NCBI RefSeq assembly: GCF_030684315.1
Contig: NC_081355.1
Location: forward strand, 66,736,924 to 66,800,923
Direction of reading: 5' to 3'
DNA from: Stegostoma tigrinum
Taxonomy: Eukaryota
Length of the DNA stretch: 64,000 nucleotides
Notes under the pieces: model-generated
What the model was told of the DNA's origin: nothing
The model's database searches: none
What the model saw: only the letters and a program-made list of their open reading frames with translations
Program-made: the position numbers and the translations under genes
Shown here: piece after piece, positions 1 through 64,000 of the stretch
How the letters are laid out: the number at the start of each line of letters is the position of its first letter
Numbering within the stretch: the first letter of the stretch is position 1

Positions 1-591
1 TCAGTGCATTGAGTATAGCCTTTGGGAGGTCATGTTGCAGCTGTGCAGGAAATTGGTAAAGCCACTTTTGGAATGTTGCATTCAATTCTGCTCTCCATGC
101 TTTAGGAAAGATGTTGTGAAACTTGAAAGAGTGCAGAAATGATTTACAAGGATATTGCCAGTGACGGAGGGCTTGAGCTATAAGGGAGAGGTTAAATAGA
201 CTGGGGCTATTTTCCCTGGAGCATTGGAAGCTGAGGTGTGACATTACAGAAGTTCATAAAGTTGTGAGGGGCATGGATAGGGCGAATAGCCAAAGTCTTT
301 TTCCCAGGATAGGGAATCCAAAACTAGAAGGCATAGGTTAAGGTGAGTGGGCAACTTTTTCATGCAGGTGTTGGGGTGTGCATGGAAAGAACGGCGAGAG
401 GAAGTGATGGAGGCTGGTACAATTACAACATTTGAAAAAAACAACTGGATGGGTATATCAATAAGAAGAGTTCAGAAAGATATGGGCCAAATGCTGGCAA
501 ACGGGACTAGATTAATTTGGCATTTCTGATTGACATGAACAAGTTGGACTGAAAGGTCTGTTTTCTTGTTGTATATCTTTATGAGTCTATG
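1..591 (+). mobile_element. CR1 (HER1-type) LINE, decayed 3' fragment
   Basis: Degenerate RT C-terminus (LVKPLLECCIQF, ERVQK.FTR) followed by the CR1 3' UTR ending ggactgaaaggtctg...gagtctatg. Confidence 0.85.
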
Positions 592-1711
592 TGCTTTCTA
601 AAGCTTTGACAATGTACTAAAACAAAAATAGAAAGACATGGCCTGAAACAAACTGAATTGTAATTATACTGAGATAGAATTTTGAAGTTGATAAGGATAA
701 ATGCAGTGTTACAGGAAGTATCAATGATAGCACGTAAAAAAAGATGTGTTTGTATCAGCTGAGTTACATTTTGAGTAAAACTCTATTACAGATGTCTGTC
801 CATGTAGCAGTTTCATCAATTACTTTCTATTTTCCTTGACTTGAACCAAATTTTAGCATCTTTTATTTCCTTATCCAGATGACATTTCATCTTCATTTAA
901 GTGATGTATTGAACGGTCGCAACAAGGAGAGCCTCTGTGTGATTATCTTTATTTGCTTGTTTAGAGTAGCAACAAGGCTTTGTAAGTATTTCAGTCAGCA
1001 GAAATAGAAGTGCATACAGTTGGCAAAAGTGACAGGTTACAACAAGTATGACCTTTTTCAAGGAAATCTCCAGTGTCTCACTGGCATCTGATTAGCTTTA
1101 TTGAGAGAAAATGTAAGCATTCTGATGAAGTAGGAAAGGCTAACAATGGGAAATTATTACACTTCGTAATCTAAAAATAGCTGACAATTTAATATTTGAC
1201 AAATGATTTTTCAGCAATACTTATGCAACAACTTTTGAAATTCCTCAAGGAATATATGATATAAGGAAAGCACTGTTGAAAATGACATTGTCTGCAGTTT
1301 GCACATCAGGACCCAGGACTCTGGAGTGGAAAAAAATCATCTTTGATCTTGAGGGATGGCTGAAGAAAGGAAGAAGACCTGCAGTTGGACGGGACAATAT
1401 TATCATCTAACATGTAGCAATATTCAATTTGATTTGATTCATTACTGCCACATGTACCAAAGTACAGTGGAAAGTGTTGTTTTACGTGTTTTACTGGCAG
1501 ATCATACAATATAAGTACATCAGAGTAACAGAAAAGAGTGCAGGATGCAATGTTACAGCTGGTGAGAAGGTGCAGTGAGGTACATTAAAGAGCTCCCATT
1601 CAAAAATCTGATACCAGCAGGGAAGAAACTGTTCTTAAATCCATTTGTTAATGCATACAAACTTATATCTTCTGCCCGATTGAAGAAAGTGGAAGATTGT
1701 ACAACTCGGGT

Positions 1712-3020
1712 GGAGAGATCAATTACTAAGGGACGCAGTTTCAATGTGAGAAGGGGGATATTTATAAGAAATGTGTGAGGCAATATTTTCACACAAAGGG
1801 TGACGAGTGCCTGGAATGTGCCGCCAGAGGGGATGGTGGAAGCAGGCACAATAGCAGCTCATAGCAGCTGACACATAGGAAGGTGGTCATGGTTGTGGGA
1901 GGTCTATCATTCCAGCTTGAGGACATCTCTGCTGGAGTTCCTCAGGGTAATGTCCTAGGCCCAAACATCTTCAGCTGCTTCATCAATGACCTTCCCTCCA
2001 TCATAAAGTCAGAAATGGGGATGTTCGCCGATGATTGCACAATGTTCAGCACCATTTGTGACTCCTCAGATACTGAAGCAGTCCGTGTTCACGTGGTACA
2101 AGATCTGGACAATATCCAGACTTGGGCTGACAAGTGGCAAGTGACATTCACTCCTTGACATTCAATGGTGTTACCATCACTGAATCCCCCACTATCAACA
2201 CCCTGGGGGTTACCATTGACCTGAAACTCAACTGGACTCACCACATTAACTCAGTGGCTACAAGAGCGGGACAGAAGCTAGGAATATTGTGATGCGTAAC
2301 TCACCTCCTGACTCCTCAAAGCCTGTCCACCATCTACAAGGCACAAGTCAGGTCCGTGATGGAATACTCCCCACATATCTGGATGGGTGCAGCCCCAACA
2401 ACATTAAAAAAGCTTGACAACATCCAGGGCAAAGCAGCCCACTTGATTGGTACTACATCTACAAGCATTCGCTCCCTCCACCACTAACGCTCAGTAACAG
2501 CAGTGTGTCCTGTCTACAAGATGCTCTGCAGAAATTTATTAAAGATCCTCAGACAGCATCTTCCAAACCCATGACCACTTCCGTCTAGGAGCACAAGGGC
2601 AGCAGATATATGGGAACATCATCACCTCCAAGTTCCGCTCCAAGTCACTCACCAGCCTGACTTGGCAATACATCCCAGCTCCCTCAATGTCACTGGGTCA
2701 AAACCTGGAATTCCCTCCCCAATAGCATTGTGGGTTAACGCACAGCAGGAGGACTGCAGCGGTTCAAAACTGCAGCTCACCACCACCTTCTCATGGGCAA
2801 GTGGGGTTGTGCAAGAAATTCTGGCCAGCCAGTGCCACCCACGTCCCACAACTGAATAAAAAAAATCAAGATACACCTGAATGAACATGTGAATAGGAAG
2901 GGAATAGAAGGGAGTGGATCATATAAATGAAGACAGTTTTAAGATGAAAGGCCAAAATGTTTCAACACTGCCTTGGAAGGTCGAAGGGCCTGTTCCTGTG
3001 CTGTATTGTTCTTTCTTCTT
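1712..3020 (+). mobile_element. CR1 3' fragment split by a younger LINE (pieces ~1712-1860 and 2866-3020)
   Basis: gggacgcagtttc..ttcacacaaagggtg..gtggaagcaggcacaatagc resumes at 2866 (tcaagatacacctgaatg) and ends gaagggcctgttcctgtgctgtattgttct. Confidence 0.8.
1870..2865 (+). mobile_element. CR1/L2-group (Zenon-like) LINE, 5'-truncated, with A tail
   Basis: ORF 1883-2158 AGVPQGNVLGP..FINDLP..MFADDC; downstream YKAQVRSVMEY; ends tgaataaaaaaaa at 2865. Confidence 0.85.
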
Positions 3021-3224
3021 TGTTGAAGATGAGAAAAGTCTTTGATTCTGTAGGTTGCTTTCCCAATGCAGTAGGAAGCATTGATGGAGTCAATGGATGG
3101 AAGGCTGGTTTATGTGGCGAACTGGGCTGCATTCATGACTCTCCATAGTTTCTTTCAGGCTTGGCCACTTGAAGAATGTGCCATACCATGCTGTGACGCA
3201 TCCAGATAGGATGCTCCCAGTGAT

Positions 3225-3317
3225 AACATGGTGTGAATCTGGATGAACACAGCAGGCCAAGCAGCATCAGAGGAGCAGAAAAGCTTGACATTTCGGGTTG
3301 GGTTCCTTCTTCAGAAA
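3225..3317 (-). mobile_element. Penelope terminal-repeat mini-insertion with hammerhead motif
   Basis: Minus strand TTT-CTGAAGA-AGGAACCCAACCC-GAAAT-GTC-AAG; 19-bp flanking duplication at 3206-3224 and 3318-3336 (2 mismatches). Confidence 0.8.
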
Positions 3318-3520
3318 ATAGGATGCTTCCTGTGATGCATCTGTAAAAATTTGTACACGTCTTTATGGACATGCCAAAAACCCTTGGCCTCCTGAGGAAG
3401 TACAGGCATTTCTGTGCTTCTTTCACCATAGTGTCAATATGGGTGAACCAGGGCATATTGTTGGTGATCATCATGTTCAGAAATTTGATGCTGTCAACCA
3501 TCTCGCCTTCTCCCTTCCAG

Positions 3521-3842
3521 AGGTGGCATGGTGGCTCAGTGGTTAACACTGCTGCCTCACATCACCAGAGACCCTGGTTTGATTCCACCCTCAGGTGACT
3601 GTCCATGAAGTTTGCACGTTCTCCTAGTGTCTACATGGATTTCCTCCAGGTGCCCTGGTTTCCTCTATCAATTCAAAGAGGTGCAGGGTAGGTGGATTGG
3701 CTGTGCTAAATTGTCCATAGTGGCCAGGGATGGTTAGGTGGGCCAAACAGGGGACTGGTTCTGTTTGAGATGCCCTTCAGAGGGGCAGTGTGGACTTTTG
3801 GGGCTGAATGGCCTGTTTCCATGCTGTAGGGATTGTATGATC
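3521..3842 (+). mobile_element. HE1-type tRNA-derived V-SINE
   Basis: A/B-box head ggtggctcagtggttaacactgctgcctcac..ggtttgattcc, V-core tttgcacgttctcc..ggtttcctc, CR1-like tail gctgaatggcctgtttcc. Confidence 0.9.
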
Positions 3843-4248
3843 TCCACCTCAGTGCCATTGATATAGACGGGAATGTGCCCTCCACTCCACTTCCTGAAGT
3901 CAATGATCAGCTCCTTTGTTTTGCTGATGTTGGTGGAGAGATTGTTGTCTTTTCATCACATTGTTAAACACACTATCTCCTTTCTATACTCCATCTCACT
4001 ATTGTTTGAGGTGTGACCTACACCCGTGGTATTGTTAGCAAACTTGTACAAGGAGTTGGTATTGAATCTGGGCACACAGTCATCTGTGTATAAGGATAAA
4101 GTAGGGGGCTGATTACACAGCCTTGCAAGGCACTCATTCTGAGGATTATCATGGAGTAGGTGTTGTCGTCTATCCTTATTGACTGCAATCCGTTGGTCAG
4201 GAATTTGAGAATGCTGTTACAGAAGAGGGAACAAAGACCTAGGTCCAA

Positions 4249-4334
4249 TGAAGGGTCTAAGCCCGAAACATCTGCTTTTGTGCTCCTGAGATGCTGCTGG
4301 GCCTGCTGTGTTCATCCAGCCTCACATTTTATTA
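4249..4334 (+). mobile_element. Penelope terminal-repeat mini-insertion, hammerhead core clipped
   Basis: tgaagggtctaagcccgaaacatc..ctgctgtgttcatccagcctcacattttattatc; TCCAA repeated at 4244-4248 and 4335-4339. Confidence 0.8.
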
Positions 4335-6905
4335 TCCAAGTTTAGAGATAGGTTTGTTTGGAATTATAGTGTTGAAGGTGGAACTGTAGTGAATTACTAG
4401 GGGACTAGTTTTGTTGTTGTCCAGATGTTCCAGGGATGAGTATAGGGCTTAGGGAGGCGGCGTCTGTTTTGGACCTGTTGCACCAGTAGGACAATTGAAA
4501 AGGATCAAAGCAATTTGGGAGGCTGGAGCTGATATGAGTGATGACCAACCTCTCAAAGCACTTCATAATGATAGAGGTCGGAGCTACTGGCCAGTAGTCA
4601 TTGCGGCAGGCTGCATGTTATTTCTTTTGCACTGGATGATGGTGGACTTCTTGAAGCAGATGGGAACTTCAAATCATAGTAAAGGAAAATAGAAGATGTC
4701 CGCAAGCTGATCAACACAGGATCTGAGTGCATGACAAGGGATTCCATCCCAGCCAGTCCCTTTCTTTTGATTTACACTTAAGAAGGTCAACCTAACATCT
4801 GCGCTCATGACTGTGGGTACCGGTGCATCTGAAGCTGATGGGACAGGTGACATTGTTTCATTGACCCTCTGTTCAAAGTGAGTGTGGAATGCATTAAGCT
4901 CATAGAGTGGGATGTACTGCTTCCTGCAATTCTGTTAGACTTTGCTTTGCAGTCAGTTTGTTGTATAAGCCTTTCCATGAACGACAGGTTTCCGTGTGGT
5001 TGGTTTGGTCTCAAGCTTAGTTTGTATTGCCTCTTGGTGTCTCTCATGGCCTTATGAAGGTCATATCTGGATTTCCTGTGTAGATCAGAGTTGCCTGACT
5101 TGAATGCCTCAGGCCTGGACTTTGATAGGGAGTGGATCTCCCAGTTCATCCATGGTTTCCAGTAGGGGCACATTCAGATTAATTTCTTCAGAACACAGGC
5201 ATCTACACACAGTCCATCAACTCTAAGCATATCTGTAGAAGGCCTTCTATTTCCTCAGACTAACATTGCGCTATTTTCTGTACTGAGTCCTCATGCTTCA
5301 AGTTTTGCTTGGAATCTGGGAGGAGGAGCACAACGTTGTGATTTGATTTTCCAAAATGCGGATGGGGAATGAAGTGGTAGCATCTTTTATGGTTGCCTAG
5401 CAATGATCAAGGATATTTGGACCTCCTGCAGAACAGGAGACATGTTAGTGGCATTTTGGTAGCTCATTATTGAGGTTGACCTGCTTGAAGTCACTGACTA
5501 CGATAAACAAGGCTTCGGGATATTCCATCTGAAGACTGTTTGGAGTTTTGTATACTTCATCAAATGCACTCTCCGTTTCTGCTTCAAGTTAAATGTAGAT
5601 CACTGTCAGGATAGTGGATAGTATGGTAGTATGTTAAATGATCTCAGTCCGGGGAGCAATGACTCTCAAAGTCACCACATCTGAGCATCAGGAGGTGTTG
5701 ATCAGGAGGCAGACATCACCGTTCCTTGCCTCGCCTGTGGACGCTGATAGGTCCATTCAGTGAATTGAGAAACTAAAAGGTTGTAAAGCACATTGAGCTG
5801 TAGCAGAGGTGAGCCATTTCTCTTTGAAACAAAGCACACAGCAGTCTCTCAGTTCTCTCAATCTTTCAGCTTTAATATTTAATGCAATGATTGTTGACTA
5901 ATATGAACAAGTTGGCCAGTTTCAGCACGACTGATTTTGGAAATAGCCACAGGTTAAATGACTTTTAAAACTAGAGTTGAGTAAATCCATTTAAAATAAA
6001 AAAGGACTAATTAATAATTTGTTGGGGCTTGAGACGGAATTAAAAGAGGATTTTGATTAAGTTCTGAGGTAATGGATCTGACCTGGGAATCATGCTTTCT
6101 AGTGGATTTCAATTTCTTTTCTTGGCTTGCAATTATATCCCTCAGGAATATTGATGGATTTTGTGTCATAAAGCACTGGATCTGTACAGAATTTAAAAAC
6201 TGTATTCTTGAATTAACTTCCTTATGATATCTAAGTGTTAATACTATGCCTAGGGATAAGTTCTCAACTTAACAGTATAGTCTTGAAGGCTTCTGAAGTT
6301 TGCTAAACATCAGAAGGCCTCAGTGTTTCTACGTTTATTGATTGATCCAGATGGATATATTGCAGCATTTGAAACATTTATTTAGAAAGTTGGTTTCTAC
6401 TTCTAAGTGGGGCAGCGGTGAAATGAAACATATCCCCAGAACAGAAATTTGATGGCTTCCAACTGCAGATTTTCAGTTTTGCTGACAGACCTTCATTGAG
6501 GCAACAATTGCTCCCCCACCAAAAAATACCATATAACATACCTCAGGCAACACAGACTGAGAAACAGCAATTTCCAACATTAATTAAAAGAAATCAATGG
6601 CTGCAGTACCAGAAAACAGAATGTAGGCTTGGCATACATTTTACCTTGTCTTTTGAGGATGTTTTGAGTTTTAAAGGCTTCTGTATTTAACTCTACTTTT
6701 GGATGATCTCTTTAAATTTCTGAGAAACTGAAATAAGCTATTTCATTGACCCAGGAAAATTTATTAGGCCCTCCGACAACATCAGCAGACATACACTCAA
6801 AATAAAGATTAGCTATGCTTTACCAGTTTGAGATCTAACTCTGGGCTTCAGTCAACTAAGCAGTTTCGATACATTATTCCCAGAGTAGTCTCACTATCAC
6901 AATAC

Positions 6906-7281
6906 TGGCATGGTAACTCAGTGGTTAGCACTGCAGCCTCACAGTGCCAGGGACCCAGGTTTGAGTCAAGCCTCAGGCAACTGTCTGTTTGGAGTTTCCC
7001 CAGTCGCCGCCCCCCACCCCCCCGCCCCCCCCAAGCCCTGTGTCTGCATGGGTTTCCACCGGGTGCTCCAGTTTCCTTCCACAGTCCAATAATGTGCAGG
7101 GTAGGTGGGTTGACCATGCTAAATTGCCCATAGTGTTGAGGGATATGTAGGTTAGATGGGTTAGCCATAGAAAATGGAGGGATAGGGCAGGGGCATAGGT
7201 CTGGGTGAAATGCTCTTCAGAGCGTCGGCGTGGACCTGTTGGGCTGAATGGCCTGTTTCCACACTGTGGTGATTCTGTGAT
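6906..7281 (+). mobile_element. HE1-type V-SINE
   Basis: ctcagtggttagcactgcagcctcacagtgccagggacccaggtttgagtc head, V-core, tail gggctgaatggcctgtttccacactg. Confidence 0.9.
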
Positions 7282-8508
7282 AAATAAATAAAACAGAACC
7301 TAATTAGGAGCAGCATAGCACAGTAAGATGCTGGCATCTAGTGGCATTCTTGAAAATGAATGAACTTCTAAGCAAGAGCCAGAAAGCTCAATTCTCTAAA
7401 ACTGTACATGAACTACCGTTGTTCAGCAGATATTGAATCAGCATTATTAATTTACCCTTTGTAAACTCTATTTGTCGTACTGGAAATATTTACCTGTAAA
7501 TACTGTTGGTAATAGATAGGGGGCAACTTTATTTTTGATTTCAATGTTAATGTGCACCCCTTTACTGTCCCTCATGGAATTATTTTTGCCACTTTGTTTT
7601 AATTTCACTTTTTACAGATGATTAAATATGAACATCTCTGTTCATTTGTTTCCAATGTATGTGCTTGTAAATTTTTGTCATCTTTCTGCTTGGGAAACTA
7701 GTGAATGCTTGCAACACAAGGAAATTAATTTTATAGAAAATATTAAATCTCGAGATGTTTCTTTAATTTTTCTCATGCACTTTAGATAGAGCATAAGAAA
7801 GGGGTCGTCACACTGTTTCTATCCTTTCATCTTCAAGGCAGCTGTTCTTGTCCATTTCTATCAAATAGACTGCATCTCACTGGAATTCTCTTTCTAGTTC
7901 CTTTTATAGTCAGGTACACACTAGTCCTTCTCCACAATTTGTCACCTAAAATTAAGAGTCAATGCACAGCTCCCTTCTGCACCGTATATATCATCAGAAT
8001 CTGTGGAATCCCTTACTCTCAGTTTCTTTCATCTTCCCATTTTATTGCTTTAAGTATCCAAATGTGTCAATGCTTCAATATGATTGTCTCATCATGATTT
8101 TTCACTTCATTAAAAAAAACCTCTTCAACAGTTTGGTGGGCTGTAGGTCTTCTTCGTAGATGCTGAATAGTATTATTAAAAGTAAAGAAAAGATTGTGTG
8201 TAAAGCTGTAATGCAACACCAAGCATATTTTTAAAGTTAAATATTTAAAATAAGACCCAACCCAAGCATATTTTGCTAAAATATTCACCTCTTGACAATA
8301 AGATGAGGAAGTATAAAGTAGAAAATTGAAATATGAATCTAAAAGTCTGTGCATTGAACTTAAGCACTGAATACACTTGCTACAAATACAAATAACAATT
8401 AGAACTTTGCAAAATTTATTAGAGAATTAGTCAGTTTTTTTAACCATTTAAACTAATGAACCAGAATGGCAGATAAGCTATATGATAGCAGTCCCATAAT
8501 CTCAATGT

Positions 8509-8616
8509 AGGGCCCTTGTGGTGCAGCGATTTGAACCAGGAGGTACCCAGTTCAAGTCTCACCACCTCTGAAGGTGTGCAATAAAATGTCTGAATAGGTC
8601 AATTCGGAAATTATCT
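8509..8616 (+). mobile_element. Short tRNA-derived SINE (~110 bp family)
   Basis: gggcccttgtggtgcagcg..gttcaagtc B-box; similar to 16966-17085, 60735-60850 and 62880-62990. Confidence 0.6.
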
Positions 8617-8840
8617 AAAACTATGTTACTTCCTGAGTTGACTACAAGTGGTGCTTTGTGCCTACCTCCTCGAACTTGTACGAGCAATCAAAGTGCAAAA
8701 ATATGAAAAGAACATTTCACAGAATGATCAGCTCATTATTCCTACATTTTAAACATCCAAAATTAATCTTTTGTCATGTTTTTAAAATCTGAAAGTGGAG
8801 TGCAAATTTTCAGCTCGCGTCAATAAGTCATTATGACAAA

Positions 8841-8854
8841 GTAACTATGGAAAC
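8841..8854. promoter_or_regulatory. RFX X-box-like motif in a repeat-free, TAAT-rich block
   Basis: GTAACTATGGAAAC fits the X-box pattern GTHNYY-AT-RRNAAC; function not shown. Confidence 0.35.
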
Positions 8855-9862
8855 ACGGCAATTACCTCCACAGTTGGCAGTTGATGCTGCCGTGATAAAA
8901 TGATAATTAGCAGCTAATTAAGCAAATCTTTGTTCATCACGGCATTAATATGGAAGTGGTTCCTAGTTGTCCATTTAATGACGGAGAGTTCAACTTCATA
9001 TTGAAAACCTATATGGAATTCTTGAAAGTATTCATTGAATATAGCACGAATGAGAAACAACTTAAAATATTAACTTCTGACTCTAGCCCCCAAAATTCTG
9101 TGTGATATTGTATCACTGTACAAAGTTGCAACCAACCTTAACTACTGCCACGGGCCCTTAAAACATGCATTTGCATCTATACACCACCTTTCACAATCAC
9201 AATGGCACTTAGGGATTGGCAATAATGCAATGAAAGACCTCGGCACTCACAACACATTAGTGAAAAAAGACGCTGGATTTCAGCATCGCCTGACAGTGAT
9301 TCTGCATTTACTGCAGTGCCAGAATTTGGCAAGGGTAAGGGTGAGAGTGGGGGGAATTGGAATATCTTAGGGACCATCTTGTGCATTTTCCGCCATGCAC
9401 TCCGGGAGAACAGGGCAGATTTGCACAGGAATACCTAGGGTTGAATGTTAGGAATGACAGTAATCTTTCCCCATTGTGAAGATTATTCAGTTCAACAAGA
9501 ACAAAATTAATACAATATAGAAATAACTCAAAAAATGCTTATGGCTAACCTGATAAAAAGAATTGGGTTTTTACTGCAGTCTGTCTGCAGTGACAATGAT
9601 CCTGAAAAGCACAATTCCCACCCCTGGATGTAGCACTTTCTATTTCATAGTAGTAAGAATGGATTCATTCAGGGAATCATGCATTTGCAGATTATGGAGG
9701 CATTTGCCAATGAAATCATCAGCTGCCTCCACTTATCTCAGATTCTGGAAGTCAACAGTATGTAACCAGAGTGTGCAGTGTAGACCTAGTTACACCATTT
9801 CTGAACTTCGGCCATGTCTTTGGATTTTCAGGGATCACATTTTAAGAGACATGATACCCTTT

Positions 9863-9884
9863 TGGATATGGATATGGATATGGA
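9863..9884 (+). repeat. (TGGATA)n short tandem repeat
   Basis: tggatatggatatggatatgga. Confidence 0.85.
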
Positions 9885-10739
9885 AAACTTTGAGGGAGCT
9901 GAGTTACCTCTGGAGGGGTAAGTTGCCCTTTGAAATATTTACACATGAACACATGCATAAAATTGAACTCCACAACCATCAAGTTCATTTGAACAGTTAA
10001 AATCAACTGCTGAAAATCAAATGCCAAAAGCAATTGTCAAAAGGGCAGCTGACAATCATTTCAAGTAGGTTAGTCAAAAGTTAGTGTCAAAAAGATCTAT
10101 CAAACTATCGAAGCATTTAAAAATCCTAAACATTAAATCTTTGAAAAAATGCCTTGCATGCAGTATCAATAAAAATTATTGCTTGTTATTTCACTCCGCC
10201 TGTTGACATAGGCCTGAGGATTTCCATTATTGAAGTATTGCTGCATGACTCATTTCATAGCCATCCACTATCACAGTAGCACACCTGCCGTTTTTCAGTT
10301 GATTGTCAGCTCCAGCTATTTGTAGGCTCTTTGAAATGGGCCTCGAAATGAACTCCAATGATTATTGTTCTTAAGGATTATGAACTTGCATGAAATGCTT
10401 ATTCTTACAAGGCATTACATAGTCAAACAAATGCTAATCTAGTAAATGGACATTATCAATGTAAATGAGGAATACAATGCACATGGTAAACTTTATTTAA
10501 TAGAACTTTATTTTGTTTCATCTCTGCATGGAGCCTGAACTTGGCGCATGGAGGATATTTGGTGAGCGAGATAGTGTATGGGAAAAGGGCGGCATGTATA
10601 GGGTGACATGACTGGGTATTTGTTTGGCACTATGTGGGCATAAGATAGGATAGATAGGGCTGGTGTGTGTGTTGTGTATCTGTTAGAGAATGGGAGTCTT
10701 GCAGTTAGTAACACTTTTCCTGGCTCCCTAGTATCGGTC

Positions 10740-10837
10740 CATCATCTACAAGGCACAAGTCAGGAATGTGATGGTGTACTCCACAATTGCCTGAATGAGT
10801 GCCAGTGATGCCCACATGCCATGAATTAACAAAAAAA
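10740..10837 (+). mobile_element. Zenon-like LINE fragment, internally deleted
   Basis: catctacaaggcacaagtcagg (also at 2331) joined almost directly to the 3' end gcccacatgccatgaattaacaaaaaaa. Confidence 0.7.
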
Positions 10838-11014
10838 TGTATACTTTTTCGTTCTCTTACTGCCATTCATTAACATATATTGAAATATGGCTCAAATATA
10901 TTCCCAAATGTGTGTCCATGTGTTTCCAAGCTGAAGAGTTGCAGACAATCTTGGATGTCCAATATGTGCACTTAACACACAAGAATGAATTAAAACAGGA
11001 GATATGAATTTCCT

Positions 11015-11085
11015 CAGACAGAGCAAGAATTGCTGATGCTGGAGTCAGAGATAACACAGTGTGGAGCTGGAGGAGCACTACAGGT
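11015..11085 (-). mobile_element. Penelope terminal-repeat mini-insertion (3' tip only)
   Basis: gatgctggagtcagagataacacagtgtggagctggagga; perfect 15-bp duplication AGATATGAATTTCCT at 11000-11014 and 11086-11100. Confidence 0.85.
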
Positions 11086-11418
11086 AGATATGAATTTCCT
11101 GATGCTGACTCAGTTGCCCTTTCAAATCTTTGGATAATATGTTAATTTCAGTGCAGGCAGTTTCATTTATTCCACATTGGTCTCCTGGTTATTCCTCAAT
11201 CTGTAGTAAGGTGGTCACTGCAGCAATTTTAGGTCTTTGTTTCTTCATTTTCAAAAAAAAATGGTTCCTGACCGTCTCTGGTATTCAATTCAGATGAAGG
11301 ACACTGAATTTTGATAGCCCTTATATATAATTTTGTAATACCTGCCAGAAACTTCCAAAATCTGTTCCTGCTTATTAGCTTGTCAACCCTAGGTCAACTA
11401 CTTATATTTACAAAAAAC

Positions 11419-11549
11419 TAATAAAAAACTGCGGATGCTGTAAATCAGGAACAAAAACAGAAGTGCTGGAAAAGCTCAGTAGGTCTGGCAGCATCTGTGA
11501 AGAAAAAAATCAAAATTAATGTTTCGGATCTGTGACTCTTCCTCAGAAG
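11419..11549 (-). mobile_element. Penelope terminal repeat (second subfamily) with hammerhead motif
   Basis: Minus strand TT-CTGAGGA-AGAGTCACAGATCC-GAAAC-ATT-AA at 11516-11548. Confidence 0.8.
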
Positions 11550-11789
11550 GAGCAGAAGAATATATTGCCATCCATTTTACTTTTCCTATATCTCTAAGAG
11601 TTGAGAACATCTTGCATTTACTTTCAAGGTAGCTAGACAAGACTGTTTGTTGTGTTTTTTTTCTGGTTTGATTGCAAGGAGAAAGTACAGAGTGGCTTTT
11701 GTTTAGCTGCTCTTTCAACATCAAGGTGAGGATGTCCTTTCCAGTAGTAACATCAAAGCCAGTCTTCGCCGTTTAAGTATGCATGGTAT

Positions 11790-12150
11790 GTTTTTAGCAG
11801 CAAGGATAAGACAAATGGACCTCCAAGCCTGCTGATCTGTTACCCCAAACCCACACAAACCCAATATTTCTTGATTTAATCTGTGTCTTAAATGTTCCTG
11901 ATAACTGACCATCACAGCTCTTTGGATAACAGGATAACAGAGATTCATAACTCATAGAGTGAAGAAATTTCTCCTTAACCCAGACCTAAAATTGTGAACC
12001 CTAGTTCTAAACTGTCTATTCAATAGTAATAGTTAGGTAAATCTCTAGGAACTTTATGCATTTATCATTCTTATAAACTCTTGAGCATACAGATTCACTC
12101 TCCATAATATTTCCTGACAGGACAGTTCCCTCTTCCAGAATCATTCTGCT
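11790..12150 (-). mobile_element. Old CR1 3' fragment
   Basis: agagattcataactc..gtgaagaaatttctcct..ccctagttcta, antisense CR1 3' end. Confidence 0.6.
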
Positions 12151-12464
12151 GACCAGAATTGCCTACAGTTATCAAACTTAGGTTAGTGTTCAGTTGAATC
12201 TCATCACATAATTGAAACTATATATTTCTTCAATGATACTTTCCAACACTCTAAAATAAGAATCAACATTCAATTTTCTTCTTACCAATTACATTGCATA
12301 CCCAATGAATTTGACAGAGTAAGTTAAATGTGGATGCAAGTGTTTGGAATGGGTTTGGCCATTGAGTGGAGGTCTACACTATGATCAAGTCGGTTTTTGC
12401 TCTAAGGCTCATTTTGTCCCGGTTCCCTATACTGTTGAGTTGGTTTATTAAATTTATCTGCTAT

Positions 12465-12680
12465 ACTCAGCCAGTTGGGGTTAGTTAGTTGGACAGCTGG
12501 TTTGTGAAACCAACAGTATAGATTCAATTCCTGTTACTCCTGAGAGAAAGTCTTTCCTTCTGAACTTTGTTCCTCACTCAGGATGTGATGACCCTCAGGT
12601 TAAATCATCACCAATTGCCTTTCTGCCTAATGAGGGAAGAGTGCTATGTTCTGGTAAGACAGTGATGACTTTACCTTTAC
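12465..12680 (+). mobile_element. tRNA-derived SINE (third family)
   Basis: gttggacagctggtttgtga..ttcaattcc..gtgatgaccctcaggttaaatcatcacc; antisense relative at 31345-31482. Confidence 0.55.
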
Positions 12681-14089
12681 TCAACCAATGATCATGATGA
12701 AGTTATTTCATCTCATTACTCATACCATACGCATTGCTGCAGTCTAAAACACAGCTCTTCATCTCTATCTTTCTGAGCGTTCATCTATCTGCATTACATC
12801 AATAATCAAGTCACTGGCCGATTTACGTTAACTCCTTATTTCACATCTCCATCCAACTATAATCTCCAAAAATCATCCAAACATTTATATTCCCATCACT
12901 CTGCACAGTCTAATCCTCACAGGTTGAGTTGACCTGGTGGCCTCAAAGCTCTTATTGGTCTTGCTCTCAGTGCTGTTGATTGAGGGTGATGGTCTGTTCT
13001 CTGTCTCAGTCTCTGCTGACACTGAGTGAGAATTTGATGTGAGTGATTCTTATCCTTCCAATAATATTCATGCAGAGAATTTGTTTCCTTTTTCTAAGTG
13101 TATCAGAGCTGTCTACTCTGAAAACCATTTATCATACAAGAAATGATCGCTCCATTTGTTTGATAACTGTAATTTCAGTTTTTCAGTCTTGTATATATAT
13201 ATTTGCTGTCATGAAAGCAAAGTATACAGGGTTTTTGTTTGAAGTCTGTAGTTATACAACTTAGATTGTTTCATCTTTTCTTCCCTTCATATGTTGTCAT
13301 ACAGTCAAGCTCTTCCGCTGATATGGTAAGTGTGAGGTTCTGTCGCAGTAACAGGATCTGAGTTTTTAGCTTTTTGCCCATTGGAATAGTTCTGCTGGTG
13401 AAAGATTGTGGATTGAATGTTACTTCTTTCAGCTAAGTATCAATTTCATAGAGTTTCACAGAGGGTTTTTCTTTGTGAGGCACAGCAAGATCTGTCGTGG
13501 TATATCAGTGAACCTGCCTCATTAAATAGTTACTTCAATTCTAAGATGTTCAGCTTGCCAGATTCTAGCCCCATTCAACAACACACTGTTCCCACAACAA
13601 CTCACCTCCCACTGGATTGCTAGCATTCCTAGCACCTGGGCCATTTTTAAAATCAAGCATTGCCCTTCACTGGCAATATAATGGCACAGGAGTTGCAAAA
13701 CCATGAAGCTAATGGCATGCTGTCACCATGGCTGAGACTATAGATCACATGCATCTCCATTCTCTCACCCTCATTGCCCGTTTAATACCAGGCCACACAG
13801 TTTATCGGTCCTTTCCTATAACCTGACTAATCATGTTTTTAATTCTCTGCTACTCTCCCCACAATGCCCAGTGGAGACAAGCAGCCTGAGACTGTCCAGT
13901 CGGGGAATGTCACCCACATGCAAGCAATTCGATAAATCCAAACATGAGCTTTTATTCACTGTCGGCAAAACTGAACACAAACAAAATGAATAATCGTTGC
14001 ACTTCACCCCTTTGATGCAAACCAAACGCCTGCATGATGATCAATTACTATTTTACTGTCAACAATTACCTGCTGCACCCAGCTCCCAT

Positions 14090-14910
14090 CTACCGTTTGA
14101 CTTCCAGTGCCCAACACAACAAAGCTGTGTCATAGACAATGGCAGCTTCCTCCTGCCCAGTATCCTCATTCACCGCCATGGAAAACCATTCCCATTCCTC
14201 CAGTTCCTCAGTATCCAGCACACCTTGTGTCTGCTCCAGTTGTACAGTACACAGCATGCCAGGATGATGTGGCATGCTCTGCCTGAACTACAATGCTCTG
14301 CATCTTCAGACCACATTAAGCAGCAAAACTGTAAATTAAGCAGCTCTATTCTCTGCTCCACCAAAACTCGATAAAGGCATGGGCAGTTCCACATCAGTTA
14401 GAGGGTTAGACAATGGTGTCCTGAGTTTTGGCCACACTGGGATAGCTGTTGCTCCAGTAACCAATCTTGTTCGGCTCAGGTCCCTAAAATGCACCAGTTA
14501 AGCAAGAGTGGTGTGTTATGTAGCAGTTGTGACAGTTGCCAGGGCAGTGTGCATACACCTTCAGGAATTGGTAACAATAATCACAGATCACATGACCATT
14601 AATTAAATGGATCCCCTTCCTTTTGATGAATTCCGCAGTGTTATGCTACGATCCAGTCAGTGCCACATGTGTGCAGTCAATGGAACACGGCCCATGGGGG
14701 AAGCCCGCTATGTTCCTGAATCTTATTGCCCGGGCTGCAGCACTGACTATGCTATGGGGGGAGGAAGTGAGCCAGTGTGATCTTGCTCAGATCGTATCTG
14801 TCACTGCCCTGAAGGATTTGTGGGGGGACGACTGAGAAATTTCACAATGGTCACCATCACTCCCTGGAAGAACTGAACATGCATCAGCACTGTAACTTAC
14901 TGATCACCAG
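14090..14910 (-). pseudogene. PIF/Harbinger (HARBI1-type) DDE transposase fossil
   Basis: Minus strand IAGFPHGPCSIDCTHVAL (~14660-14712), FIKRKGIHLIN (~14600-14632) and VEQRIELLNLQFCCL..ACHIILACCVLYN (ORF 14170-14394); multiple frameshifts. Confidence 0.8.
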
Positions 14911-15696
14911 AAAATGATGTCAGGGGAGAAAATGTTCCTGGGCATTCCTGCTGATGCTGCACATCCTGAAGGGAAGCATCCCTTGACTGGGCTGTGGACT
15001 GGCCTCCAGCAGTTTCTGACCTGGCCTTCTGGCTGAATGAACAGTTGAACGTAGTATGTTTGCTACACAAACAGCTGATACTGATTGTAGGTGTTGGACT
15101 GACATTTCTGTGTCAAGATGTCATACCCCAGCCCCAGACAGATCCCTACTGTCAAGCGACCTGTCTGGTGGTCTGCACGTAAAAGCACATCAATATGTCA
15201 ATACTGATAGCCTTTAGATTTTGGCTGAAGGGTGAATGTGCTAACAGGCGTGGTACAATAGCATGGTATGACACGGCATGATACAGATGCTAAAAGGAAG
15301 CAAGTAGTCACTGAGTGAGTGAGCGCAAACACAGCAAGCATGCAGGCATGCCTGGCCCATGATCTCTACACACAACCTGTTCCTGAAGCAGCCTTTCAAT
15401 GCTAGTTGTTGCTGTGCCCTAAAACATAATTTCTTATGTGAGCTGCAAGTGGATTGGAGATGTACCATCAGGATCCTAAGACACTGGCAAACATTGGATG
15501 CCAATGTCCAAGGAGAGTGGTGCATACAGCTGGTGCCTGTGGAGCATGCCTTGAGATGCTGTCATGTGGTGAGCTGCACAGGGAACATTTGCAGTCACCA
15601 GCGAACTGAAGACATCAGATACCCACTCTGCCTTCCCTGGCAAGAACTTTTGGTTTCTAGTTTGTTAACGATTTAGAAGTGAAATGCTAATGAGAT

Positions 15697-15825
15697 GAGA
15701 TAGTAAGAAGTGCCGATGCTGGAGTCAGAGATAACACAGTATGGAGCTGGAGGAACACAGCAGGCCAGGCAGCATCAGAGGAGCAGGAAAGCTGGTGTTT
15801 TGGGTTGGGACCCTTCTTCAGAAAA
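15697..15825 (-). mobile_element. Penelope terminal-repeat mini-insertion, decayed hammerhead
   Basis: Minus strand TTT-CTGAAGA-AGGGTCCCAACCC-AAAAC-ACC (mostly CpG decay of CGAAACGTC). Confidence 0.8.
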
Positions 15826-15934
15826 TTTTCCATGCTGTGTAATTAATGAGACAAGATCTGCAGGTATTAAGGTCATTAACAAACAATAATCCCCCTTAGT
15901 AGGCAATGTACCACTGTCTCATCTGAATCTCACT

Positions 15935-16185
15935 TCGATGCCCAGAACTTAGGTAAGAGTTGCAGCAAGTGTTTCTAAAATTCCCTTGATTCAGTAAACG
16001 TTCTATCAAACTGGAAAAGTAGCAAATGTGACCCTCCTATTCAAGAAGGGAGGGAGGCAGTAAACAGGAAATGATAGGCTAGATAACTTGATATCTGTCT
16101 GGGGGAAAAGCTTGATACTTAGAAAATCTCACAGTAATTGGGAAGCGTCAGCAAGGTTTTGTGAAAGGGAAATCGTATTTCTATT
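15935..16185 (+). mobile_element. CR1 internal fragment
   Basis: WKSSKCDP/ANVTLLFKKGGR-like, then cagcaaggttttgtgaaagggaaatcg (QHGFVKGKS-like). Confidence 0.65.
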
Positions 16186-16494
16186 TCTATGCTAGAATGG
16201 AATGAAACATTCCCTCAGTGCAATGTCTATTGATATAAGCTGCCAAAGTATGGACTGCTGCTTGGTCCCATAACTTTCCTGCTCAGATCAAGACTGATAT
16301 CAACTGAGCCAATGTAACATAATATATTAATCCAGACAGTTTGGCCAATTTTGCTTAATGTATAAAATAATTAAAATATACTATAATACCTTTATTGTCT
16401 TTCTTTTTAGATTCATCAAAAGTAACTCAACTATATCCTTATTTCCTTTGAGCCATTAATTTAAAATCTGTGAATGCTGCTGTTGTCAAGATTA

Positions 16495-16915
16495 CTAGTT
16501 ATTGCCCGTGCTGAACTGACCATGATGGTGGTGAGCCACCTTCCTTGACAATTGTGGTCCATGGGGTTCAGAGGCACCTACAGTGCGTTAAAAAGGAAGT
16601 TTTTGAAGAGTAACAATGCAAGAACAGTGACACAATATGAATTTAGAATGCTGTGTGATCTTGAGGGGAATTCACTGGTGATGGCATTTCCATCTGTCTG
16701 CTGCCCTTGTCCTCCGAGGTGGTTCATGTTTGAGAACTTCACTGAAGGAGGATTAGCCAATAGCTGCAGTGATATCTTGTAAATGATATACCCAGCTACA
16801 CTAATCCAGTGATGCTGGGAATGAATGGTTTAGCTGGTGGATGGGATGCTCATCAAACAGGCTGCTCTGTCCTAAGTGTCATCAAACCAATGAGAATTGT
16901 TGATGCCATATTAAT
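16495..16915 (-). mobile_element. Zenon-like LINE 3' fragment
   Basis: Antisense match to 2400-2830 (ggtggtgagccaccttccttga, catctgtctgctgcccttgtcctcc). Confidence 0.7.
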
Positions 16916-16965
16916 TGATGAAGCAGTTAAAGACAGTTGGGCCTAGAACATTACCCTGAACAGCT

Positions 16966-17085
16966 AAGGGCTTTTGTGGCATTGGTAAAGTGCCTTGCTC
17001 TGAATCAGGGGGTGTGGGTTCAAGTCCCATCTGCTGTAGAAGTGTATAAAAACATCTTTGAATGGATTGATATGAAAAATATCTA
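16966..17085 (+). mobile_element. Short tRNA-derived SINE
   Basis: gtggcattggtaaagtg A-box, gggttcaagtccc B-box. Confidence 0.6.
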
Positions 17086-19104
17086 TCCAGAGGAACTCCC
17101 TCAGAGAGGCGCTGAGGCTAAAATGATGGCTCTGTAACCGCCAGAATTGTCTTCTTTTATGTAAGTTACCATTCCAGGCAGCGCAACTTTAGACTTTTTT
17201 TTAACCAACTTAATAGCAATGAGAATATTTAAGACTTTGTTTTTGATCATACTCTCTTGTGTAATAAAGTCATTAATAATGTCTTCAAAATAAATATATT
17301 ACACACATATGAAGACATAAACTGCAATTATTTCATATTCTCAGATTGACTTTACAGTTTGTGGAGCTTATTACTGTAGCTTTTATTATCAGTCGTGATT
17401 CTGCTTAATAGTTCTCAAAACTATCAGTCAGTCACAATACTGTGTAAAAATAATTAGAGTTAATGGTGCAAATAAAACTTCCAATCGACTATCTTTTCAC
17501 ATCCTTTGGTTTCTGATTAATTTTAAGTGACAATAACAAAAAAAACCTATACAAATATTCACAGGAGGCTATGATCTGATTTAATGATGATCCGATGCTG
17601 AAGACGATAGTGAATGACAAAGGATGCATCTATCTAAGGGTCTTAAACTAAGCTTTAAAACTGTTGCAAGCATGACAAATCAGACACCGCTCCTTCATTT
17701 TCTCCATGTAGCTAAAAATATATATCAATTTGCATTTAAATAGAAAAAACATTGAATGAGAAAGGCATGAACATGGAACAATCAGAGCTTGAATTGAATA
17801 TTCAAAGTTAATGAACAGCGTGAGTTACATCATGTTAAAGTCTCAGTGGCCCTATAATGATCTTAAAGCTGATTAAAGGTCAATGATGAGCACTAAACTG
17901 ATGAAAATTGCCTTGATTGCTGAATATTTCTGTCTTAGGATCAATTTGTTAATTATAATGGCTGCGTACTGAATGCTTGCTGAATTTCTTGAGAAAATAT
18001 TCAATTTATAAACAGGCAAATATTGCTCAAAGCAATACAACATTAGATTTTGTTCCAATCCTGTTTACAAAACGTGGTGCCTTCAGAAAAGTAAGTAATG
18101 TGCACAGATTTCAGCTGAATCACAGAGATAACAGATCATCGTTATTGGTTTATTCTGGATTTAGTATTTTCACTGAGCTGTGGAGTAACCTATCCCTTCA
18201 TCACAGTTTATTCTAATGGTTCCCAGGAGTCTCAATTATATATTTCAAACTAAAAGTGAAGGTGCCTGGATGAAATGGTATTTAAACTCATAAGGTTACA
18301 GTATAAATCAGATAAAATGATGAATGCAGCATTTTCACTGATTAAATGTTGCATCAGCTCTTCAAGGGAGATTTTATGAAGCTTGTAAATGTGAAATGTG
18401 GTGTGTGAGGTGATTGAATTCGGCAGAATGTGAAATTTGAATTTTCCTACAGAATGCTGAGATACAGTGGTGTGTTTGCAGTGTGTTGGACTTCACACCA
18501 TCTTGTGATGGTTTGTATGTCATACATTTGTACTCAATGACGCATTAGTGTACAGCCTTTTAAAATTGTCTTACCTTCAAGATAAAGTCCACAGCATATG
18601 GGAATCTCGTGGCATCTGGTTCACATTTGTTTAAGAAAAAGGGGGCACATCAATTAGTTTTGAACATTGGTAATTGCTGATCTCAGGCACCAATGTTGAA
18701 CTCTGCAGCATGAAGATGGGGAACAGAAGAGGAGTGGCCTGGATGAAGGGTTGAGCTCGGAAAGGGTAGCGGGGTGTGGTGAGGAGGGGTGGTAAGTATA
18801 CAGTTCAGGTTTAAGAGAATGGAAAAATGGATGAGGGATTCAAAGTCGGACAAAAGATGAGGTCAGGGGAATATAAAAGCGCATTTTAGGTGTGCGAGGA
18901 GTGGTTAGATCATTAAGTCAAGGTAAGAAAATGAGGGGCCTAAAGAGAAGCGACAGTGTGGTCCAAATGTGTGTCTACCTCACGGTGTTGGCAAAGTTTT
19001 CAGGGCCTTGATATTTACCTATGACATTTTAATCACCCTATTGACAATGATCTCAGATAATGTCTTTTACAATGCATGGAATGGTGGGCTTGCTAAGTTT
19101 ACAA

Positions 19105-19420
19105 GGGATTGAGAACCAAACAGGACAGTCTGAGAATAATGGGTTGGTCATTTGGAATTGAGATGGATCGGAATATTTTCACTCAGAGGGTATTGAATTT
19201 TTCAAATTCTTCGGCTCAGAGGGATGTAGAGATGCAATCATTGAGCATATGCGAAACAGAGGTCAATAGCTTTTTTGCTATTAAACAATATCAAGGGATT
19301 TGGGGATAATGCAGGAAATTGACATCGAGGTAGAAGATCAGCCATGATCTAGCGAACTGACAGAGTAAGATGGATGGGCCAAATGACCTAATCCAGCTGC
19401 TATTTCCTACATTTCCATGT
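19105..19420 (+). mobile_element. Old CR1 3' fragment
   Basis: ttttcactcagagggt..gatcagccatgatct..gatgggccaaatgacc. Confidence 0.75.
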
Positions 19421-19498
19421 GTATTTTAGGCAGAGAGATTAGAAATTCTTAATCTGATTTGCAAACACATCCTTAAAAACCCAAACATGAACAGCCAG

Positions 19499-19841
19499 CC
19501 TTGGCTCAGCTATTTACATGCTTGTCTTTAGATGACAAGGTTCCAGCCTCAATTCCCACATCAGAGTTTTGAGCACCTGCAATAGGTAATGGTGACAGCC
19601 CCCAGCCCACTGCATATTGAGAGAGCGCTGTTGTTGGAGATGCCATCTTTCATGGGAGGTGTTAAATAGGGACACAGACATTTGGGTGAATGTAGAAGAT
19701 CCCATGGCACTATTTTGAAGAAGATCAGGGAGTTAACCCCAGTGTCCTGACCAATATTTATCCCTGAATCTACACCTTAAAAACAATATTATCTGCTCAT
19801 TATCACGTCACTATTTTTGGCTACCTCATTTCCTACATTAC
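19499..19841 (+). mobile_element. Deu-domain SINE (SacSINE1-like)
   Basis: gatcccatggcactattttgaagaagatcaggggagtt..gtgtcctgaccaatatttatccctg matches the DeuSINE core; tRNA-like head. Confidence 0.8.
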
Positions 19842-19842
19842 T

Positions 19843-20196
19843 GGGGTAGCATTTCTGGTCAGAAATGCTGCCTCACAGCATCAGGGACCCAGGTTCAGTT
19901 CCACCCTCGGGCAACTGTCTATGTGGTGTTTGCACATTCTCTCCGTGTCTGAGTGGGTTTCCTCCAGGTACTCCGGTTTCCTCCCACAGTCCAATGACAT
20001 GCAGGTTCGGTGGACTGAGCATGCTAAATTACCCACAGTGTCCTGGGATGTGCTGTCCAGGTGCATTAGCCATCGAAAGTGCGAGGTTACAAGAATTGGA
20101 TAGAGAGTGGATCTGGGTGGGATTCTCTTCCAAACGTCAGTGTGAACTCAAAGGGCTGAATGGCCTGCTTCCGTACTGTAGGGATTCTGTGATTCT
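19843..20196 (+). mobile_element. HE1-type V-SINE
   Basis: gctgcctcacagcatcagggacccaggttc, V-core gtttgcacattctctccgtgtct..ggtttcctcccacagtcc, tail gggctgaatggcctg. Confidence 0.9.
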
Positions 20197-21289
20197 AATC
20201 TATAACATAATGGAGAAAAGGGCTTTGTAGCTCATTAAATTTTTGTGAATGGAAATGTGGTGGAAGCAGGTTCAATTGAGGACATCAAATGTTTATTTCG
20301 ATGCTGATGGTATAAATGGATATAAGGAAAAGGCAGGAGACTGGCACTGGATAAAAGAATCAGTGTAGGCATTATGGGCATCCTTCTGCTTTATAATAAT
20401 TCTGAAATCTAAAAAATATATACTAATAACAGCCCTGTCAAATATATTTCTCCTTCTGTTTGAGGTGACTGAGCATCAGAAAACCCTTCAAGGAAATCTG
20501 TGAAATGTTTCTGTCGTTTTTGATATTATTTAAGAGAAACTGCAAGACCTGTTGCTTTCTGCACTATTCTGCCTGGCCCACTGCATTCCGGAATTAACAT
20601 GGTTGTCGTTCCAACCAAATCAATTCTCTCCGGTGCTGCCCATATTGTTTGACCACTCATGTCCCTTCTTGCCTTTCCAGTTTTAAGGCTAATCTTAATC
20701 CCTTTACAAATGAGAATCTCTCATTATTTTTATCGGCCTCTCTTCCATCTATCTATAGCTCTGTAGTCAAACAAAAACTGTAGCTAGTGGTTTTTAATTG
20801 AATCAATGACTTTTTCCTGAGCGAACAGGATGGCTGATAAAATGTTAAAATTTTGGAAGAATGTACACTGCATTAATGAAAAGTTGCTCAGATTAAGTGA
20901 ACATATAAATGTTGTTGTAAAACCATTGATCAGAGGAAGTAACCATTTGACCTTTGGAGCTCATTTCTTTCACAAGATGCTTTACATTGGCTTTACAGTT
21001 CCAAATGAAATTTCTGGATTATTTTCTTCGAACTAAAAAAAAAATCAAGTGAAACTACAAAACATTTTTTTGCTCCAGGATTATCTTTCAAACCTCATTT
21101 ACATGAGTCATCTCTGTTTACTTTGCAAATCCCACCTTTTATAAGACCCCCCTGACTTTCGCCTGTACTTTCCAGTTACACCATTATCACAGCTTTGAGC
21201 ACCTTGAGTGGGCGAAAGCCTCTTGACTGGGACTCTGTGTGGAAAGATAGGTGGATAGTAAATATTATTAAAAGCCTTGTAGCTGTGGT

Positions 21290-21750
21290 AATGGCCAGTA
21301 ATATTAGGACATTCAGCAAAACCCAGTCTCATCCACCTCTTACTACAGTAGCAGCTGGTTGGTTCATATTTAAAGTTATCAACCTTGTCTGTAAATTCCA
21401 CCACAGCCTCTCTCATCCCGACCTCTGCATTCACTTCTAGACCACAAGCCTTCGAGGCATCTCTACTCCTTTCAAGCTGGTCTCTTGAGTATCCCTGACT
21501 TATTTTCTTCGATATTGCTGGCTGAACCTTCAGCTGCCTACCCTTAAGCTTTCATATTTCCTTCTTAACCACTCCCTATCTTTATTTATTTCTTTAAGAA
21601 ACTCTTTGAAATGTGCATCTTTGTCTGAGCCTTCGGTCATCTGACCAAAAGTCTCTTCATATGGCTTAGTGTTGAATTCTTACAGTGTTAACATGAAGTG
21701 CTTTGGAGTATTTTAGTAATTTAAAGATGTAATAGGAATTTATGTTGCAT
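21290..21750 (+). mobile_element. L2 LINE 3' remnant
   Basis: FKVINLVCKFHHSLSHPDL (L2 FKIL..HGLAP-like) and 3' end gaagtgctttggagtatttt..aaagatgtaatag. Confidence 0.6.
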
Positions 21751-22049
21751 TTGGTGTTATATCTGTCTGCTTGGGAGCTTTGTCAGGAAAGTTTATATCT
21801 TCAGGCAAGTTCCAATGGTTTACTCTTTGAGTTTTATCTGATTTTCCTACCTAAGCTGGTTGGACGCAAACAGTAAGGCTCAGACTGAGTACGCAGCTCT
21901 ACGTTTGATCCTTTGCTGAGCACGGAAAATGAGACAGAAAGCTTGATCATGTCACTTTCACCTTAGCCTGTAATTCCTCTCTGCACATATCCGAGGACCC
22001 CCTCCTGGAGGAACTTCAAAGGTTCTCTAAGGTATAGAGGGAAAAGATG

Positions 22050-23435
22050 TGGCAATTACAGACCAGTAAGTCTCACGTCTGTTGTCTGCAAGGTGTTAGA
22101 AATGATTCTGAGGGAAGGATTTATGACCATCTGGAAGAGCATGGCTTGATCAAATACAGTCAACACGGCTTTGTGAGGGGCAGGTCATGCCTCACAAACC
22201 TTATCGAGTTCTTTGAGGATGTGACTAGAAACTTTGATGAGGGTAGAGCTGTGGATGTGGTGTATATGGACTTCAGTAAGGCATTTGATAAGGTTCCCCA
22301 TGGTAGGCTCATTCAGAAGGTCAGGAGGAATGGGATACAGGGGAACTTAGCTGCTTGGATACAGAATTGGCTGGCCAACAGAAGACAGCGAGTGGTAGTA
22401 GAAGGAAAATATTCTGCCTGGAAGTCAGTGGTGAGTGGGGTTCCACAGGGCTATGTCCTTGGGCCTCTACTGTTTGTAATTTTTATTAATGACTTGGATG
22501 AGGGGATTGAAGGATGGGTCAGCAAGTTTGCAGACGACACAAAGGTCGGAGGTGTCGTTGACAGTATAGAGGGCTGTTGTAGGCTGCAGCGGGACATTGA
22601 CAGGATGCAGAGATGGGCTGAGAGGTGGCAGATGGAGTTCAACCTGGATAAATGCGAGGTGATGCATTTTGGAAGGTCGAATTTGAAAGCTGAGTACAGG
22701 ATTAAGGATAGGATTCTTGGCAGTGTGGAGGGACAGAGGGATCTTGGTGTGCAGATACATAGATCCCTTAAAATGGCCACCCAAGTGGACAGGGTTGTTA
22801 AGAAAGCATATGGTGTTTTGGCTTTCATTAACAGGGGGATTGAGTTTAAGAGTCGTGAGATCTTGTTGCAGCTCTATAAAGCTTTGGTTAGACCGCACTT
22901 GGAATACTGCGTCCAGTTCTGGTCGCAGTATTATAGGAAAGATGTGAATGCTTTGGAGAGGGTTCAGAGGAGGTTTACCAGGATGCTGCCTGGACTGGAG
23001 GGCTTATCTTATGAAGAGAGGTTGACTGAGCTCGGTCTCTTTTCATTGGAGAAAAGGAGGAGGAGAGGGGACCTAATTGAGGTATACAAGATAATGAGAG
23101 GCATAGATAGAGTTGATAGCCAGAGACTATTTCCCAGGGCAGAAATGGCTAGCACGAGGGGTCATAGTTTTAAGCTGGTTGGTGGAAAGTATAGAGGGGA
23201 TGTCAGAGGCGGGTTCTTTACACAGAGAGATGTGAGAGCATGGAATGCGTTGCCAGCAGTAGTTGTGGAAGCAAGGTCATTGGGGTCATTTAAGAGACTG
23301 CTGGACATGCATATGGTCACAGAAATTGTGAGGGTGCACACATGAGGATCAATGGTCGGCACAACATTGTGGGCTGAAGGGCCTGTTCTGTGCTGTACTG
23401 TTCTATGTTCTATGTTCTATGTTCTATGTTCTATG
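22050..23435 (+). mobile_element. Young 5'-truncated CR1 LINE with an open RT frame and (TTCTATG)n tail
   Basis: ORF 22047-23345: QHGF..SCLTNL, DFSKAFD, PQGYVLGP, FADD, LVRPHLEYC; no endonuclease; tail at 23401-23435. Confidence 0.95.
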
Positions 23436-24924
23436 ACTCTTACCATTTGTTGTTTTTATTTTATCAATGATCATTCTCTGGCTGCAAAGCCAAGGAACAT
23501 AAGATTTCGTTCCCTTGAGCATTTGAAGTATTTTTAATCCACTCTGAAAGTGGTATATATTCAACTCTACTTAATAGTAACTTCTGTGCAGCGTTTCCCA
23601 CTTTAGCTGGGAGTTGGTGTAGTGTACTCCCTACTGTATGAAAAGGATGAATTTTTCTTGCCTCAAGGCAATTTTGGTTCTTGTTAATTTTTTAAAACAT
23701 GTTCATGGGCGTTTTACATTGTCATTGCTGCTTAGCAGTATTCTCATTTTGTACTTTGAGATGCATCTGATATTCCTAGTCCACCTATTAATTAGTTCAG
23801 AGCATCCCAATATCAGTCTCCATAACCTTTATCAGCATAAACTGAATTGAAGAATACTGGAAGGTGAATCATCCTTCATGTTACAATCATGGGAAAAGCT
23901 ACTCTTTGAAAAAGCCATCATGAAATGTGGAGAATAGAATTAAGGTTAAAAATCGTCCAAAGGGTCAAGTAAATTGAAATTGGTGATTAGATGATATTAA
24001 GGTTGGTTTCAAAACCTTAAAGTTGTATAAAGAAGGAAAGGTTGAACAAGGTCTGAAAGCCACAGACTTGAGAAGTGGAAAAGCAATGAGTTAAAGAAAT
24101 GTGCGGAATTAATCTTGATTTCAACAAAGTGGGACACAGAGAGAAGGGAACAAATCTAGGACAGTGTAATTTGAGATGGGAAAGAATGAAAGGAGAGCTC
24201 AGGTTAATCATTGTTCCCCAGTCAGCCTGTTGTAGTTGACTCATTTCATTGTACCTTCCAAAGTCAAATTCATTTTCAGATCAGCTATCTAATTTGCCAT
24301 GAATTATTTAAGGAATTATTTCTTTCAAATATCTTATGTAAAACCTCATGAAGAGCTTCTGAAATTCCACTGATAAGAAAGTTTAACAAATTGGGAGTGA
24401 TACATAAAGCCCAAATGTGTCAGTTAATAGAACAAACTGACTACCTTCAGTTGATTTAAAATGTAAAATTAAGAAAATGAACAAACATCAGTCGATTCAC
24501 ATTTGGTTTTTCCTTACAATATTGTTTGGTTGAGGCTCTAACACCATTAGTGTGGGTGGGCTACCTCAGAGCTATAGTGGCTAGCCCCAAAATCTGGGTG
24601 CTGCATCAGGAGGAGCACCTGAAGCAGCAGAAAAGGTGACCAAGCTCCAACTGTCAGGAAATTGGCTACTTTGTCAGCATTCATAGAGAATAAGGCCACA
24701 CTTGCAATTTAGGGAGGGTCATATTGGAGGAACAACAGGTCTCTATAAAGCCTTCTCCATCTACTATGTGACTCCTAACCTTCCACATGGCAAAACAGGG
24801 TAGCCAGAGGAAACATTCGAAAGTGGAGCTCTGCTCCCGATGGTATCTGCAGTGTAGCAACCTGGCCCCTTCAGCTGCTTCTGCCAAACCTGCAAACTCT
24901 ACCACAAGGTAAACAATGGTGGCA

Positions 24925-25165
24925 GATGCAATAGACCATAACCCATCTGCAAATTCACATCCAAGCCACACACCATCCTAACTTGGATCTGTGTTTGGAC
25001 TGTCACTGAGTTGAACTTCTGCAATTCTCTCCCAAATAGCAATGTGGCTGTACCTACAGCGCATCAACTGTAGCGGTTCAAGAAGGTGGCTCATTCCCAC
25101 CTTCTCGAGGATAATTAGGAATAGACAAGAATTGCCGGCCAGTTAGCACCACCCACATTCTTTGA
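24925..25165 (+). mobile_element. Zenon-like LINE 3' end
   Basis: ccaagccacacaccatcctaacttgg..agcggttcaagaaggtggctc..cacccacattctttgaa. Confidence 0.7.
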
Positions 25166-27671
25166 AATACCTTTTTTTTAATTAAAAATTCTGCAGGCAG
25201 AACCTCAGGTACCCTGATAAAGAGAAGGCATGGTTCTGGAACTTACGTCCAGAATTTTACCTTTCTGCTGAATCTGTGTAGGATAATTTATGTAAACAAA
25301 TCAAGCTTGGATTGTCATTTTATAACTTCTGTTGTACATGAAGTTTCAGTGTGAAACCTATGATACATAAGGTTTTAAACCTGCGGTCATTCTGGAAATC
25401 TCACGTAATTTCTGAAGATATCTGCTAGATTAGACAGAAATCAGGCCGAAACCCAAATACCTCAAGTCACAGCTTGTGCAGGAATTTCCACTTAGGTCTG
25501 TAAGCCTTCAACTGTTCTTACAAGGCAAGATTTGTCAGAGGGTGATGGAGTTAGGGCCAATAAGATTCTGAATATTGGAATCGCTTTCCCTCACACCTCC
25601 TCACCTGAACACTGCCCCTGTTCACGGATCAGTGTCAATGGGCTTGCTGAAAATGAAAATAAAAATTGAAATTGTATGAAGCAGATGTGCACGAGCTTTC
25701 CTAATGGGGAAAGGACTTGACAAATCCCATCTCCTGCTGTTTCCTCTACCCCAACAACCAGCCTCCTGCATGCTCCCACAACTTTCCAATTTTCCTAATC
25801 TCCAAGCCATCTCATCCCTGAATTGCCTGTTGGGAGCGATTGCTCAGGTATGCCGCAGCCTGAAAAAAAAACGCAAATTGAGTGGCATTTCTCAGATGCT
25901 GTGATTAAATAATGCCAAATATAAATTGCAAAACAATTTATAATGAAACCCACAATCAGCTCAATCCAGTTAAAAGAGGCAGTAGTTTTAGTGTTAATTT
26001 TTCAAGGACTGATGATAATATTACTCTTTGATATTTCTTCACAGCAATGTCACAAAGTTAATACAGCCTTTTACATTTTCTTCCACACAACAGGAGTAAT
26101 AAAGTAATGATGAGATGAAGAAAAATACCAATGTCTATTTCATTTTCCATCTTCCACCCCAGTGGACCCACAGTGAAACAGCAATAGATTTGCATAATTG
26201 CTTAATCAAGACAATCACTTCCTCTCAATCAGTAGTTATGGTAGTGTAAGGAAGAGTAAGCTGGAAATCATATAGTTCCTATGCTGGATTCAAAAATGTT
26301 AATTTCTGAAAGAATTTTACTGAGTTGCATTTGTATCAGTCAATATTCCCCGCTCCAACCCTTCTCCTAGGAACCCCATATCCGAGTTGCTTTCTGGAAC
26401 TGAGAAGAAAAGCAAAGGAGATTGTCCAAAACCGTGAAACCGCGCAAAAACAGCAAAATGGTGACTTTGAAGAGCTTTATGCCAGCATCTCATTATGATT
26501 GTTCAACTCATTTTTCCAACTAGTAACCAGCCAAACTGAGCTGAGTCACAATTTCAACTTATCCAATATTACGTTGTACCAGACTCAAAACCATCAACCC
26601 AAAATTCAACATCATTACACCTATGTATATTACAATTCTCAAACTTCTCTGTCCTTGTGTCTTACATTAACTATTGATTTCTCATGGTCTTTAATTTTGT
26701 GGCTGCTCTTTTTTTCACCTGTGGAAGATACTATCCTGCTGATACTTTGTCTTCTATCCTCCTAACCTTGACAATCTGAATATCTAGTCAGTTATTCATT
26801 CTTCATACCCCACTGTTCCCACATGCTGTGTTAGTTGTGCTTACCACTGACAATATGAGTAAAGCTTTAACCATTAACTACCTTATCCCGCTCAGAATCC
26901 CCTCATTATCAACACCAAGCATATTGAACTGTATCTGAAACTGTCCTCCCTGCTCCCTAAACCTCAGCATTGCCCCCTATTAATGCTCTTTCTGTTCTTC
27001 CATGTACTTGTGATGATACCACCCTCGTGGTCAGTCACTGACTCTTACCAAGTAAACAAACCCTATACCCCATATCCCCTAGCATATCATACCCTCATGA
27101 TGTGCTGCATGCTCCAATTCACTTTGGGTCTTCCCTCATCACAATTCTTCTTCCCAACTCTACAATTGCCTTTGCTTGTCCCCTGCAACCACCACCCACC
27201 ACCCCCCCACCCCAAACCGTGACTTGCCCCACACCTTCTGGCAGTGATCTCCTGCTTCTCATGTAGGACCCCTCTTCAACTCTCCTGGATGATTAATTGA
27301 CAGAATCCCAGGATTGCAACTGTCCCAAACCTCGGACAGACTCTACAAACAGCTCCTAGACTGGCCCAACTCTTGAATTTTAATTTTGTGCCTCCCCAGC
27401 TGACAATATATAATTTGCTGGATTTCTGATGTCAACATTACAGGTCCAACTGTTATTCACTCCTAGACTGTAATCAGACATATTCCTGACTATGAATGTC
27501 CCAAGCAAATGAGTGACCGTGGCCAAGTGCTTGGATTGTGCACCGGTCTGTCACTAATGGTTTCAGGGCTATTGATTGATCAAGGCCTCTTCTTGACTGA
27601 ACGGAGGACTAGCCCCTGTCAGTTTTCAACATGCCCATTTAGTCACATGAACTTGCAGTGTATTTCTGAAT

Positions 27672-27768
27672 AGTTCTGAGGAAGGAACACTGAACCCAAA
27701 ACATTAACTCTGCTTTCTCTCCACTGATGCTACCTGAACTGCTGAATTTTTCCAGCAATTTCTGTTTC
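27672..27768 (+). mobile_element. Penelope terminal repeat (second subfamily) with hammerhead motif
   Basis: AGTT-CTGAGGA-AGGAACACTGAACCC-AAAAC-ATT-AACT; stem I AGTT/AACT pairs perfectly. Confidence 0.8.
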
Positions 27769-27907
27769 TCCGTGCTGTGTGTTTACTATGCAGGCTACTG
27801 GCAAATGCTATTTGTATTAAATTAGTGTCTTAGTGTGTCATATGGCAAGATGGCAAACAGCCCCAAGCACACCTGCAGTTAAACTGGATTAACTAAAACT
27901 TGTTGAT

Positions 27908-28402
27908 GTTTACAGGAAAGATGTGGAAGCAGTGGAAAAGGTGCAGAGGAGATTTACCAGAATATTGCCTGGAATGGAGGGAAGGTCTTATGAGGAAAGG
28001 TTGAGAGAGCTGGGGCTTTTCTCTTTAGAACGATGAAGAATGAGAGGTGACTTGATAGAGGTGTACAAAATGATCAGAGGTATAGATAGAGTGGACAGCC
28101 AGAGATATTTTTCCTAGGTTGGAGGTAGCTATTACGAGGGGGCATAGTTTTAAAGTGAGTGGAGTCGATACAGGGGAGACTTCAGAGGTAGGTTCTTCAT
28201 TCAGAGAGTGGTAGGGCCGGAGAGGGTGTTGGAGTCGGCCTCATTAGGGGCAGTTAGCAGCTATTAGACAGGCATATGGATGATAGCATAAGGCAGGGAT
28301 GGAGGTTGGATAGAACTTGGGTTTAGGGTAAAAGTTTAGCACAACATCGTGGGCCAAAGGGCCTGTACTGTGCTGTACTGTTTTACGTTCTGTATTCTAC
28401 GA
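27908..28402 (+). mobile_element. CR1 3' fragment
   Basis: YRKDVEAVEKVQRRFTR..RGDLIEVYK; UTR gggcctgtactgtgctgtactg. Confidence 0.9.
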
Positions 28403-29139
28403 TGTCTGAATTGTGCTGTTTCTCTGTTAGTTTCACAAAATGGAATGTTGCCGTCTGCCTCACTTTGAAATGCATTGATTAGTGTGAAGCTTCTGATCTT
28501 ACCTAATAGGCAATAACTAAACTCACTACGGCAGGTTAAGTCTTACAATTTCAAATTTTCAGTCTGATTGTTTTTGGAGATACATTGTTGATTGCCCTGT
28601 TCACTGATATCTCAACTACCTAGTTACCCTAACTACAAAATTATCAACTTGCAACTTCAACAATTTGCCTTGCATTAGTGTAAAGCCTTATTGTAACTTT
28701 ATCTAATGGCAGATTACGATCCAGTACACAAGGGGCAAAAATCTGCTGGCTTTACCATTGTGTTATATATTGTCTTGCCATGATTCTATTCATTAGTCTA
28801 TTGAAATTAATTTGTGTTATAACTGGCAAATCTATTTTCAATCGCAATTTATGTTTAAATTGTTTTATTCCACTTAATTTTACAATTAATAAACCTATCC
28901 AAAATTAGGCCTGTTATCATTAATTAAGATTTGTTCAATTAGTGACAGTTTCAGAAAAAAAATTGAATCTACCAGTATATGTGCCAAGACAGCACTCAAG
29001 GTGAGTCAAACAGTCTGTTTTTTATAGCGATTGGATTATTTCCTCCGAAATGGTGCAAACACTGGGGCTATTGATACAGTGCTTGAGTAATTCAAGAATG
29101 CATCTTTAGAACATGGGAATTTTGAATTATGCTGGGGAT

Positions 29140-30337
29140 TGAGGTAAACGCTCTGGCCATACAGTATTTGAAATATTGTGAGCAGTTTTGCGCCCCTGTA
29201 TTTGAGGATGTGGTGGCTTTGGAGGGGTCCAGGAGGAGTTTACAAGAATGATCTCAGAGATGAAGGCCTCATGGTATAAGGAGTGTCATAGAGTTATCGA
29301 GTCATAGAGTCATACAACACAGAAACAGGCCGATCGGTCCAAACAGTCCATGCCGAACATAATCCCAAAATAAAGTAGTCCCACCTATCTGTTCCTGGCC
29401 CATATCCCTCTAAAACTTTCCTATTCACATATCCATCCAAATGTCTGTAAAACATTGTAATTATACCTGCACCACCACTGCATCAGGAAATTCATTCTAC
29501 ACATGAACCACCCTCGTGAAAAAAAAATTGCCTCTTATACCTTTTTTAAGTCTTTCTCCTCTTACCTTAAATAAGTGCCCCCTAGTCTTGAAATTTCCCG
29601 TCTTAGGGAAAAGGCAGTCACCATCTACTCTATCTACACCTCTCATTATGTTATAAACTTCTATCTGGTCACTCGTCAAAGTCCTAAGCTCCAGTGGAAA
29701 AAGTCCCAGCCCACCCAGCGTTTCCTTATAGCTCAAATCTTCCATACCCGGCAACATCCTGGAAAATCTCTTCTGACCCCTTTCCAGGTTGATAATGTCC
29801 TTCATATAACTGGACGACCTGAACTAGACACAGTATTGCAAGTTTCAATTAGGTACCACACATTCTTCTAAATTCCAATGAGTACAAACACAACCTATTC
29901 AACCTCTTTATCCAGTGGTTGAGGAATCTTAGTCTGTACTCAGTGGAGTTGAAAAGGATTAGACGGCATCAGATTGAAATTTACAGAATATTGACACAGG
30001 TGGCTAGAATAGATGTGAGAAAATGTTTTCACCAGCAGGAGAAACGAGGACTCAAGGGGACATCCTCAAAGCGAAGGGACAATCCTTTAAAACAGATGCA
30101 GAATAATTTATTCAACCAAAGGGTGGTTAATCTCTGAAATTCATTGCCACAAAAGCTTATGAAGGTCAAGTCACTGAGTATATTTAAGACGGAGATTTCT
30201 TGGTTAGCAAGGGCGGTCAAGGTTGTGGGGACAAGGCAGAAGAATGGGATTGAGAAACATGTCAGCCCTGATCAAGTGGTGGAGCAGAATCAATGGCCCA
30301 AATGGCCTAATTCAGCTCCTTTATCTTACGGACTTAT
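29140..30337 (+). mobile_element. Old CR1 (pieces ~29140-29285 and ~29915-30337) interrupted by an antisense CR1
   Basis: ttgaaatattgtgagcagttttg..gagtttacaagaatg continues at 29915 as gttgaggaatcttagtctgtactc. Confidence 0.75.
29286..29840 (-). mobile_element. CR1 3' fragment nested in the older CR1
   Basis: ORF 29497-29805 LERGQKRFSRMLPG..KTRGH..FFTRVV; tail tcatagagt repeats. Confidence 0.9.
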
Positions 30338-31344
30338 TGGGGTCTACTGCAAATTTCATTTATTCTGTTAATGGGTGACCTTTAAAGATTTTTAAGCTTG
30401 TTTAACAAGGCATTAGTTTGAGACCTTCCCATTTTAAAAACTAGAAGCTGCTATCTACAAGCAAATTTAAACAACTCACTCAATATACAAAAAAAAGGTA
30501 GCAATTAAAACTTCCCAAATTTGGATTGCTTGATTTTACTTTGATAAAACAAATTAAACATAAAAATATGGACTTCCTGGATTGATTTCTAGCGGAGTAG
30601 AGTCTCTAACTGCCTCTCAAAATCCCCCCAACCCTTAGTTATGGATCATTTACAAAGCACTGTAGGAGTTTCAGAAGTTTAACATCCACCAAGTAAGAGG
30701 CTCCTATTGTAGTGAAGAGAATTCTAAAGCTGCTGCATTTGGAACATCCCCACTGGAAGAGGAGAAGAGCACCATTTAATCGAGTCTTTTTGAATACATC
30801 AAAGCTCTTATAGAGGACCTTGGCTGAGACTGTCTGCCAGCCCAAATTGACGGGAGAGAGGGACTCTGTTGACTTCTTACAGTTGTTATAAAACATTTCT
30901 TTAATAATGTTTGCTTTTTTAGTCAGATATTCACAAATCACTATTCATAGCAGTTCAAGAAAATGTTCCATTCTCTTAACAAATGCATTTGATGCAGAAG
31001 ACAGAAGTGAATATCTTTGAGTGAAAACATGGCAGTAATCCAATGGAGTTTCAGTAATGTCAATGAGCAGGCAACTAGTTTCCAAACATTATCTCAATCC
31101 CTTAATAAGATGGTGACCTGCCTATTCACTTCATGACATTGATGCACGGCTGTCTTCATACGTCAGAGTTGACTGATGTGATATTCGTTGAGAAAAGAAT
31201 TAACTTTTTTTAGCAGAAAATTCCATGGCCTATCCGCAATTGCCCAGTTTGCTCTGATATTGCTGTAAGTGCCACCAACAGCATTTTCACAAATAAAGGC
31301 AAAGTAAAGTTGCCATAACCCTGCCAGGCCTTTGGGCTCCTGTC

Positions 31345-31482
31345 CCATTAGGTAAAAGCAGCAGGTGGTGGTTTAACCCAAGGATCACCACACCTCAGGC
31401 TAGGGGAGAGTTTAAGGAATCATTCATGGCAATCTCAGCTAGTGTGGGAACATTGTTGGCATCACTCTGTATCACAAACCAT
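31345..31482 (-). mobile_element. tRNA-derived SINE (same family as 12465-12680)
   Basis: ggtggtggtttaacccaaggatcaccacacctcagg is the antisense of the motif at ~12575-12612. Confidence 0.55.
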
Positions 31483-33099
31483 GAAATATGGATGAAATTG
31501 TAGCCGTGACTACAACTTTAAACTGAAGTTAAACATTGTTGTAAAAGGAAAGGTGAATAAAGTAAATGAGAAACATAAAGGAGGTTTTTCAAGGAAAAGT
31601 AGCCCCTTATTCCTCAAATGATATGGATAAACTCATAAATTATATGAAGGGAAACAGAAGCTTTTTGAACATTTTTGCTGATGAAAGACATAACTCATCC
31701 TCTGTAGAATGCTTTGAAAACCAAAGTTTTTAAAAAGCAGATTTTAACGTAGAATGCATACTACGGTTATGTGTGAAAGTGCACTTACAATGGAATTTAA
31801 TGCCCAGAAAAATGACAGTAGATGGTGTTCATAAATTACATTTGGACAGGGCTGACCTACTTCCAGGTGATGATTTGGCTGGAACTAAACATCACCTGCA
31901 ATCACAGGAACAGCGACATAAACAAATTCCAATCCTTTCCCTTTGTATGAAGGAAGGAAATGTGATTCATAAATGGGGGAACCAATAGTGGATGGGTGAA
32001 CATAGGATGTTACAGGTAGGGTCAGGGTGATAAACAGTCACCGCACTATGGCCATGATAGCGAGACTGTGCAGCATGATAATGGGCTGAACTCAACTGTA
32101 GTGATGGCGCTCAGAGAGTAAGGATGAAAGTGGGCATTGTAGTTTGAGGTTCTAGGCAGAAACATATGGGGATTCCAGAGATGGAGTGCCTAGGAAGTGC
32201 AATGTAGAAAGGCACATGGAGGCGGTGTTGGTGGTGGGAACAGAGAAACTGAGAATGGAAATTGGCTGTGATCATACCCAGAGTGGAAGGAGTCAGTGTC
32301 TGTTTGCTGAACAAAAACATGGACTCCACTTCTATGTTGTCAGAGGCCCTTCAAGAGGCAGTTGCAGAGATCATCCATGTACAAATTGCAAGTTACAATA
32401 GTGTGTGTGAATCATGTGCAGTGTTCAACTGTGCAGAGTGCAAATGCTGTCACATGCAGTGTTGGTCATGTCATTTGTTCTTGCAAATTGAAGATAGACA
32501 TCTCTATTAAACAGGAACAATTGCTTAAAGAAACCCTGACAGTTCAAAGGTCACATAGTTAACACAAGACTTTGTAGACTTCATAGAGGCATGGAATTGA
32601 AACCCTCCCAACAAGTATCATAAATACAATACAAGACTCTTTTGTGCAATTATGTCTTTTTGAGGGTGATATTGAGCTGGGAGAAGAAGAGATCTGTGCT
32701 CATGTAGCACTTACACTCAACTACTTTCTTCTTGCAAATAACCAGTGCTGTATTCATCAGATAAAGGCCCAGTGTCAAAGTGCCAAGATGAGTCATTCTG
32801 TGGCCCTCTTTGTCTGAATGTTAGAAATCTCATTGTTTGGGTGAGTGTGTTACGCTATCTTTGGTACCCATTATGAATGCTAATTGCTCACATTGATAAG
32901 GATCTGCTCTGTTCCATATGTTTTCCACAGAGGCTCATTCAAAGCAGGACTAAAGGATTCAGCCACACAGGATGATCACCGTTGCAGCAATGTGGCAGAA
33001 ACACAAAATATTTACAGAGAAACAGATGCTCTACCAAGCTCAGAGCCAGCAGCAAACTCCAGCAGATGCCGAACAACCTTGCAGCTGCAAGGGCCCTCA

Positions 33100-33345
33100 G
33101 AATGTAGACAACGTACGCAGAGTCTTTTCCCTCAATGTTAGTTCCCCTGGTTGACTGAGGTGCAGAGATGTCCCAGGGTACTGTCATTGAGCTATGCTGT
33201 CTGCTGGACTGGGATATAACAGAGAGAGTGGCCATCCAATTCATGCGGCCATCAAAGTGACAGTTGCGATCAGCTTTTATGCAACAGTCTCCTCTCAAGG
33301 AGTCGCTGGGAACCTGTGTAGGATCTCTTAATTGCTCACCCACAG
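33100..33345 (+). pseudogene. Harbinger (HARBI1-type) transposase N-terminal fossil
   Basis: LTEVQ/RMSQGTVIELCCLL, then GHPIHAAIKVTVAISFYATVSSQGVAGNLCRIS* (33230-33331), matching the HARBI1 HTH region (LxFYAxGSFQ..GD..GIS). Confidence 0.7.
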
Positions 33346-33819
33346 AAAATAGTTCTCTGCCTACTATGTGCAGAGTAAAAGGCGAGTCCTGACTGGCAGG
33401 GCCTGTCTGCGTGCACAGCTGGCCCTTCAGAATGGCAGAACTCTCAGGAATCCCAGGAGGTTATGGCAGCAGTAAGGCCTCTGGTGAGTGGGATGATAGG
33501 AAGAATAGGGCGGCCTTACAGGAGTGGAACATAGGAATGAGATGAGTTTCACAGAATAGTATGAGAAAGCTCACTCAGGCTGACAGAAAAATCCCCTCTA
33601 TGAAACTCACCAAAATTGACACGTCATCAATTTCTTGTAAAATTAAACCCACAATTTCTGTTTCTTTTAGGGACACTTGGCTATCTCAATACAAGAAAAG
33701 ATATCTGAAGTCTTCTCTCTCTCCTAAAAAAGTAAGAAAAAACCCTAAAGTAGAACCAACTGCACGAATCTCTCTCTCTTTCACCTGAATTAATTTTAGA
33801 AACTTGTTGAAGTCAACAA

Positions 33820-34316
33820 TGTTTTGAAACTAGAAAGTGTTCAGAAAAGATTTATGAGGACGGAGCCAGGGTTGGAAGGTTTGAACAATGGAGAGAGGCT
33901 GAATAGGCTGGGGCTATTTTCCCGGGATTTCGAAGGCTAAGAGGTGGCCTTATAGAGGCTTATAAAATCATGAGGGGCATGGATAGGGTAAGTAGACAAG
34001 GCCTTTTCCCAGGGTTGGAGGAGTCCAAAACTAGACAGCAGAGGTTTACAATGAGAGGGGAAAGATATAAAAGGAACCAAAGGGGCAACTTTTTCACGCA
34101 GAGTGTGGAGCTTGTATGGAATGAGCTGCCAGTGGAAGTGGTGGAAGCTGGTACAATGACAACATTCACAAGGTATCCATGAATCGGAAGGGTTTAGAGT
34201 GATATGGGCCAAATGTTGGCAAATAGGGCTTGATTAATAAAGGATATCAGGTCAGCATGAAGGAGCTGGACTGAAGGGTCTGTTACCGCGCTGTTTGTCT
34301 CTATGACTTTATGATT
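33820..34316 (+). mobile_element. CR1 3' fragment
   Basis: ORF 33970-34182 MRGMDRV..LFP..NFFTQ..WNELP; UTR ggactgaagggtctg. Confidence 0.9.
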
Positions 34317-35611
34317 ATAAATATGAGAATTTCAAATTTAGTCTCGTCTGAACTCAAACCTGAATTGAAGACCTCATTGATTCTATGGCTGTCAGTATCT
34401 CAATCTCATTCAAAGTAAATTGACTGGACTGTCAGACAGCTGCCCATTTTATCCTTTGAGTGTAGTATATTGGCTTACCTTAAAGTTTTCTCCTTTTCTT
34501 TTCTAAAAAAAGACTCAGCCGTTGAATGAATGTGTTTGCCTGGGATTTAGGAGATGCAGTTTAATTTTACACTGTAGCCTGGTTATTAAATAGTTTTGCC
34601 ACTTATTGCAAGAATAAGCTTGCTTCTCATAAACAAGTTATTTTTGAGTTGATTACAGAAGCCTGGCAGATAGATGTTTCTTTTCTCCTGAGTGTTAATA
34701 AGAAAGAGAAATGAGTTGATCATTTTGAATATTAAAGGAAAACATTTGCACTTTAGGCACAGCTTGTGGAGGAGTGGGGCTTGATCATCAGTGCACTTCT
34801 GTTAGAGCCGTGTAGTATGCACTTACGTTAATTGTAATCTTAACTAAGACTTCATTATATCATGTTTCAACACTTCTTCATTGAATTAACAGCCATAATA
34901 ATTTAACAGTTGTCTCAATTTTTGATGTAGACCTATTTTTGGGCATTAGTAACAAAGTGTATTATTGACCATCACATGTAGCATCATCCTTCTATTTGTT
35001 TCTAAATTTACGTTAATTGTCATTTTATGGGCAGTCTGTGATCACAAACAATTTCAGCCCATAAACCTGTGAGTAGGAAATCACTTGTCCCAGGACATGC
35101 TTTGAAGCTATACATATTGCAATGAGTGTACGGAAAACAGTACATTGAGATTTTCATGGGAAGAGTTTTGAAATATATTGGGAGACACTCTGGAACACTG
35201 TCAAGATTCAACAGCATAATTATCAATTTTCCTGGAAATTCTATCAGGATTTCACCTGAAAAGTGCGTAAGCTATGCTGCATTGCATTGTTGGGCATCCG
35301 ACAGCAATCACAAGGCAAAAGGGGAAATATTGTTTCTAGCAATGCTTACAGTTTCTCTTTCTCTTGCTCCTCATTGCAGAGCAAGGGACAATGCACAGCA
35401 GAACAAACTAGCTCAAGATGACAAAGAGCACGCTAGGCAGAACATAAGAGAAAGGAGCTGGAGCCTGAAACCTGCTCCACATTAATAGGATCGTGGCTGA
35501 TCTAATTGTGGATATAACTCCACTTTTCTCTAATCCTTGACTCTGTTGTTAACCAAAAACCCAGTAAACCCTGTAAAACCCAGCCTTGAGCACAGTCAAT
35601 GATTCAGATTC

Positions 35612-36792
35612 TAGAACATAGAACGTAGAACATAGAAGAGTACAGCACAGAACAGGCCCTTCAGCCCACGATGTTGTGTCGACCATTGATCCTCATGTAT
35701 GCACCCTCAAATTTCTGTGACCATATGCATGTCCAGCAGTCTCTTAAATGTCCCCAATGACCTTGCTTCCACAACTGCTGCTGGCAACGCATTCCATGCT
35801 CTCACATCTCTCTGTGTAAAGAACCCGCCTCTGACATCCCCTCTATACTTTCCTCCAACCAGCTTAAAACTATGACCCCTCGTGTTAGCCTTTTCTGCCC
35901 TGGGAAATAGTCTCTGGCTATCAACTCTATCTATGCCTCTCATTATCTTGTATACCTCAATTAGGTCCCCTCTCCTCCTCCTTTTCTCCAATGAAAAGAG
36001 ACCGAGCTCAGTCAACCTCTCTTCATAAGATAAGACCTCCAGTCCAGGCAGCATCCTGGTAAACCTCCTCTGAACCCTCTCCAAAGCATCCACATCTTTC
36101 CTATAATAGGGCGACCAGAACTGGACGCAGTATTCCAAGTGCGGTCTAACCAAAGTTTTATAGAGCTGCAACAAGATCTCATGACTCTTAAACTCAAGCC
36201 CCCTGTTAATGAAAGCCAAAACACCATATGCTTTCTTAACAACCCTGTCCACTTGGGTGGCCATTTTAAGGGATCTATGTATCTGCACACCAAGATCCCT
36301 CTGTCCCTCCACACTGCCAAGAATCCTATCCTTAATCCTACACTCAGCTTTCAAATTCAACCTTCCAAAATGCATCACCTCGCATTTATCCAGGTTGAAC
36401 TCCATCTGCCACCTCTCAGCCCATCTCTGTATCCCGTCAATGTCCCGCTGCAGCCTACAACAGCCCTCTATACTGTCAATGACACCTCCGACCTTCGTGT
36501 CATCTGCAAACTTGCTGACCCATCCTTCAATCCCCTCATCCAAGTCGTTAATAAAAATTACAAACTGTAGAGGCCCAAGGACATAGCCCTGTGGAACACC
36601 ACTCACCACTGACTTCCAGGCAGAATATTTTCCTTCTACTACCACTCACTGTCTTCTGTTGGCCAGCCAATTCTGTATCCACACAGCTAAGTTCCCCTGT
36701 ATCCCATTCCTCCTGACCTTCTGAATGAGCCTACCATGGGGAACCTTATCAAATGCCTTGCTGAAGTCCATCTGCCACCTCTCAGCCCATCT
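35612..36792 (-). mobile_element. Young 5'-truncated CR1 LINE, near-identical to 22050-23435
   Basis: ORF 35707-36645 with PQGYVLGP, FADD, LVRPHLEYC; tail agaacatagaac; inserted in an older CR1 (~35440-35611 and 36793-36985). Confidence 0.95.
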
Positions 36793-36983
36793 ATTGTTTC
36801 TTGGGAATTCCAAAGACTAACATTACTCGGAAGAAATTCTTGTTCATCTCCTTCTTAAATGTGAGACCTTTATTTTTAAACTATGCCCCTAATTCAGGAC
36901 TCCCTTACCACAGGAAATATCCTCTGGCAAGGACCTTGTCAAAAACCCTCAGTCTTATCGTTCAATAAGATCATTTCTCATTA

Positions 36984-37290
36984 AGAACAGAAGGAACAGG
37001 AGTAGGTCTCAGCTGCATGAGTTTGCTGCATCTCAGAAAAGACCATGGCCAATCCACTTGTAGCCTCAACTGCACCTCCCTATCTGCTCTGATAATTGTA
37101 GATTCGTGACTAATAACAGAGTCAATATACATCTGTTTAAAAAATATTCAATTACCCTGCTTCTATCGTTTCATGGGGAAGAGAATTCCAAAGACTTGTG
37201 GCGCTCAGAGAGAAAATAAAATGCTTAATTTCAATTTTAAACGGGGAGCTGCTTATTTTTGAGCTGTTTCCCCATAGTTCTGATTTTCCT
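36984..37290 (-). mobile_element. Old CR1 3' fragment
   Basis: aagaacagaaggaacaggagtagg..gggaagagaattccaaagac, antisense CR1 end. Confidence 0.65.
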
Positions 37291-37519
37291 AGACTCCTCA
37301 GTCCTTAACTGTGTGAGAAAGGATTAACCTGTTCAACTTTTGCTCTTACTCGTCCCAGGAAACAATCTAGAAAACCTTTTCCAAGTGTTTCTAATACATG
37401 CCAAGGGGTGTGGTGAGAGCGACTGTCCTTGCCATCAAAACAGTACTTGAATAAATGTGACATTAAGGAGACCCAGCACATGAGAAGACAATACAAATCA
37501 CGAGAATACACTTCTGTCA

Positions 37520-37935
37520 TTCGAGTCATATTTAGCTTAAAGGAAGAGTGCTGTGGTTTTTGAAGTTCAATCATCTCAGCCCCAAACCATCACTATTGGA
37601 GTTTGTCAAGGCACTGCCCTAGGCTCAGCCATCTTAATTTGCTTCATCAATGACCTTCCTTCCAACAGAAGGTTAGAAATGAAAATGTTTCCTTATGATT
37701 GGATTGTGCTCACTAACATTCACAATCCCTCAGATGCTAAAGCTGTTTGTCGCAATGTGCAGAAAGACCTGGACAATACTTAAGTTTGGCCATTATGTGA
37801 CAAGGAACATTTCAATTCAATAAAACAAAAAAAGCCAACCTTCACTTCCCTGACATCCAACATCATTACGAACACTGAATCCCCCACTATCAACACAATG
37901 AGCATTGCTATCAAACAGAAACTGAATTGCTAAAG
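37520..37935 (+). mobile_element. Zenon-like LINE RT fragment
   Basis: ORF 37553-37783 GVCQGTALGSAILICFINDLPS..QKDLDN. Confidence 0.75.
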
Positions 37936-38109
37936 TGGACCAACTATACTTACCCTGCCATCAGAAACTCTGGTGCATTTTTAACGTAATGTTCAAATAC
38001 GCTGAATGACAACAACAGGTGAAGGGCTGGGAAATATGTGACCAGTATCTCATGTCCTATTTCCTCAAAGCACTTCCACTGTTTGTAAGGCAGATGTCAA
38101 ATGAACAAA

Positions 38110-39260
38110 TTAGGTGCAGAAGTAGGTTTTTCATCATTTCAAGTCTGTTCCATCATTCAATAAGGTCCCGGCTAATCTGCCTGTGTTTTGACTTCCACAT
38201 TGCCATCCACCTCCAATAACATCTGACTCCCTTGCCTAATAACTATCTATCTAGCTCTGCCTTAAAAATATTCAACTCCGCCATCTACTGCAGCAGCAGA
38301 GAATTCCAAAGTTGGATTACCTTCTAAAGAGAGAGAATATTCTGTTTATCTCACTCCTGCAATTACAACCCACATTATTTAAATATTGCCCTCTCATTCT
38401 GGACTCACTCACGAGGAAGAACATTCATCCCTTATTAAGACTTTTGGGATGCTATACGCTCCAATCAAGACACCGTTCACTTTTCTAAGTCCAGTGGAAA
38501 TAAATTTCTTCCAATATTTCCTCATAAGACAACACACTCATTCCATGTATCAATCTAGTAAACGTTGAAAGCACTTACACCCTTCCTTAAGTAATTAGAT
38601 CAAATGTGCACACAATATTTGAGATGTGGTGTCAGCAATGCCCGATATAGCTAAAGCATAACATTCTTATTTTTTTGTTCCATTCATCTTGTAATGAAGG
38701 ACAACATCTTCTTAATTACTTACAGTACCTGCATACTAACCTTTTGTGGAGCGCAACAGAGCACCAAATTTCTCAATCTTGGAATTTTGTTGACATTCTC
38801 CATGCTTTATTATTCTTCCTGCAAACTTCATAATTTCAAAAATTCCATTTGGCAATTTTTTCCCTGCTCACTCAACCAAACTATATCTACCTGCAACCTC
38901 ATTATGTCCACTGCATGACATACTTTCCAAACAATTTTTGTGTCATCTGCGAATTTAGCTACCATGCTTTCACTTCCCTCATCTAAGTTGATGCAAAGTC
39001 ATATCCTGTCAATTAAAATGTGTATTCTGTTTTCAGTCAGACAACCAGACAGTCAACCATCTATCTGTACTAATGTATTACCCATATACCATGAACTCCT
39101 ATTCTGCAAAATCATCTTTTATGTGGCACCTTATCAAATGCATTCTGGAAATCCAAATGCGAGATGTTTATAGGCTCTTTCAAAGAACTCCAATAAATTG
39201 GTTTAGCTTGATTTTTCTTTCAGAAAACAATGCCAACTCTTCCTTGAATTTGCCTAAGTG
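38110..39260 (-). mobile_element. Old CR1 fragment
   Basis: Antisense VAKFADDTK (38935-38965) and DFQNAFDKVPH (39120-39155). Confidence 0.75.
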
Positions 39261-39544
39261 CCCAGCTACAACCTGGAATATAGTGAAACAGAATGAAATC
39301 ATTTTAAATTTTGTCAAAGAGTTAAGTATTACAATTTTAAGGGCAATTTCTTTCACAAAATATCACTTTCTGTTGGCATTTAAGTTAAATTTGCTGTTTT
39401 AATTTTAAGCATCTTCTGCGTTTAGGCAGACTAATTAACCTCTCTGCTGGTGAGAGATGGTGATTAGCTGATTAAGAAACTGGCTTAATCTCGTTCTACA
39501 ACTGCCAGGTAGCAGAATATTAGATGCATATATAAATAAATAAA

Positions 39545-39860
39545 TCAGGAGTGTGATAGAATATACTCTATTTGACTGGATAAGTGCATCTCCAACAAAA
39601 CTCAAGGAACTCAACACCATCCAAGATAGATAAACGCAATTCCATCCAATGTGTCAATCATTCACTCCCTCCACTACCAGCACATAATGATAGCATTGTG
39701 CACTATCCAAAAAAATAGACTGCAACACTCTTCCAAGGCATCTTAAACAGTACATTCCTACTACCAGAAAGACAAGGCACAGATACATGGAAACATCATC
39801 TCTTGCAAATTCCCTTCAAAGCCACATTGCATCCTGACTTAGACTGTTTCAATGTTCACT
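39545..39860 (+). mobile_element. Zenon-like LINE 3' fragment
   Basis: ctccaacaaaactcaaggaactcaacaccatccaaga..cattcactccctccac, like 2380-2660. Confidence 0.7.
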
Positions 39861-39916
39861 CCAGGCTTAGTAGCTGTGCCCCTATAGCTAGAAAAACAGG
39901 GAAAGAAATATTCCTA

Positions 39917-40041
39917 GACAGCAAGAACTGTAGATGCTGGAGTCAGAGACAACATAGTGTGGAGCTGGAGGAACACAGCAGGCCATGCAGTACCAGAGGA
40001 ACAGGAAAGTTGACTTTTCAGGTCAGGACCCTTCTTCAGAA
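39917..40041 (-). mobile_element. Penelope terminal-repeat mini-insertion with hammerhead motif
   Basis: Minus strand TT-CTGAAGA-AGGGTCCTGACCT-GAAAA-GTC-AA. Confidence 0.8.
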
Positions 40042-41795
40042 GTACTCCTGCCTGATGCTCCGAGGAAGTGCAACCTCAAAAACAGCATTAAGCAAGGTGG
40101 ATGGTTGTTGAAAATTTCAAGAGTGTTATTCAAATGTCTGGAAGGGAACAGTAATATTTGAATCTGGAGAGAATGCAATAGGTTCTATAATTCCCATGGC
40201 ACCTCTGTTCAGAACACTGAGTGATCTGCTTAGGGGTAGGTCTGTGACAGTGGAAGACAGCCTCCAAGTCCCTTTCATCAAACTGTACATCCCCTCCATC
40301 AATTAGGTCCTGCTTCAAGTTGTCAAAAAAGCATCCTGTTCTGGAAGAGAAATAGCCAGAATGTGCAGAGGCTGGTTTTTCTGTATGTGAAATGTTTCAT
40401 ACAGTTGAAGTGTTGTGAGATGTACCTGAGGCTTGTATATTGCTTGTGAAACGTGTATTAGTGTGGAAAGTTGTTAATATCAATATACAGTGGGACAAAA
40501 TATTGTAGAGCTTGTGCTGCTGATGGTAGTTATTGAGAAGTGGGTTTGTGAAATGGGATTTTACTTTGTACACTCATAGCAAGTCTTTCAATTTACAGGA
40601 TACTAGAATCATATATTTGGGCCAGGACTTCTGTCAGTCATCTCCCAAATGATTTTCACTCATATATTCTTCATTAACTGTCTCTATGGCATCTTTCATG
40701 ATTGAGAAAGAGGGCATCTCTCCTCTTTCAGGTAGGCAGCATATACAGTTCCAGAAAACTTGTTTGCAATAAGGATTTCAATGTGAAGTGCATAAATGTC
40801 AATTTTCAGCTCTTCATGCATATTGAAATCCTGACAATTATCAATAAGGCCCAAAATTTCATGTTAAATACAGACTTTCAAACATGTGTTTCTTAGTAGC
40901 ACAGAAGCTCTTTTCACCCTCTTTCCAAGATTAGCTACAGTGAGATAGTTCTCTCAGTTGGGGGGTGTTCCAGAAATGTTGCTCAATGAATTGTAATAGG
41001 ACAGAAGGTCTCATCTAAGGTCTGAGGGAAGAATGAAAATATCTGTCCCAGAATTACTCAGCATCAGTCATATTCTCCACAGTTTCTCTTCCTTGTTTAC
41101 ATCTCCAGGTTTCACTTCATGGCACAGTGCTGCCTGGAACTGAGGAGAAGATGAAAACCTACATCAGGATTTTAAAGGCAACAGTGGCCATGTCCACTTG
41201 CTGGCAAGTTCATGGAAATGCAACCTCAACTCTGATAACTTTGACTAGATTTTGTGTGGTTAAGGCATCAGGCCTCCAATCATTTCATGGGCGAAATCCC
41301 TCCTTCAAGAACTGTTGGTCATTCAGAAGGAAGGTGACACTTCAGTCCCAGCAGCACCACTGCTTGGGTTTAGTGAACCCAGCACAAGGCAGAGGTTCAA
41401 AATCTGACATTTCCTGCTCTAAATGGCCCTAGTTATTCAATTCTTTTAACACATAATAACATCGCTGATACTTAATAGATGCAAACAGACAGATTAGGTG
41501 TTAGATTTACTTAATAATGTCATTATACCTAGGTACAGAGAAAAGAATATCACATCACCTTGTTCTGACGCTATCTTGGATTACAGGATATTTTACACAA
41601 GTGGTAAAATACTGATTAAATTAAATAAAACAGATCATTTTTCCCTCTCCATTGACTTCACCCTCTTTGTTCCTCTAGTTGGCATTAATGTGTACTTCTA
41701 TCAAAATTAATACTAAAGCAATGGATACAGTAATACAGCATAATGAAAAAAGTTGTTCAGTGGATCATAGACTAGTAGATACACATTTGTAGAAC

Positions 41796-43827
41796 AGAGT
41801 CATAGGGTCAAAGAGCACAGAAACAGACTCTTCAGCCCAACCAGTCCATGCGAAACAAATTCCCAAACTGAACTAGTCTCATCTGCCTGATCCTGGGCCA
41901 TATCCCTCCAAACCTTTCCTATTCATATACCCATCCCACTGTGTTTTAAACATTGAAATTGTACCTGCATCATCACTTCGTACAAGAGTTCATTCCACAA
42001 GCGAACCACCCACTGTCTCATGTTTTTTTTTAAATCTCTGTCATCCCACCTTAAAAATGGACACCACAATCTGGAAATTCCCCATCTTAGGGAAAAGACA
42101 ACTACCTTCAATTTTATATATCCCCCTCATTATTTTATAAACGTCACCTCTCAACCTCATGTGCTTCAGTGAAAAAAAGACCCAGCCTATCCACCCTTTC
42201 CTAATAACTCAAACTTTCAAAATTCAGCCAAATCCAGGTAAATCTCTTCTGAACCCTCTCCAGCTTGATAATATCCTCCCTATAATGGGATAACCAGAAC
42301 TGGCCTCACTAATGCCCTATACATCCTCAACATAACACCCCAACTCCGATACTCAGCGGACTGAGAAATGAAGGCAAGCGTAAAAACACCTTTTTAATCA
42401 TCTTGTCTATATGTGATGCAAACTCTAAAAAAGTTATGTATCTGCATGCCAATGCCGTTCTGTTCCACAACACTACCCAAGGACCAATCATAAATTATAT
42501 ACGCCCTACTCTTGTTTATTGTACAAAAATGCCTCACTTTTATCCAGATTGAACTCCAGCTGTCATTTTTCAGCCTATTGACCTACTTGATCAAGAGCCC
42601 TTTGTAATCTTAGAAAATCTTCCTCACTGTCTACATCGTCATAAATTTTGGTGTCATCCACAAACTTACTAACCATGCCTTCTATACTCTTATCAAAGTC
42701 ATTTATATAAATGACAAACAAACGAGGACTCAGAACAGATCCCTGTGGAACACTGCTGGTCACAGGTCTCCAGTCAAGAAACCAACCCTCCACCATTACT
42801 CTCTGTCTCTTGCTATTATGCCAATGACGTATCCAATTGGCAAGCTCACCCTGAATCCCATGTGAACTAACTTTACTAATTAGCCTACCGTGCAGAACCT
42901 TATCAAAGGCTTTACTAAAATCCAAACAACGTCTACTGCTCCGCCATCATCCTTTTTTTTGGTAACTTCCTCAAAAAAAGCTCAATCAAGGTTGTGAGAC
43001 ACAAATTTCCTCACACAAAATCATGCTGACTATCCCAAATCAATTTTCGCTTCTCTAAATGTCCACAAATCCTTTCTTTTATAATCACCTCCAACAATTT
43101 ACCCACAACCAAAGTCTGACTCAACGGTCTAAAATTTCTCGGTTTCTCCTTACAGCCTTTCTTAACAAAAGGTACAATATTAGCCACCCTCCAGTCATCA
43201 GGAACCTCACCCTTAGTTATAGATAATGCAAATATTTTTGCAAGAGATCTCGTAATTTCTTTCTTGACTTCCCTCACACTCTGGGATACATTAAATCAGG
43301 GATCCACCTTTATTTTCTCTGAAACCTCCTGAACTTCCTCTTCTGTAATGTGAACTATTTTTTAAAAATCAAAGTTTATTTCTCTGTATTCTCTAGTCAC
43401 CATTTCTTTCTCCACAGTAAAAACTGATGCAAAATATTCATGTAGTGTCTCTCCCATCTCCTGGGGTTCAACAAAAAGATGACCTCCTTGATCTTTAAGA
43501 GGCCTAACTCTCTCTCTAGTTACCCTTATGCTCTTAATGTATTTGTAGTACCTCTTTCGATATCGTTAACCTTATCTGCCAATGTTGTCTTATATCCCCT
43601 CTTTGCCTTCCTGATTTCTCTCTTAAGAATGGCCCTCCACTCTTTACATTAATACATTCATTTGAAGCAAGTCTTCTTTATCAAAAAAAGGTTCTCTTTT
43701 ATTCCTGACTAGAACTCCAATATCTTTATTCATCCATTGTTCCTTACTCTTGCCAGCCTTACCCTTCACTCTATCAAGAATAAAATGTCTCCGAATTCTC
43801 ATCATCACTATCTTGAATGCCTCTACC
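41796..43827 (-). mobile_element. Decayed ~2 kb CR1 LINE
   Basis: ORFs 43011-43277 (VPDDWRVANIVP..FRPLS) and 42575-42925 (DFSKAFDKV..PQGSVL..FVDDTK); 3' UTR at ~41800. Confidence 0.9.
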
Positions 43828-45642
43828 AAAAAAAATGCCACAATTAGTTTTTTTTAGTACTTCTGCTGTTCAATTTGAACAAGTTGTGTAAATGCTTGTT
43901 TGTAGAGTCAAAAATGTGGCCTGGAAACGAAGAGGCCCAGTTGACATCTAACCAAAAAAATATACCAATCAACATGTCATACAACTACACTTGCCCACAA
44001 CTTTCAGTTTGATATCCTCTGAAAGAGAAATGAAAACAAGCGTTGTCTCAGAGAAAATAAAGAACTACAGAAAACTACCTTTCCATCAACACTTTATTAC
44101 AGTGAATTTAGCCAAGCTCATCACATCAAAGAGGACATATTAAGGAGAATAAAATTGCAAATAATTCCACCTGAAATGAAGAAATAGACGGGTAAAGGAA
44201 ATGGCTGATCACAGAAGTGGAAATGGTTGGTAACAAGAAATGCTGATTGGTCCACTGGGACTTTATTACTTACGTGACTAAAGGTTCAACTCAGGACACT
44301 TCAAAGGTGATAATGAATAATAGCCTCCTAATGCTTTGCAGCCCTTTATTTCCTTCTTCATATAAGCACCAAAGCAGTATTGTTCTCATTTCACACAATG
44401 ATGTATAACGAAGGAGCTTAACTAACGAGCTAAAATAAACCTATGAACAAAATCAGAAATATATGCATTGGGAGTCAAGAAGAAGAAAACAAAAAAGGTG
44501 ATAAAAAGCTTTTAAGGAGTGATGAATGGAAAAGTTTGAGATGAGAAGGGCATAGGTTTAGGAAGACAGTTCTGGAATATTAGTGCTGCAGCATTGGGCC
44601 AATTGCAGAGTGAAAAAGACACAGGGTGGTGGCGGGGAGCTGGCTTTCAAAGGAGTAGAAAGAGTTCAGAGGAGCTTGGGTTGTAGAATGGAGGAAGTTA
44701 CAGAGATGAAAATGGACAATAATTGTGAAGCATGTCAAATGTAATCAATTTTAAACTACACAGCTTCTTTCTGAAGGACTGCAGATTGACATCATTAACA
44801 CAGGCACGTCTGAACAAAAGAATGAAATCTGCGAGATGCTGAATTGAAGGAGTATTATAATTGCTTGGTAATAGTATTTAGATGAAGTACAGTGCTTTCA
44901 GCAGCCTGTGCGGGATGTTGGTTTTAAAAGGCAGCATCGGAATACAGATTTTCCTGATTGCCCTCCTGTTGAGCCAGACTGAAAGGTAGAACATGATGTG
45001 ATGTCAAGACAAATCTATAGAGGATTTTATTCATATTTAACATGTGTTTTACAGGTAGCAGATGTTCTGCCTTCATCCTCTCAGAAAACCATCTTTACCA
45101 TTGAAATGGACTGACTAGGACAATAATTATTTATGGCAGCAGGACATCAGGTATCAGTTGTGTTCTTAGATAAACCCTTCCCAGGTTTGTAAATTGCTTA
45201 CAAATGTAAGTACAAACAATTTTTAGACAGCAGATGATTAGAGTTATAATATAAAATACAATCTAAATTATGTGTTTTCATGATTGGAACAATCAATGAA
45301 TTAGTATGTTTGGTGCAGGCATTCAGATTTAAGCGATCAACATAGTTATGTTTTCTTCAGCTATTTTGATAACAATTTATTTAACATTTTGCTGGGCTTC
45401 CAGGAATGTATACTTAAAATGTCTGGCCTCATTTAATGGTATTGATCAGACAGAACTCAGCTTCTTATCTGAGAGTAGTTCATATCTATTTTCAAAAACA
45501 GCAAATCCTTTCATTATTAGATTTCATTGCCAAATCGAGATGTATTTTGGATAAGAAACTTCAAGAGTTACCACAAAGAGTGTCTCGGTAATACTGCTAC
45601 CATCTAAGTCCTGAAGGGCTAATTTGTCAGGGCTTGCAGCAA

Positions 45643-45960
45643 GTCATAGAGTCATACAGCATGGAAACAGACCCTTTGAGCCAACTAGTGCATGCCACTA
45701 TGTTCCTAAATTGAACTAATCCCTCCTGCCTGTGTTTGGACCATATCCCGCCAAACCTTTCTTTTAGTGTATTGCGACTGTATCCCTACCCACCACTTCC
45801 TTTGGCAGTTCATTCCACACATTAACCACAATCTGTGTAAAAATATTGCCCTCATGTCCTTTTTAAAAGTTTCTCCTCTCACCTTAAAAATATGCCCCCT
45901 AGTTTTGAATTTCCCTACACTATGGAAAAGACCCTTATTAACACCTTATCTATGCCTTTA
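45643..45960 (-). mobile_element. CR1 3' fragment
   Basis: gtcatagagtcatacagcatggaaacagaccc tail; ctcaccttaaaaatatgccccctagttttg. Confidence 0.85.
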
Positions 45961-46379
45961 TGAATCTATTAACTCTGATTAAAACAAAGAGAAAAACTGA
46001 CCTGAATTCATCTTCAACAATTTACTTATATTTGTCTATAACAGTAATGTAGTAGAGCCACTTCACATAACCTTCCAGGAGATGAAGATCTGTTTTCACA
46101 CTGATGACTCCTCCATCATGTTGTGTTACATCATCAACATGCTCAGTAGGATAGTTTCTGAATAGATCTAGCAGCTTCAAATTGGGCACCGACAAGGGTC
46201 AGTGGATCATCAATATCAGTAGAGTTATGCTTCAATATACTGTAAAGTTATGCCCAGCATATTCTTTACTCGATGATTACTGTCAAGCTAATTGATTGAC
46301 CTTGGCTCAATAAGGACAATTGATGAATAGGTCACCAGCAGCACTGATAAACTGATACACTGACGAAGTCACATATGAC

Positions 46380-46655
46380 GTTCAGTTTCAGAACATAGGG
46401 CAGGCCATTTAAGACTGGGATGAGGAGGAATTCCTTCACTCAAAGTTGATGAGTCTTTGGGACTGTCCACACCAAAGGGCTGTGGAAACTCAATCATTAA
46501 GCATATTCATGACAGAAATCAACTGATTTCTGAAGAATACTGACATCAGGGGACACAGAGAAAGTGGCAAAAAAGGTGTAGAAATATTTGATCTGATATG
46601 AAGTGTTTAATGCGCCAAACGGCTTACTCCTGTCACTACTTCCTATGTTCCTCTC
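46380..46655 (+). mobile_element. Old CR1 3' fragment
   Basis: ccatttaagactgggatgaggaggaattccttcactc..ggcttactcctg. Confidence 0.7.
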
Positions 46656-47371
46656 ATTACATACATGCCAAACAGTGGAAGGAGCATACAATAGGTCAAG
46701 CTAACCAGTCCCACAGCCAGTGGATATTAGATTAAAGCTCTACGTTTCTATAAAATTCAATCACAAATAGCAGTAAATAGTTAGACAACAAATGTGAGGA
46801 GTTTCCACGAGCATCTGCATTTTCAAAGATGGCAGACCTTTGTACACAATGACGCCTCTTAAGTTTTTGTGAACACTTTCAGCCAGGATTTGATGATATA
46901 TCTCAGCTCCCTTTTGAAATCCCCAGTGTTATGGAGGCCAGTCTTCAGACAAATCAGTTCATTGAAAGTAACGAAAGTAAAAATACTGAATGTATCAGGT
47001 ACAGAAATGATAGTGTGCTCAAACGACATGCTGTTTCTGGTGCTGAAAACATGTCCTCTAGAAATAGTTGAACTTCTGCCAAGCTGCTCCATTTCAGCTA
47101 CCACATTGACATTAAAGTTGAAAATTGCCCAAGTTTGGCCTGTCCACAGAAAGCAGGACAAATGCAAACCAATCAGTTCCTATCCAATTAGCCTACCTTC
47201 AATCATCAACAGCATTGCAGAAAGGATCATTGAATATGCTAGCAAGTGGCACTTACTCAACCATAATGTGCTCAATAATGCTCAATTTAGGCCTGACAAG
47301 AACTGCTTCACTTCTGATCTCACTACAGTCATTATCTACTCATTGGCAATTTCTGCCAAAGTGGATAAGTT

Positions 47372-47600
47372 CATACTTTTGATTCCAAATGTGGAACGAA
47401 CTGCCAGAGGAAGTGATGGTTGCAGGTACAGTTACAACATTGAAAAGACATTCGGAAATGTTCATGAACAGGAAAAGTTTAGAGTGATACGGGCCAAATG
47501 CAGGCAAGTGGGACTAGTTTAGTTTGGGAAATTTGGTCGGCATGGACTAGTTGGACCGAAGGGTCTGTTACCATGCTGACTGACTCTATGCTCTATGACT
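47372..47600 (+). mobile_element. CR1 3' end nested in the Zenon-like LINE
   Basis: tgtggaacgaactgccagagg..ggaccgaagggtctg..gactctatg. Confidence 0.85.
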
Positions 47601-47889
47601 TTAATAGAGCTGAGTCTGAGGTGAGTTGAGAGTTAATGTCATCAGCTTCAAGGCTTCATCTGACTAGGTTTGGCAAAGCAAAATTGAAATCACTAGGAAT
47701 AATGAAAAATTCTCCAATGCTGGAGTTGTACCTAACTCAAAATGGCATTGTCATTGCTGTTGGAGCTCAATATTGACAAACTATGGACAATGCTACAGGA
47801 GCTCTTCAGGGTAATATTCCAGGCCCAAACATCTTCAAATCTTTCATCAATAGCCCACTCTACATCATAATGTCAGAAATTAGGCCAAT

Positions 47890-50081
47890 ACTAGCCTTGG
47901 GTGTCTGTCTGTGTGGAGTTTTCACATTCTCCCTGTGTCTGCGTGGGTTTTCTCTGGGTGCTCCGGTTTCCTCCCACAGTCCAAAATTGTGCAGGCTAGG
48001 TGAATTGGCCATGCTAAATTGCCTGTAGTGTTCAGGGGTGTGTGGGTTATAGAACATAGAACATTACAGCACAGTACAGGCCCTTCGGCCCTCGATGTTG
48101 TGCCGACCTGTCATACCGATCTGAAGCCCATCTAACCTACACTATTCCATGTACGTCCATATGTTTATCCTATGATGACGTAAATGTACCTAAAGTTGTC
48201 GAATCTACTACCGTTGCAGGCAAAGTGTTCCATTCCCTTACTACTCTCTGAGTAAAGAAACTACCTCTGACATCTGTCCTATAGCTTTCACCCCTCAATT
48301 TGAAGCTATGCCCCCTCATGCTCGCCATCACCATCCTAGGAAAAAGGCTCTCCCTATCCACCCTATCTAACCCTCTGATTATTTTATATGTTTCAATTAA
48401 GTCACCTCTCAACCTTCTTCTCTCTAACAAAAACAGCCTCAAGTCCCTCAGCCTTTCCTCGTAAGACCTTCCCTCCATACCAGGCAACATCCTAGTAAAT
48501 CTCCTCTGCACCCTTTCCAAAGCTTCCACATCCTTCTTATAATGCGGTGACCAGAACTGTAAACAATACTCCAAGTGCGGCCGCACCAGAGTTTTGTACA
48601 GCTCCACCATAACCTCTTGGTTCTGGAACTCGATCCCTCTTTAATAAATGCTAAAACACTGTATGCCTTCTTAACAGCCCTGTCAACCTGGGTGGCAACT
48701 TTCAAGGATCTGTGTACATAGACACCGAGATCTCTCTGCTCATCTACACTACTAAGAATCTTATCATTAGCCCTGTACTTTGCCTTCTGGTTGCTCCTAC
48801 CAAAGTGCATCACCTCACACTTGTCTGCATTAAACTCCATTTGCCACCTCTCAGCCCAGCTCTGCAGCTTATCTATGTCTCTCTGCAACCTACAGCATCC
48901 TTCGTCACTATCCACAACTCCACCGACCTTAGTGTCGTCTGCAAAGTTACTAACCCATCCTTCTACGCCCTCATCCAGGTCATTTATAAAAGTGACAAAC
49001 AGCAGTGGACCCAACACCGACACTTGCGGTACACCACTGGTAACTGGTCTCCAGGATGAACATTTCCCATCAACTACCACCCTCTGTCTTCTTTCAGCAA
49101 GCCAATTTTCGATCCAAACTGCTATATCTCCCACAATTCCATTCCTCCGTATTTTGTACAATAGCCTACTGTGGGGAACCTTGTCGAACGCCTTGCTGAA
49201 ATCCATATACACCACATCAACCGGTTTACTCTCATCTACCTGTTTGGTCACCTTCTCAAAGTACTCAATAAGGTTTGTGAGGCACGACCTTCCCTTCACA
49301 AAACCGTGCTGACTATCCCTAATCAATTTATTCTTTTCTAGATGATTATAAATCCAATCCCTTATAACCTTTTCCAACACTTTACCAACAACTGAGGTAA
49401 GGCTCACTGGTCTATAATTACCAGGGTTGTCTCTACTCCCCTTCTTGAACAGGGGAACCACATTTGCTGTCCTCCAGTCATCTGGCACTATTCCTGTAGA
49501 CAATGACGAGTTAAAGATCAATGCCAAAGGCTCGGCAATCTCCTCCCTGGCTTCCCAGAGGATCCGAGGATAAATCCCATCTGGCCCAGGGGACTTATCT
49601 ATCTTCACCTTCTGAAGGATTTCTAATACCTCTTCCTTGTGAACCTCAATCCCACCTAATCTCGTAGCCTGTATCTCAGTATTCTCCTCGACAACATTGT
49701 CGTTTTCTAGAGTGAATACTGTTGAAAAATATTCATTTAGCACTTCCCCTATCTCATCTGACTCCACACACAACTTACCACTACTATCCTTGATTGGGTC
49801 TAATCTTACTTTCATCATTTTTTTATTCCTTAAATACCTATAGAAAGCCTTAGGGTTTACCCTGATCCTATCCGCCAACAACTTCTCACGTCTCCTCCTG
49901 GCTCTTCTGAGCTCTCTCTTTAGGTCTTTCCTGGCTACCTCATAGCCCTCAAGTGCCCTAACTGAGCCTTCACATCTCATCCTATAGGGGGATGGGTCTG
50001 GGTGGGATGTTCCAAGGGGCGGTATGGACTTGTTGGGCCAAAGGGCCTGTTTCCACACTGTAGGTAATCTAATCTAATCTA
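47890..50081 (+). mobile_element. HE1 V-SINE split by CR1 (pieces ~47890-48052 and 49983-50081)
   Basis: V-core at 47905-48030 ends gtgtgggttatag and resumes tatagggggatgggtctgggtggg..(aatct)n. Confidence 0.85.
48053..49982 (-). mobile_element. Young 5'-truncated CR1 LINE (one frameshift near 48630)
   Basis: ORFs 48448-50058 (KSPGPDGIYPRIL, NYRPVSLTS, DFSKAFD, FADD) and 48170-48610 (LVRPHLEYC..RGDLIE). Confidence 0.95.
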
Positions 50082-51207
50082 CACGGTGTTCAGATCTATT
50101 TTGAACTTATTTGAGAAGGAGGCACAACATTAGTGCATGCAGAACATTTTGGACAACATTAAGTCTGGAGCTGACAAGTGGCAATAACCTTCTCCAACAA
50201 CAGAGATTTACATCATCTTCCTATGACTTTCAATGGCAATGCCTTAATCAATTCCACCCAAATCAACATCCTGGAATAACCATTGACCAAATACTTAAAC
50301 GTTTCAAACACACATGCACTACAGCTCCAAGAGTACGTAAAATGATGGGTGTTCAACAATGTTTGGCTTACCTCAAAAATACAAATCAGAAGACTGATTA
50401 TGTCCTGTCTACTTGCCTGGATGAGCATGGCTGCTACAGCACTTAAGAAGTTTGATGGCTAACAAGCAAAACAGCCAAATGGTTTGGCACACTGACTCCT
50501 TCGACTGCTCCTTCCAAATTTGTGATCTTTGCAACTTCAAAGTATGCAGACTCTCGAACACCACAAACTGCAAGTTCCACACCAAAGTACACACAACCTT
50601 GGCTAGGTAATATATCACTATTCTTTCAAAGAAGCTGGGTCACAATCTTAGAAATCCCTCCCCAGCAGCATTTTGATGTACCTAACTTCAAAAAGGCAAT
50701 TCAGCACCACTTTATCAAGGGAAATTAGAGAGGGCAATATCTGTTGACCATGCTATTAATACTCGCACCACATGAATGCATAAGAAGATTTTTTGCCGTC
50801 ATTTCAATCTTTAAAGATGCATTTAAAAAACCAGTAAGTTATTATTTCCAGAGCTAATCAATATTAACTTGCAATATAATCAGATATATGACAATTAGAA
50901 TTGCCTTTACAACTAATACTTTCCAGTCCCTATGTGTGCACATTTACAATGCTTGGCATGTTAATCAGAATAGTTGTGTTAATTTTCATGGATGAGATGT
51001 AAATGAAGGGCACTTGACTAAAACTAAAGCATTTGTGTTTTCCAGTGTAAAATAGATAAAAAGTAAGCATAAGGAGTTAAAGCAAGATTAGAAATAACAG
51101 TTCAAGGATAGAGTAAAACATCAAAAGAAACCTTTTTATACATAGAAAGCAGGTATCAAAATAACCTGGAATCCAAATGCATAGAATATTGCAAACGGTT
51201 TTGGTCC

Positions 51208-51310
51208 TCTGATGAAGGGTCTAGGCCCGAAATGTCAGCTTTTGTGCTCCTGAGATGCTGCTGGGCCTGCTGTGTTCATCCAGCCTCACATTTTATTATC
51301 TTTGATTCCA
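51208..51310 (+). mobile_element. Penelope terminal-repeat mini-insertion with intact hammerhead core
   Basis: CT-CTGATGA-AGGGTCTAGGCCC-GAAAT-GTC-AG at 51207-51238; body nearly identical to 4249-4334. Confidence 0.85.
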
Positions 51311-51494
51311 AATATCGAGGGTTTTTCTTAAGAGGACAGTTTGAGTATTTTGGGTTTGACCCTGCCGATGCCTCACCTAAATGCCTAAAGATTAATTGTA
51401 AATATAGAGAAAGGCAAACCCTAATATTTATTTTCTTCTCTGTAAGTAAAGATTTCCTTTGATGAATAATGTACATTTTTGCAAAAGAAAATTG

Positions 51495-51895
51495 GGCCTG
51501 GACTCATTGGAAATTGGAATAGTGAGAGGCGACCTTATTGAAATATATAAGATTCTTAGGGGGCTTGACAAAGTAAGTAAGAAGAGGTTGTTTCTCCTCG
51601 TGGGTAAATCTGGGGTCAGAGGGCGTAATCTCAGAGTAAGTGGGTCACCCATTCAAAGTGGAGATTTTTGTGGACTTTTTTTCTTTAACAGGATAGCTAA
51701 TGTGTAGAATATTTTACTGCTGAAGGCTGTCAGGAGGTTATGTCATTAAGTATGTTCAATGAAGTGAACACAAGGTTATAGGGATAAGACAGAAAGTACA
51801 GTTGAAGATAAACAAATCATCCAAGATCTCATTAAGCGACAGAGCAGGCTCAATGGGCCAAATGACCTATATCTGATCCTGTGTTGTATGATCTT
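51495..51895 (+). mobile_element. Old CR1 3' fragment
   Basis: ORF 51459-51707 RGDLIEIYKILRGLDKV. Confidence 0.85.
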
Positions 51896-52171
51896 ATCGA
51901 AACAGGTGTAATATTGGAAATGAGACCACTTTAAATTTGAACTATTCAACTTTGAATCCTTATGGATTATCCTTATGTTGTCCAATTTACAATGTTATTG
52001 TTTGTAAACAGTCAACTCTCAACACAGAGATATTCAGTGAATTTGATGAACAATGCTTTGTGCCTGTACAAACTGCATGTGGCTGTTGTGCTGAGGTTGA
52101 TCTGAATTTCAAAAACACAATGAGCACTATGCATCTGTTCAGCTTCATGACAAACCTGACAGCAAGAAAAC

Positions 52172-52296
52172 TAAACACAAAGAACTGCAGGTGTTGGAAA
52201 TCTGAAATAAAAATAATTAAACAAGCAGGTTTGGCAGCATCTATGCACAGAAAATACATTTAACATATCACACGAAGTGACACTTCGTCAGAACTG
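52172..52296 (-). mobile_element. Penelope terminal repeat (second subfamily), decayed hammerhead
   Basis: Minus strand CAGTT-CTGACGA-AGTGTCACTTCG..; body aagaactgcaggtgttggaaatctgaaataaaaa. Confidence 0.7.
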
Positions 52297-54262
52297 TCAA
52301 TATTCAGAAAATGGTTGCATCTTTGCTGATAACAGGGTAGGACAGTAGTGGGAGGGTAACTGAATAGGGCACACGGTGCCCAGAGAAATAAAAAAGGGGA
52401 TAACAAGCAAACAAGTACTAACTGGTCATGTTGTGACCAGCTTTTGCACCTGACGTACATGAACAGAGAATGCATTTCACATTCATGATGATATCATGGT
52501 AAGGGATTTGGAGGTCTGCATTGGAGCTAAGTAATGGATGCAGCTGCCCTTGAAGGATCTCCTGTGAAGTGAAGCAACATGGCTTTGGACATCAGATGGA
52601 CCTTGGTTCTACCAATTCGAGGTACCCACATGTGCCCACCCACAACATCGAACTGAGACTGTCCTTTGTCCTTCTTACCCATACACCCACCATACACCCA
52701 CATCACAACCACCAACAGCATCACTAAGCCCCATGACTACACCTTGGTAATTCCCACCACTCTGCTGCATAGCAGCTCTAGTGAGCTGACGGTGATGGTC
52801 ACAATATGTCAGCAGCCCCATCACGCTGCATCCTAAGACCTCCTATGACCACTCTATCTCTCTGTCTCTCTCTCAACATCCCAGGCTGCTACCTACAACT
52901 CCCAGCATGATCCCCACCACCTCCCTTTCTCTCAGAACAGCCCACCCAATGTTCATTCCACTAATATTCAGGACTGGCCCTGGCCCACATCCTAGATTGC
53001 ACTGAGATGGACCCCCTTACTGTGACTGCTCAAATTGATGACTGTCCAAGCCCCTGCAGTATGCACAGATGCTTACCTTGAGAGACTTCACCAGGATCCC
53101 CTTACTGACATGGGACCTTTGACTCTGCTGAGGAGCCCCCTCAACTGCTAAACTCACCCTTCATCAGAATTATCCCCTCAAAAGTGTGTGGTTAATGAAG
53201 CATCATGTGCAGGAGAAGACAAAAATAATAGGGCAGACATTTTTTTTTAAAAAGAATGCTGCGGAGGACATTAAAATCCAGGTATGTGAAGCACTTAAGG
53301 TTAACAGGGCCATTTGAAATTTGTTTCCAATTATTTTACTTATTTCACAGTAGGAAATTGATTTGATAAAATAAGACTATGACCGGTATCCTGATCAGAA
53401 CTGTCTTTTTCATTTCATCGTTGGTTTTACTGAAAGCTTGATACTAAAGTGTATCTAACCTTTTTCCTTTCAGGCATCTGCACTGCATAGTGAATTCAGT
53501 GCGGGTAGCTTGCAATAGCAATATATATTCTGATCAACTGTTGCAATAATTTTTACTGTCACTGGAAAGATTGTGCTCACAATGCAATCATTCTAAATTG
53601 CTTCTTCATTCCTGACAGAGGTCAAAAATTGCCATGCATAACTAGAATCTTGACAGATATTAGCTATTTATAAGCAAAGGAGTAGGTATGAAGGTAAAGG
53701 AGAATTTATACAAAATCTTATAGCATCCAGGTTAGTGAGAGATCACTTCTTCATCAGGATAGTGTCCACTATTGCATTACAAGACTGATTTGAACGAGCT
53801 GTCATCATGGTTTCATTTTTCATTTTTTATATAACAGAGGTCTCTCAGTGCAGACATTTCTAGTGGCGAACATACCACATTGAATTTATCAATGCTAACA
53901 ACAATGAGATATGGTAGTTTCACGTATCATGTCTTACCTTCAGGGTCACAGTAGAAGCTTCTTACAATTTTGGACATAGTTTCTTCTATAAAAATTCAAC
54001 AATGTTTTGCGAAATCTTAACACAAGGTTAATTCTACACCAACAATCTATTGTTGAATTTTCCATGACAGAGGTTGCTGTGGACTGTGAATTGTGTTAGA
54101 ACCTGAAACAAAATGTGAACGCACTTTCCCATTGTGTTAAACTCATTTCAGTAAAATCTCTAAGTCCCGAACATATATTTACTGAAAATAAAAAAAATCA
54201 CATAGGAAAGGCCTTATATTCCGTGCATGATATAACAGATTACACAAAATATAAAAACACTC

Positions 54263-54895
54263 GAACATAAGAAATAGGAGTGGGGCAGCACATTTGTCTC
54301 TTCAAGCCTGCCCAACTATTGTATAGATCACAACGTAACTCTTTCAGGCCTCAGCTCTTCCTTCATGCCAGTTCCCTATAACACAAAACTTCCCAATATT
54401 TAAAAACTCCATCTACCTCCTCTTTAAATATTTTCAGTGATCTAACCTTCCCAGCTCTCTGGGGTAGAGAATATCAAGTATTTAATGCCCTCTGGGAAAA
54501 GAAATTCCATTACATCTTAGTTTTAAATGAATACACCCTTATTCGCATTATCCGTTGTTCAAGATTATGCCACTAGTGGAAACATCTCAACATCCAACTT
54601 GTCAAAGCCATCAAAAATATTGTATGTTTCAATAGAATCACCACTCAATCTTTTAAACACTAATTACAAAAGGACTAAACTCTTTTGCTGTTCTTGATCA
54701 GTCAATTCTTTAATCCCAAGAATCAGATTAGTGGCTCTCTTTTTAACTGGGTCTAATGCCAGAATGTTCTTTTTTTAAATTAGGAGATCAAAGCTGTAGA
54801 TAAAGTTCAAGGTACAGCTTCATCAACACCCTGTTCAATTGTTAAAAGACTTCCCTATGTTTAAACTCCAAACTCACTAACAATAAAGACCAAAC
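54263..54895 (-). mobile_element. Old CR1 3' fragment
   Basis: gaacataagaaataggag tail, ctctggggtagagaat, tgtatgtttcaatagaatcacc. Confidence 0.8.
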
Positions 54896-54929
54896 ATTTA
54901 CTCCTGCTCTATATTTTCCCTTTTCCATA

Positions 54930-56190
54930 ATTATGCTAAAGATAAATGTTATGAGACTATCTCCAAAATGATCACTGATTTCTACATCATCCATCCTACC
55001 CATTTCTGTTTGCCAAAACCTAATTTAGAATTCCATCCTTTCTCATTGGTCTTGTTATATGTTAAGAATGTTCTTTTGAAAGCATTTCATGAATGTTGTG
55101 CCCCTTGAGCCTGTCACCAGATTTGCATCCGAGTTCATACTTGGGTAGTTGAAATCCACAACTAAGATTGCCCCATTGTGTTTGCCCTTGGAAATTGCCT
55201 ACATATTTGCTCTTCTACCTCACCTGCACAATCTGTGGATTTGTAGTGTATACCTAGCAATTTAGCTGCCCAATTTTTGTTTCTGAGCTCAACCCATGTG
55301 ACCTCATTTAGAATAATATCTCCATCTCAGCTGCACTTGATTCTTTAACCAATAATGCTACAAACCTACCTTTTCTAATTCTCTTTTCTATTGTGTTTGA
55401 ATATTCTATATCCCATAATGTTAGAATGCTACTCTTACCCCATGTAAGCTTAATTTACATTTTTTCAATGATCTCATGGTGCCATGCGTCTCTGAGCCCT
55501 CAGTAAATCAGCTTTATTTGCTACACTCCTCTGGTTTACATTTTTCGCTCATACTGCCAAATAACTGTGTTGTACACATCTTAACCTGAGCTTCTTATAT
55601 TTTTCAGAGTCACTCACTAAACTTCTGCCTCTGCTTCGTGAACCTAATCCCCATTCCTACCAAAGTTAACGTGGGCAGTGATCTTTGGCAGGTCACCCTC
55701 CACTGGAAGAATGCCCTGCAGCTGCTCTGGAACGTCCTTCATCCTGGCCCAGGGGTACAACAACGAGCCATGTCAGCAGCCACAAAAACATCCGAAATTC
55801 CCAAACACTAATGTTTTCCAATGTTCTTTTTTAAATGAACTGTCATTTTGTCACCAATGTGGTGCTGACTGCAGTCCCTTCAGGAACTATCTCCCTCATG
55901 TATATCCAAAACAAAATAACAATTAGCAAGGAAAATTGACTCAGGAGACTCTTGTAATGCCTCCATGCTTTTCTACGCTGCCTGGCAGTCACCCATTCCC
56001 TCCCTGCTACACTTCTAACCTGCCTAACGTATCATCAACCTAGTCCTCTGCCTACTGAATGCAAGACTTGGTACTCCAGTTCTGAAAGCCAGAGCTCAAG
56101 CATCTGGGAACACTTTTTGCAGATGTGTTTGCCTGGGACAGATGTTCCAATTCTAATTTACTAGTACTAACCATTCGGCTTCTTATCCTG
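54930..56190 (-). mobile_element. Highly decayed CR1-like 5' (endonuclease/ORF1) remnant
   Basis: Antisense VDFNYP (GDFNYP-like) at ~55140-55160; the remainder is only weakly similar. Confidence 0.4.
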
Positions 56191-56377
56191 CACTGAAATA
56201 AGAGCCAACTGCTACGAGCAAGGTTGACTTTCAAGGGCCTGACTGCCAGTGGGCCAGTTGACAATGTTAAGTGGGCAATTAATTCTCAGTTGAGGGCCTC
56301 ATCCTATCACTGATAGCTTAACCTGATACTAAGAGCAGCCAAAATGTCTCCTTAACTGGCCCAGTGAGATTATCAGA

Positions 56378-56581
56378 GATAGTAGGAACTGCAGATGCTG
56401 GAGAATCCGAGATAACAAAGTGTGGAGCTGGATGAACGCAGCAGGCCAAGCAGCATCTTAGGAGCACAAAAGCTGACGTTTCGGGCCTTTCTGATGAAGG
56501 GTCTAGGCCCAAAATGTCAGCTGTTGTGCTCCTAAGATGCTGCTTAGCTTACTATGTTCATCCAGCTCCACACTTTCTTAT
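56378..56581. mobile_element. Inverted twin Penelope terminal-repeat element
   Basis: 78-bp arms 56411-56488 and 56505-56582 around ttCTGATGAagggtct; perfect 16-bp duplication CAGTGAGATTATCAGA at 56362-56377 and 56582-56597. Confidence 0.9.
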
Positions 56582-58005
56582 CAGTGAGATTATCAGATGG
56601 CTCTTCAGCAAGTTCATTACTATTGCGCACTCCAATAACTCAAAAAGGTTTCATCCCTCCCACCTCCCACATTGGCCTCACAAAACTTACACCCCCACCT
56701 CAACAACAAATGTGTCAGACATGATATTCAGTGCAGTAATTTGAGAGTTATTCGGAATGTAAAAGGAAGGACATGACTACAATGCTTAATGACAACTGTG
56801 CGATGGATTCACTGAAATGATTCAGGATAGAATACAACAGCCAGCAAAATCCCTCAAGCTCCGAGGTAGGAGTTGTATGTACAATTTATAATTATCATGT
56901 CATCAAGCAACAAAATAATTAAGCTTTTAAAATGGTTCACATGTGCAGTTGTTAAAGCATATTGAAGTTGCATAGATGTTTAATGCTTCCCTTTTTAATG
57001 TATTGCCAATGGCATGTTTCTGAGAGCGGTTCTTTCAGCTTATTTAGCACTTGCTATAATCATTTAGTTTGAACTTTGAAAGCAGTAATGTTTTCAATTA
57101 TAATTACATCTTCACTTTCAGAATAAATAAAAGTTGGGAAGGGAATCCCAAGCTGCAACAATAGGCTAACTCCAGATTAAAAGCAAATGACTTTTATAAT
57201 TATTAGAGTCAAATTGACTAACTTCAGGCCAGCATTATAACTTGAGATGATAAGCATGTGTATCCCAACCAGTGAGACGTATTGAGTTGAATTCAAGGCT
57301 GTCATGTTACATCTGGTAGATAAAGGAGATCAGGACCTGCCTATAAAAATTCAAACTATTGATTCTCGGGTATTTTCTGAAATGAAAATTCTACTGTTAC
57401 GTATTTTATGAAGACAACACTAAAGCCTTCAATCTAGTGAATAAAAGGTAGTTAGAGTTTTATCTCCATGAGATTTTAGTACTGCAAACATTTTAGGACG
57501 ATATTATATTTGATAGTATGCAAAAGCAAATTAGAAGCATATGTATCACAAAGAAACAGTATCCTTCAATTTGGTTTCACAGAGTATAGTTATGTTTGGG
57601 ACTACCAGTGGACGTTAGCAATTTCCTATTGTTCCTTATAATTATCAAAACTCTTGGTCTGGCAGGCCACACTTTCTCTGCATATAAACCGCTGCATTTA
57701 AGAAACAGAGTACCAGCGAATATTACCTGAAAGGGAGTTCTACAAGCAGGATGATCAGTATGTTCTTCTTTGCTGTGGATATTCCACAAGGACATTAAGT
57801 TGATTTACAGTATGCTAAAGGTATAATTGTTTCTGGCACAGATATGAAGGTTAGGTTTGTGTGATTGTCATGCTGTTTTATGGTATCTGCACACACCTCC
57901 ATATTTAGCAATGTAATCACAGTATAAAAGAAAGGCAAGGATTATATGTAAGATATAATAATGAAAACATTTTTTCTGGAAACAGACTAAATGCTTTACT
58001 GAGTG

Positions 58006-59610
58006 GGAGATAGAAAGAACTGCAGATGCTGGGAGCCAGAGTCGATAAAATGTGGAGCTGGAGGAACATAACAAGTCAGACAGCATTTGATGAGCGGAAA
58101 AGTTGATGTTTTGGGTCTGGACCCTTCACCAGGATTGGGTTTGGTGGAGGGGAGGGAGCTCAGAAATAAATAGACAGAGGTGGGTGAGGCTGAGCAAAGG
58201 TAAGTGGGATGGTGATAGGTGGATGCAGATTGGGGGTTGTACAGATTGGTCAGTGGAGAGGGTGGGTTGAATACATGAGAAGGAAGATGGACAGATTGTG
58301 TCAGATTAAGGTGGTGGGGATGAGAGGAACGACTGGAAATGAGATGAGACTAGGGGCGGGGAGATTTTGAATCTGGTTAATTCTATGTTGAGGCCATTGG
58401 ACTGTGAGCTCCTGATGTGGAATACAAGGTGTTGTTCCTCCAGTTTATGTGAGGCCTCATTTTGACAGTAGAGGAAGCCCAGGATGGACATATTGCCAGG
58501 GAAATAGGAGGGGGAGTTGGAATGGCTGGCAACAGGATAGTGTCGATTGGTACACAGATGCTCTGCTAATTGGTCATCAAGTCTGCACTTAGTCTCTCTG
58601 ATGTAGAGGAGCCAACATCTGGAGCAATGAATGCAATAAACCAGTTTGGAAGATGTACAGTTCAAACCTTATCAGACATGGAATGATATTTTGGGGAGAG
58701 TGGGTGTGTAGGGGCCAGTGTTGTACTTCCTGCAGTTGCAAGGAAAGGTGCTGGGTGTGGTGGAAGTGTTGGCAAGAAGTGTGGAGCTAACGAGGGAGTT
58801 GCGGAGTGAGCAGTCCCTACAGAAAACAGAAAGTGATAGGGAAGGAAATATCTTTTTTAGAGTGGGGTCTGATTGCAGGTGGCGAAAATGGCAGTTAATG
58901 ATGCATTGGGATTTGGAGGTTGGTGGTGTGGTATCTGAGGACCACAGGGATTCTGTCCTTATTGTTGGTGGTGGGGGGGGGGGGAGTGCAGAAGGGCAAG
59001 AGATGTGGTTAAGGGCATTATGAATCACGGGAAAGGGGAAGTGACTGTCCTTGAAACAGGAGGACACCTGGGATGTCTGGGAGTGGAACACTTCAGCCTG
59101 GGAGCAGATGTAGTGGATGCAGAGGATTTGGGAGTATGGGATTGGGCTTTTACAAGAAGGTGGGTGAGAGGAGATGTAGTCAAGGCAGCTGTGGGAAACA
59201 TTGGGTTTGAAATAGATGTTGGTGCTGTGTCAGTTGCCGGAGATGGGAACAGAGACGTCCAGGAAGGGAAGGGAGTTGTCAGAGGTGATCAGGGTGAATT
59301 TGAAGTCGGGGTGAAAGGTGTTGGTGAAGTGGATGAACTATTTGGTCTCGTTGTGGGAGCACGTGGCAGTACCGATAGCTGCGGAAGACGACTGTTCATT
59401 CGAAGAGGCAGGCATCGCTCGGACGCACGCAGGTGCCCATTACCCCATCCCACCAACCTTCCCCAACCCCACCCCTCTCCCTCTATTTACTTCCGAGCTC
59501 CCTTCCCCATCCCCACTCCTGATAAAGGATTAGATCTGAAACATCGACTTTCCTGCTCCTCAGATGCTATCTGACCTGCTGTGGTCCTCCAGCTCCATAT
59601 TTATCAACCC
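58006..59610 (-). mobile_element. Penelope-like retroelement, 5'-truncated, with inverted terminal repeat
   Basis: GIY-YIG ORF 58306-58665 (LVYCIHCSRC..LYIRETK..EH..VASH..GLN), linker 58672-59091, RT tail FTNTFHPDFKFT..LPFLDV (~59250-59340); terminal repeat at ~58006-58250 and an inverted copy at ~59436-59610. Confidence 0.9.
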
Positions 59611-60094
59611 TAAATAAATTATTGTAAGAGTGCTATCTGTTTGTTGAGATAGAAATTTCTTGCTATTTGGTTTGATGTGCCACAGGCATTCCATTCTGAT
59701 AGTTACCAGAGGACTGGGCATGGGTGGGGTGCAGATTGAAAATGGACCAAGTGCCAGTTAAAGCCATAGAGTGGAGATCCCACTGAATTTACCAGCAGGA
59801 CTTATGAGCAGAATCACGGCATTTGTCCAAGTGGCTGTGGGGCATGCAGTAAGAGAGTTCATTTGAAGGAGGTTGTTGCTGGCGAGCTCTGGGGCTATTC
59901 CTCAACAACTTGAAAAAAAGAAGAGGTTTTGATCAGAGGTAAGGATAATGGTTATGATTAAAAGTTGAGGAGAAAAGCTTAGTAATAGGGATGGCCGGGA
60001 AGAAGAGGCTTTAAGTGGTGACTGGATGAGACTAAACACAATTCCTTCAAGACTAGGAGGTACTTCTCACCCACAACAAGTCCTGAAATGGGCA

Positions 60095-60938
60095 TCTAAT
60101 GATGAGGGAGACATCATACGTCCATACTTGCAAACAATGAACTTCTATTTATACAGCTCTGAAAATCTCCTGGCTCTCTTCTGAGTATGTTTAATCAACC
60201 TGTTCCTTTCACTATCAGATTTCCCCAGCAGCTCGTAACTATGGTGTTGTAGACTGCTCTATCCACAGTTTACTTTTGCCAGAGCTATCATTTAAATACA
60301 AAGTGTCAGGCCTCATGGCTCAGACCACCAATAGCTCCTATGGGCTGGCGTACGGACCACATCATCAAAGAAACTTAACCTTTTAATGCTGCCCCCACCC
60401 ACCCGAGTCACCTTCAGTAAATTGACTCTTTTTCTACCTCGTCCCCTAGTTATTTGTAGCATTTTCTCTTTGTATGAATGTCGTCCCTCATGCAAATCGC
60501 ATAATTCAGATATCTCACCTTTAAAAATGATGTTCAAGCATTGTGACTGAAACATAAATTTGAGCAAAATAGCATATTGAAATAAAAATAATGCTGTTTG
60601 TGTCAAGTGTTTTTGAGCAGGGCACTGGTTGTGCTGGAGTGGGCATGAGTAGGGAAATAAGTTAACAGCATGAGCCTGTGAGATTATGCTATAATGATGA
60701 TTGAAAGTCATAGGCTAGAAAACCAAGCTTGCAAAGGGCTCATGGTACATTGGGAGTGTCCCTACCTCTGAGCTAAGATGCTTGGATTTATGACCCATCT
60801 ACTCCAGTGCTGTGTCATAACATCATTAAACAGGCTGATTAAACATATCTTGAAGAGAACATGGCAATATTCAGAGCTGTGTAAATAAAAGTTCATTGTT
60901 AACATGCATGGACATAAGATGTCTCCCCCATCATTAGA
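60095..60938. repeat. 110-bp inverted repeat (60095-60204 / 60829-60938)
   Basis: Hand alignment gives about 90/110 identities without gaps. Confidence 0.85.
60735..60850 (+). mobile_element. Short tRNA-derived SINE
   Basis: gtgtccctacctctgagc..tgtcataacatc..aacaggctgatt, family of 8509 and 16966. Confidence 0.6.
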
Positions 60939-61230
60939 ACCAGAAGGCATAATCTCAGATGCAAAGCTGCACATTTAAGACAAAGTTGAAAAGGAATTTC
61001 TCCTCTCAGAGTGTTGTGAATCAGTGAAATTCTTTACTGTAGAGGTTGGGTCATTTTGTACATTCAAGGCTAATATAGACAGATTTCTAATCAGTATGGG
61101 AAGTACGGACCATGGGGAAAAGGCAGGAAACTGGAGTTTAGGATTATCAGATCAGATCTGATCTCATCAAATGGTGAAACAGACTCGATGGACTGAATGG
61201 CCATATTCTGCTTTAATGTTCTATGGGTCT
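60915..61230 (+). mobile_element. Old CR1 3' fragment
   Basis: aggaatttctcctctcagag..gactcgatggactgaatggcc. Confidence 0.75.
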
Positions 61231-61858
61231 GAGAAATATGGTGGCAACGTGTGCAAATTAAGGGTAATGAAGACCCCAAAAGCAGCAAGTAATAAAGGAA
61301 AAGAAAATACAAAGATAGCTAACCACGTAAATACTTCAGCAAATCAGAAGACAGAAAGACAAAGAAATCTGCTACCTCCTGAGCACTATAATAACTGCAA
61401 GCAAGCTAGGAAGCAAAAAGAGGAGGCAGGACAATTCAAACAATTTTGAAGAAAAATAATGACATTTGTTTGGTTCTCTTGAGTTTCAGATTAGCACCAT
61501 TGTAAAATGGATTATCTGCAGCTACATTATTAGTATGGGGAAGACTGCAAAATCAGCTTCCATTGTTACCTGGAACATTAAAACTTCATATCATCTTCAG
61601 AAGATCATAACTAAGTGAGAAAATGTGAGCAAGTCCAAAGATAAAAGCAACCAGGAATTTTGGTCAACGTCATCGAGCATGCAAGTTGTCAATTCTTCAG
61701 CTACGAAGAGGAATGGCTTTCAGTCTGATAACAGGAAGGAACAGTGCTTAAGAAAACAGAAGAGCTGACATTCTACTTGGTGGGGACAAGTTATTTTAAG
61801 GAGAAATCAGAAAGCCTTCGCCTACTTGAAAAGAAAACCAGCATGAACTTGGAGGTTA

Positions 61859-62039
61859 AAATTATATCAGAGATAATGGGAACTGCAGATGCTGGAGAAT
61901 CTGAGATAACTAAGTGTGGAGCTGGATGAACACAGCAGGCCAAGCTGCATTTCTGATGAAGGGTCTAGGCCCAAAACATGCGCTTTTGTGCTCCTAAGAT
62001 GCTGTTTGGCCTGCTGTGTTCATCCAGCTTCACACTTTG
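61859..62039. mobile_element. Inverted twin Penelope terminal-repeat element
   Basis: Arms aagtgtggagctggatgaacacagcaggccaa / ttggcctgctgtgttcatccagcttcacactt; CTGATGA core; perfect 15-bp duplication TGAACTTGGAGGTTA at 61844-61858 and 62040-62054. Confidence 0.9.
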
Positions 62040-62054
62040 TGAACTTGGAGGTTA

Positions 62055-62282
62055 TGAGCTGTAGAGCTGGATGAACTCAACAGGCCAGGCAGCATCAGAT
62101 GAGCAGGAGAGCTGACCTTCCGGCTCTGGACCCTTCTTCAGAAAGGTTCTTCATTTCTGAAGAAGGGTCCAGATCTGAAACGTTAGCTTTCCTGTTCCTC
62201 TGATGTTGCCTGACTGCTGTGTTCATCCAACTCTACACCTTGTTATCTCAGACTCCAGAATCAGCAGTTTCTATGATCTCTG
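62055..62282. mobile_element. Inverted twin Penelope terminal-repeat element with back-to-back hammerhead motifs
   Basis: Arms ~62061-62144 and 62154-62238; plus-strand core CTGAAGA(62157)-AGGGTCCAGATCT-GAAAC-GTT-AG is intact. Confidence 0.9.
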
Positions 62283-62604
62283 AACATTAAGGTAACTACT
62301 TTGACTTTTAAGAAGAGAAAGGGACACTCAAGAATCTCTACAATTATCCAAGTGATAGCGACTGAAGTTGAGAAAAGAGAGAGTAAATGATCCCATCAAT
62401 CTCAGAAACAAATCCGAACAAAATCAGAGAGGGGTATGAAACCACATCTTATACTAACCCTGTGACATTTCAGAATTTGAGGGAAAATGGCAGAAAATGT
62501 AAATATTGGGAGTAAAGATTTAGAGGGGCAGTAGAATGAGAAGTAATGACTTAATAGCGTTGAGTCCAAGAGATCTTAATGTCATGATGCTTTAAGTTGA
62601 CATG

Positions 62605-62738
62605 ACTGGAAGAGTCAGTAGACTCTCAACATTAATTCTGCTTTCTTTCCACAGATGCTGTTCTACCTGCTGAGTTTCATCAGCAATTTCTCTTTTCGTT
62701 TAAGATCTCCAGCAGCCGAAGTTCTTTGTTTTATTTTG
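62605..62738 (+). mobile_element. Penelope terminal repeat (second subfamily), decayed
   Basis: gaagagtcagtagactc stem II, aacattaa, ttccacagatgctg..cctgctgagttt..cagcaattt. Confidence 0.7.
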
Positions 62739-62879
62739 TATGACTAGGAGAAAGTCCAGAGAGAGCTCTCGTGGTGGGGTACTTTGAGCTTGTGTAGAGC
62801 CATGGCTGTAAATTAAAAATTATTGTTAAAACATACGTAAAGTTATTTGAAAGTCAATAAGAACCATAGAGATCTTACT

Positions 62880-62990
62880 GCAATCAACCTGTTCAGAGAT
62901 GTCATTACGTACCTCTGGAGTGGGTGGGACATGACCCTATGCTTCCTTGTTCAGAGATAGGGACATTACCAGTGCAGCACAAGAACCTTC
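62880..62990 (-). mobile_element. Short tRNA-derived SINE
   Basis: aatcaacctgttcagagatg..gatagggacattaccagtgcagcacaag, antisense of the 60735 family. Confidence 0.6.
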
Positions 62991-63239
62991 CAATGAGATC
63001 CATATCAGCTTCTCTAGAAGATCTGGAGGTGATAGTGCTACCATTTGGCTTCTGCAACTCAAAGCTCAGCAAAGAGCAAGTCAGCTAGTGTTCCTGCTTT
63101 TAAGCTCTACCTATCCCACCTGTTACAAGTTTCAAGCAAGCACAGATTTGGGGATCAGCATATTGTCTCTGTAAAAAGAATTGGATTAAAAATCTATTAG
63201 GCTTATTAGTTGTTATCCTTAATTCGTGTCAATTCACTG

Positions 63240-63510
63240 AGCAGCCATACCTCAGAAAACTAGCGAGATGATCTGGAATACTGACTATGTCCAATGCTTA
63301 GGAAGTGCAGCAAGTGTACCAACTTTCAGATGAAGCATTAAACGTAGGTCCTGCATCACAACTTAAATCCCACACCAAACAATTGTATCGCTCTTTGAGA
63401 TAGCTTTTACCTGTAATTTAACTGTGATTAAACTTCTGAAGTACTTAGTTAACTGCAAACAACTTTGAAACATTCTGAGAACGTATAAAACACCATGTAA
63501 ATGTTTTATA
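63240..63510 (+). mobile_element. Decayed SacSINE/Deu-SINE-like remnant
   Basis: ctttcagatgaagcattaaacgtaggtcc and an L2-type tail actttgaaacattctgagaacgtataaaacaccatgtaaatg. Confidence 0.45.
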
Positions 63511-64000
63511 TAATGACATTGCTCTGAGTTTTTCTATGGGAATTCATTTTGCATAAAGGATTTCTCGCAGTCATTCATTAATAGCACTTGTTTATTGCAA
63601 TACTGCACTGATTTGTTGCTCAATCTTGCTACACTTGGGAAAAACCTCAAAATTGTAACACAATGCTCATTGTGAAAGCCATTTTATTAAATTGCACCTA
63701 TGAGCCTAAAATAGTTTTATCTGAATCTTCAGCTAATTGCTGTGAAGATACCTTACATTTGGCATATAACAGATTCTAAATTCTAGATTTTAACAGCATT
63801 AATGTATCTAACTTTAATCTAGTTATTCACCTCTTGAAGTTACTGTACTTACAGGTTATGTTTTTAATTTACATTCATAAAAACGTATGCTCAGTTTCAT
63901 GTAGTTGTTCAGTAGTACCAAATGTTAGTCATTTTGTTAGTACAACGGTTCAAGTTTTTGTCAAATCTTCTATCAAACAGTTCCTGCCCAATAGTTTTTT

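What the first reader, a model, noticed from the sequence alone, without database searches (positions are those of the whole stretch)
3225..62738. Family of short hammerhead-ribozyme-bearing Penelope mini-insertions across the window
Seen: about 13 insertions of 70-230 bp (3225, 4249, 11015, 11419, 15697, 27672, 39917, 51208, 52172, 56378, 61859, 62055, 62605) consist only of the terminal repeat found on the Penelope element at 58006-59610. Most contain CTGANGA-A-[stem II]-GAAA(C)-NTH flanked by a short stem I, and at least two subfamilies are present. Established: this is the minimal type I hammerhead layout reported in Penelope-like element terminal repeats. Inference: these are non-autonomous, ribozyme-containing retro-copies mobilised by the Penelope RT/GIY-YIG protein. 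They behave like a SINE or retrozyme family at about one per 5 kb.
Basis: partly seen in the sequence, partly recalled or inferred. Interest (0 to 1): 0.8.

Follow-up and report, generated by a model that had tools for sequence, protein, structure and literature searches.

The report
Penelope run-off stubs bearing hammerheads
These short repeats are mostly dead-end reverse-transcription stubs of a known shark-like Penelope retrotransposon, not a separate mobile family, but their exact ends appear to record where the element's RNA starts and where its tiny ribozyme cuts.

Summary
All 13 loci are real; an intact hammerhead core survives in only 5. They are the ends of Neptune-type Penelope elements, from at least two families, at about 1 arm per 3 kb genome-wide. 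They are true insertions, with target duplications in 30 of 36 family-A head-to-head pairs, but show no sign of being their own SINE or retrozyme lineage.

Their 5' ends pile up at the hammerhead's 5' edge, about 30 nt below a TATA-like box, with an extra G in the young family (87 of 100, background 58%). Their 3' ends fall at two sites, and head-to-head pairs take one of each (40 of 43).

Best reading: reverse transcription starts inside a capped sense RNA and runs off its 5' end. A smaller, base-precise peak of 5' ends at the predicted cleavage site (2128 versus 38 and 176 two bases either side) suggests cleaved RNA was sometimes copied. Palindrome joining or RT pausing are not excluded, and family B replicates this weakly. 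No RNA data.

Solo Penelope hammerheads are long known, and this scan noted similar stubs in another genome. I did not find the end-mapping in print.

The parts
3218..3317 (-). Family A (older) stub, 5' end at -3 from hammerhead C3, short 3' end; core intact with a 1-nt insertion after the cleavage triplet; 10-bp target duplication
   Evidence: homologous empty sites in L013 and L115 overlap by 13-19 bp
4247..4337 (+). Family A (young) stub starting at +3, short 3' end, inserted in another repeat; no duplication called
11013..11084 (-). Family A 3' fragment from +57 with long tail, no hammerhead; 15-bp target duplication
11407..11549 (-). Family B stub, 5' end -2, long 3' end, core intact (GUU-type triplet, here decayed to AUU)
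15697..15826 (-). Family A (older) stub, 5' end -3, long tail, core decayed; weak 8-bp duplication
27672..27767 (+). Family B stub, 5' end -4, short 3' end, core decayed
39919..40042 (-). Family A (older) stub, 5' end -2, long tail, core intact by the relaxed pattern
51206..51308 (+). Family A (young) stub, 5' end -2, short 3' end, core intact; 97-99% identical to genomic sisters, most of which continue upstream
52166..52296 (-). Family B stub, 5' end about -5, strongly decayed
56368..56582 (.). Head-to-head pair: minus arm from +14 with long tail, plus arm from -3 with short end; 15-bp target duplication
58006..59611 (-). 5'-truncated, frameshifted Neptune-type Penelope copy: RT thumb and Zn-knuckle linker (58675-59229), GIY-YIG (58309-58668), 3' UTR with TATA-like box, decayed hammerhead (about 58105-58134), tail; inverted short repeat at 59445-59611
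   Evidence: (about 50% amino-acid identity to young copies)
61866..62049 (.). Head-to-head pair: minus arm from +46 with long tail, plus arm from -1 with short end; 15-bp target duplication
62061..62281 (.). Head-to-head pair of older family A arms (5' ends -3 and -5); right arm core intact; no duplication called
62604..62744 (+). Family B stub, long 3' end, hammerhead core badly decayed

Best explanation
The minis are run-off (strong-stop-like) cDNAs of Neptune-type Penelope RNA. Positions are counted from hammerhead C3. (1, inferred) A promoter in the terminal repeat, with a TATA-like box at -34/-35, makes a capped sense RNA that starts at about -4, the 5' edge of the hammerhead. (2, ends shown, chemistry by analogy to Anolis Poseidon) The RT/GIY-YIG protein nicks the target with an 11-16 nt stagger and starts reverse transcription inside the RNA at one of two sites, about +93 or +128. 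(3, inferred) If it uses the sites near the RNA's 5' end, the cDNA is only 95-135 nt and runs off the cap, adding a G; if it uses the same sites after the ORF of a tandem transcript, an ordinary 5'-truncated long copy results. (4, pattern shown, mechanism inferred) When both nicks are primed, one at each site, two cDNAs join head to head. (5, weaker) In a minority of events the RNA had already been cut by its hammerhead, so the cDNA ends at +28. The stubs lack the upstream box and everything past the start sites, so they are probably dead on arrival.
For: 5' ends at -9..+1 in 49 of 160 family-A and 24 of 75 family-B arms, against 6 and 3 in the 50 nt upstream. 18 of 62 consecutive identical young copies end at -6..0 (by eye). 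Exact TATTTA at -34/-35 in 34 of 43 long A arms. T-G versus T-A before position -4: 87:13 of the first 100 of 873; one base further up 59:41 of 185; internal control 40:21 of 61; background 0.577. 3' ends bimodal. Pairs one long plus one short in 29 of 30 A and 11 of 13 B classifiable pairs. Target duplications 30 of 36 A pairs, 15 of 46 A solos, control 4 of 150. Cleavage site: 2128 at +28, 38 at +26, 176 at +30; symmetric hairpins 727 at the +28 palindrome, 53 at the +23 palindrome. Precedents: PMC11167929, PMC2377424, PMC3846280, PMC6425141.
Against: No RNA evidence for the start site, cap or cleavage. The extra G is not clear in family B (G 39, A 39, T 22 of the first 100 of 289, background G 0.295; p 0.05-0.11). 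One internal control gave 95 G of 100; most of these lie on small contigs and look like one amplified copy, and the 15 on C1-C19 split 11:4, but I could not verify the amplification. 63 of 160 A and 42 of 75 B arms start downstream of +1. Short and long labels cluster on the tree more than shuffled labels (16 versus mean 27; 18 versus 25). Only 5 of 40 B solos show a duplication. 73 of the first 100 +28 ends are symmetric palindromic hairpins, and family B shows a step but no peak at its site.
Confidence: 0.72

Rival explanations
1. An independent non-autonomous SINE- or retrozyme-like family: master minis are transcribed, processed by their hammerhead, and copied in trans by Penelope protein.
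For: Defined 5' end, own target duplications, very high copy number. Non-random clustering of short and long labels on the tree. One of 6 variable positions differs between short and long copies (p 0.01 uncorrected). D. virilis Penelope has an internal promoter (PMC2377424), so minis could keep one.
Against: 16-18 label changes where a single mini lineage needs 1; short copies sit beside long ones in all parts of the tree. Three tail indel variants occur in both classes. Most minis keep the uncut hammerhead and are not in tandem arrays. 44 of 62 identical young copies are long.
Confidence: 0.1
2. Ordinary 5' truncation of long cDNAs, with RT or second-strand synthesis stopping at the folded hammerhead region; the +28 peak comes from a hairpin stop or palindrome microhomology, not cleavage.
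For: The young sequence folds into a hairpin pairing 0..+5 with +24..+29 (-11.4 kcal/mol), whose base is near +28. The site begins a 4-nt palindrome and 73 of 100 listed ends are symmetric hairpins. In L184 the duplication itself supplies the first two bases. Many arms start between +2 and +70.
Against: A structural stop should fall at the 3' side of a fold, yet the main peak is at its 5' side and carries an extra G. Another 4-nt palindrome 5 nt away gives 14-fold fewer hairpins. Non-symmetric +28 ends (about 26% of 2128) still exceed +26 and +30, and include a solo with an abutting 7-bp duplication and a five-unit array running from +28 to the short start site.
Confidence: 0.12
3. Head-to-head forms arise by self-priming on an antisense template, as proposed for rotifer Penelope elements; solos are recombination or deletion remnants.
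For: Palindromic junctions are common. PMC3846280 proposes this and reports solo repeats without duplications. Many solos here show no duplication (31 of 46 A, 35 of 40 B).
Against: Self-priming does not explain inner ends at the putative sense start with an extra G, nor arms with different inner ends. A recombination remnant would keep the upstream part of the repeat, which these lack.
Confidence: 0.06

Closest known systems
Minimal hammerheads (min-HHR) of metazoan Penelope-like elements (PMC4209133; read parts 1-2 of 4, no supplements)
   Same: No stem III, palindromic 15.2-16.2, extra base between 9 and 10.1, G10.1-C11.1, short stem I; mostly single motifs read as truncated elements; opposite-strand pairs noted.
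   Different: About 10^6 arms by extrapolation versus 4,000-9,000 motifs reported for coelacanth and Xenopus (different method). Stem I only 2 bp in the most abundant family. That paper says in vivo evidence is absent; here 5' ends peak at the predicted cut.
Poseidon PAc of Anolis carolinensis (PMC11167929; read parts 1-2 of 4)
   Same: Two internal RT start sites defining a 30-40 nt tail; both strands nicked and extended; hammerhead in the repeat; uncut RNA the main substrate.
   Different: Neptune-type protein here. The parts read do not map 5' ends of genomic stubs or an extra G, and report no RNA reads at the cleavage site.
Neptune-clade Penelope elements and their pseudo-LTR structures (PMC8557442, PMC3846280, PMC2377424; passages only)
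   Same: RT then C-terminal GIY-YIG with a Zn-finger-like linker; heavy 5' truncation; inverted repeats with a tail on one arm and target duplications; start site inside the repeat; TATA plus Inr motifs noted in rotifer copies.
   Different: Head-to-head junctions were read there as antisense self-priming; D. virilis promoter is TATA-less and internal. Here the ends point to a capped sense template and priming at both nicks.
Animal non-LTR retrozymes (10.64898/2026.07.22.740005; read parts 1-3 of 5, supplements closed; PMC7229834 listing only)
   Same: Non-coding, type I hammerhead, related to Penelope terminal repeats; reported in one chondrichthyan; monomers dispersed.
   Different: Defined there as tandem repeats with a complete hammerhead in at least two consecutive units. 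The sampled copies are dispersed singles or inverted pairs; the one array seen (L193) lacks the catalytic core.

Membership tests
Penelope-like element, Neptune clade (source element) | RT followed by C-terminal GIY-YIG endonuclease | tested here: met
   Young copies give RVT_1 E 2e-6 and GIY-YIG E 0.001-0.014, all below Pfam cut-offs; 129 longer homologues, most with RT and some with GIY-YIG domains, best E 5e-115. The window's own decayed frames gave no Pfam hit but match young copies at about 50%.
Penelope-like element, Neptune clade (source element) | [quoted passage not shown] | tested here: met
   C-x4-C-x2-C motif in the linker of young copies; feature named for Neptune and Nematis in PMC8557442.
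Penelope-like element, Neptune clade (source element) | Placement with Neptune (not Nematis) in an RT tree with named references | not tested
   No named reference set held; Neptune is inferred from the linker and from vertebrate distribution in the 2026 preprint.
Penelope-like element, Neptune clade (source element) | Direct or inverted pseudo-LTRs with an optional 30-40 nt tail | tested here: met
   3' ends near +93 and +128; inverted pairs; partial tandems.
Minimal type I hammerhead (min-HHR) | Core CUGANGA, extra base, stem II, GAAA, palindromic ACGU, NUH | tested here: met
   Majority state in both families; extra A in 112 of 114 parsed arms; H17 C in 79 of 89 A, U in 24 of 25 B. Intact in 56 of 117 sampled arms and 5 of 13 window loci.
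Minimal type I hammerhead (min-HHR) | Stems I and II kept by covariation | tested here: inconclusive
   First stem I pair U-A in 103 arms and C-G in 3 of 114 (possibly one event); second pair U-A, U-G or C-G; stem II mostly plain conservation with U-A to U-G; third stem I pair broken in 79 of 89 family A arms.
Minimal type I hammerhead (min-HHR) | Self-cleavage as a dimer or with protein help | not testable with these tools
   Only indirect: 5'-end peak at the site. Predicted minimum-energy folds are not the hammerhead.
SINE / non-autonomous family | Own target-site duplications | tested here: met
   30 of 36 A pairs, 15 of 46 A solos, 5 of 15 B pairs, 5 of 40 B solos; control 4 of 150.
SINE / non-autonomous family | Own lineage separate from the autonomous partner | tested here: not met
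   16-18 label changes, shared variants; trees are weakly resolved (under 100 columns).
SINE / non-autonomous family | Promoter carried inside the copy (Pol III head or internal Pol II) | tested here: inconclusive
   No tRNA, 5S or 7SL head at these loci; TATA-like box lies outside the stubs; an internal Pol II promoter was not tested.
Non-LTR retrozyme | Head-to-tail tandem units each with a complete hammerhead | tested here: not met
   Window and 720-kb sample copies are singles, inverted pairs or ends of long copies; arrays elsewhere in the genome were not searched for.
Non-LTR retrozyme | Abundant small circular RNA | not testable with these tools
   Needs RNA data.

The most novel reading that the evidence does not exclude
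About a million stubs form a base-resolution fossil record of the Penelope cycle. They show a capped sense template (against antisense self-priming), priming of the two target nicks at two different internal sites in one event, and in vivo cleavage by a stem-III-less hammerhead with a 2-bp stem I, whose 3' product was itself reverse-transcribed and inserted.
Probability: 0.45. Interest if true: 0.78.

Novelty: new variant of a known kind. Interest (0 to 1): 0.57.

Why it matters
That Penelope ends carry minimal hammerheads and litter genomes as single motifs is known since 2014. Open questions in the papers read are whether these ribozymes cut in vivo, which strand is the template, and how head-to-head repeats form. 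With tens of thousands of near-identical young copies, this genome lets all three be tested by counting ends, and gives exact predictions (cap at -4, cut at +28, starts near +93 and +128) for simple RNA experiments. It also warns that repeat libraries may label such stubs as SINEs or retrozymes.

Tried and rejected
Rfam scan: no hammerhead model matched. Pfam on the window's decayed frames: nothing. First boundary mapping dropped 38 arms and was replaced. In some searches the 40 reference copies aligned to themselves, which spoiled their 3' class; corrected. Control pattern set aside as a G control because most hits lie on small contigs; result reported above. My first reading, that no 5' ends fall at the cleavage site, was overturned. 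(737 versus 68) was judged confounded by hairpin microhomology and followed up. A third palindrome control (+15) did not complete. No full-length element was recovered; the longest copies (L053, L019) are 5'-truncated. Lunse et al. (PMC5785218) is not held; known only from a review passage (PMC6765202). Rejected: deletion remnants, miRNA hairpins (Rfam hits far below cut-off), chance motif.
Full report
Observation. The window lies in a 3.2-Gb genome. The closest named protein relative of the element is from a bamboo shark, 67% identical over 66% of the query, so a shark-like host is an inference. Profile search finds all 13 loci plus both arms of the long element. Nine loci are family A, 70-87% like the 58006-59610 element, and four are family B. 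The core is intact in 5 of 16 arms examined and absent at 11015. Three loci are head-to-head pairs. Duplications were called at 5 of the 13 loci, one of them a weak 8 bp. Rfam found no hammerhead.

Source element. [quoted passage not shown] This is the Neptune/Nematis layout in PMC8557442 (passages read). The window copy is 5'-truncated, frameshifted, about 50% identical in protein to the young family, and framed by an inverted short repeat.

Scale. One 36-mer has 84,665 exact copies. In 72 evenly spaced 10-kb stretches of 14 large contigs there are 163 family-A and 77 family-B arms, about 1.07 million arms if extrapolated.

5' ends. Positions count from hammerhead C3. Of 160 usable A arms (3 dropped), 38 run past -120, 10 end at -119..-10, 49 at -9..+1 and 63 downstream. 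Of 75 B arms (2 dropped) the numbers are 3, 6, 24 and 42. Among 62 consecutive exact young copies on C1, 18 end at -6..0 (11 in pairs, 7 solo) and 44 continue upstream (by eye; the script gave 19, one being a long copy with a mutated box). Long A arms carry exact TATTTA at -34/-35 in 34 of 43 (partly circular, as references were picked by this motif). Long B copies show TATAAA-like boxes in 3 of 5. The start contexts resemble TCT and Inr motifs (recalled, not from a call).

Extra G. With T fixed one base further up, to exclude long copies and start-site pairs, the base before -4 is G in 87 and A in 13 of the first 100 of 873 matches. One base upstream it is 59:41 of the first 100 of 185, an internal site gives 40:21 of 61, and background is 0.577. 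Against this, a second internal control gave 95:5, dominated by small contigs, 11:4 on C1-C19. Family B shows no clear excess (39 G, 39 A, 22 T). An untemplated G is read as a copied cap in L1 work (PMC6425141, passages).

3' ends and pairs. 3' ends cluster near +93 and +128, matching the tail and the two RT start sites shown in vitro for Anolis Poseidon (PMC11167929, parts 1-2). Of 36 A pairs, 29 have one long and one short arm, 1 two long, 6 unclassified. Of 15 B pairs, 11 are mixed, 2 alike, 2 unclassified. Duplications, mostly 11-16 bp, flank 30 of 36 A pairs, 15 of 46 A solos, 5 of 15 B pairs and 5 of 40 B solos, against 4 of 150 mismatched controls. A tail on one inverted arm is already described (PMC3846280, passages), where the junctions were read as antisense self-priming.

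Own lineage? Short and long copies intermix: 16 label changes among 82 rows and 18 among 76 after removing upstream bases and second arms. Shuffles give means of 27 and 25, so there is clustering, which I ascribe to older subfamilies having more stubs; the trees are weak. Three tail indel variants occur in both classes and 1 of 6 variable positions differs (p 0.01 uncorrected). I find no mini-only family.

Ribozyme. The layout is the min-HHR of PMC4209133 (parts 1-2). Family A has a 2-bp stem I and a GUC triplet; family B has 4 bp and GUU. The first stem I pair is U-A in 103 and C-G in 3 of 114 parsed arms, including the window's inverted arm. Covariation is thin, and predicted minimum-energy folds are not the hammerhead.

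Cleavage-site peak. Patterns demanding two transversions before a given start found 38 ends at +26 (about half are 1-nt deletions), 2128 at +28 and 176 at +30 (backgrounds 0.23-0.27; the +26 pattern is two bases shorter at its 3' end). Of the first 100 at +28, 73 are symmetric hairpins on a 4-nt palindrome and 27 are not (by eye). Such hairpins number 727 at +28 and 53 at the palindrome at +23. I fetched 11 loci chosen by eye, 10 from those 27 and one array. One is a solo with an abutting 7-bp duplication, one has a 14-bp duplication and 4 filler bases, one is ambiguous because the duplication supplies two bases, three are solos without a clear duplication, three join other element parts, and two are head-to-tail repeats, one with five units from +28 to the short start site. 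In family B the counts are 13, 28 and 20 at -2, 0 and +2 from its site, or roughly 2, 14 and 10 after removing indels of intact copies by eye: a step, not a peak. The 720-kb sample shows only 4 of 160 ends at +28. So most stubs copy uncut RNA, and a few percent may copy the cut product; RT pausing at a hairpin whose base is at +29 remains possible.

Mechanism. Shown: the two 5' peaks, the G excess in the young family, the two 3' ends, mixed pairs, duplications. Inferred: capped start at -4, run-off, priming of both nicks, cleavage. By analogy with the Anolis protein, which needs RNA beyond the start sites, stubs should not move again.

Novelty. Solo min-HHRs as truncated elements, start sites in the terminal repeat, tails and inverted repeats are all in print. 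Seven answered searches on Penelope listed no paper whose title or abstract start describes mapping stub ends to a capped start or to the cleavage site. Subscription journals, Repbase, Dfam, Lunse et al. and the supplements named above were not seen.

Verdict. A new variant of a known kind: ordinary as a repeat, useful as a record of mechanism. Interest 0.57.

Noticed in passing
window 22038-23426, 35612-36771, 48049-50073: Long LINE-type RT frames, CR1-like by eye; the first two are 97% identical over 1161 bp in opposite orientation.
   Followed up: no
window 3524-3841, 6906-7281, 19850-20193, 47905-48049: Another dispersed repeat, 66-85% alike between copies, that looks like a tRNA-derived SINE (label recalled).
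   Followed up: no
window 16970-17038: tRNA-like match below the Rfam cut-off, 25 of 29 bits; probably a SINE head.
   Followed up: no
L193:1-420: Five head-to-tail 68-69 bp units running from the predicted cleavage site to the short RT start site; no catalytic core.
   Followed up: partly
L031-L050: [quoted passage not shown] These loci were picked for holding that stretch.
   Followed up: no
L128, L158, L185: Stubs or short copies inserted into, or joined to, the coding part of another copy of the same element.
   Followed up: no
G000 small contigs C61-C411: One truncated-copy junction recurs on dozens of small contigs, suggesting a copy amplified inside a larger repeat or array.
   Followed up: no
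L020, L021, L030: Three loci 97-99.9% identical over the whole 3.1 kb: segmental duplicates or assembly haplotypes.
   Followed up: no
window 51211-51255: In the young family an ATG inside the hammerhead core opens a 13-codon frame; the main ORF seems to start after the tail. Family B lacks this ATG.
   Followed up: no
window 59512-59556, L061:8758, L104:2616: A rarer group with a C-G first stem I pair instead of U-A; the window's long element belongs to it.
   Followed up: partly

Follow-up and report, generated by a model that had tools for sequence, protein, structure and literature searches.

The window, the whole 64-kb stretch of DNA that was analysed, is animal DNA with many LINE-type reverse transcriptase (RT) remnants. 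Three LINE-type RT frames in it are still open (22038-23345, 35707-36645 and 48448-50073; 435, 312 and 541 aa), the first with RVT_1, and these long open frames suggest young insertions. From its sequence, the repeat under study is the pseudo-LTR, with a minimal hammerhead motif, of a Penelope-like element (PLE) that resembles Neptune. One long element of about 1.6 kb in total has its ORF remnant and main pseudo-LTR on the minus strand, along which the layout runs from the ORF through a C-rich tract and the minimal hammerhead to a 3' end at ~58000. The segment 59376-58330 aligns with residues 104-463 of a whale-shark homologue, P0003, at 55% identity; in this homologue GIY-YIG passes the Pfam cut-off, which RVT_1 does not reach, and the two window ORF fragments by themselves gave no Pfam match. 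RT followed by a C-terminal GIY-YIG in one ORF is the arrangement of endonuclease-positive (EN+) PLEs, and the pseudo-LTR, the inverted 5'-truncated copy and the one-ended tail that belong to this group are likewise found. The linker C-X4-C-X2-C is present in P0003 and degraded in the window copy; according to the available text of PMC8557442, a CX2-5CxxC linker between RT and endonuclease is described for Neptune, and Nematis has a similar one. The window element is a likely candidate member of the Neptune clade.

The two pseudo-LTR copies of the long element, 58000-58215(-) and 59436-59611(+), are 75% alike. The initial annotation took 59436-59520 for the long element; the C-rich upstream tract that it described there is present, but the segment belongs only to the inverted 5' arm of the 1.6-kb element. 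Between the truncated ORF and this arm lies a 59-nt CpG-rich filler (59377-59435) with no match elsewhere in the window, possibly captured from another RNA or inserted later. Two 3' termini ~45 nt apart (58006 and 58051) are visible in contigs and match the two-start-site tail of PLEs. In the three dimers and in the long element, one arm has the long 3' end and the other the short end. The features are collected in Table 1.

Table 1. Features of the repeat in the window. Offsets are counted from the C of CTGANGA (0); the predicted cleavage site is at +28. Arms are named by position and strand.
Feature	Coordinates	Strand	Arms and details
ORF remnant of long element, RT + GIY-YIG	58306..59376	-	broken, 5'-truncated; 55% identity to whale-shark PLE protein, E 1.7e-106
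3' pseudo-LTR of long element	58000..58215	-	core at 58132; C-rich tract; TATA-like TATTTAT 58172-58166; initiator-like A at 58136; two 3' termini near 58051 and 58006
Inverted 5' arm of long element	59436..59611	+	core at 59519; C-rich tract; TATA-like TATTTAC 59484-59490; initiator-like A at 59515
Short family-1 copy	51207..51300	+	51209(+), start -1/-2 (1-2 nt before core)
Minimal hammerhead (predicted) of copy 51207..51300	51209..51236	+	CTGATGA 51209-15; helix II 51217-28; GAAA 51229-32; GTC 51234-36; predicted cut after 51236
Short family-1 copy	3225..3317	-	3314(-), start -3/-4; 19-nt target-site duplication 3206-3224 / 3318-3336, 2 mismatches
Family-1 copy, exception	4248..4336	+	4248(+), start +3, inside core
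Family-1 copy, exception	11015..11085	-	11085(-), start ~+56; 15-nt duplication by eye, 11000-14 / 11086-100
Short family-1 copy, long 3' tail	15697..15826	-	15821(-), start -4/-5
Short family-1 copy, long tail	39916..40043	-	40039(-), start -4
Head-to-head insertion, 16-nt duplication	56362..56597	.	minus arm 56488(-), start +14 (exception), long tail; plus arm 56491(+), start -3, short 3' end
Head-to-head insertion, 15-nt duplication	61844..62054	.	minus arm 61952(-), start ~+46 (exception); plus arm 61953(+), start -4; joint shares AT
Head-to-head insertion	62057..62285	.	both arms at edge: 62141(-), start -3; 62157(+), start -4; filler ~8 nt
Family-2 short copy	11423..11548	-	11546(-), start -2
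Family-2 short copy	27672..27760	+	27676(+), start AGTT (-4), pairing with AACT after cleavage triplet (helix I)
Family-2 short copy, core decayed	52179..52295	-	52291(-), start AGTT (-4)
Family-2 copy, core decayed	62602..62728	+	62606(+), edge not callable

The motif has the core and the helix II of a minimal type I hammerhead, for which self-cleavage, as a dimer or with protein, is predicted. The core CUGANGA...GAAA NN UH is intact in 5 of 14 arms. Helix II, of ~4-5 bp, is paired in 89% of cells, and two of its four pairs are changed on both sides. Helix I has 2-4 bp and is paired in 61% of cells over the 14 arms, its two inner pairs holding in 13/14 and 11/14, the third in 2/14 and the fourth in 8/14; minimal type I hammerheads are expected to have a helix I of 4-5 bp. 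The folding energy of seven arms is no better than that of shuffles (z -1.36 to +1.30). A descriptor scan of the window gave 11 matches, and that at 55120 is unrelated to the repeat. Rfam returned no match at gathering score, with sub-threshold hairpin matches only, over inverted repeats, and a search of contigs from viruses, metagenomes and prokaryotes with the hammerhead pattern was negative.

In the window, profile searches yielded 18 arms, comprising 12 short arms of family 1, two arms of the one long element and four arms of family 2, which is more distant. Of the 12 short arms in family 1, eight have their start between -1 and -5, and the four exceptions all start further downstream. No arm among the 12 extends upstream beyond -5 or has its start at the cleavage site (+28), and nine cross all or almost all of the hammerhead core. 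In family 2 loop II is longer and helix III has AACATT; this family is without a long parent in the window, so that its edge is defined only by the mutual likeness of its copies; three of its four arms begin just before the core, two of them with the common AGTT, and the fourth is too decayed. The edge is common to the family-1 sequence groups, which are 72-92% alike, and to family 2. The 100% cross-family identities are end-gap artefacts and were disregarded.

These counts refine the earlier statement that copies begin about 1-6 nt before CTGANGA: it holds for eight of 12 arms in family 1 and three of four in family 2, and the four downstream exceptions had been left out. The clustering in the original list of ten copies stands, although 62141(-) was missed, three of the ten belong to family 2, and the positions given as cores are boundaries.

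Target duplications are significant in one of the eight single arms scored (3314(-), with a score of 13 that was reached by 0.2% of 2000 random pairs) and present in two of the five composite spans. Words like TCTGA make the target sequences 56362-56377 and 3203-3224 similar to the element's own ends; within the repeat, TCTGA is found at about -1, +43, +93 and +130. This may reflect priming or a preference of the endonuclease. At 61844-62290 two head-to-head insertions of different subfamilies directly adjoin each other, the second without a recognisable target duplication.

The clustering of short-copy starts just before the hammerhead is real, which confirms the non-random 5' boundary proposed from the initial annotation. 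For eight of 12 starts to fall in one 4-nt window, the probability is at most 3e-6 if truncation is uniform, taking the least favourable range, and 1e-11 if stops occur at a constant rate, as derived from the downstream exceptions. Two exceptions were entered in these tests as +50 and +57, which leaves the order of magnitude unaffected, and the arms of one dimer are not fully independent in these chance figures. The objection that the edge merely marks alignment loss in the C tract is ruled out, since the flanks of the short arms are not C-rich and both the target duplication and the head-to-head joints fix the edge. In the 30 nt that precede each of the 13 short arms scored, C makes up 10-30% (background 20%), versus 50-53% in the two long arms. 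Furthermore, the 19-nt target duplication places the boundary of 3314(-) at -3/-4 without alignment, and the joint is exact in three head-to-head insertions because the neighbouring DNA is the other arm.

Beyond the window, contigs of four public runs (8574, 8334, 5312 and 81 contigs) were aligned to 57956-58855 at 80% likeness; runs X1 and X3 represent one organism from one study, and X12 a second organism. Loose ends behind 58127, running into unrelated DNA, are present in 124 contigs of X1, 116 of X3 and 61 of X12. Their consensus reads TTCAGAAA and is followed by low agreement (0.45-0.49). Among the positions listed for these three runs, 58127 is the sole low-agreement loose end on the 5' side, and in X17 (81 contigs) it does not appear among the positions listed. 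The true 3' terminus at 58006 has 147, 151 and 94 contigs with an agreement of 0.36-0.39, that at 58051 has 116 and 117 contigs with an agreement of 0.46, and positions of mere alignment loss inside the element show 0.68-0.72. A simulation with breakpoints spread over the tract gave an agreement of 0.68 and 12.6 G of 22, compared with the observed 0.45-0.49 and 3-4 G. From the simulation fit, at most ~10-15% of the clipped contigs continue into the C tract; contigs aligning through the tract are not counted at 58127.

Depth across the edge drops ~10-fold in X1 and X3 and 2.3-fold in X12; as it is erratic, rising again in parts of the tract and the ORF, it yields no genome-wide fraction or copy number. 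Near-identical young copies collapse in contigs, and the table of positions with many molecule starts or ends was empty. The peak at the edge is present in contigs of two organisms, in data that do not give its share of all copies. At 58128-58157, past the 5' edge, the flank consensus is strongly T on the plus strand (A-rich in the sense direction) in X1 and X3, and flanks past the 3' ends are A-rich on the plus strand. In contig pieces the parent of the short copies reads CCCC-ATTT-CTGA, which fits the initiator pattern. Searches of proteins for breakpoints with the translated repeat returned only three antisense-ORF proteins, and a profile built from four of six arms (the other two had stop codons) gave two matches.

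The reading favoured here, with a probability of roughly one half, is that the edge corresponds to the transcription start of the element, that is, to the 5' end of its RNA. The boundary, the two 3' termini, the head-to-head structure, the target duplications and the motifs at the distances given below are visible directly in the DNA; we infer that the promoter is active, that RNA starts at this site, that reverse transcription begins internally in this family and that it runs off. A promoter in the pseudo-LTR, composed of the C-rich tract, a TATA-like box and an initiator, would start the RNA at the A at -4, which would also be the first base of helix I. The RT-endonuclease of the element would bind the uncleaved RNA and begin cDNA internally from the nicked target, with two alternative sites lying ~90 and ~135 nt downstream. 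RT using the sites nearest to the RNA 5' end would run off after 95-140 nt, and the product would be connected either with the target's other end or with another cDNA that was primed on the opposite strand, often with a loss of 1-3 bases. Such short products, without the upstream promoter, would be dead; in full-length or read-through RNA, the 3' pseudo-LTR would give rise to long copies. Run-off of this kind would account for the hard upstream limit, the small downstream scatter, the two product lengths, the edge common to both families and the lack of starts at the cut site.

Several observations are consistent with this start-site reading. The upstream limit is sharp, with 1-3 nt of downstream scatter, and is repeated in the contigs of two organisms; the edge also recurs in four arms that are joined to another arm rather than to target DNA. 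In both long arms the A of a YYANWYY motif falls at -4. A TATA-like box lies 31 nt upstream of this initiator in the 59519 arm and 36 nt upstream in the 58132 arm, which has five extra bases. In RNA polymerase II core promoters the TATA box stands ~30 nt before the initiator. Within the window, this pairing occurs at 24 of 1596 initiator-like sites, for consensus patterns that were chosen after sequence inspection. A PLE promoter within the pseudo-LTR has been described for D. virilis (PMC2377424) and, in the available texts, for Chlamydomonas (PMC8557442), and a TATA and initiator-like pair is noted in a rotifer pseudo-LTR (PMC3846280). The accessible part of the study on the anole Poseidon element (PMC11167929) reports an RT that initiates internally at two sites and extends both target strands, a shorter product from a template with a shorter 5' end, and uncleaved RNA as the main template, RNA-seq ends at the cut site not having been found there.

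Other observations stand against it. The spacing between TATA-like box and initiator is unequal in the two long arms, the box of the 59519 arm departs from TATAWAW at two positions, and two more initiator-like sites lie in the 58132 arm. An extra cap-derived G before the A at -4 is absent in all five arms that retain this A. For the subfamilies to which the short copies themselves belong, the promoter part is absent from the window, and family 2 lacks any parent there. In D. virilis the promoter is internal, with a start well upstream of the hammerhead (PMC2377424), and the in vitro biochemistry concerns Poseidon, whereas the window element looks like Neptune. Finally, the A-rich sense-strand flank consensus in the contigs suits a target-site effect.

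This last point leads to an alternative that is possible but rather doubtful, in which RT on a longer RNA would stall on entering the C-rich tract, owing to a bound poly(C)-binding protein or to the G-rich cDNA. Microhomology joining of the AT-rich, endonuclease-cut end to ATTT, or trimming by the endonuclease of its own copy at ATT, would then collect scattered stops at one base, which gives the same genomic picture as the start-site model. The A-rich flank consensus is accompanied, in several cases, by 1-2 nt that both sides of a joint have in common (T at 56488; AT at 61949-50; at 3318, T or AT), the tract cDNA has 5-10 runs of at least three G, and both arms of the long element, with ACTC or AATC in place of ATTT, pass the edge. 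Moreover, the available texts describe a preference of the anole PLE endonuclease for AT-rich DNA and an ATT motif (PMC11167929) and a 5' joint made by microhomology in a rotifer PLE (PMC3846280). Funnelling of this kind is opposed by the T-rich patches at ~+31 to +34 and +83 to +89, which gather no boundary among the 12 arms, by the flank bases -5 to -8 in the window, which are 22/44 (50%) A+T and under the 60% of the window, by the AGTT start of family 2 and by the recurrence of the edge in arm-to-arm joints. As unfunnelled scatter over the tract is rejected by the simulation, the trimming would need to be nearly complete.

The initial annotation itself had offered two mechanisms, that RT ends or jumps template right after crossing the folded ribozyme, or that a defined short uncleaved RNA is the template. 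The first of these is weak and we consider it quite unlikely, also with a ribozyme that is dimeric or protein-bound. It is true that the edge coincides with helix I's 5' end in both families (8/14 with an A-U pair), that one arm ends at +3 and one at +14, and that the anole hammerhead is protein-assisted in the available text of PMC11167929, so that a protein-RNA complex may sit there. The helices, however, are short (helix II 4 bp, helix I 2-4 bp), and the folding energy of the seven arms is ordinary. Structure-caused RT stops lie 3' of a helix, not after the helix has been copied; a structural block predicts stops 3' of the fold, at ~+28 to +35, where none of the 12 arms begins. The second mechanism fits better as far as a defined, uncleaved RNA is concerned: the lack of short arms starting at +28 and the crossing of the core by most of them agree with a template uncleaved at the hammerhead site. 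This RNA need not be short, because a defined 5' end and internal initiation, as seen in the available text of PMC11167929, give the same product.

A similarly improbable reading treats the short copies as non-autonomous descendants of a small number of short masters, SINE-like or retrozyme monomers, that by chance began at the edge. The lack of a long parent of family 2 in the window would suit such masters, and non-autonomous PLE derivatives exist according to the available texts of PMC8557442 and bioRxiv 10.64898/2026.07.22.740005. Nevertheless, the edge is common to several sequence groups, and partner arms, 3' termini and joints differ per insertion, which indicates that the copies were made anew; their exact 5' end would still need regenerating. 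SINEs transcribed by RNA polymerase III carry internal A and B boxes as their hallmark. None of the six arms tested has an exact match to either box, by consensus patterns, and a non-LTR retrozyme is set aside as no head-to-tail tandem is found among the 18 arms of the window. A 3' splice site at the edge, with the C tract (77-80% Y) as polypyrimidine tract and with a D. virilis intron that ends at the helix I 5' end (PMC4209133, available text) as a parallel, is very improbable, as no AG stands before the edge, which reads CC and then A. Spliced RNA would also carry a common upstream exon, and the unrelated flanks largely refute this reading.

The role of the PLE hammerhead and the origin of the pseudo-LTR are stated as open in the available texts of PMC8557442, PMC2377424 and PMC11167929. 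One step of the cycle is recorded in vivo by a fixed 5' edge in very many copies. According to this record the template is usually uncleaved, and the prediction, at the level of one base, is an RNA start at -4. If the window is typical (11 edge-starting arms per 64 kb, with contig sets of ~2.7 Gb), ~10^5 such copies would exist, as an extrapolation from one window. A wider reading is put forward tentatively, although it is rather unlikely to hold as a whole: the shark PLE transcript would begin at the first base of the hammerhead, and copying from cap-proximal internal start sites would be the default. The mass of solo hammerhead copies would then be a fossil map of transcription start, and any truncated copy retaining the C tract could feed more solo copies. 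Self-cleavage 32 nt from the cap would act as a decapping switch, and cleavage in both repeats with ligation, or read-through, would lead to full-length or tandem copies that regain an external promoter. If true, this would link the purpose of the PLE hammerhead, the solo motifs that vastly outnumber full elements and the need of PLEs for partial tandems.

Truncated solo hammerheads are already known, and the fixed edge together with its match to the core-promoter layout is apparently new, as neither was found in the literature searched, in which coverage of subscription papers, figures and supplements was limited; the available part of PMC7561263 holds nothing on 5'-edge clustering. The available text on metazoan PLE minimal hammerheads (Cervera and de la Pena 2014, PMC4209133) describes motifs like those of the window in their core, the extra base before helix II, the short helix I, the palindromic AACGTY that replaces helix III, and their occurrence mostly solo or as opposite-strand pairs. 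Helix II has 4-5 bp in the window versus 7-8 in Schistosoma. Solo motifs are ascribed there to truncated PLEs, without mapping of copy starts, whereas the window copies have a fixed start. The anole Poseidon element PAc (Frangieh et al. 2024, PMC11167929), as far as its available text goes, shares with the window the two 3' termini, the extension of both strands and the uncleaved template; it belongs to another clade, and the text explains 3' ends without a genomic 5'-end peak. Animal non-LTR retrozymes, in the available text of bioRxiv 10.64898/2026.07.22.740005, are like the window copies in being non-coding, hammerhead-bearing and derived from PLE pseudo-LTRs, but they form head-to-tail tandems with one ribozyme per unit, whereas the window copies are dispersed singly or as head-to-head arms.

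The closest agreement is with EN+ PLEs as described in the available texts of PMC8557442 and PMC3846280. These have, like the window element, RT followed by GIY-YIG, a pseudo-LTR, an inverted 5'-truncated neighbouring copy, an optional one-ended tail and target duplications of variable length. The tail measures 30-40 bp there, compared with termini ~45 nt apart in the window, and 5' truncation is called frequent or variable, whereas the window copies peak at one base. By the features examined, the insertions in the window behave as endonuclease-positive PLE insertions.
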